Shown here one piece after another: positions 1-32,000 of a stretch of 32,000 nt of DNA (within the stretch, counting starts at the first letter, position 1; each line of letters begins with the position of its first letter). The notes beneath the pieces were generated by a model that worked only from the letters and a program-made list of their open reading frames with translations, did no database searches and was not told the origin of the DNA. The DNA comes from Candidatus Saccharimonas sp. (GTDB taxonomy: Bacteria > Patescibacteriota > Saccharimonadia > Saccharimonadales > Saccharimonadaceae). The DNA lies in contig CP076101.2 in assembly GCA_015256915.3 (NCBI GenBank), positions 240,001 to 272,000 on the forward strand, written 5' to 3'. A program made the position numbers and the translations under genes.

Positions 1-12
1 TTTTCGAAAATA

Positions 13-21
13 TGCTAAAAT
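13..21 (+). promoter_or_regulatory. Extended -10 promoter (TGcTAAAAT) for the 28..516 ORF
   Basis: TG at 13-14 and TAAAAT at 16-21. The ATG at 28 follows after only 6 nt with no Shine-Dalgarno, which implies a leaderless mRNA. Confidence 0.45.
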
Positions 22-27
22 ATCTTT

Positions 28-516
28 ATGAAAAATCACGCTTATTCTGATAAAAATCTTGAAGAATTTTTGCAAAAACATTTTGGTGTTAATTTTGGAA
101 TTGAAGAAGTTATTTTGCGTAATCTTTCGGTTGGATATTCAGCCGAAGCTACAATTTTCAAAAGCAAAAAAGGTCGTGTTTATGCTTTTATTTCGCTTGA
201 AGCTCGTGCAACTTTGGGCGATATTCAATATATTCTTTCAAAAATGAACTTAAAACCAGCTTTTTTCTTTCCGCCAAGCGGTTTCGAAAACTATTTTTAT
301 GACCGTGCTAAGGTGCAATTCTTAGAAGTATTTCCGGGGCGCCACGATGTAAAAGATGAAGAGCTGCGATATTACAAAAAACGCGTGCTTTATAACCCCG
401 CCCTTGTTGAAATTTCTGAAATTCGCGATGGTGAAATTCGCTGTTTTAATGCTGATTCTATTGGTTCGTGGCGAACAGCTCAAAGGTATTCGTACAAAAA
501 AATTTTAATGAAATAA
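28..516 (+). CDS. Hypothetical protein, 162 aa, no family recognised
   Basis: Complete ATG..TAA ORF with ordinary composition. No diagnostic motif seen. Confidence 0.6.
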   Translation: MKNHAYSDKNLEEFLQKHFGVNFGIEEVILRNLSVGYSAEATIFKSKKGRVYAFISLEARATLGDIQYILSKMNLKPAFFFPPSGFENYFYDRAKVQFLEVFPGRHDVKDEELRYYKKRVLYNPALVEISEIRDGEIRCFNADSIGSWRTAQRYSYKKILMK

Positions 517-556
517 ATTAAAATTGTGGAAAACTAAAAAATCCTCAAAAAAATGC

Positions 557-585
557 TTGCAAAATTATTATGCTTATGTTTTAAT
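557..585 (+). promoter_or_regulatory. Sigma70-type promoter of pilin gene 1 (TTGCAA-N17-TTTAAT with upstream TG)
   Basis: TTGCAA at 557-562, a 17-nt spacer, TGtTTTAAT at 577-585, then a leader of about 65 nt with AGGTGG before the ATG at 656. Confidence 0.45.
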
Positions 586-804
586 GGTTGCATACGGACA
601 GACCGTAAATAAAAATAACAATAATAATCGTTCATTAGAAAGGTGGATTTTCAGTATGAACTCAATTAATAAAAATAATAAAAAAGGTTTCACAATCATC
701 GAAGTTGTGCTTGTGCTTGCCATTGCCGGACTTATCTTCTTGATGGTATTCCTAGCGCTACCTGCTCTACAACGAAGCCAACGAGATACGCAACGAAAGA
801 ATGA
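571..804. repeat. Left arm of a 234-bp inverted repeat (pilin promoter -10, leader and codons 1-50)
   Basis: The reverse complement of 1684..1917 matches 571..804 except at 3 clustered positions (597, 599, 602). Checked base by base. Confidence 0.9.
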
Positions 805-1126
805 TGCTTCACGATTGCGCGCAGCAGTAACAGACTACACTTCAAACAACCGAGGAAAATTGCCTTGGGATGGAGCAGCTCCAAAGCCTGATTTTATTAG
901 TAAATATATCACAACAAATAATACAACAACATTTAATGATCCTTCAACAAACTCTCAATATACAATTGCAACTGCTACTGGAGCTACAGATGCTCCAACT
1001 GCACTTGGACAAATGAAGGTTTCCAACAACGCTAAATGTGGTACAGACGGAGCTATCGTAGCTGGTAATGGAATCGCTGTTTCTGTAAAAACTGAAAATG
1101 GCGTTGCAAACTGCGTTGAAGGTTAG
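656..1126 (+). CDS. Type IV pilin-like protein (prepilin N-terminal cleavage/methylation motif)
   Basis: MNSINKNNKKG|FTIIEVVLVLAIAGL gives G-1, F+1 and E+5 followed by a hydrophobic helix. A C-terminal Cys...Cys pair (CGTDG...NCVEG) forms a D-region-like loop. The ATG at 656 was chosen because AGGTGG lies upstream and the paralogue 1308..1832 starts at the identical codon. Confidence 0.85.
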   Translation: MNSINKNNKKGFTIIEVVLVLAIAGLIFLMVFLALPALQRSQRDTQRKNDASRLRAAVTDYTSNNRGKLPWDGAAPKPDFISKYITTNNTTTFNDPSTNSQYTIATATGATDAPTALGQMKVSNNAKCGTDGAIVAGNGIAVSVKTENGVANCVEG

Positions 1127-1149
1127 TATTTAATCTATAAAACTTAATT

Positions 1150-1180
1150 AAATAACTCTCTTCGGGGAGTTATTTAATTT
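1150..1180 (+). terminator. Rho-independent terminator after pilin gene 1
   Basis: aaataactctc-ttcg-gggagttattt is an 11-bp stem with one G.U pair, followed by a T-rich tract. Confidence 0.6.
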
Positions 1181-1256
1181 TGCGAAAGTATTCTATTGGC
1201 TTAATAGTAAGTTTGTTTTAGCACTATTGGATGCTGAGAAGTATTTTACACCACAA

Positions 1257-1294
1257 TAAAAAAACGGCTTCCTTAACGAAAAGCTGTTTTTTTT
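1257..1294. terminator. Hairpin with flanking A and T runs between the convergent pilin genes
   Basis: acggctt...aagctgt stem, A-run on the left and T8 on the right. The pairing contains a G.U on the plus strand that becomes an A.C mismatch on the minus strand. Confidence 0.4.
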
Positions 1295-1307
1295 ATTAAG
1301 ATTATAT

Positions 1308-1832
1308 CTAGTTATTTACGCAGTAGGATCCACCAGCTTCTAGAATTATTCGAAGGGCTACTTTACCATTGCTTCCTTCTTCTATTCTTACTCCATTTGG
1401 CTGTGATGGATCACATATTCCATTTGCTGACCATTCAATAGCTATAACTTCTGCATAGTCATCATATTCCATTTTTTGTGGAGTTCTGTCGAACACTGCA
1501 TAGTTTCGTCCGCTTGGATCCTTCATCTCCTCGCCATCTTTGAATAAATAATTTTTTATAAATCCTGTTGCACCACTATCTTTATTTGGGAAATCTCCTA
1601 AAGTTCTTTCTCCGTGATTAGATGGTAACTTTCCTTTATTAGCGGCTCTATATTCATTTACTGCTGCTAGTATTTTACTTAGGTCATTCTTTCGTTGCGT
1701 ATCTCGTTGGCTTCGTTGTAGAGCAGGTAGCGCTAGGAATACCATCAAGAAGATAAGTCCGGCAATGGCAAGCACAAGCACAACTTCGATGATTGTGAAA
1801 CCTTTTTTATTATTTTTATTAATTGAGTTCAT
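1308..1832 (-). CDS. Type IV pilin-like protein, paralogue of 656..1126
   Basis: The first 50 aa are identical to pilin 1, including KKG|FTIIEV. The C-terminal domain is unrelated and carries a Cys...Cys pair (CDPSQ...YCVNN). Confidence 0.85.
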   Translation of the reverse strand: MNSINKNNKKGFTIIEVVLVLAIAGLIFLMVFLALPALQRSQRDTQRKNDLSKILAAVNEYRAANKGKLPSNHGERTLGDFPNKDSGATGFIKNYLFKDGEEMKDPSGRNYAVFDRTPQKMEYDDYAEVIAIEWSANGICDPSQPNGVRIEEGSNGKVALRIILEAGGSYCVNN

Positions 1833-1917
1833 ACTGAAAATCCACCTTTCTAATGAACGATTATTATTGTTATTTTTATTTACGGCCTATACGTATGCAA
1901 CCATTAAAACATAAGCA
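1684..1917. repeat. Right arm of the 234-bp inverted repeat
   Basis: See 571..804. 231 of 234 positions are identical in inverted orientation. Confidence 0.9.
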
Positions 1918-1931
1918 AGATAAAAAATCAA
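1903..1931 (-). promoter_or_regulatory. Promoter of pilin gene 2 (TTGATT-N17-TTTAAT)
   Basis: The -10 and TG lie inside the repeat. The -35 TTGATT (plus-strand aatcaa, 1926-1931) lies just outside it. Confidence 0.4.
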
Positions 1932-1945
1932 TATCTTTAAATATT

Positions 1946-3265
1946 TTATTGATTTTTAATTTCTAGAATAATTAAGTTTTCAATATGTGGCGTTCGTGGA
2001 AAGAAATTATAGCCACGGGCATAAATTATCTTATATTTTTTACTCAGAATTGCTATATCGCGTGCTTGCGTTGTTGGGTTGCAGCTCAAATAAATCACTC
2101 TTTCTGGTTCTGTCTCAAGAATCTTTTCACAAACTTCACGGTTCATTCCAGCTCGTGGTGGATCAACAATTAAATTTGCTCCTTTTTTAATGAAGTCTAA
2201 AGCTTTTTCACTTGGTGAAAAGATGGCTTTTGCAGTTTTTTCTCGCCCAAGCTTTGTGATATTTCTTTGCATTTCTTTGACTGCTGGTTCGTTAATTTCA
2301 ACTAAAGTTAAATCGCCCGCACCAATTGTGAGACCAATTGAGCCTACGCCAGAGTATAAATCAACTGTTGGTTTTGAAATATCGATGAATTTCTTCATAT
2401 CGCGCAAAGCCTGTTCATAAACTGGTAAGTTTATCTGGAAAAAGCTCTCAGTTGCATAATTAAAATTCACGCCAAGAACTGAATCCTGTAAATTTTCTTG
2501 GTTTTGGCTTTGAATCTTTTTAGTTATTACGCTGGCTGGCGATTTTGGGTTTGAAAAAATAATCTCAAAATTTTTAAATCCAAGGCTAGTTATTTCTTCT
2601 TTCGAAAATAGCTTAAACCTCTCATCTTTTACATAAAGTTGGGCTGAAATTTCACCTTTTTGGTTCGCGCGAATCAATAAAGTCTTCAAATCTCGACTTG
2701 CAGTTTTTCTATCTCGTAAAATTGCAAGCACTTTTTGGCCTGCTTGGTTAATTTCTGATGTAGCTAAACTTGTACCAAAAACTGGGATTTTTCCTTTTCC
2801 TCCACGCTTAAAAAATGCTAAACTTGGCTCGCCATCATTTTCATTTTCTTCAGATTTTTCCCACCAAAATGAAAACTCCACTTTATTACGATATTCAAAA
2901 ATTTTACCATCAGAATAAAAATCTTCTTGGTTTTTGAGTTCAATTTTTTCTTGGTGAAAGCTTTCAAAAATTAGTTCTTGTTTGATTTTTTGTTCGAAAT
3001 CGAAGTTAAAAATCTGCCATGGGCTGGTTGAAAGAAAACTCTCCTTATCTTTCGGCTCAATTCTCTCGGGCGAATTTTCGAAAATTTCAACCGCAAAACC
3101 CTCTATAAAACTCGATTTACTTTTTGTAATTTGAATTTTTGCGGTTTCATTTGGTAAGACTCCCCACGCAAAGATTTTTTTTCCATTTTTAAGCGTACCT
3201 AAGGCTTGCCCGCCAGGTGTAATTTTATCAAATTTAGCTATTTCGAACTTAATTTTCCGTGCCAT
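1946..3265 (-). CDS. RumA/RlmD (TrmA)-family SAM-dependent RNA (uracil-5)-methyltransferase
   Basis: TRAM-like N-terminus, DLYSGVGSIGL (SAM motif I), DPPRAGM, and YLSCNPTTQARD with the catalytic Cys. Confidence 0.8.
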   Translation of the reverse strand: MARKIKFEIAKFDKITPGGQALGTLKNGKKIFAWGVLPNETAKIQITKSKSSFIEGFAVEIFENSPERIEPKDKESFLSTSPWQIFNFDFEQKIKQELIFESFHQEKIELKNQEDFYSDGKIFEYRNKVEFSFWWEKSEENENDGEPSLAFFKRGGKGKIPVFGTSLATSEINQAGQKVLAILRDRKTASRDLKTLLIRANQKGEISAQLYVKDERFKLFSKEEITSLGFKNFEIIFSNPKSPASVITKKIQSQNQENLQDSVLGVNFNYATESFFQINLPVYEQALRDMKKFIDISKPTVDLYSGVGSIGLTIGAGDLTLVEINEPAVKEMQRNITKLGREKTAKAIFSPSEKALDFIKKGANLIVDPPRAGMNREVCEKILETEPERVIYLSCNPTTQARDIAILSKKYKIIYARGYNFFPRTPHIENLIILEIKNQ

Positions 3266-3267
3266 AA

Positions 3268-4008
3268 TTATTCTATTTTATCAGAATTTTGCCAAAAACG
3301 CCATATCTCTAACCACTCTTCACCCTTCAATTCGCTTGGCTTTTTAGTTTTAAATTTTGGTTGGCAATTTTTTTTATAAAATTCTGGCACGGCAAACATT
3401 TTTTCAATAAAATCATTAAAAATTGGCTGTTCTTCTTTCGAAATTAGTGGAGTTTCTCGCCGTTTCATTTCGAAAAATACGGTTTCAACGGCTGGTGGTG
3501 GTGTAAAATCAGATTTTTGAAGAGGTTTTTTAATTTTACTTTCAAAAAACGGAAATGTTTTTACACCAAGCGCAGAAGTGAAATTTTTATCGCTCACAAT
3601 TAGTTTGCGGGTGAATTGTTTTTGTAAAATTAAATAAATGCTTTTTGGTGAATTTTGAGCAACTGTAAGCTTTTGGATAATCGGCGAACTTAAATGGAAA
3701 GGAATGTTTGCACAAACTTTGTAATTTTTTGGTAATTTCGAAAGATTGAAGTGCAAAAAATCTGCACATAAAACTTCAACATTCTCTAAATTTTTAGTGT
3801 TATTTTGAAGTTTTTTGAAAGTTCCGCGGTCAAATTCAATTGCTAAAACTTGTGCAGATTTTTTGCTAAGAGCATAAGTAAAAACACCACTTCCAGCACC
3901 TATGTCTAGCGTAAAATCTCGCTTTCGAATATTGCTGTGCCCAACAAGCATTAGTGCAATTCGTGGCGAACGCAAGAAATTTTGCGAAATACGGTGTTTT
4001 CGTGCCAT
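3268..4008 (-). CDS. rRNA adenine N6-methyltransferase family protein (Erm/KsgA family, Erm-like in length)
   Basis: SQNFL near the N-terminus, DIGAGSGVFT glycine loop and ANIPF catalytic motif, in 246 aa. The start abuts the permease stop with zero spacer, and the stop lies 2 nt from the RumA start. Confidence 0.7.
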   Translation of the reverse strand: MARKHRISQNFLRSPRIALMLVGHSNIRKRDFTLDIGAGSGVFTYALSKKSAQVLAIEFDRGTFKKLQNNTKNLENVEVLCADFLHFNLSKLPKNYKVCANIPFHLSSPIIQKLTVAQNSPKSIYLILQKQFTRKLIVSDKNFTSALGVKTFPFFESKIKKPLQKSDFTPPPAVETVFFEMKRRETPLISKEEQPIFNDFIEKMFAVPEFYKKNCQPKFKTKKPSELKGEEWLEIWRFWQNSDKIE

Positions 4009-5292
4009 CTATTCGTATCTCAAAGCTTCGATTGGGTCTTTTTTGCTGGCGCTTCGTGCTGGCAAAGCTCCGGCCAAAAATGCTACAACCGCAATAATCA
4101 AAGTTATAGTTATGTTATTTTTGATGGTGAACTTTGTTAAATTAAATCCTTCAAGCCCTTTCAAGAAATCTTTTGAGGCAAAACTATTTAAAGCATCTCC
4201 CGCTAAAGATGCGAGTATAATTCCTAAAATTGAACCAATTAAACCAATCAGAATTGCTTCAATACTGAAAAGTTGGAAAATCTTTCGGTTTGAAAGCCCC
4301 ATTGCTTTCATTAAACCAATTTCGCGAGTCCGTTCACGCACGCTCATGTAAAGTGTATTAATGATTCCGAAGCTAGCCGCAAGAAGTGCAATAGCTCCAA
4401 AAACAATCAAAGATCCAGTAATTCCATTTACAACATTCATGATAGTTTCGACTTGATCTTTAGCTGTGTTTGCTGAATAGCCCGCTTTTTTAGCGTCTTC
4501 CTTGATTTGGTTTAGTTTATCTTCAGTTATTTTTCCTTCAATTTGAGCTAGAGCAGAAATACTTTTTTCTTTAGACTCTTTTGGCAGGCTTCTTGTTTGA
4601 AAGTCATAAATTTCATTAAAGGCTGGTTCGTTAATTGTCACCATTGCTGATTGAATTAAGCTCTTAGCTGTTACGCCTGAAATTTTTTGAGTAAAGGCTT
4701 TAGTCTCGCCAGTCAAAGAATCTGAAACTTGAAAGGTTACTTTTTCACCAATCGCAGCTTGGGCATTTTTAAAGCCTAGAGGTTCAAGATAATCCTGAGA
4801 AATTGTTACCTCGTCTTTATTTTTTGGTTTACCCCCAGCTAGGAAATCAAAGTCAAATTTTTGTCCTTCGACTTCTACTATAACAGATGTGATTGTAAGT
4901 TTCTTACTGTCTTTGTATTGAATATAATCTGGTGTTGCCATTTTATAGAAGCGGGCATTTTTAACATTTAAAATTTTGTTAATCTTTTCAAGATCTTTAG
5001 AATTCAAGGTTTGTTGTGTATACCGTGAATCGGGTTTTTTCGAATCACCTTCTTTATATTCTTGAGGTCCAAAAGCTACGCCATTATCCTGCTTCGGCTT
5101 AAAATAAATTATAGAGTCGTCACCAAAAACCGAAAGCTGTTTTTGGATATAATCATTCACGCCGATATTCACGGCAGAAGTTAATGCTATGGTAAAAGAG
5201 CCGATACAAACCGCGATAATCGTCAAGAAAGTTCGGCCTTTATTCCGCCATAAATTTGATGCTGAGGTTTTGACCATATCTAAAAATTTCAT
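4009..5292 (-). CDS. ABC transporter permease, MacB/FtsX type
   Basis: N-terminal TM (FLTIIAVCIGSFTIA), a large extracytoplasmic domain and a C-terminal FtsX-like 3-TM module. The ATG at 5292 overlaps the upstream TAA by 1 nt (TAATG), so the track's upstream extension is rejected. Confidence 0.8.
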   Translation of the reverse strand: MKFLDMVKTSASNLWRNKGRTFLTIIAVCIGSFTIALTSAVNIGVNDYIQKQLSVFGDDSIIYFKPKQDNGVAFGPQEYKEGDSKKPDSRYTQQTLNSKDLEKINKILNVKNARFYKMATPDYIQYKDSKKLTITSVIVEVEGQKFDFDFLAGGKPKNKDEVTISQDYLEPLGFKNAQAAIGEKVTFQVSDSLTGETKAFTQKISGVTAKSLIQSAMVTINEPAFNEIYDFQTRSLPKESKEKSISALAQIEGKITEDKLNQIKEDAKKAGYSANTAKDQVETIMNVVNGITGSLIVFGAIALLAASFGIINTLYMSVRERTREIGLMKAMGLSNRKIFQLFSIEAILIGLIGSILGIILASLAGDALNSFASKDFLKGLEGFNLTKFTIKNNITITLIIAVVAFLAGALPARSASKKDPIEALRYE

Positions 5293-5984
5293 TATTTTTC
5301 TCCTTTTGAAACAATTCGTCCGTCTTGAATTCGAATCTGGTGGTCGCATTTTGCCGCCAAAGATTCATCATGCGTTACAATAATTAATGTAATTCCATTT
5401 TCCTTATTTAAACCAAAAAGTAAATCCTCAATTTTTTTGCTTGTTTTTGAGTCGAGATTTCCTGTTGGTTCATCGGCGAAAATAATTTCTGGTGAATTTG
5501 CAATTGCGCGAGCCACGCAGACACGTTGTTTTTGACCACCAGAAAGATTAGAAGCTTTATTTTTAGCTTTGTCGGTTAGCTCAACAGATTCGAGAGCTTT
5601 TAGAGCAATTTCTTTGCGCTTTCTTGAACCAACTCCGGCAATTTTAAGCGGTAGAATCACATTTTGTAAAACCGTGTCTTTTGGATTCATGAAGAATTGT
5701 TGAAAAACAAAGCCAAAAGTTTGGTTTCGAAGTTTATTCAATTCGCGTTTTTTCATTTTAGCAATATTTTGGCCATTAATTAAAATTTCACCCTCATTTG
5801 GTTTGTCGAGCGCTGCTAAAAGGTGCATAAGTGTCGATTTTCCGCTACCAGATTTACCAATAATTGCAACACTTTCACCTTTTTGGATGCTAAAAGAAAC
5901 GCCATTTAGTGCTTTAAAATATGTATTGCCGTCGCGATAAACTTTGACGAGATTCTTAACTTCTATTAAATTACTTTTGTTCAT
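5292..5984 (-). CDS. ABC transporter ATP-binding protein (MacB/LolD-like)
   Basis: Walker A GKSGSGKST, signature LSGGQKQR, Walker B IIFADEPT. AGGAAAGGA Shine-Dalgarno upstream. Confidence 0.9.
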   Translation of the reverse strand: MNKSNLIEVKNLVKVYRDGNTYFKALNGVSFSIQKGESVAIIGKSGSGKSTLMHLLAALDKPNEGEILINGQNIAKMKKRELNKLRNQTFGFVFQQFFMNPKDTVLQNVILPLKIAGVGSRKRKEIALKALESVELTDKAKNKASNLSGGQKQRVCVARAIANSPEIIFADEPTGNLDSKTSKKIEDLLFGLNKENGITLIIVTHDESLAAKCDHQIRIQDGRIVSKGEK

Positions 5985-6041
5985 TAAATTCCTTTCCTGT
6001 AACTATTTAATTCTACCAATCATAATCTTCGCTGTCAAATT

Positions 6042-8834
6042 CTAATGCTCAATTTTAAGATTATTCGTATTTTGAGTTTCTCGAGTTTGCGGTTTTAAAT
6101 TTCGCGAACGCGGTTTGCGGCGTTTTTTTACTTGCGGAATTTCAATTCCTTTTTCAGCAAAAGCTTTCGAAAGATCCTTAAGGCCTAAACTTGGTTCTTT
6201 TTGTTCAGCAGAATTTGGACTGATCTTTCTTGGATCGATCGGTGTTTTCGAAAAATCAATTTTTTTTGCTTCAAACATTGGTTGAATTGGTGTAAAATTT
6301 TGTGGTTTTGCTGTTGGTTTTATGTTCTGGGATTTTTGGTTCGAAATTCCTTGATTTTTAACTGGCGCAAAAACATTTTCCGCGACCTTTTTCGAAAATT
6401 CTACCCCATTTCGTTCCGCCCAAGCCTTTGTCATTAGTTCTTTTGGTGGCACTAGAATATCGCGGATGCGTTGTTCGATGACGGCTCGTGGCGTACTATA
6501 ATTTCGGCGCGTATTTTCAATAATCTTCGCGCTCAAATCATTAAAAGGTTTTGGCAAAGTTAGAGTTGTCGCACTAAATGGTGTTGATTTTTCGCCGTTG
6601 ATAATCATCGTCATTACAAAATGGCGGTTATTTAAGCTCATTAAATCTGAAGCATCGAATTGTGGCTTAAACTGCTCGGCCAAAACTGGAGCGTCTTCAA
6701 CCGAAACACGGAACGAAATGATTGATCCAACATTTCCAAAAACCGCATTTTTAACGCTGTCGGTCATTTGTGAAACATATTGATTAGCAACGGTTAAAGT
6801 TAAGCCGTATTTTCGAATTTCTGAAAGAATTACGGCAAAAGAATCGGTAGCAAAGTTTTGAAATTCATCAACATAAAGATGAAACGGTCGGCGATCTTCA
6901 AGCCGTTCAATATCTGCGCGCGATTGGGCGGCAAGCTGAATTTTTGTCACTAAGAAAGAACCAAGTACCGAGGCGTTATCTTCACCAATCAAGCCTTTCG
7001 AAAGATTTACAACCAAGATTTTGCCTTCATCCATAATCTCGCGAATATTAAAGGTCGATTTTGGCTGACCAATGATATTTCGAATAATTGGGTTTGCTGT
7101 GAAAGCCCCAACCTTATTTAAAATTGGTGCAATAGCTTCATTCACCTGTTTTTCACCCCATTGACCAAATTCCTTTTTCCAGAATTGAAGTACGGAGTCA
7201 TCTTTACAATAAGTTAAAGTCTCTTTTCGAAAATCGCCATCTGTTAGCATTCTTGAAATATCAAGCATTGTAGTTTCTGGGCGATCAAGAAGTGCCAGAA
7301 GTGTAAAACGCAAGATATATTCAAGGCGAGGACCCCAAGAATCACCAAACATACGCTTCAAAACACCGATAACCTCGGAAGAAATGTTTGATTTTCGACT
7401 CGGATCAGTTACTTCGAGCGGATTGAAGCCAAGTGGAAATTCTGTGTCGGCAGGATTAAAGTAAATTACATCATTAAGACGATGCTCAGGAATGAATCGC
7501 ATGTTGTTTTGCGCAAAATCGCCGTGTGGGTCGATAATTGCATATCCTTCCCCATGAAAAATATCCGAAAGTGCCAAAAGCTCAAGCGATCCAGATTTAC
7601 CGGTTCCTGTTTGACCAATAATATAAAGGTGTCGCGAACGGTCGCGGCGAAGCATTCCAAATTGGTGGTTAATTCCGCGAAAGTTTGTTAAACCAAAAGC
7701 TGAAATATTTTCATCATGTGCGCGGTCGCCAGTAATTATTGGTAATTTCGAAGGCGGTTCGGCAGTTTTGCTTGAAGCCCAAACAATGTTTGGAGTTTCC
7801 ACGTTTGTGTGCGGTAAATGCCAAATGCTGGCGAGCTCTTGAATATTTAAAATAAAGCCGTCATCAAAGAATATTCGCGATTGAAAATCTCGAATTTTAT
7901 CTTTATCGAGTGAAGAATTCGAAGCCTTAAAACCATTTAAATTTGTACTATTAAACTGTTTGAAAGTTCCAGTTAGAGCTTGAATTTGAAGCCGTGCAGT
8001 ATCTTCATCTTCCCCTAAATATGCCAAACGAATTTTAACTTGATAACCAAGTTTTGTGGCCTTTTCTTCAGCTTTCGAAATACGAGTTTTATCGCGGTCA
8101 GACGGTTCTTTTTTAGCATTTTCTGAACCCTCTGGTGGTGTCCAAAGCGCTTCTAGAATTCGCAAAATATATTTCCAATCAATTTTGAAAGCTTTTTTAC
8201 CAGACTTAACTTTCTTCACCCATTCATCTGATTTTTTATGCCAATCATCTGCAACAGGTCGTGCTAAAACTTGAATCCAAAGTTGATCATTTGTTCCGTC
8301 TAATTTTGCGAGTGTTCCAGTAATTCCCGCAAGTGGATCAACTTCGAAACCGTCAAAAGTTTTAATTGGCAAGGCTTCGTTTTCAATCAAGTCGATTTCA
8401 GTTGAATAAATTACGTGTTTATTTTCGAGATTCTCTGCGTAATCTTCTTTTGCTTCATAAATTTGAACTGTTGGATATTGTGAATAAATCTGCCCTTCCA
8501 CAAAACTTTGTAAAGTTCTCGGCATCCAAACATAAAACCGAATTGCGCCATTAACAGATACAATTTCAAAACTTAAATGTTCCTGAACGCCATTATTATT
8601 TTTAAGCTCGGTTGGGTCTCGCAAAATTCCGTGCAAACTGGCAAGGAGTTGCTCGGCGGCAAGCTCAGATTTATCATTAGTTTTTGGAATTTCCAACGCT
8701 AAAAGAACGCTGTCGGTATTCATTACGGTTAATTTATCGATTTTTTTATAATTTTGCCAAGTTAGAAAAGCTAAAATCGCCACGATTGTTAGCCAAACTA
8801 AAGGGTTAAATAAGATTGAAAAAAATGCCGTCAT
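6042..8834 (-). CDS. VirD4/TraG/TraD-like (FtsK-HerA superfamily) membrane-anchored ATPase
   Basis: N-terminal TM segment, Walker A GQTGTGKSG, Walker B-like HLYVDEFQNF, and a RKYGLTLTVANQY block typical of coupling-protein C-terminal domains. The start at 8834 is supported by the promoter at 8844..8872. Confidence 0.6.
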   Translation of the reverse strand: MTAFFSILFNPLVWLTIVAILAFLTWQNYKKIDKLTVMNTDSVLLALEIPKTNDKSELAAEQLLASLHGILRDPTELKNNNGVQEHLSFEIVSVNGAIRFYVWMPRTLQSFVEGQIYSQYPTVQIYEAKEDYAENLENKHVIYSTEIDLIENEALPIKTFDGFEVDPLAGITGTLAKLDGTNDQLWIQVLARPVADDWHKKSDEWVKKVKSGKKAFKIDWKYILRILEALWTPPEGSENAKKEPSDRDKTRISKAEEKATKLGYQVKIRLAYLGEDEDTARLQIQALTGTFKQFNSTNLNGFKASNSSLDKDKIRDFQSRIFFDDGFILNIQELASIWHLPHTNVETPNIVWASSKTAEPPSKLPIITGDRAHDENISAFGLTNFRGINHQFGMLRRDRSRHLYIIGQTGTGKSGSLELLALSDIFHGEGYAIIDPHGDFAQNNMRFIPEHRLNDVIYFNPADTEFPLGFNPLEVTDPSRKSNISSEVIGVLKRMFGDSWGPRLEYILRFTLLALLDRPETTMLDISRMLTDGDFRKETLTYCKDDSVLQFWKKEFGQWGEKQVNEAIAPILNKVGAFTANPIIRNIIGQPKSTFNIREIMDEGKILVVNLSKGLIGEDNASVLGSFLVTKIQLAAQSRADIERLEDRRPFHLYVDEFQNFATDSFAVILSEIRKYGLTLTVANQYVSQMTDSVKNAVFGNVGSIISFRVSVEDAPVLAEQFKPQFDASDLMSLNNRHFVMTMIINGEKSTPFSATTLTLPKPFNDLSAKIIENTRRNYSTPRAVIEQRIRDILVPPKELMTKAWAERNGVEFSKKVAENVFAPVKNQGISNQKSQNIKPTAKPQNFTPIQPMFEAKKIDFSKTPIDPRKISPNSAEQKEPSLGLKDLSKAFAEKGIEIPQVKKRRKPRSRNLKPQTRETQNTNNLKIEH

Positions 8835-8843
8835 AGTGTTTAA

Positions 8844-8872
8844 ATAATAGCATAAAACTGCAAAAAAATCAA
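8844..8872 (-). promoter_or_regulatory. Promoter TTGATT-N17-TGcTATTAT, 9 nt upstream of the ATG at 8834
   Basis: Read on the minus strand. No Shine-Dalgarno lies between the -10 and the ATG. Confidence 0.45.
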
Positions 8873-8940
8873 GATAGTGGTTATGCTTTTTGGTTTTTCG
8901 AAAATAAAATCCGCCCAAATTTTTGAGCGAATTTTAGTTT

Positions 8941-9999
8941 TTAGGCGAGTTCAGCTAAAGTGTAAGTTGCTTTTGCTACGCGCTTGAACTCTTTTTTGCT
9001 TTGAAGGTTTAATAAAACGGTTGTCTCTTTAACTTTGCGTTTTTCAAGCACGCGTTTTACAATTTCATCTCGGTAAAGTGGTTCGCCCGCCTCCTTAAGA
9101 ACCGCCGTAATTATATCGGCCACAGTTCCACGTTTGAAACCCCAAGTGTCGAGTGCATAAATTCCACGGCCAATCAAAACAAAACGTTTATCTTTAATTA
9201 GTTCGTTATGAATTGCCTGAGTTGTAACCGCTTTTCGGCTAAAGTCACTCTTTCGAATTTCTTCAGCAATTTCTGAGAAATGCATTGGCTTTTTTTGGCT
9301 TTCTAAAATCACAAAAATTTTGTCACGAATATTTTTTGGATTCACCGCTGGCCATTTTTCAAGACCCCAAAGCCCGTTTAAGGTTGCAAGTAATTTTGAA
9401 ACACTGGCGATTGCGCTAATTTGGCTTGGATGTTCATAGCTTAATTGCTCGTCTAGCTGCTCTAAGGTCACTGGACTTTTATTCTTTTTGATGATATTGA
9501 CAATTTCATCGATTGATTTTTTAATCTTTCGTTCATCACCATATTCTGCGTTAGCGATTGCGCTGTTGTATTTATCGTTTTCTTGGACTAAAACTAATTT
9601 TGAACTAATTTCAGCAATAAATAAAAAGTTAAAAATTTGCTGATCGCTCGACTCAGATTCAATAGTTTTTTCAACAAGGTTTTTAGTTTTCGAAATTCTC
9701 CCAACTTCAGCAAGATTTCGAATTATAGTTTTTTCGATTTCAGCAAGATGTTCGATACTTCCCTTTTCTGCAGCAATTTTTAATCTAATGAGTGCGGCTT
9801 TTTCGAGTTGACGAACTCGCTCACGAGTAATATCAAGCCTTTCGCCAATTTGTTCGAGAGTTTCTTTTTTCTCGCCGAGCCCAAAGCGGCGGTTGATAAT
9901 TTCACGTTCTCGCGGTTGGTCAATAACTTGTAAAGCATTCGAAATAACCGTTTGAATCAACTGGATTTTTTCATTCTGAGTCTGAGTTTCTTGTTCCAT
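8941..9999 (-). CDS. Sigma-70 region-4 domain protein with C-terminal winged-helix (HARE-HTH-like) repeats
   Basis: REREIINRRFGLGEKKETLEQIGERLDITRERVRQLEKAALIRL matches the sigma region 4 pattern. No region 2 was seen. The C-terminal half has two HTH-like units (PMHFSEIAEEI..., GEPLYRDEIVKRV...). Confidence 0.55.
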   Translation of the reverse strand: MEQETQTQNEKIQLIQTVISNALQVIDQPREREIINRRFGLGEKKETLEQIGERLDITRERVRQLEKAALIRLKIAAEKGSIEHLAEIEKTIIRNLAEVGRISKTKNLVEKTIESESSDQQIFNFLFIAEISSKLVLVQENDKYNSAIANAEYGDERKIKKSIDEIVNIIKKNKSPVTLEQLDEQLSYEHPSQISAIASVSKLLATLNGLWGLEKWPAVNPKNIRDKIFVILESQKKPMHFSEIAEEIRKSDFSRKAVTTQAIHNELIKDKRFVLIGRGIYALDTWGFKRGTVADIITAVLKEAGEPLYRDEIVKRVLEKRKVKETTVLLNLQSKKEFKRVAKATYTLAELA

Positions 10000-10096
10000 A
10001 ATTTCCTTGATTAAAATTAATACTTTATAAAAACCAAGTATTATTTTTCAATAACACTTGAGTATTGTCAATACCATTTATCTCTTCTTTATTTAT

Positions 10097-10105
10097 ATTA
10101 TACCA
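10097..10105 (-). promoter_or_regulatory. Extended -10 (TGgTATAAT) upstream of 8941..9999
   Basis: The minus strand reads tgtggtataat. A leader of about 90 nt follows, with AAGGA before the ATG. Confidence 0.4.
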
Positions 10106-10111
10106 CAAAAT

Positions 10112-10166
10112 TGTAAAAAACAACAAAAAATGACATAAAAATTTATTTTTTAAAATTTTATGTCAT
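10112..10166 (-). terminator. Rho-independent terminator of topA
   Basis: atgacataaaa / ttttatgtcat is an 11-bp stem, followed on the minus strand by tttttgttgtttttt. Confidence 0.6.
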
Positions 10167-10198
10167 TATGCTTGTGTTTATAGTTGAAATATTAAATG

Positions 10199-12577
10199 CT
10201 ATTTTTTTGATTTTGTAGTTTTTGAAACAGCTTTCTTGGTTGTTTTTGAAGCTGTTTTTTGTTTCGCTATCTTTTTGACGGTTGATTTTTTACCAGATTT
10301 TTGAGATTTTGCAACTTCAATTAATTCACTAGCTTGTTTATCGGTAATTTTCTCAATGTCTAAATCTTTTGGCAGAATTGCTTTAATTTTGTTATCGGTA
10401 ATATATTTTCTTCCGAATCCACCGCGAGAAATTGTAATTCCGTTTTCGAATTTCTTTAAAATCCGCTTTTCATCAGCCTTTAGTTTTTCTTCATAAAGCA
10501 TCTGTGCTTCAGTTTCGGTAATTTCGAAAGGAGACATTGGCTTAATACTCACAAAAGTATTTTCAATTTTAATATATGGGCCATATTGGCCAATATTGGC
10601 TGTAATTTCTTTACCGTTGGTAGTTTTACCAACTTTTCGTGGCAAAAGGAACATTTTTAAAGCACTTTCGAGCGAGACGGTCTCGATTTTTTCGCCAGCT
10701 GGCATTGGTGCAAATTTAACTTCTTCGCCCTCAACTTTATTGTCGCCAAGCTGAATCATCGGACCAAAACGACCAAATCGTGCAAAAACTTTTCGCCCAG
10801 TTTTTGGATCGACTCCAATTTCACGGGCGGGTGCTACAGTGTTACGATCAATTTCGCCTGAATCCATAATTAATTTATGAAATGGTTTATAGAAATCGTC
10901 AAGTACTTCAAGACGATCTTCCTCGCCTAAAGCAATTTTATCGAAGTCATTCTCGAGGTTTGCTGTCCAACCATAATCAACAACTTGATTAAAATAATCG
11001 TTTAGGAAATCACTTAAAACCTCGCCGCTAGCAGTTGGAAGCAGTTTTCCTTTGGTTGAACCGGTTTTTTCTTGAACAACTTTGCGGTTAATTTTGTTTT
11101 TCGAAAGTGAAATTTGAATCACATCGCGTGGATTTCCTTCGCCTTCACCTTTCAGAGCGTAACCACGAGCCTGAATCGTATCCAGAATCGTAGCATATGT
11201 TGATGGGCGGCCGATTCCTAAATCTTCGAGTTTTTTAACAAGAGAACCTTCACTGTAGCGTGCCGGTGGTCGTGAAAAAACTTCTTTTGCGATGATTTCA
11301 TTAAAATTCAAACTATCACCACTTGTAAGCTCTGGTAAGAATTCATCTTTCTTTCCGTTTGAATAAACTTTTAAAAATCCGTCAAAAACAACCACTTCAC
11401 CTTTAGCTTCAAAATAATTTTCTTGACCATAAATTTCAATTTTGATAGTGGTTTTTTCGATTTGCGCTGGTGTCATTTGGCTAGCAAGTGTTCGGTTTCG
11501 AATCAGCGTATAAATCTTTTGTAGATCTTGGCTGGTTGAAACTTTTTCATTTGCTATTACGGTTGGCCGAATTGCTTCGTGCGCTTCTTGCGCTGCGGCC
11601 GATTTCGTGGCAAAAATGCGTGCTTTGTGATATTTTTCACCGAAAGTTTTCTTAATAAATTCTTCACTAGATTTAATTGCAAATCCACTCAAATTTACAC
11701 TATCGGTTCGCATGTAGGTAATTTTTCCAGATTGATAGAGCTTTTGTGCGGCAGCCATTGTACTTTTGGCTGAAAATCCAATCCGTGCGTTAGCTTCTTG
11801 CTGAAGGGTTGAAGTGGTAAAAGGCGCACTTGGGTTGCGAGTTCCGGGAGTTTTTGAAATATTTGCCACTTTAAAATTCGCATTTTTTAAGCTTTCAAGG
11901 AAATCAGTGGCAGCTTTTTCACTTTCGAATTTTTTATTAAGCTCAGCTTTTAAGATTTCACCTGAGCTCGGAACAAAAAACTCCCCAGTAATTTTGAACG
12001 AACTTTTTGCGCCAAATTTTTCAATTTCGCGCTCTCGCTCCACGAGTAATCTAACTGCTGGGCTCTGCACGCGGCCAGCACTTTTGCCGCCAGGAACTTT
12101 TCTCCACACAACAGGACTCAGATCAAAACCAACTAGCCAGTCTAAAGTTTGGCGAGTTTGTTGAGCTTCGACCATTTTCATGTCAATTTTTCGTGGATTT
12201 TTAATTGCCTCTTCAATTGCATTTTTAGTAATTTCGTGAAAAACAATTCGCTTGGTAGTTTTTGGATTTAATTTTAAAACCTCGCAAAGGTGCCACGCAA
12301 TCGCTTCTCCTTCGCGGTCTTCATCGGTTGCAAGCCAAACTTCTTTAGCAGCCTTAACGGCTTTCCTGAGTTCACTGACTACTTTTTTCTTGCCTGGGTC
12401 AACTTCAAAAGTGATTTTATATTTATTATTTGTTTCGATTGGTCGCCCGCCGTCTTTATTTTTCTTGGCAATCTGGCGAATATGCCCAACGCTGGACATC
12501 ACTGTGAAATCTTTGCCGAGATATTTTTCGATAGTTTTAGCCTTGGCGGGGCTCTCTACGATTACTAAATTCTTCAT
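10199..12577 (-). CDS. topA: DNA topoisomerase I
   Basis: VIVESPAKAKTIEKYLG Toprim start, DEDREGE, ITYMRTDS active-site Tyr. The C-terminal repeats lack Cys and end in a Lys-rich tail. Confidence 0.95.
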   Translation of the reverse strand: MKNLVIVESPAKAKTIEKYLGKDFTVMSSVGHIRQIAKKNKDGGRPIETNNKYKITFEVDPGKKKVVSELRKAVKAAKEVWLATDEDREGEAIAWHLCEVLKLNPKTTKRIVFHEITKNAIEEAIKNPRKIDMKMVEAQQTRQTLDWLVGFDLSPVVWRKVPGGKSAGRVQSPAVRLLVEREREIEKFGAKSSFKITGEFFVPSSGEILKAELNKKFESEKAATDFLESLKNANFKVANISKTPGTRNPSAPFTTSTLQQEANARIGFSAKSTMAAAQKLYQSGKITYMRTDSVNLSGFAIKSSEEFIKKTFGEKYHKARIFATKSAAAQEAHEAIRPTVIANEKVSTSQDLQKIYTLIRNRTLASQMTPAQIEKTTIKIEIYGQENYFEAKGEVVVFDGFLKVYSNGKKDEFLPELTSGDSLNFNEIIAKEVFSRPPARYSEGSLVKKLEDLGIGRPSTYATILDTIQARGYALKGEGEGNPRDVIQISLSKNKINRKVVQEKTGSTKGKLLPTASGEVLSDFLNDYFNQVVDYGWTANLENDFDKIALGEEDRLEVLDDFYKPFHKLIMDSGEIDRNTVAPAREIGVDPKTGRKVFARFGRFGPMIQLGDNKVEGEEVKFAPMPAGEKIETVSLESALKMFLLPRKVGKTTNGKEITANIGQYGPYIKIENTFVSIKPMSPFEITETEAQMLYEEKLKADEKRILKKFENGITISRGGFGRKYITDNKIKAILPKDLDIEKITDKQASELIEVAKSQKSGKKSTVKKIAKQKTASKTTKKAVSKTTKSKK

Positions 12578-12588
12578 AAGCTTAATTT

Positions 12589-12617
12589 ATTTTAACACTT
12601 TCAAAGTTTTTCTGCAA
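12589..12617 (-). promoter_or_regulatory. topA promoter TTGCAG-N17-TGtTAAAAT, 11 nt from the ATG
   Basis: Read on the minus strand. The predicted 5' UTR is only about 4 nt. Confidence 0.45.
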
Positions 12618-12762
12618 ATTTTAAAATTAATAATTTGGCAGAATTTCAGATTTTTTATAAATTTAATTAAAAATAAAAATATAAGTTAATTGCAATACTT
12701 CCACACACCTAACTAGAAACGATTAAAAGTTGTTTTGAATTTTTAAGCATAACTAATTTGGT

Positions 12763-12791
12763 TTGAAATCTGCTGCGAAATCTGATATAAT
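12763..12791 (+). promoter_or_regulatory. Promoter TTGAAA-N17-TGaTATAAT, 7 nt from the ATG at 12799
   Basis: Near-consensus hexamers. The TTG 'start' in the ORF track is the -35 element itself. Confidence 0.55.
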
Positions 12792-12798
12792 CAAGCTT

Positions 12799-14109
12799 AT
12801 GAAAATTGCAATTGCATCTGATTTATTCTGGCCGATGATTAACGGAATTTCGGTCTTTTCGAAAAATTTAGCCGAACAAATGACAGCTCGTGGCCACGAA
12901 GTTGTTGTTTTTGCTCCAAGCCAGACTGGTGAATATTATATCGAAGAAATCGACGGCTACCGCGTAGTTCGTTTAAGCTCGACCAACTTCCCCTTTTACC
13001 CAAATCAAACTGAAACTCTTCCTGAGCCACGCAAAATTGCTGGTGGCCGAATTACTATTCCGCGAATTTATCTTCATAATGGTTATCGACTTTCACTTTT
13101 GCCAATCCGTGAAATCCGCAAATTTTGCAAAGAAAATAATTTTATGCCAGATGTTTCACATATTCAATTGCAACTTTTTGTGGGTCAGGCGATGATTGAT
13201 TTTTCACGAAAACATAATATTCCAGTGGTAATCACTAATCATTCTAGCCCTGAGAATCTATTTGATAATTTAAAGATGCTTGCGCCGCTATCGCCGATTA
13301 TCAATCGCACAGTTTTGCTTTATACCAAACGCTTTGCGCTTCAAGCAGACTATGCTACGATGCCAACTCAGCAAGCAATTGAAAGGCATTTTCGAAATCC
13401 AGAAAAAGCCAAAATGCCGATTGAAGCTGTTTCAAATGGTATTGATTTAAGCCGATTTACTCCTGAAAAACCGCCAAAAGAATTTTTTGAAAAATTTAAT
13501 TTGCCACAAAACTCACCAATTGTAATGAATATTGGTCGTGTTGATGCTGAAAAGCACATTTCAACATTGATTTTAGCGTTTAATGAAGTGTTAAAAAATA
13601 ACAAAAAAGCCCAGCTAATTATTGTTGGCGACGGCACTGATCGCCCGAATCTTGAGAATTTGGTTTATAAATTAGGAATTTCAGAAAATGTTCGCTTCAT
13701 GGGCACGCAACTTGGTGAAGATTTAGTGAATTTTCACCGTGCAGCTAGCGTGTTTGTGTCAGCCAGCCCAACTGAAACTCAAGGAATTGTTTTTCTTGAG
13801 GCTGCGGCCTGCGGTAAACCCGTGATTGGTGTTGATGTTGGTGCGGTTAAAGAAATTTGCCAAGATGGCGTGAATGGATTTTTGTGTGAAACTGATAATG
13901 TTGAACAAATTGCTGGAAGCATTTTAAAAATTTTAAACGATAGAAAGCTTGCGGCAGATTTTTCAAAAACTGGACTTGAAATTATTAAAAAACACGATTT
14001 GAATTTTACAATTTCAAAATTTGAAGAAATTTATAATTTTGTGATCGAAAAGAAAAAACAAGAACCACGAAATTGGTTCGAAAAACTCTCGCGAAAATTA
14101 AAGAAATAA
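12799..14109 (+). CDS. Glycosyltransferase family 4 (GT-B fold)
   Basis: MKIAIASDLFWPMINGISVF N-terminus and an E-x7-E motif (ETQGIVFLEAAACGKPVIG). Confidence 0.8.
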   Translation: MKIAIASDLFWPMINGISVFSKNLAEQMTARGHEVVVFAPSQTGEYYIEEIDGYRVVRLSSTNFPFYPNQTETLPEPRKIAGGRITIPRIYLHNGYRLSLLPIREIRKFCKENNFMPDVSHIQLQLFVGQAMIDFSRKHNIPVVITNHSSPENLFDNLKMLAPLSPIINRTVLLYTKRFALQADYATMPTQQAIERHFRNPEKAKMPIEAVSNGIDLSRFTPEKPPKEFFEKFNLPQNSPIVMNIGRVDAEKHISTLILAFNEVLKNNKKAQLIIVGDGTDRPNLENLVYKLGISENVRFMGTQLGEDLVNFHRAASVFVSASPTETQGIVFLEAAACGKPVIGVDVGAVKEICQDGVNGFLCETDNVEQIAGSILKILNDRKLAADFSKTGLEIIKKHDLNFTISKFEEIYNFVIEKKKQEPRNWFEKLSRKLKK

Positions 14110-14110
14110 T

Positions 14111-15805
14111 ATGATTCTTAGTGTAGAAATTACTGAAAAATCTTTTGGCAACAAACAGCTTCTTCAGAACGTAAAATTTAGCATCGATGAAGGCGAAAAA
14201 GTTGGTTTAATTGGGCGAAATGGAATTGGTAAGTCAACGCTCTTCTCGGTTCTGCTTGGCCGAGACCAAGATTTTTCAGGTAAAGTGATTTTTCGAAAAG
14301 GTTCAGTCATTGCCAGTACGCAACAGGAATATTCCAGTGTTGGTGAACAGACCGTGCTAAATTTTATTTTGAATGATCTGCCGGAATATGCTCATCTTTC
14401 GAAACTTTTGCGTGAACTTCCTGAAAAAATGGGCGAAAATATGGAGCTGATCGAAAAATACACTGATGCTCTAAATCGCTTTCAAGAGAAAAATTTCCAC
14501 TTTATTGAAGATAAAATTAAAGCCGAACTTCGCGATTTTGGCCTCGGTGGTTTTGAGAATCGGCAAATGAAAACACTTTCGGGCGGTCAGAAGCGCTTAG
14601 TTGATACGATTAAAATTATCCATTCGAAAACTGATTTGGCGCTTGTTGATGAGCCGACTAACTTTATGGATTCGCACGCCAAAAATCGTTTTTTAAACTG
14701 GATGAATAATTCTAACGAAGCGGTTTTAGTGATTACGCACGACCGTGATGTGCTTTCGAGAGTTGATAGAATCATCGAAATTCGTGACGGTAAAACTTAT
14801 ATTTTTAAAGGAAATTATGACGATTATTTGCGGGCGAATATGTTTTCGACGACTAATCAAATTCAAGATTTTGAAAGTATTCAGCGCCGAATTGCGAATT
14901 TGAAAGATAAAGTTCGTGAATATCAACGGATGAAGGAAAAGGCTCGTGATCCGAGTACAATTCAACGGTTTAAGCGGCTCGAAAATAAATCGCGCGAAGA
15001 GCTCGCGGATCTGGAGCTGATTAAAAAACCAAGTTTTTGGATTGATCAAGCAAATGTTGAAAACCTAGATTTTAAGGCGGCGAAATCTTATCAAAAATTT
15101 AAGGCCAAAAATGTTAAAATTGGTATTAAAAATGAAGAAACGCGTTCGGTGCGAAGTTTGGTGTGGGCAGAAAATCTTGCGCTCGGCTATGGTTCGCTTG
15201 AAGACGCGCTTGAAAATAAAAATGGCGCAAAAATTCTTTTTGAAAATGTAAATTTTGATTTAAAAGTTGGTGGTATTTTAGAGATTTTTGGTCGAAATGG
15301 TGTTGGAAAAACCAGCTTAATTAAAACGATTTTTGGCGCAGAAAATGAAAAAGCGGAAATCTACGATGGTAAGATTTTTCTTGATGAATCCGCGAGAGTT
15401 GGAATTTATAGCCAAGAAATTGGTTCTGAATTTTTCGAAATGAATCTAAAAGATGCAATTGAAAAAATCTACCTTGACCAAAATATTTCAATCACGGAGG
15501 AAAAAATTTACCGAATTTTGCACCAATATCTCTTTTCTACTGAAGATTTCGAAACGCCTATTCGCGAGCTTTCTGGTGGACAAAAGGCACGTTTTCAGCT
15601 GATTAAAATGCTTTCGAATGAGCCGCAAATTTTGATTTTAGATGAGCCAACTTCGCATTTGGATCTACCAAGTATTGAAGAGCTCGAACGGGCTTTGAAG
15701 AATTATTCGGGCGCGATTATTTTTGTGAGCCATGATGATTATTTTCGAAAAGTAATGAAATCTACCGAAAAGGATTTTCAGACTGTAGAAATTCGCGGAA
15801 ATTAA
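14111..15805 (+). CDS. ABC-F family ATPase (two ABC domains, no TM domain)
   Basis: GRNGIGKST/LSGGQKRL and GRNGVGKTS/LSGGQKARF with a charged inter-domain linker. The start lies 1 nt after the GT4 stop. Confidence 0.85.
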   Translation: MILSVEITEKSFGNKQLLQNVKFSIDEGEKVGLIGRNGIGKSTLFSVLLGRDQDFSGKVIFRKGSVIASTQQEYSSVGEQTVLNFILNDLPEYAHLSKLLRELPEKMGENMELIEKYTDALNRFQEKNFHFIEDKIKAELRDFGLGGFENRQMKTLSGGQKRLVDTIKIIHSKTDLALVDEPTNFMDSHAKNRFLNWMNNSNEAVLVITHDRDVLSRVDRIIEIRDGKTYIFKGNYDDYLRANMFSTTNQIQDFESIQRRIANLKDKVREYQRMKEKARDPSTIQRFKRLENKSREELADLELIKKPSFWIDQANVENLDFKAAKSYQKFKAKNVKIGIKNEETRSVRSLVWAENLALGYGSLEDALENKNGAKILFENVNFDLKVGGILEIFGRNGVGKTSLIKTIFGAENEKAEIYDGKIFLDESARVGIYSQEIGSEFFEMNLKDAIEKIYLDQNISITEEKIYRILHQYLFSTEDFETPIRELSGGQKARFQLIKMLSNEPQILILDEPTSHLDLPSIEELERALKNYSGAIIFVSHDDYFRKVMKSTEKDFQTVEIRGN

Positions 15806-15909
15806 AAGTAGAAGTAGCTATTACTTTAGTTTATGCTTTCTGAAAAATCTTCTGAATCTTTTTTACTTTATAATGATATGAGTTTTTCAGTGAATATTAA
15901 AAATAAAAA

Positions 15910-15944
15910 GTAGCGAAAGTTCAATCATTCGCTACAATTTTTTT
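15910..15944. terminator. Bidirectional terminator hairpin
   Basis: gtagcgaa-N10-ttcgctac flanked by an A-run and a T-run. It lies between the convergent ABC-F and glutaredoxin-like genes. Confidence 0.6.
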
Positions 15945-15947
15945 CAG

Positions 15948-16199
15948 TTAAAATCGTTTAATATCAAGTAATTTCGAAAGCTTTGCGCGATCAAAACCGA
16001 GTACAATTTCGCCATTTATATCTGTTACTGGCACACCACGGAATTCCCCGCCCATTTTTGCAAGGAGCTCATCGCGAGCTTCAGCATCTTCTTCAATATC
16101 TTTAGCTTCAAATTTTACACCGTTGTGTTCAAGCCAGTCTTTTTCAGCTGAGCAAAATCCGCACCAGCTTGTTGAGTAAACAATAACTTTTTTATCCAT
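15948..16199 (-). CDS. Glutaredoxin-like protein (NrdH/YruB-like)
   Basis: 83 aa with a WCGFC CxxC motif and thioredoxin-fold length. Confidence 0.75.
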   Translation of the reverse strand: MDKKVIVYSTSWCGFCSAEKDWLEHNGVKFEAKDIEEDAEARDELLAKMGGEFRGVPVTDINGEIVLGFDRAKLSKLLDIKRF

Positions 16200-16250
16200 A
16201 AATATAGTTTAGCATAAAAAGCTTAAAAAATCATTAAAATTTACAAAATA

Positions 16251-16448
16251 TTAAATTTTCTTGGTTAAATACCAGCCACCATCTAAATCTTGATAAACTT
16301 TAAGTTCAAGTGAAACATCCATTGTCATCAAATAATCCGCAGCTTTTTCGGCTTCGAACTTTGAAGTATATCTCTTCTTTTTTGAGCTTGAAAGCTGCAT
16401 TTCGAAACGTTCAAACTTCACTTTCTGTTTATTATTTTTGCGTGGCAT
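16251..16448 (-). CDS. Small basic hypothetical protein, 65 aa
   Basis: The ORF overlaps the dus 3' end by 17 nt. No family recognised, and coding status is uncertain. Confidence 0.35.
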   Translation of the reverse strand: MPRKNNKQKVKFERFEMQLSSSKKKRYTSKFEAEKAADYLMTMDVSLELKVYQDLDGGWYLTKKI

Positions 16449-17442
16449 TTCTAAAATCCTTTAAAATTTCACGAACTTCACTAACAGTTTTAGTTTCCAT
16501 TAGTTTTGCCCGAAGTTCACTCGCGCCAGCAAATTCTCGCACATAAATTTTAAAAAATCGCTTTAAAGGCTCAAAACGGCGTTTTTCAAGCTCTCGAGAA
16601 TATTTTTCGAATAAATCAAGCTGAAGTTCGAGCAGGTCTAAATAATCGCTTGAAGTTCGAGCAGTTTCTGGCGGATTTTTTTCAAAACAAAATGGATTTT
16701 CGAAAACGCCACGGCCGATCATAATTCCATCAATTTTTGGGAATTTTCGCCAAAGTTCCAATCCTTGCTCGCGAGTTTTAATGTCGCCATTAATTTGAAT
16801 TAGGGTTTCTGGTGCAATTTCATCGCGTAGTGCTAATATTTCAGGAATCAATTCGAAATGTGCTGGAACTTTACTCATTTCTTTCTTCGTTCGGAGATGA
16901 ATAGTTAAAACTGAAATTTCTTGTTCAAGTAAAAAATTGAGCCAACCTCTCCACTCCACCACTTTAGAAAAACCAAGTCGCGTTTTTACCGAAATTGGCA
17001 AACCGCTAGCTTTTGCGTTTTTGATGATTTTAGCGGCAAGCTCAGGGTTTCGAATCAAATCACTTCCGCCACCACTTTTAATTACGGCTTTATCTGGGCA
17101 ACCCATATTGATATCAATCGCTTGATAGCCAAGCTCTGGCAGTTTTTCGCACATAAATTTAATATCGTCTGGTCGTGAGCCCCAAATTTGAGCAATAATT
17201 GGTTGCTCATCTGGTGTGAAAGTTAGTCGCCCGCGTGTACTATGGATTCCTTTTGGGCTGGCGAAACTTGAAGAATTAGTGAATTCGGTATAAAAAATAT
17301 CAGGTCGTGCCGCTTTTGAAACTACATGTCGAAAAACTACATCAGTCACAGCTTCCATTGGCGCTAACGAGAAAAATGGTAGTTTTTTACCGTTTTCTTC
17401 GCCAGTTGATTCAATAATTTTATTCCAAAATTCACTTTTCAT
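16432..17442 (-). CDS. dus: tRNA-dihydrouridine synthase
   Basis: LAPMEAVTDVVFR and IDINMGCP motifs, with TIM-barrel length. Confidence 0.85.
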   Translation of the reverse strand: MKSEFWNKIIESTGEENGKKLPFFSLAPMEAVTDVVFRHVVSKAARPDIFYTEFTNSSSFASPKGIHSTRGRLTFTPDEQPIIAQIWGSRPDDIKFMCEKLPELGYQAIDINMGCPDKAVIKSGGGSDLIRNPELAAKIIKNAKASGLPISVKTRLGFSKVVEWRGWLNFLLEQEISVLTIHLRTKKEMSKVPAHFELIPEILALRDEIAPETLIQINGDIKTREQGLELWRKFPKIDGIMIGRGVFENPFCFEKNPPETARTSSDYLDLLELQLDLFEKYSRELEKRRFEPLKRFFKIYVREFAGASELRAKLMETKTVSEVREILKDFRNATQK

Positions 17443-17449
17443 AGATAAT

Positions 17450-17458
17450 AGTATAACA
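17450..17458 (-). promoter_or_regulatory. Extended -10 (TGtTATACT), 7 nt from the dus ATG
   Basis: The minus strand reads tgtgttatact-attatct-ATG with no Shine-Dalgarno. Confidence 0.45.
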
Positions 17459-17489
17459 CAAAAACTAACTTTCGAAAACTTAAAAAATA

Positions 17490-17498
17490 TGATATAAT
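17490..17498 (+). promoter_or_regulatory. Extended -10 (TGaTATAAT), 7 nt from the ATG at 17506
   Basis: tgatataat-tattttt-ATG. It sits back to back with the dus promoter in a 63-bp spacer centred on TTTCGAAA. Confidence 0.5.
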
Positions 17499-17505
17499 TA
17501 TTTTT

Positions 17506-18642
17506 ATGAAAGTTAAAATTGAAATCGATACAAAAACACTAATTCGCTTTTGGCTGGTGATTTTTGGTTTTATTATTTTTGCAGGATTAATTTGGGTTGC
17601 AAAAGACGTTCTAATTATGATAATAATTGCGGCCTTTTTGGCCCTTGCTCTAAATGATCCAGTAGCAAGAATTACAAAAATTTTACCCGGTTCAAATAAA
17701 AACCGCGTAGCGGCGACTGCAGTTGCATATCTTACAATTGTTCTAATTTTGGGTGCGTTAATTTCACTTCTTACGCCGATTATCGCTGACCAAGTTAAAC
17801 ATTTTTCGAAAGATTTACCGCAAATTGTGAAAAATTATACCGGCGAGGAATCTGGAATCCGCAGATTTATTGTTGAAAACCATCTTGAAGGAATGATTTC
17901 GCAAGCAGTTGATTCAATTACGCGATCAATTAATTCTTCGGTTTCAAAGCTAGGTGACTTCTTCTTCGGAAGTATTGCATCAATTGTTGGTTGGCTTATT
18001 TCTCTGTTTATGATTCTTGCGATGGCGTTTCTAATGCTCGTTGAAGGACCAGACTTAATAGATAAAATCTTTAAAGTTTTTTATACCGATAAAACGCTCG
18101 AAAAAGATCACCGCAGAATTCTTTCACGAATGTATGGAACAGTTTCAGGCTATGTTTCGAGCATTGTTACAATTTGTTCAATTAGTGCAACTTGCGGTTC
18201 GATTGCAACGGCGATTTTAGCATTAATTTTTGGATTACCAATCGCTTTAGTTCCACCAATTGCAGTTTTACTCTTCATTTTCGGAATGATTCCTATGGTT
18301 GGCGCTACAATTGCTGGGTTACTTTCTGCCGTTATTTTAGGACTAAATGCCCCGACTGCGGGATTGTTCTTCCTAATTTACTTCTTAATTTATCAACAAG
18401 TTGAGAATAATGTAATCTCCCCAATGATTCAAGCTCGAAATAATCAGCTCTCGGCACTAATAATTTTTGTTGCACTTACAATTGGTGTTTACGCTTTTGG
18501 TCTACTTGGGGCGCTCCTTGCAATTCCTTTAGCGGCTTGTATAAAAATTCTTGTTCAAGAACAATTGAAATCTCGAAAACGCCGTACGCGTGAAGAAAAC
18601 TCGGAAAAATTTGTTGAACTTCTTAAGAAAATTGGCAATTAA
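17506..18642 (+). CDS. AI-2E family transporter (PerM/UPF0118-like permease)
   Basis: Multi-TM profile and family-typical length. The YQQVENNVISP block resembles the family's conserved region. Confidence 0.7.
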   Translation: MKVKIEIDTKTLIRFWLVIFGFIIFAGLIWVAKDVLIMIIIAAFLALALNDPVARITKILPGSNKNRVAATAVAYLTIVLILGALISLLTPIIADQVKHFSKDLPQIVKNYTGEESGIRRFIVENHLEGMISQAVDSITRSINSSVSKLGDFFFGSIASIVGWLISLFMILAMAFLMLVEGPDLIDKIFKVFYTDKTLEKDHRRILSRMYGTVSGYVSSIVTICSISATCGSIATAILALIFGLPIALVPPIAVLLFIFGMIPMVGATIAGLLSAVILGLNAPTAGLFFLIYFLIYQQVENNVISPMIQARNNQLSALIIFVALTIGVYAFGLLGALLAIPLAACIKILVQEQLKSRKRRTREENSEKFVELLKKIGN

Positions 18643-18653
18643 AAATAACTAAT

Positions 18654-18684
18654 AAAATCAGCCTCAAATTCGAAGGCTGATTTT
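18654..18684. terminator. Bidirectional terminator
   Basis: aaaatcagcct-caaattcga-aggctgatttt lies between convergent genes. Confidence 0.65.
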
Positions 18685-18685
18685 A

Positions 18686-20086
18686 TTAGTTATATTCCCA
18701 AAAACTCTTTTTCGGCGTATCTCGTAAAACAATATTTTTCGAAAGCAATTCATCGCGAATTTTGTCACTTTTCACCCAATCTTTTTCAGTACGAGCGGCA
18801 TTTCTTTCGATAATCTTCTGTTTAATTTCGTCTGGAATATCTGGCGTTGAACCAAGCAGATTTAGCCCCAAAAGATCGTCTATAAATTCTAAAAGTTCAA
18901 TTAGATTTTGGTGATTTAGTTTTTCAGGGTTTGCTTTAATTATTTCACTAAAAACTTCATCAATTTTTGCTAAAGCTTTTGGCGTGTCGAGATTTTCATT
19001 AATTTCTTCAAGAATTGCATTTTTAGCAGCAAGGCTTGGAATTTCCCCTTCGCTTCCTTTAATTTGCCAACGCATATTTGCAATATTCTGCCAATTCTTG
19101 AGCCGATTCTTAGCTGCTTGCAGGCTTTCAAAATTAAAGTTGCTTTCGGTTTGATATTGGCTTTGTAAAACAAACATTTTAAAATCTATTGGCGAAAATC
19201 CGCGAGATTTCAGTTCTTCAAGGTTAAAGCCATTACCAAGTGATTTCGAAATTTTCTGCCCTTCACTTTTCATATGATTGCAATGCAGCCAATAATTCGA
19301 AAAAGTCTTGCCTGTGAAGGTTTCACTTTGAGCAATCTCGTCTGTGTGATGAACTGGGATATGGTCAATTCCGCCAGTGTGAATATCGATCGTTTCACCT
19401 AAAGTATTAATCGCAATAGCCGAGCATTCCAGATGCCAACCAGGGAAACCCATCCTTCCATAAAATTCCCATTCCATGTCGCGTTTTTGGTCTTCTGGCG
19501 ACCATTTCCAAAGTGCAAAATCGCTTAAATTTCGCTTCTCAGGGTTGAAATTTACGCGTGCGCCAGCTTTTAAATTATCTAAATCAAGATGTGCAAAATT
19601 GGCGTAACGAGGGAATTTTGCTGTATCGAAATAAATTCCATCACTGGTCTCATAGGTAAAACCTTTTTTTGAAAGTTCTTCAATAATTTTAATTTGTTCA
19701 GGAATAAAATCGGTAGCTTTTGAAAGATTCTCGGGTTTAACTAAATGGAGTTCTCGCATTCCATTCAAAAATTCTGCCGTATAAAATTCAGCAACTTCCC
19801 AAGCTGTTTTTCCTTCTCGCCTTGCGCCTTTTTCTAGCTTGTCTTCGCCATCATCTTCATCGCTAACTAAATGTCCAACATCAGTAATATTCATCGTGCG
19901 AGTAACATTATAGCCGTTTAAACGCAAAGTTCGAACTAGAATATCCCAATAGATAAATGCTACCCAGTTGCCAATGTGTGGGCTGGCGTAAACTGTTGGC
20001 CCACAAGTGTAAATTTTAACATTTTTTGGGTTTATTGGGTGAAATTCTTCAAGTTTTCGATTTGGCGTATTGTAGAATTTTAGCAT
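18686..20086 (-). CDS. cysS: Cysteine--tRNA ligase
   Basis: HIGN (HIGH) and KISKS (KMSKS) motifs, a WHLEC block, 466 aa. Confidence 0.95.
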   Translation of the reverse strand: MLKFYNTPNRKLEEFHPINPKNVKIYTCGPTVYASPHIGNWVAFIYWDILVRTLRLNGYNVTRTMNITDVGHLVSDEDDGEDKLEKGARREGKTAWEVAEFYTAEFLNGMRELHLVKPENLSKATDFIPEQIKIIEELSKKGFTYETSDGIYFDTAKFPRYANFAHLDLDNLKAGARVNFNPEKRNLSDFALWKWSPEDQKRDMEWEFYGRMGFPGWHLECSAIAINTLGETIDIHTGGIDHIPVHHTDEIAQSETFTGKTFSNYWLHCNHMKSEGQKISKSLGNGFNLEELKSRGFSPIDFKMFVLQSQYQTESNFNFESLQAAKNRLKNWQNIANMRWQIKGSEGEIPSLAAKNAILEEINENLDTPKALAKIDEVFSEIIKANPEKLNHQNLIELLEFIDDLLGLNLLGSTPDIPDEIKQKIIERNAARTEKDWVKSDKIRDELLSKNIVLRDTPKKSFWEYN

Positions 20087-20095
20087 ATTGAAACT

Positions 20096-20124
20096 ATTAT
20101 ATCAGATTTAGCTTTCGAAATCAA
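20096..20124 (-). promoter_or_regulatory. cysS promoter TTGATT-N17-TGaTATAAT, 9 nt from the ATG
   Basis: Read on the minus strand, with no Shine-Dalgarno. Confidence 0.5.
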
Positions 20125-20150
20125 AAAGAAAAACCCGCCGAACGGGCGAG
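20121..20150 (-). terminator. Short GC hairpin plus T-run downstream of rplA
   Basis: The minus strand reads ctcgcccgttcggcgggtttttcttttt. The stem is only 4-5 bp. Confidence 0.4.
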
Positions 20151-20169
20151 CTTTTCGAAAGGCTTAAAA

Positions 20170-21207
20170 TTAAGCAATTGGATTTTCGGTTTTAATGCTT
20201 GGACCTTGTGAGGTTGCGATTGAAACGCTTTTCACGTAAGCACCTTTGATTGAAGATGGCTTTTGTGAAGCAAGACTATCAAAGAATGCTTTTGCATTTT
20301 CTTCAAGTTTTTCTGCTCCGAATGAAACTTTACCAATTGAAAGGTGAACGATTGCTTGCTTGTCTACGCGGTATTCAACCTTACCGGCTTTAGCTTCAGA
20401 AACGGCTTTTGCCACGTCAGCGGCAACAGTTCCAGCTTTTGGATTTGGCATTAGTCCGCGTGGACCAAGAAGTCGTGCATATTTACCAAGTTTTGGCATA
20501 TATGCTGGAGTTGCGATAAGAACATCGAAATTCAATTCTTCTTTGTCAAGTTGTTTTAGGAATTCTTCATCACCAACAATATTTGCGCCAGCATCTTTTG
20601 CAGTTTTGTGCTCATTTTCTGGAGCAAACACAGCAACTTTCACATCTTTACCTGTTCCGTTTGGTAGAATAACTGTTGAACGAATATTTTGGTCAGCTTG
20701 TCGTGGGTCAACACCGAGTCGAGCGTGAATTTCAACTGAAGCGTCAAATTTAGCTGGGTTAGTTTCTGTTGCAAGTTTAAGAGCTTCGTTTAGGTTGTAA
20801 ACAGTATCTTTTTCAACTTTTTTAGCAGCTTCTTGGTATTTTTTACCTCGTCGTTCAATTCGTGGTCGTGTAATTGGTTTTGGACCTTTTTTAACAACTG
20901 CTTCAGAACCATCAAGTGGAGTTGTGTCACCAGCAGCTTTTCGAGCTTCTTTTGCTTCTTTTTCAGCAACTTCCTCGGCGTGTTTTTTGCTTCGTTTTCC
21001 GCTTTTTGCGAATTTTTCTTCAGCAATTTCTTCGACAACTTCTTCTAATGCTTCTATAGTTTCAACCGCTTCAACAATTTCTTCTGCGATCTCAGCAGCT
21101 TTAACACCTTTGATTGCTTCGTTAATTTGAGCGATTGTCATTTTTTCAGAAACTTCAAGCCCAAGAGCTTTAGCTTCTTCTATAAGATCGGCTTTTTTCT
21201 TTGCCAT
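20170..21207 (-). CDS. rplA: 50S ribosomal protein L1 with an N-terminal extension of about 115 aa
   Basis: The core FDASVEIHARLGVDPRQADQNIRSTVILPNGTGKDVKVAVFA is a classic L1 sequence. The start MAKKK at 21207 follows GAAAGGA. The extension has a helical KADLIEEAKALGLEV segment and then acidic and basic low-complexity runs. Confidence 0.9.
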   Translation of the reverse strand: MAKKKADLIEEAKALGLEVSEKMTIAQINEAIKGVKAAEIAEEIVEAVETIEALEEVVEEIAEEKFAKSGKRSKKHAEEVAEKEAKEARKAAGDTTPLDGSEAVVKKGPKPITRPRIERRGKKYQEAAKKVEKDTVYNLNEALKLATETNPAKFDASVEIHARLGVDPRQADQNIRSTVILPNGTGKDVKVAVFAPENEHKTAKDAGANIVGDEEFLKQLDKEELNFDVLIATPAYMPKLGKYARLLGPRGLMPNPKAGTVAADVAKAVSEAKAGKVEYRVDKQAIVHLSIGKVSFGAEKLEENAKAFFDSLASQKPSSIKGAYVKSVSIATSQGPSIKTENPIA

Positions 21208-21269
21208 TTTCTTATCCTTTCTGTGGTAATAACGGCTTGCGCCTCCCAACATTGATTATTAACCTTTTA

Positions 21270-21298
21270 ATTATAACAATTTTTTGAGAAAAAGTCAA
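21270..21298 (-). promoter_or_regulatory. rplA promoter TTGACT-N17-TATAAT
   Basis: Near-consensus hexamers immediately after the yhgE-like stop. A leader of about 55 nt follows. Confidence 0.6.
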
Positions 21299-21300
21299 AA

Positions 21301-23307
21301 CTAAATTTTATTACTAGAAAGAGTTTTGTTTTCGTTAGAGCTCATTTTAACATAATATGCCAATAAGCTTATAATACTGAAAATTAAACCAAAAATAATT
21401 AAACTAAAGATGGAGCTTTCGAAAATTGGTTGAGACAATCCGCCTAATATTGCTTGCCTGAAAGCTGTTAGTGAATAGTAAAGTGGCATAAATGGCGCCA
21501 TGTTTTGGAAAATTTGAGGTGTTGTTACAATTGGGAACATTCCTCCGCTACTTGCAAGCTGTAAAATCATGAAAACTATTGAGGCGAACTGACCAACTCT
21601 GCCGAAAGCAAACATTAATGCATGAACAATCAAAAGGAATGAAAATGCCGAAACATAAGAATTCAAAACAAAAGAATTTATATCCGCAGGCGAAATATTG
21701 AATATCCCACTAAAAATAATTGTGAGAACTAAAGTTTCAGCTCCAGCAAAGCCAGCCATAATCCCTACCCTTGAAAGCCACCATTTAAATGCTGAACGAT
21801 TCTTTTTTGGCTTATTTTGGATTGGAAACGCAATATTAAACGAAATCGCCCCAACAAACAAACCTAATGCGATGAAATATGGAGCCATTGCTTTTCCGTA
21901 TGTTGCATCTCCAGAATTATTTGAAATTTCACTTTTAACAGGTGTTGCGATATTTTTAGCAGACTCATCTGAGAAATTGATTTTCGAAAGTTTTTCTGCG
22001 CCGGATGAAAGTTGCGAAGTCAATAGATTTGAACCATCTTGTAGTTTTGCAGCGCCGGAATTTAGTGTGTTTATTCCTGAATTTAAAGTGTTAATTCCGC
22101 CCAAAAGTTGAGCTGTACTTTCAGTGATTTTTTGTTCATTAGTTTTGAGTTCGTTCATTTTTGTTGAGAAAGTTGCAACTCCGGTTGAAAGCTGTTTTTC
22201 GCCCGCTAGAATTAAATTATGCGAATTTTGTATTTTGCGTGAATTTTGCGCCAAGCTTTGTGCGGCTGGAACAATTTTTTGCGAAAATTGCGTTTGTAAG
22301 TTTTGCGATTTTTTAGCATTTTTTTGGACATCAGCGGTAATATTCTTTACTGAATCCGCCAGTTTATTGGCAAAATCTTTAATATTCTGATCACTAGTTT
22401 GTTCAGCTAAAATACGCATTTCTTCCACTTTTTGATTTAATTCCGATAAGTGTTCACTTTGATTTTTTGCGTCAGAATTGTCGCTTATTGCAGAGTTTAG
22501 TGTGCTTAAACCATTCGAAAATTCTTCACTTTTGGCTGAAAAATCTTGTAATCCCTTTTGTAAGTTTTCGCTATTTTGGCTTAAGAGATTGGTTTTGTTT
22601 GAAATTTCAGTTGCACTAAAAGCAAGTTTATCGCTCGCTTCGGCCATTTTCTGGTTTGCTGAATTTAATTTTTCTGCGCCATTTTTTAGTTTTATAACTC
22701 CAGAATTTGCCGAATTTAAACCATTCTCTAAACTACCAATCCCGTTTGAGATTTGTTCTGAACCGTTCGCTGCTTTCGAAAAACCATTTTGAACATTTGA
22801 AAGTTGAGAGAGTAAAATCTTACTGTAGTTTTCACTAATTTTCACTCGAACCTGTTCGCTCAGTTTTTGTGCGGCGTTGGTTGAAATCACTTCGCCAGAT
22901 TTACTTTTTGAAACATTTGTCTTAAATGAAATATTCACTTTTTGTGGATTTTCTCCCAAAAAACTAACTGAATTTTTCGAAAAATCTTTTGGAATATATA
23001 CAATCATGAAAGTATCGCCATCAGTCAAATCTTTCTCAGCTGTTTTTAAATCCGTAAACTGCCAGTTTAAAGTTCTTGATTGCTTAAGATTGTCACTAAT
23101 TTTGTTGCCAAGTTCAATATTTTGACCATTAAAAATGACAGGTTCATCTTCGTTTACTACTGATATCTTTAGATTTTCGATTTTTGAATAAGGATCCCAG
23201 ATTGATGCCAAAAAAGTTCCAGCATAAATAACAGGAATAAAACTTACTATAAATAAAGTGGCTAGAAGCACACGATTTTGCTTTATTTTTCTAAAATATT
23301 TCTTCAT
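21301..23307 (-). CDS. YhgE/Pip domain membrane protein
   Basis: N-terminal TM, a long Asn/Ser/Gln-rich coiled region with LNSG.. repeats, and a C-terminal multi-TM ABC-2-like domain. Confidence 0.75.
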   Translation of the reverse strand: MKKYFRKIKQNRVLLATLFIVSFIPVIYAGTFLASIWDPYSKIENLKISVVNEDEPVIFNGQNIELGNKISDNLKQSRTLNWQFTDLKTAEKDLTDGDTFMIVYIPKDFSKNSVSFLGENPQKVNISFKTNVSKSKSGEVISTNAAQKLSEQVRVKISENYSKILLSQLSNVQNGFSKAANGSEQISNGIGSLENGLNSANSGVIKLKNGAEKLNSANQKMAEASDKLAFSATEISNKTNLLSQNSENLQKGLQDFSAKSEEFSNGLSTLNSAISDNSDAKNQSEHLSELNQKVEEMRILAEQTSDQNIKDFANKLADSVKNITADVQKNAKKSQNLQTQFSQKIVPAAQSLAQNSRKIQNSHNLILAGEKQLSTGVATFSTKMNELKTNEQKITESTAQLLGGINTLNSGINTLNSGAAKLQDGSNLLTSQLSSGAEKLSKINFSDESAKNIATPVKSEISNNSGDATYGKAMAPYFIALGLFVGAISFNIAFPIQNKPKKNRSAFKWWLSRVGIMAGFAGAETLVLTIIFSGIFNISPADINSFVLNSYVSAFSFLLIVHALMFAFGRVGQFASIVFMILQLASSGGMFPIVTTPQIFQNMAPFMPLYYSLTAFRQAILGGLSQPIFESSIFSLIIFGLIFSIISLLAYYVKMSSNENKTLSSNKI

Positions 23308-23349
23308 CTTCCTCCTAATAAAATAGTTGTATTTGTCAATGATTACTCT

Positions 23350-23378
23350 ATTGTATAAAATATTGTTGTAAAAGTCAA
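23350..23378 (-). promoter_or_regulatory. Promoter of the YhgE/Pip gene (TTGACT-N17-TACAAT)
   Basis: Read on the minus strand. The -35 lies inside the palindrome 23360..23384. AGGAGG Shine-Dalgarno before the ATG. Confidence 0.5.
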
Positions 23379-23384
23379 CAATAT
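23360..23384. promoter_or_regulatory. Perfect 9-bp-arm palindrome ATATTGTTG-N7-CAACAATAT, candidate MarR operator
   Basis: It sits in the 93-bp divergent spacer, overlaps the yhgE -35 and lies just upstream of the marR -10. Confidence 0.5.
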
Positions 23385-23385
23385 T

Positions 23386-23394
23386 TGGTATACT
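23386..23394 (+). promoter_or_regulatory. Extended -10 (TGgTATACT), 6 nt from the marR ATG
   Basis: tggtatact-tatttt-ATG with no Shine-Dalgarno. Confidence 0.45.
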
Positions 23395-23400
23395 TATTTT

Positions 23401-23826
23401 ATGGAAGAAAAGATTCTTGATTTATTGCAAAAAATTAATACAATTTATCGCTCGGCACAAAAATATGCAACACGCGAGCTTTCTAAAAATGATATTTCGG
23501 CTATTGAGGCTGCAATTTTAACCAAAATTTATAATTCTTCTGCTCCGCAAGATGAAATCTCTAAAGAAATTGGTGTTGATAAGGCCTATATTTCGCGAGT
23601 TTTAGTTAAAATGGAAGAGAAAAAATTAATTTTAAAGAAAAACTCACAGAAAGATAAGCGAATTCGTGAAATTGAAATTACAAAACTAGGTAAAGAAAAG
23701 CTAAACATTCGGCAGCAAATTCTAGTTAAATGGTGTGAAGAAACCTTTGGTGATATTTCTTTAAAAGAACTGAATCTATTAACCGAAGCGATTGAGATTA
23801 TCTCAAATAAGGCAAATGAAAAGTGA
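23401..23826 (+). CDS. MarR family transcriptional regulator
   Basis: 141 aa with a winged-HTH core (QDEISKEIGVDKAYISRVLVKMEEKKLILKKNSQKDKR). Confidence 0.8.
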   Translation: MEEKILDLLQKINTIYRSAQKYATRELSKNDISAIEAAILTKIYNSSAPQDEISKEIGVDKAYISRVLVKMEEKKLILKKNSQKDKRIREIEITKLGKEKLNIRQQILVKWCEETFGDISLKELNLLTEAIEIISNKANEK

Positions 23827-23863
23827 CCCTAAAATACAATAGTTTTTGTTTTGAAAACTATAA

Positions 23864-23892
23864 TTGACTTTTTTGGTTGAATTTGGTAAAAT
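23864..23892 (+). promoter_or_regulatory. tRNA promoter TTGACT-N17-TGgTAAAAT
   Basis: The -10 hexamer ends 9 nt before the first base of the mature tRNA. Confidence 0.55.
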
Positions 23893-23901
23893 TATAACAT
23901 T

Positions 23902-23976
23902 GGCCTCATCGTCTAACGGTTAGGACACAAGGTTCTCATCCTTGCAATCGGGGTTCGATTCCCCGTGAGGTCACCA
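23902..23976 (+). tRNA. tRNA-Glu (anticodon CUC) with encoded CCA
   Basis: Hand-folded cloverleaf. Acceptor GGCCTCA/TGAGGTC with one G.U; D arm GTCT-AACGGTTA-GGAC; anticodon arm CAAGG-TTCTCAT-CCTTG; T arm CGGGG-TTCGATT-CCCCG; then A and CCA. Confidence 0.9.
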
Positions 23977-23987
23977 GAACGAGAATT

Positions 23988-24019
23988 AACTGCTTCATGT
24001 AAACGAAGCAGTTTTTTTT
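23988..24019 (+). terminator. Rho-independent terminator after the tRNA
   Basis: aactgcttc-atgtaaac-gaagcagtt followed by T8. Confidence 0.75.
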
Positions 24020-24231
24020 AGATCCCCGCATTCGTACAATTCTGCAAGGATATTTTTGTTGTTCCAATTGAGATGATTACTCTACGATTTAAAAAGATAG
24101 GAAGGAATAATGGATGCATATAAAGCAGAAAATGGAATTTTAAAAATAATAATATAAAGAACGATATAGATTTTATCGACGGTAAATGTTATTATAAAGG
24201 TAAAGAATTTGAGATAAAATAAGGAGTGATA

Positions 24232-24585
24232 ATGAATTTTAATGAATACCAAAATCAAGCTGTCCAAACAGATGTTGCACATGGCGCTACTACCAAATCT
24301 GCTCGCTACAATGGCTATATGGAAAAAGCTCTCGGGTTGGCTGGCGAAACTGGTGAAGTTTTAGAAATAATTAAGAAAATAATTCGAGACAAAGGCGGAG
24401 TTTTTGAAATTGCACAGGAAGACCGTGAGAAGCTTAGAAAAGAGCTTGGCGATGTTTTATGGTATCTTTCTGCCCTAGCCTTTTATAACGATATCAGGCT
24501 TGAAGATATCGCAAAAACTAATCTTGAAAAATTAGCTAGCCGACAACGGCGAGATAAGATTCATGGTAGTGGGGACGATCGATAA
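24232..24585 (+). CDS. MazG-like nucleotide pyrophosphohydrolase (small all-alpha NTP-PPase)
   Basis: LAGETGEVLEI and ELGDVLWYL metal-binding motifs. AAGGAG lies 6 nt before the ATG at 24232. Confidence 0.7.
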   Translation: MNFNEYQNQAVQTDVAHGATTKSARYNGYMEKALGLAGETGEVLEIIKKIIRDKGGVFEIAQEDREKLRKELGDVLWYLSALAFYNDIRLEDIAKTNLEKLASRQRRDKIHGSGDDR

Positions 24586-24607
24586 TAAATATGCAAACTA
24601 ACTATAA

Positions 24608-24643
24608 TATTCAAAATAACAACTTCGGGTGCTATTTTGAATA
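24608..24643. terminator. Perfect 11-bp hairpin between the MazG-like gene and the toxin remnant
   Basis: tattcaaaata-N14-tattttgaata. The stem is AT-only and lacks a clean T-run. Confidence 0.3.
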
Positions 24644-24654
24644 GTTAAGATTAA

Positions 24655-24914
24655 CTAGTACTTGTAGATTTCTAGTCTATAGTCAATAAAGGCAATATAA
24701 AACACGCTATTAGATTCGGAATATACCACTATTAACCTATAACTGGTGTCATAGAATCGCAAAATATCAACATGTTTAATATCATTACTAAAATATTCAT
24801 ACGGTGGTTTTTTCTTGAGTTGACTTACTAATATCTGTTAAATATCAATTGTTCTACGATCGGTTGACTATAAATCGCTATATGATATAGCACTCTATCC
24901 GCCAATTCTTCCAG
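24655..24914 (-). pseudogene. Frameshifted RelE/ParE-superfamily toxin remnant
   Basis: The minus-strand frame 24837..24655 reads QILVSQLKKKPPYEYFSNDIKHVDILRFYDTSYRLIVVYSESNSVFYIAFIDYRLEIYKY*. It has no start codon and is preceded by TAA. An N-terminal piece, (V)LYHIAIYSQPIVEQLIFNRY*, lies in another frame at 24914..24828. Only a tail of about 13 codons of a possible antitoxin remains upstream. Confidence 0.5.
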
Positions 24915-25050
24915 TTAGAGCTTTAGCCTCTTAATATTTTTTACCATCTCATCTAGTCAAAATTTTTTATGAACTTAACTGAAATAAAAAGCTTAATCAA
25001 TAGATTAAAAAATTATTTATCGATAATCTTAGTTAAGCTTTATATATTTT

Positions 25051-26028
25051 TTAGCCCAGAATTTTCCAGCAGCAATTAATTAATTCTTGCAAAGTTTCAT
25101 CATAATTCTCATAAATTCGAAAGCCTGCAGCATAAGCGTGACCGCCACCACCAAAATAGCCAGCGATATCGGCCGCAACTGGTGAATTCGTGCGAATTTT
25201 CCCTGTCAATTTACCATCTGGGTAGGTTTTTATAGCCACGCAAGCTTCTACACCTTCAACCATTCGCATTTCATCAATCACCAAAACACTTGGGTTATAC
25301 TTATCAGAGTATTCTTTAATCTCGCTCCATGGAATATGTACAACTGCTAATTTTCCATCTAAAAAATATTCAATTCGCTGAATTAGTTCTCCCTTATATT
25401 TTAAAATTTCAGGTGCTTTTTTCGAAAGTTCACGGCGATCCTCTTCAAGTTTGGCTGAATTTGCGCCAAGTTTTGTTAATTCGCCCGCAACTTCAAAAGT
25501 TCTGGCTGAAGTATTGCTCGTTGAAAGCCCAAGCGTGTCGCTAAAAATTGCTCCAAGTAAATTTTGTGCAGCGTTTTCATTAATTTTCCAGTGATTTGCT
25601 TTTGCAATTTCGAAAATTAATTCACCTGCTGAGCTAGCCTCTTCTAAAATTAATTCGTGTTTAAAAAACAAATCTGGTGTTGCATCGGTATGGTGATCAA
25701 TAACTAAAACTGGCGTTTTTTCAAGCAAGTTTTTATAAAGCGGGTCCTCAATTATTTTTGACAGTAGAATACTACTGGTTGTATCAACAATGATAAAAAG
25801 GTCAAATTTTTCATAAATTGAACTCTCCACTCTATCCCAGCCCTTAAAATATCGCAAATATTTAGGGATATCAACTGGACAGAAAAGTTTAACTTCTTTG
25901 CCTAACTTGCTTAAAATTTCTTCTAATCCTAAAGCTGACCCTAAACTATCGCCATCAGGGTTTTCAGCCTGAATAACGCAAATTTTTTCTGCATTTTCAA
26001 CTATTTTTTTTGTATTTTCGAAATTCAT
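25051..26028 (-). CDS. DHH family phosphoesterase (NrnA-like)
   Basis: DGDSLGS, VIDHHTD and GGGHAYAAG motifs. Confidence 0.8.
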   Translation of the reverse strand: MNFENTKKIVENAEKICVIQAENPDGDSLGSALGLEEILSKLGKEVKLFCPVDIPKYLRYFKGWDRVESSIYEKFDLFIIVDTTSSILLSKIIEDPLYKNLLEKTPVLVIDHHTDATPDLFFKHELILEEASSAGELIFEIAKANHWKINENAAQNLLGAIFSDTLGLSTSNTSARTFEVAGELTKLGANSAKLEEDRRELSKKAPEILKYKGELIQRIEYFLDGKLAVVHIPWSEIKEYSDKYNPSVLVIDEMRMVEGVEACVAIKTYPDGKLTGKIRTNSPVAADIAGYFGGGGHAYAAGFRIYENYDETLQELINCCWKILG

Positions 26029-26645
26029 TAAATTGCCTTTCGTCCTTCTAAAGCATGACTCAAAGTGATCTGGTCGGCATACTCCAAGTCAACACCTACT
26101 GGTAGACCGCGTGCAAGTCGTGAAATTATTAAGTTTTCGAAGCCTTTTTCGCGTAAATAATTCTGAATATAAAGTGCTGTGCTTTCGCCTTCAACGCTAG
26201 CGTTTGTTGCAATAATTATCTCTTGAACTTTATCTTTCAAAATTCTTTCAGCAAGCTCACGAATATGTAATTGATCGGGTGTGATTCCGTTAATTGGCGA
26301 AATAACCCCACCTAAAACATGGTAGGTTCCGTTAAAATGCTTTGTTTTTTCAAGGGCGATAATGTCTAGAGGCTCCTCAACAACCGCAATTAGTTTTTTA
26401 TTGCGAGTTTCATCAGCATAAAGTGGTGAAATTTCTTCATCTTTTGAAATCAATGCAAAAGTTATAGGGCAGCTTTTAACATTTTTATGTAAATTTAAAA
26501 GACTATCGGCAATTTTTTTACTTATAGTAGCATTATTTTTTAGTAAATAGTAAGCATAGCGTTCGGCTGTTCGCGAGCCGACGCCAGGGAGCTTGCCGAG
26601 ATTTTCGATAGTTTCAGTTAATGCTTGAGGTAGAATTTGTGACAT
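26028..26645 (-). CDS. recR: Recombination protein RecR
   Basis: LPGVGSRTAERYAYYLL helix-hairpin-helix, Toprim block LIAVVEEPLDIIALE, and the C-terminal GLPVGVDLEYADQITLSHAL block. Confidence 0.9.
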   Translation of the reverse strand: MSQILPQALTETIENLGKLPGVGSRTAERYAYYLLKNNATISKKIADSLLNLHKNVKSCPITFALISKDEEISPLYADETRNKKLIAVVEEPLDIIALEKTKHFNGTYHVLGGVISPINGITPDQLHIRELAERILKDKVQEIIIATNASVEGESTALYIQNYLREKGFENLIISRLARGLPVGVDLEYADQITLSHALEGRKAI

Positions 26646-26663
26646 TTTTCTCTTTCGAAAAGA

Positions 26664-26960
26664 TTAAAGTCCCAAGTTTCCCAAACCGCCCATTAAAGGT
26701 TGCATTTTTTCAGCTGCAACTTTTTGAGCTTCTTCTAAGCCATCACGAATCGCAATTTGAATCCAATGTTCAAGTTCTTCAGTGTCTTCAAAATCAATCA
26801 ATTCTGGGTTGAGTTTTACACTTTTCACTTTTAGCTCACCGGTAAACTGAATTACAACTGCACCCTCACCAGCTTCGACTTCAATAATCTCTTTTTTAAG
26901 TTCTTTTTGCGCTTTCTGTAGTTCGCGAACCATTTTCATTTGGTCTTTAATTCCTGCCAT
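26664..26960 (-). CDS. ybaB: YbaB/EbfC family nucleoid-associated protein
   Basis: 98 aa with the family pattern (MKMVRELQKAQKEL...GEGAVVIQFTGELKV...) and the conserved position upstream of recR. Confidence 0.85.
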   Translation of the reverse strand: MAGIKDQMKMVRELQKAQKELKKEIIEVEAGEGAVVIQFTGELKVKSVKLNPELIDFEDTEELEHWIQIAIRDGLEEAQKVAAEKMQPLMGGLGNLGL

Positions 26961-27017
26961 AATTCCTCCATTTAAAATAATTTACTCTTCTAATTTTATC
27001 AAAAAAATGTTTGAAAA

Positions 27018-28445
27018 TCAACCTCGCCGCAAAACATAAAATCTATCAGCATTATATTTACGGTTTGAAACTAAAATTCTTTTTATGCTATAATTTACTG
27101 GAATTTTTACATTTTGGTAGGCTTCTTTCGAGAGAATTACTTCAGAATCTTCAAATTTATTTTTTACTTTTACCCTTCCTTGACGCTCAAGTGTTTTATA
27201 GAAATCTTCTTCATTTTTCGAAACCATTAAAATGCGGTTTGAATCTGTTTTCTCAAGTAAAATATCTAAATCTTGACTAAAAGCGGCGAGTGGTTGTGGC
27301 GAATACCGATAACTTAAAGCAAAAACTGAAAGATTGGTAATTAATAGATTGAAAACAAAAATTGAAATTGGAATCAACCCAAAAATTCGAGCATAAGGGT
27401 TTTTTGGAAAAAGCGCATACCAAGTATTGATTAAACCTTGGAGTCCTGTAATCGTTAAAATTAAAATTGGTGTAAAAAGAATTGTGATTGTTGTGGGGTT
27501 AATAATACAAACTAAAAGTAGAATGGTTGTCCAGATATTGATTAAATAGCTTTTTGCGGAATGTTTTGCGATAAATGTAAAATATAGCCCGATTGCGACT
27601 AAAATTGAAGTTGCTGGGTTGATTATTGGCGAAATCATTCCGTTACTGATTGGATTTGAAAAGCCAAAAAGTGCTAAAACCAAGCTTTTGATATTTTCGA
27701 AAAGTTTTAACGAGTTTGGAATTCCAAAAATTATCTTCAAGATTGAAAAATCGAAAAAGATCGAAACTAAAAGTGGTGAAGTTATTGTTAAAAATAATAT
27801 TAGCGCCGCGATTTTTTGGTAATTTGGCAATTTTTTAATAATAAACCGTAAATGTGGATGTACTAAAATTGTAATTAAAAATGCTAATGTGATGTAAGAG
27901 CTGAGCGGCGTGTAAAAACTAAGCCCTAAAATTGAAATTAAAGTGAAAATTTGGTGTTTTTTTGGCTCTTTTATAAACTCCATTCCGCTCCAAATTAGCA
28001 AAATTGGGTAAAAAATATAAAGAATTTCGCTCGTTCCGTTTTGAGCAATAAAGAAAAACTGGCTCGATGTGATTGCGATAATAGAAGCTAAAATAGAGGC
28101 ACGTTTCGAAAACCACATTCCTGATATTTTTGTTATGAAAAATATCGAGCATAGAGAAATAAAAACTGATGGCAATTTAATTGCAAAATTACTTAAACCA
28201 AAAATATCAATGCTAGTTTTTTGCAAAAATCTAAATGGAAAATCTAGAATGTTCTTCGAAAAAATACTTGAAAAGTTTAAGTTCATTGAACTTTTAGCGC
28301 TCTCAATTTCACCGGCGGTTAATCCATTTGGCGCAAAAAATAAAGTATAGATAATTATTGCAAGATAGCTGAGTGATAAAATCCCAACTCCAATTTGGTA
28401 ACGAAATTTATAGATCCAAAAATCGCTAATTTTTAAGTTTTTCAT
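27018..28445 (-). CDS. Polytopic membrane protein, possibly a GT-C-type (ArnT/PMT-like) glycosyltransferase
   Basis: At least 10 predicted hydrophobic segments followed by a soluble C-terminal domain. No catalytic motif is confidently seen. Confidence 0.6.
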   Translation of the reverse strand: MKNLKISDFWIYKFRYQIGVGILSLSYLAIIIYTLFFAPNGLTAGEIESAKSSMNLNFSSIFSKNILDFPFRFLQKTSIDIFGLSNFAIKLPSVFISLCSIFFITKISGMWFSKRASILASIIAITSSQFFFIAQNGTSEILYIFYPILLIWSGMEFIKEPKKHQIFTLISILGLSFYTPLSSYITLAFLITILVHPHLRFIIKKLPNYQKIAALILFLTITSPLLVSIFFDFSILKIIFGIPNSLKLFENIKSLVLALFGFSNPISNGMISPIINPATSILVAIGLYFTFIAKHSAKSYLINIWTTILLLVCIINPTTITILFTPILILTITGLQGLINTWYALFPKNPYARIFGLIPISIFVFNLLITNLSVFALSYRYSPQPLAAFSQDLDILLEKTDSNRILMVSKNEEDFYKTLERQGRVKVKNKFEDSEVILSKEAYQNVKIPVNYSIKRILVSNRKYNADRFYVLRRG

Positions 28446-28478
28446 TCTTTTTAGTATATCACATTTCTTTTTAAAAAT

Positions 28479-29339
28479 CTACTTCAAGCTCCAAATATTT
28501 CCACCATTGTTTGAGATTAACCCTTTAATTTCGAGCATTGTTGCAGCTTGATTAAAGTTGCTCACAGAAAGCCCAGATTGCTTAATTATAGAATCGCTAG
28601 CTGTTGTGCCATTTTTTGAAAGAATTTCGAGAATTACGTTTTCGGCCGGCGTGTCACCCTGGAAGAGCTTGGTTTGTTTTTCGAAACGGTCTGGAATTAA
28701 AAAATCGAGCAGATCTTCTATTGAAATTAAAGGATTTGCACCATTTTTAATAAGCTGATTGCAGCCCGCTGAAAGTGGTGAGGTAATATTCCCGGGAACA
28801 GCAAAAACTTCTTTTCCTTGGTCAAGAGCATGATTTGCAGTCGAGAGGGTTCCGCTACGCGAGGCGGCTTCAATAATAACTACGGCATCAGCAAGACCTG
28901 AAACAATTCTGTTGCGTGCCAAAAACTGCCAAGGTTGGGCTGGTGTTCCGTTTGGATATTCACTTAAAATGACTCCATTGTTTTCAAGAATTCTTTGCCC
29001 TAAGGCTTCATGTGAACGTGGATAAATTTTATCAACACCATTTGCAAGAACTGCCAGAGTGATTCCACCACTATCAAGAGCCGCCCGATGCGCAACCGAG
29101 TCAATACCTAAAGCCAAACCGCTCACAACCACAATACCGTTTTTCGCACATTCGCTGGCAATTTTGGTTGCAACTTCTTTACCATAAGCGCTAGGCTTGC
29201 GAGTTCCTACGATTGCTACGGTTTTAATCCTTTTTGGAGGTAACTGCCCTCGCATAAAAAGCTGCTTTGGTGGGTCTGGAATATGTTGTAAATCTTTTAA
29301 ATAATCTAATGATGTAGGTTTAATTTTAATAATTTCCAT
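28479..29339 (-). CDS. dprA: DNA-processing protein DprA (Smf)
   Basis: VAIVGTRKPSAYGKEVA and SGLALGIDSVAHRAAL Rossmann-like core, with a C-terminal winged-helix-like tail. Confidence 0.9.
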   Translation of the reverse strand: MEIIKIKPTSLDYLKDLQHIPDPPKQLFMRGQLPPKRIKTVAIVGTRKPSAYGKEVATKIASECAKNGIVVVSGLALGIDSVAHRAALDSGGITLAVLANGVDKIYPRSHEALGQRILENNGVILSEYPNGTPAQPWQFLARNRIVSGLADAVVIIEAASRSGTLSTANHALDQGKEVFAVPGNITSPLSAGCNQLIKNGANPLISIEDLLDFLIPDRFEKQTKLFQGDTPAENVILEILSKNGTTASDSIIKQSGLSVSNFNQAATMLEIKGLISNNGGNIWSLK

Positions 29340-29356
29340 AAAATTCTAAAATATTG

Positions 29357-29385
29357 TTGACATTATTGTAAGTTTATGATAATAT
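29357..29385 (+). promoter_or_regulatory. Plus-strand promoter TTGACA-N17-TAATAT (TG-extended) with no CDS downstream
   Basis: Consensus -35 at 29357-29362 and tgaTAATAT at 29377-29385. It points into the structured region 29446..29649. Confidence 0.4.
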
Positions 29386-29445
29386 ATAAATATTGATAAA
29401 ATAATTTAAAAATTTGTCAATGAAACTTAAATCTATTGTTATAGT

Positions 29446-29649
29446 GTGCAATATATTCTTAATAATTCTTTGTCCCTCCTTTATATACTATAAGAATTAT
29501 AAATATTGCACATGGTAACCTCTTTGACCGGCGAGCCCTTTGTTGAATTTTGGTGGGTTTTCAGCTTCGAATTTTTCGAGCCTTAGCGGGTGCGTCGAAG
29601 AGATAAAAAACCGTCTAAGCGATGCCCACCCGTGCTTAGGCGGTTTTTT
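29446..29649 (+). ncRNA. Candidate structured non-coding RNA of unclassified family
   Basis: A long AT hairpin (arms 29446-29454 / 29503-29511) is followed by a G+C-rich domain closed by a 9-bp helix (29520-29528 / 29594-29602) and an intrinsic terminator. Three G.U pairs would be A.C on the other strand, which favours the plus strand. Confidence 0.35.
29611..29649 (+). terminator. Strong intrinsic terminator
   Basis: ccgtctaagc-N13-gcttaggcgg is a 10-bp stem with one G.U, followed by T6. An A6 run lies upstream, so it could act in both directions. Confidence 0.7.
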
Positions 29650-29767
29650 ATGTTATAATATTAAAATATCTATTACTTTTGTCAATGTGCTTAAGGTTAA
29701 TAATTAACACACCTATTTTAACATAAGCGATTATATTTAACAAGTTTTCGAAAAAATAAATAAATTA

Positions 29768-29803
29768 AAAATCGTGCGACCTCGCAATAGTTTCGCACGA
29801 TTT
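29768..29803 (-). terminator. Terminator of the 29831..30349 gene
   Basis: aaatcgtgcga-N13-tcgcacgattt flanked by A and T runs. Confidence 0.65.
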
Positions 29804-29830
29804 TTAACTAATATAAATCTCTCAAATTTT

Positions 29831-30349
29831 TTAGAATGAAGCCTCTACCGCTGCCCAAGTGGTGTCGGTGTTGTCTTCTGGGATGATGATTGTGACCTGG
29901 TCGCCAACTTGAAGGCGGAAATAAGTCACGCTTGCAAGCAGAATTTTATATTCATTTCCACCCGCTTCAACGAAGAACGAACCATCGTGATTGATGAGCG
30001 TTCCAATAATTTGTTTTCGCGGAACCGGACCAATTTGCTTATAAATAAACCCACCATCTTCATTAATTGTAAGCTTCAGAATATCGCCCTCCACAAGCTT
30101 TGATTTCGAAGCATAATTCGCTGGAACTGGGTAATTTTTACCATCTGGACCAATCATAGTTTGACCATCGAAAACACCTTCAATAACTTTGCCATGAGGG
30201 CTTTCGATGATGGAATTACTTGGAGCTGTCACGGTGTTATCTTCACCGCTAATGCTTATTAGTAATTCTTTGGCTGCAGCAAGATTAGTTTCCGCTTCTT
30301 GAATCAAGCTTTTTAGCCGTTTTACTTGTTTTTCTGGTAATTCAGACAT
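29831..30349 (-). CDS. Hypothetical protein, 172 aa
   Basis: Complete ORF with an N-terminal coiled segment followed by a beta-rich region. No family recognised. Confidence 0.6.
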   Translation of the reverse strand: MSELPEKQVKRLKSLIQEAETNLAAAKELLISISGEDNTVTAPSNSIIESPHGKVIEGVFDGQTMIGPDGKNYPVPANYASKSKLVEGDILKLTINEDGGFIYKQIGPVPRKQIIGTLINHDGSFFVEAGGNEYKILLASVTYFRLQVGDQVTIIIPEDNTDTTWAAVEASF

Positions 30350-30548
30350 ATTCCTCGCATTTTCCTTGTCTGTTTTCTTTTGATATTATCTTTTAAATTC
30401 TATCACGAATTAACCTAAAAGTCAATATTTTTATATAATTTTAAGCTAATTTTAAGTTTTCCACAATTTTTAATCTGTTAAATGTAGGATGTTGTAATTT
30501 TTACAGAAATGCTTATGTTTATTTTTAATAACGTTTATCGATATTGCA

Positions 30549-30575
30549 TTGACTTTTCAAGACAATAGTTATAAT
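30549..30575 (+). promoter_or_regulatory. Proximal promoter of pilin gene 3 (TTGACT-N15-TATAAT), 8 nt from the ATG
   Basis: The hexamers are consensus-like but the spacer is short (16 nt if ATTGAC is taken as the -35). No Shine-Dalgarno. Confidence 0.4.
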
Positions 30576-30583
30576 ATGAAAAT

Positions 30584-31096
30584 ATGAATAAGCATAAACT
30601 AAATAAAGGTTTTACGATCATTGAAGTCGTTTTGGTTCTTGCGATTGTGGGATTAATTTTTCTTGCTGTTTTTTTAGCTCTTCCCGCTCTTCAACGCAAT
30701 CAACGAGATACACAACGTAAAAACGATATGTCACGGTTTAAGGCCGCTTATCATCAATATCGCGCAAACAATAAAGGTTCAAAAATTGGCGGAGTATTCA
30801 ACGGTGAGTCTATGAGTAAACTTCCAAATTGGGATAATTTCATTAATGAATATCTTCGAAAAGGTAATGACACTTTTCGTGATCCTCTTGGTGAAGATTA
30901 TTTCGTTCAGGAGGGGTTGTGGGATTATGCTCGAGCTGGAGGGGTTGGAACAGGTGTTATTACTATTAAAGATGGCCATGTTTGCGACTATAGTTCTAAT
31001 AAGCCAATCAACCAAAGAATTGTTAGTGGAAATGGTCAAACTGCAAGGATTTGGCTTGAATCTGGTGAGGTTTATTGCTTAGATTTACTTAACTAA
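30584..31096 (+). CDS. Type IV pilin-like protein (third paralogue)
   Basis: MNKHKLNKG|FTIIEVVLVLAIVGLIFLAVFLALPALQRNQRDTQRKND, with a C-terminal Cys...Cys pair (VCDYS...YCLD). Confidence 0.85.
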   Translation: MNKHKLNKGFTIIEVVLVLAIVGLIFLAVFLALPALQRNQRDTQRKNDMSRFKAAYHQYRANNKGSKIGGVFNGESMSKLPNWDNFINEYLRKGNDTFRDPLGEDYFVQEGLWDYARAGGVGTGVITIKDGHVCDYSSNKPINQRIVSGNGQTARIWLESGEVYCLDLLN

Positions 31097-31116
31097 CATT
31101 TTCTTGAAGAATTAAT

Positions 31117-31138
31117 AAAACCCTCCAATGAGGGTTTT
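31117..31138. terminator. Bidirectional terminator
   Basis: aaaaccctc-caat-gagggtttt lies between convergent genes. Confidence 0.65.
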
Positions 31139-31141
31139 CGA

Positions 31142-31384
31142 TTAATAGGGTTTCCAATTATGTTTGTAGATTGTCAACGAATTGCCAATTATGTCGACCT
31201 CGTAGACTTCCCCCGCACTCTCAAAAAGAAAGTGCGTTTTATTTTTATTGGCTCCGATTCGGCAATATTCTTGGATGTAGGCACAGAGGTTTGGGGCTTC
31301 TCCTTTATCAAAGCTTCCTGAAGGGTTTTCTTTTGTTAGTTTTCTCAGCTCTTTTAAAGCTCTTCCGCTAATATTATAGCTCAT
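31142..31384 (-). CDS. Hypothetical small protein, 80 aa
   Basis: The start overlaps the upstream gene's 3' end by 11 nt (ATGAGCTATAA). No family recognised. Confidence 0.55.
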   Translation of the reverse strand: MSYNISGRALKELRKLTKENPSGSFDKGEAPNLCAYIQEYCRIGANKNKTHFLFESAGEVYEVDIIGNSLTIYKHNWKPY

Positions 31385-31706
31385 TTTCTTCCTCCTCCTC
31401 TATTTTTGTAACTTCAATTGTATTTTCTTCAAGAAATTCAACGCTAAATTTTCGATTTTTCGAATACTGAAAACTATCGAAAATATCAAAACCGGTAATT
31501 TTTTTCTTACCGAAAGATTTTCGAATTTGTGATAATTCTTCAAAAACTTCTTTTCGAATTGGATTTTTTTCGTCCTCAACTAAAACCGTTCCCGTGCGAT
31601 TTGACTCATTGATTGCGTTTAAGTCTTGCATAAGTTTATCGCTGTCGTCATCATAAAGAAGTTCATCGCCAGCAGAAGTACGAAAAACAAAATTATAAAA
31701 AGCCAT
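31374..31706 (-). CDS. Hypothetical acidic protein, 110 aa
   Basis: AGAGGA Shine-Dalgarno, its own promoter, and an acidic C-terminal EEEEENEL tail. Confidence 0.55.
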   Translation of the reverse strand: MAFYNFVFRTSAGDELLYDDDSDKLMQDLNAINESNRTGTVLVEDEKNPIRKEVFEELSQIRKSFGKKKITGFDIFDSFQYSKNRKFSVEFLEENTIEVTKIEEEEENEL

Positions 31707-31752
31707 AATTAATTCCTCTTTCTAATGTGCTACTCAAACGAGCGCTTTTAAT

Positions 31753-31781
31753 ATTATACAACTTTTTTAAAGAAAAATCAA
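31753..31781 (-). promoter_or_regulatory. Promoter TTGATT-N17-TATAAT of the small-gene pair
   Basis: Read on the minus strand, immediately after the terminator at 31784..31811. Confidence 0.5.
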
Positions 31782-31783
31782 GA

Positions 31784-31811
31784 CTAAAAAAATCCCCGCA
31801 AAATTGCGAGG
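31784..31811 (-). terminator. Terminator of the partial gene at the window edge
   Basis: The minus strand reads cctcgca-attt-tgcgggg followed by attttttt. Confidence 0.6.
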
Positions 31812-32000
31812 TTATGACGGCCAGAGTTTTTTGACTTCTGTGCTTTCGCCGCTGCGGCAAAAAATTTCGAAATTATAATCTTCATTCGAATCTTGTATAA
31901 TTTGATAGTAATACGCCATATCGTTGATGTCTTGCATTTCGAAAGTATCGAAAATTTCTTCCATCAGCACCATTTCGTTACTAAAAATTCTACCGCCAGC
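31812..32000 (-). CDS. 3' end of a hypothetical protein (partial, continues beyond the window)
   Basis: Open minus-strand frame from the window edge to the TAA at 31814..31812. It reads ...EEIFDTFEMQDINDMAYYYQIIQDSNEDYNFEIFCRSGESTEVKKLWPS*. It is absent from the ORF track because it has no start. Confidence 0.45.
   Translation of the reverse strand, partial: AGGRIFSNEMVLMEEIFDTFEMQDINDMAYYYQIIQDSNEDYNFEIFCRSGESTEVKKLWPS

Follow-up and report, generated by a model that had tools for sequence, protein, structure and literature searches.

The window analysed here, a stretch of 32,000 bp from a saccharibacterial genome (GC content 35.6%), carries a dispersed array of the palindrome TTCGAA. The array extends over positions 1-32000 and comprises 88 sites, with a mean spacing of 367 bp. 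Among the genes in the window are dprA (PF02481; 28479-29339, minus strand), a competence and recombination-mediator gene, and three type IV pilin-like genes, located at 524-1126 (plus strand; N_methyl motif KGFTIIEV...), 1308-1832 (minus strand) and 30584-31096 (plus strand). All four had been recognised in an earlier note on this DNA and were found again; they serve as context only.

Location of the sites

Within genes, the motif is read in different frames, as illustrated by three plus-strand sites whose codon readings had been given correctly before (15434, 14292 and 14398). The first, in the gene of an ABC-F ATPase (14111-15805), is read in frame 0 as TTC-GAA (Phe-Glu; 15434-15439). The other two are full octamers, read in frame 1 as TTT-CGA-AAA (Phe-Arg-Lys; 14291-14298) and in frame 2 as cTT-TCG-AAa (Leu-Ser-Lys; 14397-14404).

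Intergenic copies of the octamer TTTCGAAA are located upstream of the open reading frame 28-516 (2-9), between the divergent genes 16432-17442 (minus strand) and 17506-18642 (plus strand) (17470-17477), in the 18-nt recR/ybaB spacer (26653-26660) and between dprA and the open reading frame 29831-30349 (29746-29753). Two further copies (20113-20120 and 20153-20160) flank or overlap a terminator-like hairpin at 20128-20156. The hexamer TTCGAA is found upstream of dprA (29566-29571) and at 18669-18674, where it forms part of the loop of a terminator-like hairpin (18646-18692, minus strand) and is the sole site in a hairpin loop. The sites at 17471, 18669, 20114, 20154 and 29747 had been assigned to spacers and terminator loops; all of them are indeed intergenic, but only 18669 lies in a terminator loop, whereas 20154 overlaps the foot of the hairpin 20128-20156 and 17471, 20114 and 29747 lie outside terminators. 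Thus, two of the 88 sites contact terminators, one within a loop and the other at the foot of a stem, and the remaining 86 do not; no inverted site pairs (DUS-style terminators) were detected among the 88.

The spacing of the sites was Poisson-like (CV 0.93), in a 32-kb window that is too short for the 10-90 kb periods reported for the cyanobacterial palindrome HIP1. Two motif-free stretches had been singled out, and both exist as gaps (283-1349 and 22976-25116), although not as meaningful islands. The first (284-1348), containing the first pilin-like gene and one arm of a 240-bp inverted repeat, was not significant. The second and longest (2140 bp; 22982-25115), containing MarR, tRNA-Glu and MazG, was compatible with uniform placement (P = 0.19 for a maximum gap of 2140 bp or more).

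Extent, unit and DNA-level nature of the enrichment

The 88 sites correspond to ~1 per 364 bp and to an 8.2-fold excess over the zero-order expectation of 10.8, in agreement with the earlier hand count of about 85-90 sites (~1 per 360 bp) and a roughly eight-fold excess over an expectation of ~10. At Markov orders 0, 1 and 3, no hexamers deviated more strongly than TTCGAA, TTTCGA and TCGAAA. The maximal-order Markov comparison that had been proposed as a check gave a ratio of only 1.15 (88/76.4) in the window; this null is uninformative because most TTCGA/TCGAA sub-words derive from the motif itself, whereas the independent nulls all yielded a large excess. The density of TTCGAA was 2.8/kb, compared with 0.25/kb in non-enriched sister lineages of equal GC content. 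The palindromes ACGT, CATG and GATC showed their usual depletion, indicating that TTCGAA is handled differently.

The excess of TTCGAA noted earlier is real, but the unit of enrichment is the whole octamer TTTCGAAA with its dyad symmetry. The octamer accounts for 48 of the 88 sites in the window, with T at position -1 in 77% and A at position +1 in 68% of the sites, and no sequence conservation was detected past these 8 bp, where the composition around the window sites was at background. Bare TTCGAA lacking the pair of T and A flanks remained at baseline (13 observed, 8.0 expected). In 51 kb of this genome, TTTCGAAA was found 73 times instead of the expected 1.8 (~40-fold), an excess that lies within the range of at least ~15-fold for a palindromic octamer that characterises HIP-type elements. 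One-base deviants of the octamer had an O/E ratio of 8.6 at positions 1/8 and, further in, ratios of 2.8 (2/7), 1.5 (3/6) and 3.1 (4/5). The two half-sites were synergistic: compared with independent halves, the hexamer was 2.0-fold and the octamer 3.8-fold in excess, which implies a dyad-symmetric reader.

The enrichment is a DNA-level signal that is independent of reading frame, includes intergenic DNA and does not represent a codon-pair effect. As the earlier note had claimed, the excess extends to every frame, both strands and intergenic DNA: the in-gene sites were distributed over the three frames as 21/19/35, in genes of both strands, and the window contained 8 intergenic TTCGAA sites as opposed to 0.95-1.6 expected (P = 7e-6 to 3e-4). 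Synonymous shuffling that preserved the proteins and the per-gene codon usage (n = 500) produced 26.0±4.3 sites (maximum 39), compared with 76 observed in genes, and codon choice depended on context, so the claim that no single codon pair explains the sites also holds. Phe-Glu was spelled TTC-GAA in 21 of 44 cases, with TTC making up only 28% of the Phe codons. CGA was used for Arg in 20/25 cases in the context xTT-Arg-Axx (118/379 elsewhere), and TCG was used for Ser in 35/77 cases in the context xxT-Ser-AAx (76/544 elsewhere). A dispersed repeat element (REP/MITE) was rejected, as the flanking columns were at background composition and showed no similarity past the core. TTTCGAAA is neither a gene nor a repeat element nor a codon effect but a signature at the DNA level, specific to a clade and probably genome-wide. 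In line with the earlier proposal, the enrichment points to a directional process, not to chance.

Turnover and distribution among relatives

Strain polymorphisms at the sites were nearly all changes between TTCGAA and TTTGAA/TTCAAA, including both gains and losses. Changes toward CG occurred at 3-10 times the control rate, with T|TCA|AA converted to TCG in 17/25 cases, compared with 86/495 in the control (p = 9e-8), and the motif was lost at about the same rate as other CpGs. The directional force that maintains the motif raises the rate at which TTTTGAAA, TTTCAAAA and flank variants are converted to TTTCGAAA, while the loss rate is similar to that of other CpGs. TTTGAA/TTCAAA reached a density of 2.8/kb, compared with 1.9/kb in the outgroup (1.3-1.5 times commoner; order-1 O/E 0.9), and relative to outgroups the pool of TTYRAA was increased 2-fold and that of TTTYRAAA 3-6-fold. 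The flanks are therefore recruited as well, which argues against repair of the VSP type alone. Biased repair, a drive through uptake and density selection all predict this substitution pattern, and sequence data cannot tell them apart.

At 74-84% nucleotide identity, conservation of the octamer was 0.58, 0.41 and 0.33, compared with 0.26, 0.28 and 0.11 for control palindromes of equal GC content. At 92-97% identity, there was no such excess (0.67-0.80 for the octamer, 0.70-0.89 for the controls), and comparing codon conservation inside and outside the motif gave a mixed result; a position-specific function is thus unsupported. Mosaic blocks in the strain alignments indicate recombination; L011, for instance, has the alleles of L010 at alignment columns 3182-3233.

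Relatives at 90, 86 and 80% TopA identity contained 66, 94 and 72 sites per 22 kb, respectively, followed by 26 sites per 22 kb in a relative at 72% and only 4 and 7 sites per 22 kb in relatives at 70 and 68%. In relatives, the excess of TTTCGAAA was 17- to 77-fold, and none of 80 further, more distant loci was enriched. The motif-bearing relatives (72-90% TopA identity) include Ca. Nanogingivalis, and the motif arose inside a narrow group of human-associated Saccharibacteria (TM7) around this organism. A full-text literature search retrieved no earlier description of the motif.

Known analogues and candidate mechanisms

The closest analogue of TTTCGAAA is HIP1 (GCGATCGC) of cyanobacteria, together with the alternate HIPs of that phylum. 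HIP1 and TTTCGAAA are both perfect 8-bp palindromes whose 6-bp core is of the restriction/methylation-site type, show a tens-fold excess with ~1 site per 0.4-0.7 kb, occupy all frames as well as non-coding DNA and are lineage-specific. One-base deviants of HIP1 are concentrated at its first and last base (Elhai 2015; PMC4390886), the positions at which the one-off variants also deviate most here (O/E 8.6 vs 1.5-3.1). HIP1 is better conserved than control palindromes, and selection on its density has been proposed (Xu et al. 2018; PMC5861425); TTTCGAAA exceeded its controls in conservation between genomes at 74-84% identity but not at 92-97%. HIP1 proper was rejected as an identification, because the sequence differs from GCGATCGC and the host is a saccharibacterium, not a cyanobacterium. 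Unlike the GC-rich HIP1, TTTCGAAA is AT-rich (25% GC); its host is an ultrasmall epibiont with a reduced genome from another phylum (Saccharibacteria/Patescibacteria), and it is confined to a narrow, roughly genus-level clade instead of a phylum.

The motif is probably the signature of a DNA-recognition or methylation system specific to this clade. That TTTCGAAA is a HIP-type highly iterated palindrome maintained by such clade-specific recognition or methylation is, in our judgement, an evenly balanced proposition. The reader would be a dimeric sequence-specific DNA enzyme acquired by the clade, the likeliest candidate being a methyltransferase, probably an orphan, with specificity for TTCGAA (AsuII/BstBI-type) or TCGA. 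The modified site would be favoured when strands are compared or exchanged, either through methyl-directed repair acting as a ratchet, as in Elhai's HIP model, or through a preference for tagged self DNA during uptake or recombination in natural transformation. Either route would impose a weak bias per site that, acting genome-wide, could lead to ~1 site per 360-700 bp. The ~51 kb of this genome and the ~22 kb per relative that were searched yielded no gene for a methyltransferase, Vsr or a MutH-like protein, other than unrelated MmeI-like and PabI-like systems in two relatives.

The second route has precedents. Methylated HIP1 raises natural transformation >100-fold in Synechococcus PCC 7002, and methylated RAATTY/CtsM serves for self-DNA recognition in the transformation of Campylobacter jejuni. 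By analogy, the short palindromic methyltransferase site described here could be a self tag, although the evidence here is a strong over-representation in the genome rather than a functional assay. It is a possible but rather doubtful reading that one clade of oral Saccharibacteria uses TTTCGAAA, probably methylated, to recognise self DNA in natural transformation.

The motif could alternatively be a classical DNA uptake sequence, with a competence receptor (e.g. a minor type IV pilin) binding unmodified TTTCGAAA and the motif spreading by preferential uptake followed by recombination (molecular drive). We regard this idea, raised in the earlier note, as unlikely; its support is circumstantial, and by analogy with HIP1 an orphan methyltransferase, named there as an alternative, is at least as likely. 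The window does contain DprA and three pilin-like genes, but motif-free relatives have the competence and pilin genes next to this locus just the same, so that their presence does not explain the motif. Saccharibacteria can be naturally transformable via ComEC, but the one species tested took up synthetic DNA (PMC10633639). Like Neisseria DUS and Pasteurellaceae USS, the motif is clade-specific, is spread over coding as well as non-coding DNA at a density of one site per kb or higher (~1.4-2.8 per kb) and occurs in a host with competence machinery; moreover, all eight positions appear driven, flanks included, as drive predicts, and the mosaic strain alignments indicate recombination. DUS and USS, however, have asymmetric cores of 9-12 bp, whereas TTTCGAAA is a perfect palindrome of only 8 bp, which is typical of dimeric enzymes. 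Unlike Neisseria DUS, it is not paired at terminators: inverted pairs number 0, and contact with terminator hairpins is restricted to 1-2 of the 88 sites.

Quite improbable is an array of binding sites for an abundant clade-specific nucleoid or chromosome-structuring protein, with selection acting on site density. The dyad symmetry of the motif and its occurrence in coding and intergenic DNA alike are consistent with such a protein, but no candidate was identified and the Poisson-like spacing (CV 0.93) lacks regularity; conservation above control palindromes, seen at moderate divergence, is absent at shallow divergence.

A functionless mutation or repair bias, either a VSP-type conversion of T:G to C:G at methylated TTCGAA or a bias of a polymerase or deaminase that depends on context, is very improbable. 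Dcm/Vsr very-short-patch repair in E. coli leaves CCWGG over-represented and CTWGG under-represented. The present motif resembles this signature in its C-/CpG-restoring transition bias at a palindrome, with turnover mainly between C and T at the centre. A functionless bias would also agree with the strain polymorphisms, which are almost all CpG transitions, with a rate toward CG of 3-10 times the control and with the lack of positional regularity or a gene-level pattern. Unlike CTWGG in E. coli, however, the deamination products TTTGAA/TTCAAA are not depleted, and the effect exceeds the Dcm/Vsr one by an order of magnitude. With twice as much TTYRAA and a 3-6-fold larger octamer pool, the drive extends past the C position that would be methylated, and a correction limited to C/T cannot recruit flanks. 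A half-site context rule likewise fails, as the halves are synergistic. The VSP (Dcm/Vsr-type) signature was rejected on the grounds of the undepleted T-variant and the driven flanks.

Although Phe-Glu, Ser-Lys and Arg-Lys are frequent dipeptides in an AT-rich proteome, a by-product of amino-acid or codon-pair usage, or of dispersed repeat copies, has a negligible probability and is refuted by the use of all three frames, the yield of the synonymous shuffle (26±4 vs 76 observed), the enrichment in intergenic DNA, the flanks without information beyond ±1 and the sister lineages with orthologous proteins that lack the motif.

HIP1 has been a puzzle for 30 years and has been studied in a single phylum; TTTCGAAA would add a second case, independent of the first and opposite in composition. 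The host genomes are tiny (<1 Mb) and the onset is sharp, between ~70% and ~72-80% TopA identity, and comparing gene content on either side of this boundary should pinpoint which methyltransferase, reader or repair genes are responsible. In cyanobacteria, with their near-universal HIP1, this approach is much harder. The density of the motif also provides a simple marker for binning contigs of the clade in metagenomes. If TTTCGAAA serves as a methylated self tag, its addition or methylation could open this barely cultivated group of TM7 to genetic work; such a tag would be the first uptake/recombination signal described in the Candidate Phyla Radiation and an independent, AT-rich reinvention of the role now proposed for HIP1 in cyanobacteria.

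Abundance of TTCGAA and the enriched unit

The palindrome TTCGAA occurs 88 times in the 32-kb window (G+C content 35.6%), compared with 10.8, 25.7 and 47.1 copies expected at zero, first and third order, respectively, so that the roughly eight-fold excess over a zero-order expectation claimed in the earlier note is confirmed. Together with TTTCGA and TCGAAA, the hexamers overlapping it, TTCGAA was among the strongest three hexamer outliers at Markov orders 0, 1 and 3, and its over-representation was by far the largest among the 64 six-base palindromes. At maximal order, for which a ratio near 1 had been proposed as evidence against enrichment, the observed/expected ratio in the window was 1.15; this value was judged non-informative, because most of the TTCGA and TCGAA sub-words come from the motif itself. 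The short palindromes ACGT, CATG and GATC were strongly depleted, as is usual for such words (18, 30 and 56 copies in the window, each vs 104 expected at order 0), and several six-base palindromes, including GGTACC, GTGCAC, CACGTG and GCATGC, were missing from the window. Classical restriction avoidance thus coexists with the TTCGAA excess. The spacing of the sites was Poisson-like (CV 0.93), which rejects a regular arrangement. The longest site-free gap (2140 bp) had a P value of 0.19, and the two motif-free stretches listed in the earlier note are therefore no sign of islands.

Sites were found in all three frames (21/19/35) and in genes of both orientations, as noted before on the basis of three frame examples, all of which were correct. 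Synonymous codons were permuted within each gene, leaving all proteins and the per-gene codon usage unchanged. Genes contained 76 TTCGAA sites, compared with 26.0±4.3 (maximum 39) in 500 such shuffles, and 39 copies of the octamer TTTCGAAA (the TTCGAA core with a flanking T at position -1 and A at +1), compared with 8.3±2.6. Codon choice depends on the motif context: TCG was used for 35 of the 77 serines in the context xxT-Ser-AAx vs 76 of 544 elsewhere, CGA for 20 of the 25 arginines in xTT-Arg-Axx vs 118 of 379 elsewhere, and TTC-GAA for 21 of the 44 Phe-Glu pairs, with TTC making up 28% of Phe codons. The synonymous and codon shuffles, together with the frame analysis, thus ruled out a codon-pair or peptide artefact. 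After a 65-aa ORF, a 116-aa ORF running off the window end and a tRNA had been added to the annotation, the remaining 3,085 nt of intergenic DNA (25% G+C) contained eight sites, six of which were full octamers; 0.95–1.6 sites were expected (P = 7e-6 to 3e-4). The shuffles and these eight sites show that the enrichment acts at the level of DNA, is no effect of proteins or codons and extends to intergenic DNA. Of all sites, solely that at 18669 lies in a terminator-like loop; the site at 20154 is located only at the foot of a stem.

In the TTCGAA logo, position -1 was a T in 77% of cases and position +1 an A in 68%, with background composition further out; a repeat element was rejected, as conservation was nil outside the 8 bp. 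For a larger sample, the window was joined to its own flanks via strain loci with 97–99.97% identity, yielding a set of 51 kb. It contained 73 copies of TTTCGAAA (1.8 expected at order 0), 58 of TTCGAA with one T/A flank (7.6 expected) and 13 of TTCGAA without either flank (8.0 expected). The bare hexamer is thus at baseline, and the enriched unit is the octamer. TTCGAA was 2.0 times as frequent as N(TTCG)·N(CGAA)/N(CG) and the octamer 3.8 times as frequent as the analogous product, compared with ratios of 0.4–1.0 in non-enriched relatives. A one-strand context rule favouring TTCG on each strand is therefore excluded, since the half-sites are not independent and act synergistically (2–3.8-fold). 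The synergy implies a putative symmetric (dimeric) reader of the octamer. One-base deviations were best tolerated at positions 1/8 in the 51-kb set (observed/expected ratio 8.6), followed by positions 4/5 (3.1), 2/7 (2.8) and 3/6 (1.5).

Phylogenetic distribution and turnover of sites

Many near-identical strains are present in human metagenome assemblies (ENA VALL22 series), with a 162-aa marker protein recurring in 195 index blocks, and TopA is 80% identical to that of a Candidatus Nanogingivalis MAG. Enriched members include VALL22 scaffolds of 240 kb and 397 kb (ERZ28635535 and ERZ28635349) as well as GCA_030530485.1, GCA_049294455.1 and GCA_030530825.1. TTCGAA was counted in ~22-kb loci anchored on topA, with closer relatives found through individual TopA homologues. 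The loci L096, L094 and L093 (Nanogingivalis), at 90%, 86% and 80% TopA identity, contained 66, 94 and 72 sites, respectively, and L095 (72%) contained 26, with 10 octamers vs 0.6 expected. The sister loci L097 (70%; ERZ15185054) and L098 (68%; ERZ28615051) contained four and seven sites. Enrichment was absent in all 80 further loci among the matches listed in a TopA alignment scan of genome contigs, which served as negative controls (~20 Saccharibacteria at ≤65% TopA identity, the remainder mostly Bacteroidota). The density of TTCGAA rises to 2.8–3.2 per kb from 0.25 per kb in the two sisters, which have the same G+C content and are not enriched, indicating that the trait arose within a narrow clade. 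A scan of viral contigs for paired octamers yielded 120 loci, none similar to Saccharibacteria ORFs. Two contigs unrelated to Saccharibacteria, IMG/VR 3300029922_000055 (L177) and 2938542164_000002 (L159), carried dispersed TTTCGAAA copies (7 in 10.7 kb and 5 in 5.5 kb, ~0.2–0.4 expected), an excess that is partly due to ascertainment, as the contigs were chosen for an octamer pair.

Retention was measured at orthologous codon-aligned positions, using the window as the reference. Window sites were retained at 84% in the strain locus L010 (92% nucleotide identity; all hexamers 62%), 62% in L096 (36%), and 33% and 39% in L094 and L093 (21% and 19%). In the non-enriched sisters, retention was 0–4% (all hexamers 11%), so the sites were created inside the clade. 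At moderate divergence, a test following Xu et al. gave conservation values for TTTCGAAA of 0.58, 0.41 and 0.33, compared with 0.26, 0.28 and 0.11 for control palindromic octamers of 25% GC; at shallow divergence, its conservation was not above that of the controls. Codon conservation inside vs outside the motif gave a mixed outcome.

In an alignment of eight strains (window 1–10,470), nearly all variable sites were TTCGAA↔TTTGAA or TTCAAA, and parsimony indicated ~5–6 gains and ~10 losses. Changes towards CG in the context TT__AA were 3–10 times commoner than in control contexts, although mutation and fixation bias are inseparable here because the pairwise rates are unpolarised. In the comparison with L096, T-TCA-AA corresponded to TCG in 17 of 25 cases vs 86 of 495 in controls (p = 9e-8). 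Site loss was roughly as fast as that of other synonymous CpGs, so hypermutability is absent. Deamination products were not depleted (2.8 per kb vs 1.9 per kb in the sisters), and the pools of TTYRAA and TTTYRAAA were enlarged 2-fold and 3–6-fold, respectively, so the flanks are recruited too. Very-short-patch (VSP) repair correcting the C/T position alone is thus insufficient, and a VSP-only model is disfavoured. When window 1–10,470 was aligned with L007–L012, a block of alleles of the L010 type was found in strain L011, and single alleles were common to the window and L010, which is more distant; these mosaic patterns (alignment columns 3182–3233 and 4369) indicate homologous recombination among co-circulating strains.

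Candidate enzymes and other features of the window

No DNA methyltransferase, Vsr or MutH gene was found in the window and its flanks (51 kb), and the relatives' topA loci likewise contained no candidate of these types for the motif. Two RrnaAD-family (KsgA/Erm-like) methyltransferases are encoded in the genome (window 3268–4008 and L007 5673–6557). The window copy (246 aa), adjoined by a TrmA/RlmD-like m5U methyltransferase gene, is kept in all relatives examined, including those without the motif, and was therefore ruled out as its agent. Beside topA, two relatives have distinct restriction systems inserted: L094 (6374–8258) a PabI-family endonuclease and a 381-aa gene without Pfam match, and L093 (12391–15208) an MmeI-like type IIL enzyme split into two ORFs and followed by a helicase. 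The region around topA resembles a defence-island hotspot.

The forward strand of the window contains 18 copies of CTGGTG, which forms the core of E. coli Chi (GCTGGTGG), compared with six of its complement; 2.4 are expected at order 1. CTGGTG is found in genes of either orientation (e.g. at 3492, 8132, 13040 and 15573). Both CTGGTG and TGGTGG rank among the top k-mers of L098, which is not enriched, and CTGGTG may represent a word of the Chi or KOPS kind with strand skew in Saccharibacteria. A 240-bp inverted repeat (565–804 and 1684–1923; 98% complementary), whose arms lie 879 nt apart, spans the upstream regions of two type IV pilin genes in divergent orientation (524–1126, forward; 1308–1832, reverse), together with their identical N-termini of ~50 aa. 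The DNA between the arms varies among strains, and inversion or gene conversion may act on the repeat and hence contribute to pilin variation. Ribosomal protein L1 (20170–21252) has 360 aa, compared with a usual bacterial length of ~230 aa, and carries an acidic Ala/Glu-rich N-terminal extension of ~130 aa.

Similarity to HIP1 and possible origin

The anatomy of TTTCGAAA matches that of the highly iterated palindromes (HIP1) of cyanobacteria point by point. Both are 8-bp palindromes whose 6-bp core is like a type II site, found in spacers and all frames and restricted to one lineage, and in both, deviations cluster at the outer bases (Elhai 2015, PMC4390886). HIP1 is also conserved more strongly than control palindromes (Xu et al. 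2018, PMC5861425), as is TTTCGAAA at moderate but not at shallow divergence. Candidate mechanisms for HIP1 include a methyltransferase-linked repair ratchet (PMC4390886) and nucleoid structure (PMC5861425). Natural transformation boosted by methylation, or a signal for uptake, has also been considered. Most likely, the excess of TTTCGAAA would be explained by a clade-specific methyltransferase or reader that recognises a TTCGAA-type site, with a bias in repair, recombination or uptake then favouring the (modified) site. This explanation is preferred given the analogy to HIP1 and the place of TTCGAA among the classical type II specificities (AsuII/BstBI).

The earlier proposal of a DNA uptake sequence survives in a methylation-dependent form, given that uptake in Campylobacter is gated by methylated short palindromes and that natural competence exists in Saccharibacteria (PMC10633639). 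Against it, relatives that lack the motif have the competence genes just as enriched members do, and TTTCGAAA lacks the classical anatomy of DUS/USS elements.

A full-text literature search returned no paper combining TTCGAA with Saccharibacteria, and the papers on methylation motifs of cultured TM7 strains deal with lineages other than this clade. In TTTCGAAA, a CPR bacterium has a HIP-like palindrome that is AT-rich, and its sharp phylogenetic onset makes its cause findable by comparative genomics.

Follow-up and report, generated by a model that had tools for sequence, protein, structure and literature searches.

In the pilE/pilS system of Neisseria, silent, promoterless donor cassettes feed a gene conversion process that diversifies the variable part of one expressed gene. 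The tfpQ/tfpI system of Moraxella bovis and Moraxella lacunata relies on Piv-mediated inversion: a single promoter and a constant 5′ region lie outside the inverting segment, the sites are short, the recombinase is encoded next to them and both orientations are found. Pilin inversion in Moraxella is also mentioned in PMC11208160. The inverted duplicates tufA and tufB of Salmonella are covered by a quantified gene conversion model, with conversion acting as the force that maintains the similarity of repeated genes (PMC5485169). Type IV pili of Saccharibacteria mediate host binding and twitching motility, cultivated members binding bacterial hosts and moving by means of these pili (PMC11623550).

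Here, we analyzed a locus from an uncultivated lineage of oral Saccharibacteria, the Nanogingivalaceae (TM7 G6), located in a window of 32,000 nucleotides, by which we mean the whole stretch of DNA under analysis. The locus holds a convergent pair of prepilin genes, the 5′ modules of which are, in our judgment, quite likely homogenized by recurrent intrachromosomal gene conversion.

Results

Two complete, convergent prepilin genes

Pilins A and B are both complete genes arranged tail-to-tail (Table 1). Each carries the prepilin cleavage/methylation motif G↓F-x-x-x-E, in the form MNSINKNNKKG↓FTIIE, above the curated cut-offs, with scores of 28.5 and 28.2 bits for PF07963 (cut-off 21.2) and of 23.1 and 22.9 bits for TIGR02532 (cut-off 16.3). 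An earlier, sequence-only reading of this DNA had taken the two C-terminal domains to be unrelated. This claim is refuted by 33% identity over 57 residues (E = 3e-5) from residue 51 onward, by a D-region cysteine pair (C128 and C153 in A, C140 and C171 in B) that does not vary in alignments of 71 and 73 sequences, and by a C-terminal strand motif that is invariant across the family in the same way as the two cysteines. At the sequence level, the variable domains of A and B are diverged homologs. Pilin B also gives a partial GspG-like match and a sequence match to S. sanguinis PilE1 at E = 5e-4. In its AF2 model (pLDDT 84), a predicted N-terminal helix of 51 residues (14-64) is followed by several beta-strands in a pilin-like beta-sheet; a Foldseek search of this model against the PDB returned no significant match, the best pilin match being FimA (E = 1.5).

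Pilin A is intact in all genomes examined. Pilin B is deleted or broken in several strains and is dispensable; a B deletion is carried, for instance, by the contig of sample ERZ773087 (44x). Gene callers often extend pilin A, wrongly, to a TTG at position 524, yielding a product of 200 aa. In the genomes examined, among them related species that have one pilin only, the conserved 162-aa ORF of the left flank is the direct upstream neighbor of the A-type pilin. A Pfam scan found no pilus machinery genes within the 32-kb window; DprA and RecR are encoded there, and Saccharibacteria are reported to be naturally competent (PMC10187176).

Table 1. Coordinates of the features of the pilin locus, numbered from the first letter of the window.
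Feature	Position	Strand	Description
Left-flank ORF	28..516	+	162 aa, conserved; no Pfam or NCBIfam match
Putative -35 of pilin A	557..562	+	TTGCAA; outside the repeat, 17 nt upstream of the common extended -10; read from sequence, function inferred
Left arm	571..804	.	TGnTTTAAT 577-585, leader, SD-like AAGGTGG 640-646, ATG 656, codons 1-50
Arm-specific differences	597..602	.	597, 599 and 602; about +5 to +10 of the predicted mRNA
Pilin A	656..1126	+	156-aa type IV prepilin; leader MNSINKNNKKG, then FTIIE
Segment between arms	805..1683	.	879 bp; two variable 3′ parts, two terminator hairpins, microsatellite remnant
Terminator-like hairpin 3′ of pilin A	1146..1179	+	15-bp stem, UUCG loop, then AAUUUUG
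Microsatellite remnant	1189..1198	.	(CTATT/AATAG)n pentanucleotide; about 12 copies in other strains
Hairpin just 3′ of the pilin B stop	1258..1293	.	between A-run and T-run; from folding
Pilin B	1308..1832	-	174-aa type IV prepilin; first 50 residues identical to those of A
Right arm	1684..1917	.	1684-1923 when extended by the tool
Putative -35 of pilin B	1926..1931	-	TTGATT; outside the repeat, 17 nt upstream of the common TGnTTTAAT; read from sequence, function inferred
tRNA/rRNA U5-methyltransferase	1946..3265	-	right flank, TrmA/RlmD-like; anchor for finding orthologous loci

The inverted repeat ends inside codon 50

Comparison within the window sequence confirmed the 234-bp repeat as first described, including its coordinates, the 879-bp spacer, the match between the reverse complement of 1684..1917 and 571..804 at 231 of 234 positions, and the mismatches, which fall at 597, 599 and 602 only. 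With a repeat-finding tool, the arms extended to 565-804 and 1684-1923 (235/240 identical). A chance origin of a 234-bp repeat is excluded, since the next-best inverted repeat in the 32 kb, and the only other one of at least 35 nt, measures 35 nt at 77% identity. The abrupt stop of identity that had been reported inside codon 50 likewise holds: position 804 is the second base of this codon (GAT versus GAC) and is followed by nine mismatches in a row. Relative to the pilin coding sequence, the arms run from -85 to +148, with the 85-nt untranslated part and all synonymous sites common to both.

The pilin pair with the same boundary occurs in at least 35 assemblies, including seven GTDB species representatives, in which the arms are 96-100% identical. 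The same pair with the same -85..+148 bounds was found in ten strains and on at least 30 contigs spanning both flanks. We also considered that the repeat itself could be an assembly artefact and rejected this option, as it is present in more than 30 independent assemblies (SPAdes and MEGAHIT), some of them with private variants in a single arm.

Promoters, leaders and terminators

Direct reading of the sequence bore out the proposal that both -35 elements lie just outside the repeat. None of the proposed promoters and terminators was recovered by a generic scan for sigma-70 promoters and for terminators. Downstream of pilin A, the folded stretch 1127-1190 has a minimum free energy of -16.7 kcal/mol (z = -5.9 versus shuffles). 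The hairpin on the pilin B side, with z = -2.6 on the minus and -3.6 on the plus strand versus shuffles, looks like a bidirectional terminator. The (CTATT/AATAG)n microsatellite is the main source of variation in spacer length (878-933 bp) and a point at which assemblies break.

Nearly all strains of the window's lineage have the three arm-specific differences; in some, these are converted to the left type, and contigs of 128-198 kb there combine the right flank with a left-type leader. With the right-arm versions, the upstream reading frame acquires a TAG. The differences had been assigned to a small leader hairpin, of which the 5-bp stem does exist, but the fold is no better than that of shuffled sequence (z = -1.2), and the right arm no longer has it. 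In most strains of the lineage, positions 597 and 599 still differ between the arms despite homogenized sequence on both sides; pure conversion would be insufficient here without selection or tract bias.

The arms co-vary within genomes

Comparison of the arms across genomes makes recurrent gene conversion between them a well-supported reading. In 24 of 32 genomes, the 192-nt arm cores are identical, and these pairs represent nine haplotypes; as each of the nine is identical on both arms, homogenization must have occurred repeatedly. The remaining eight genomes were caught with one to ten differences between their own two cores. Among 31 genomes, the cores differ by a mean of 0.9 nt within a genome versus 4.2-4.6 nt between genomes. 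Of the genome-site cases with a minor allele in these 31 genomes, 68 have it in both arms and 27 in a single arm. These counts refer to sequences rather than events, and transformation between strains, instead of separate conversions, could have spread some of the haplotypes whole. Nucleotide diversity is lowest in the repeat core (about 2%) and higher in the flanks (5-7%) and in the variable parts (8-9.5%). Five substitutions are found in both arms of L014 and one in both arms of L015. The data show the opposite of a grouping by side, in which the left arms of different genomes would cluster together and the right arms likewise.

A distant species (locus L063), the TrmA of which is 81% identical to that of the window, has its own pilin pair with its own sequence. 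There, coding bases +1 to +148 are 148/148 identical between the two paralogs and 80% identical to those of the window. Related genomes thus speak in favor of the ongoing gene conversion that the sequence-only reading had suggested: the 5′ module evolves in concert and co-varies within genomes, and the 3′ modules have diversified.

Orientation of the segment between the arms

The same 234-bp, near-perfect inverted repeat would be an adequate substrate for RecA-type crossovers flipping the 879-bp segment. Such a homology-driven switch, which had also been proposed from the sequence, would swap the variable ends between the two -35/leader contexts and could serve phase or antigenic variation; we regard it as unlikely. 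Eight contigs carry inverted junctions, that is, left flank-B or right flank-A (L027, L028, L029, L035, L037, L053, L098 and L099), so crossovers may occur, and chimeric proteins combining the left flank with B are encoded on about 20 contigs. However, all contigs that span both flanks (at least 30, scaffolds of 200-690 kb among them) show the window orientation and none is inverted, and the inverted junctions are confined to contigs ending inside the locus (Fisher p = 0.0013), leaving an exchange of the variable ends unsupported.

Moreover, the contigs with inverted junctions are short or thinly covered (2.4-6.6x according to their SPAdes names); they come from the samples ERZ772999, ERZ773068, ERZ773263, ERZ28635997, ERZ28634949, ERZ27319001, ERZ27320251 and ERZ773010. 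In L053, the second arm stops after 122 nt and the arms are identical in the core, so a graph with k = 141 can produce the chimera. The B allele P0151 appears normally on a 151-kb contig and 'inverted' only on contigs of 1.7-1.8 kb, and the B of L035 is a mosaic of two lineages. A search of the metagenome and genome contig collections for the exact chimeric-junction pattern (left-arm marker, N190-198 and a B-variable 23-mer) gave 0 matches, this pattern being too strict for diverged strains; a broader repeat-core pattern was used in its place. Overall, the inverted junctions present themselves as de Bruijn-graph chimeras on short or low-coverage contigs would. As both genes have the -10, leader, RBS and 50 codons in common, the functional effect of an inversion would also be small.

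We likewise find it improbable that the eight junctions are real minority molecules, produced by a recombinase-independent, homology-driven flip-flop in populations with selection keeping one orientation dominant. If they were, flipping would exchange the -35/leader contexts of the two pilins and, together with conversion, turn the common 5′ module into a landing pad for new pilin surface cassettes acquired via natural transformation.

It is very improbable that a recombinase with its gene elsewhere (Piv-, Xer- or Hin-like) inverts the segment site-specifically and that the long repeat is incidental to this. Precedents are Piv of Moraxella, a pilin inversion system, and the Ureaplasma MBA locus, an inversion system for surface proteins (PMC3047005). 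Such systems, however, use short sites and one expression site instead of two full 5′ modules, and no resolved inverted assembly was found. The initial impression that no recombinase is visible was confirmed for the 32-kb window, where a comparison of ORFs of at least 100 aa against Pfam detected no tyrosine, serine or Piv-type recombinase.

Constraint and recency as sources of arm identity

Purifying selection alone on the pilin N terminus and the regulatory region, with no DNA exchange, would fit the invariance of the 50 N-terminal residues (pN = 0), which are also almost invariant across the pilin family. Yet synonymous and untranslated positions are alike within a genome and different between genomes: the 50 N-terminal codons show a pN/pS of 0.00-0.01 at a pS of 0.12-0.16, versus a pN/pS of 0.24-0.37 in the variable parts. 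A third pilin paralog at 30584..31096 preserves the same protein stretch, matching at 37 of 40 N-terminal residues, but only at 86 of 120 nt (72%), and 24 of those 37 matching residues are encoded by different codons. The DNA identity of the arms therefore goes beyond what constraint on the protein alone can yield, and we give this explanation very little credence.

A very recent duplication, raised in the sequence-only reading as well, would make the arms alike through the youth of the copy and would fit their 98.7% identity and abrupt end, but is the least credible account, being refuted by the same pair and boundary in seven species representatives, by the same architecture with different sequence in the species with the 81% identical TrmA, by variable parts just 33% identical at the protein level, and by nine arm haplotypes each found on both arms.

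Discussion

In the gene conversion reading that we favor, non-reciprocal homologous recombination between the two copies would keep the modules from -10 to codon 50 near-identical, and conversion tracts would end where the two sequences have grown too different. Beyond this boundary, the exposed parts of the globular domain would evolve separately and be reshuffled between strains. The outcome would be a pair of pilins that have core promoter, leader, RBS, signal peptide and polymerization helix in common. Given this common 5′ module, one machinery should be able to process and assemble both A and B, which would show different surfaces. Both pilins are presumably expressed, and may be co-assembled or used alternatively. 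By analogy with tufA/tufB, conversion would depend on RecA. The apparently stable orientation of the 879-bp segment could reflect crossovers that are much rarer than conversions, or selection against the inverted form.

The locus illustrates how two pilin surface variants may be kept compatible with one assembly machinery by homogenization at the DNA level, while the variable parts are reshuffled at the population level and occasionally lost. It offers, in a reduced genome, a clear natural case of concerted evolution that covers only part of a gene. For metagenomics, it offers two lessons: short inverted repeats yield chimeric 'inverted' contigs at low coverage, and gene callers routinely over-extend pilin A to its TTG start (200 aa).

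Like tfpQ/tfpI of Moraxella, the locus has two alternative pilin 3′ ends that point in opposite directions and are enclosed by inverted repeats reaching into the pilin coding sequence. In contrast to that system, every 3′ end has its own putative -35, -10, leader, RBS, ATG and 50 codons, and neither a recombinase nearby (within the 32 kb) nor a resolved inverted form was found. With pilE/pilS of Neisseria, it shares a RecA-type, non-reciprocal transfer between pilin copies, as proposed here, and a conserved 5′ with a variable 3′ part. The likeness to cassette-style pilin variation noted previously is, however, superficial: both copies are complete genes, conversion would homogenize the constant part, and the variable parts of A and B, at 33% amino-acid identity, are too diverged to serve as mutual donors.

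Human sex-chromosome palindromes resemble the locus in having inverted arms that are kept more than 99% identical via arm-to-arm conversion and in the rarity of spacer inversions (PMC3723533, PMC8981503); they differ in spanning kilobases to megabases rather than 234 bp, in belonging to a eukaryote and in lacking a partial-gene boundary. More than one major-pilin-like gene per genome is also described for Legionella (PilA1/PilA2; PMC13170364) and for TM7x (PilA1/PilA2; PMC11623550). In TM7x, unlike here, the two major pilins are encoded at separate loci and the thin pilus needs an ATPase of its own, PilB2; the searched passages of PMC11623550 hold no mention of an inverted repeat or duplication.

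The closest parallel is tufA/tufB of Salmonella and E. coli, where two copies in inverse orientation on one chromosome are identical at silent sites, tracts are blocked at the end of homology and conversion outweighs rearrangement (PMC5485169). The pilin locus differs in that only the 5′ 234 nt, including promoter and leader, are homogenized and the rest of the genes diverges, and in that the copies lie 0.9 kb apart as opposed to 762 kb. The hallmarks of the tufA/tufB type are nevertheless present: arms are more alike within than between genomes, silent and non-coding positions are identical, and homogenization has taken place several times. Together, these features place the phenomenon within a known type, tufA/tufB-like concerted evolution, with no new mechanism involved.

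Two convergent pilin genes with inverted-repeat 5' ends

The convergent type IV prepilin genes A and B start within the arms of a 234-nt inverted repeat (571-804 versus 1684-1917), which match at 231 of 234 positions (mismatches at 597, 599 and 602) and which a repeat-finding tool stretches to 240 nt. Arm identity breaks off at the second base of codon 50, followed by nine mismatches in a row. These coordinates, together with the 879-bp spacer between the arms, reproduced the near-perfect repeat with its abrupt end that a sequence-only reading had described. A chance origin is excluded: across the 32 kb, the repeat search (minimum 35 nt) gave just one further inverted repeat, of 35 nt and 77% identity.

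Both proteins matched PF07963 and TIGR02532 (prepilin N-terminal methylation motif) over curated thresholds and share a short basic leader, MNSINKNNKKG, continued by FTIIEVV..., with Gly at -1, Phe at +1 and Glu at +5. Pilin B resembles the Streptococcus sanguinis major pilin PilE1 in sequence, and its AlphaFold model (71 sequences, pLDDT 84) shows an N-terminal helix of 51 residues followed by several beta-strands; a Foldseek search of this model against the PDB gave no significant match. A cysteine pair close to the C-terminus is invariant across the pilin family. The C-terminal domains of A and B, previously taken to be unrelated, can still be aligned past codon 50 (33% over 57 residues, E = 3e-5); A and B are old, diverged paralogs.

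Both 3' hairpins fold far better than shuffled sequence. A generic promoter and terminator scan called neither these hairpins nor the proposed A and B promoters, so that the putative -35 elements (TTGCAA and TTGATT), the 17-nt spacer and TGnTTTAAT are to be taken as sequence readings, not findings. Gene callers over-extend pilin A upstream, from a TTG at 524 (200 aa) or another start (180 aa; window 524-655, L011-L049). In B the same over-extension is blocked by a TAG arising from the three right-arm differences. The over-extended call proved a useful marker of the leader and flank joined to a given pilin.

Features of the pilin locus and its neighborhood (window coordinates)
Feature	Position	Strand	Description
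ORF162	28-516	+	162 aa; directly upstream of A-type pilin in genomes examined, single-pilin species included
Pilin A	656..1126	+	156 aa ORF
Hairpin 3' of pilin A	1146-1179		15-bp stem, UUCG loop; folding z = -5.9
Hairpin 3' of pilin B	1258-1293		A and T runs on its sides; folding z = -2.6 / -3.6
Pilin B	1308..1832	-	174 aa ORF
TrwB/VirD4-type coupling-protein and HerA-like ATPase matches	6042-8918	-	958 aa; DUF8128 in related contigs
RecR	26028-26645	-	
DprA	28479-29339	-	
Third prepilin	30584..31096	+	170 aa; upstream region unrelated to that of A/B

Genomic context

Using the adjacent TrmA-like methyltransferase as an anchor, we retrieved 31 loci from species-representative genomes, all oral MAGs labelled Candidatus Saccharimonas, Saccharibacteria or Nanogingivalaceae; TrmA of Candidatus Nanogingivalis gingivitcus (TM7 G6) is 69% identical to the window's. 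The 32 kb contain housekeeping genes, a TrwB/DUF8128 coupling-protein-like gene, RecR, DprA and the third pilin. No tyrosine, serine or Piv-type recombinase was found among the ORFs of at least 100 aa scanned against Pfam, in agreement with the initial impression. The presence of RecR and DprA gives this reduced genome recombination-mediator and transformation functions, and the TrwB/VirD4-like protein resembles Patescibacteria type IV secretion components (bioRxiv 10.1101/2025.01.22.634366). ORF162 had no match in Pfam or NCBIfam and may be a pilin-associated gene.

The arms evolve in concert

Genome comparisons supported the earlier suggestion of ongoing gene conversion: arm variants are shared within genomes and differ between them. 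In 31 genomes that have both arms, the mean difference between a genome's own 192-nt cores is 0.9 nt, versus 4.2-4.6 nt for orthologous arms between genomes. Of the genome-site cases with a minor allele at a polymorphic site, 68 have it in both arms and 27 in a single arm; five left-arm substitutions in L014, and one in L015, are mirrored exactly on the right. Cores are identical in 24 of 32 genomes, representing nine haplotypes, which requires repeated homogenisation; eight genomes show 1-10 differences between their own arms. The third pilin, which served as control, escapes homogenisation: past the cleavage site it shares 37 of 40 residues with A/B but only 86 of 120 nt (72%), using different codons at 24 of the 37 identical residues. 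Protein-level selection therefore yields approximately 72% nucleotide identity rather than 100%.

In the same comparison, the 5' modules behaved concertedly and the 3' modules diversified, as anticipated, with nucleotide diversity rising from ~2% (core) through 5-7% (flanks) to 8-9.5% (variable parts past codon 50). The N-terminal 50 codons have a pN/pS of 0.00-0.01 (pS 0.12-0.16), the variable parts one of 0.24-0.37, with a maximum of 0.53 over A codons 71-120. Conversion also reaches the three leader differences: some strains join a left-type leader to the right flank (contigs of 128-198 kb). In a second lineage, the right-arm leader is quite different and the repeat covers only about 192-205 nt.

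An established pair with a dispensable member

A very recent duplication, proposed as the alternative to conversion, is rejected by the distribution of the pair. Ten long contigs with the exact B protein all show the synteny UvrD - ORF162 - A, then B - TrmA, unchanged repeat bounds (-85..+148 relative to ATG) and nearly unchanged arm-specific differences (-59 / -57 / -54), with A variable domains several residues apart. The pair occurs in seven GTDB species representatives (arms 192-235 nt, 96-100% identical), and in L063, from a species further away (TrmA 81% identical), a separate pair carries a 307-nt repeat; there, CDS bases +1..+148 are identical between paralogs (148/148) and 80% identical to the window's. 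Species as distant or more so mostly carry one A-type pilin at this locus. In a related single-pilin species, a YetF/DUF421 gene takes B's position (L057-L062, 6554-7190), in some strains with an ApbA-like reductase (L058, 7382-8335), marking the slot between pilin and TrmA as a variable region.

Pilin A is intact in all genomes seen, while pilin B is dispensable. Three contigs, one of them a 666-kb MAG contig, carry a 416-bp deletion (window about 1447-1863; L026 6866-7004, L032 2004-2142, L034/L094 4157-4295) that takes out the RBS of B along with its first ~128 codons, with similar A/T-rich sequence on either side of the junction. B is further disrupted by a +1 A frameshift in the A-run at codon 6-7 (L040) and a premature stop at codon 124 (L051). 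Variable-part allele groups of A and B reassort among genomes (L016, L014 and L042 versus L065-L070), with L016 combining a lineage-1 B with a lineage-2-like A, a sign that strains recombine with one another inside the locus. The L035 B protein (P0001), a two-lineage mosaic, reflects either such recombination or chimeric assembly.

Orientation of the spacer

We classed each fetched contig by which flank joins which variable part. All 30 contigs scored by the automatic classifier with both flank-to-variable links had the window orientation and none was inverted; further normal contigs were missed by its regular expressions (L075, L091, L096 and the 167-kb contig behind L024/L030). The proposed inversion exchanging the variable ends appears only as junctions on eight contigs: left flank (ORF162 side) to B in L027, L028, L029, L035, L037, L098 and L099, and right flank (TrmA side) to A in L053. 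These could stem from a minority subpopulation or from assembly artefacts, which assemblies do not separate. All eight contigs stop within the locus (Fisher p = 0.0013). They are to be distrusted, being short or of low coverage (2.4-6.6x by SPAdes names). The second arm of L053, a MEGAHIT k141 contig whose arms have identical cores, is cut off after 122 nt, and coverage gaps in a de Bruijn graph produce exactly this type of chimera. Moreover, the L035 B is itself mosaic, B allele P0151 has the normal orientation on a contig of 151 kb, its 'inverted' form being confined to contigs of 1.7-1.8 kb, and several of the eight end where a (CTATT)n microsatellite separates the terminators. The inverted form is therefore unproven. 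If real, it would alter little, because the two arms share the -10, leader, RBS, signal peptide and 50 codons.

The (CTATT/AATAG)n microsatellite (window 1189-1198; L015 6636-6694; L027 12750-12822; L037 8470-8535) counts about 1-2 copies in the window, against about 12 or more in other strains, and is the main source of the spacer range of 878-933 bp; several assemblies end within it. Past it, L028 (1-262) encodes a small ORF (~75 aa) absent from all other fetched loci, either a strain insertion or a chimeric join at the microsatellite.

Proposed mechanism and relation to known systems

These data would be best explained if the arms repeatedly underwent non-crossover homologous recombination with each other, with conversion tracts probably bounded inwardly by excessive divergence of the paralogs and outwardly by the unrelated flanks. 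In tufA/tufB, gene conversion rates drop sharply in recA strains, and mismatch repair lowers the rate and shortens tracts (PMC5485169). By analogy, arm-to-arm conversion here would be RecA dependent. Natural competence is described in the Saccharibacteria phylum (PMC10187176). The outcome would be two pilins with common regulation, processing and polymerisation helix but different globular surfaces exposed, a reading of relevance given that cultivated Saccharibacteria use type IV pili to bind their hosts and to move (PMC11623550).

Our literature search returned no description of this locus or of a homogenised inverted pilin pair in Saccharibacteria. The suggested resemblance to cassette-style variation is superficial, both copies being complete genes, and the locus lacks the silent cassettes of the Neisseria pilE/pilS system. 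It likewise differs from the Moraxella Piv-type switch in having no recombinase in the 32 kb, two full expression modules instead of one, and no resolved inversion among the contigs. Instead, it works like tufA/tufB, showing the testable hallmarks of concerted evolution, and its arms evolve in concert as palindrome arms do.
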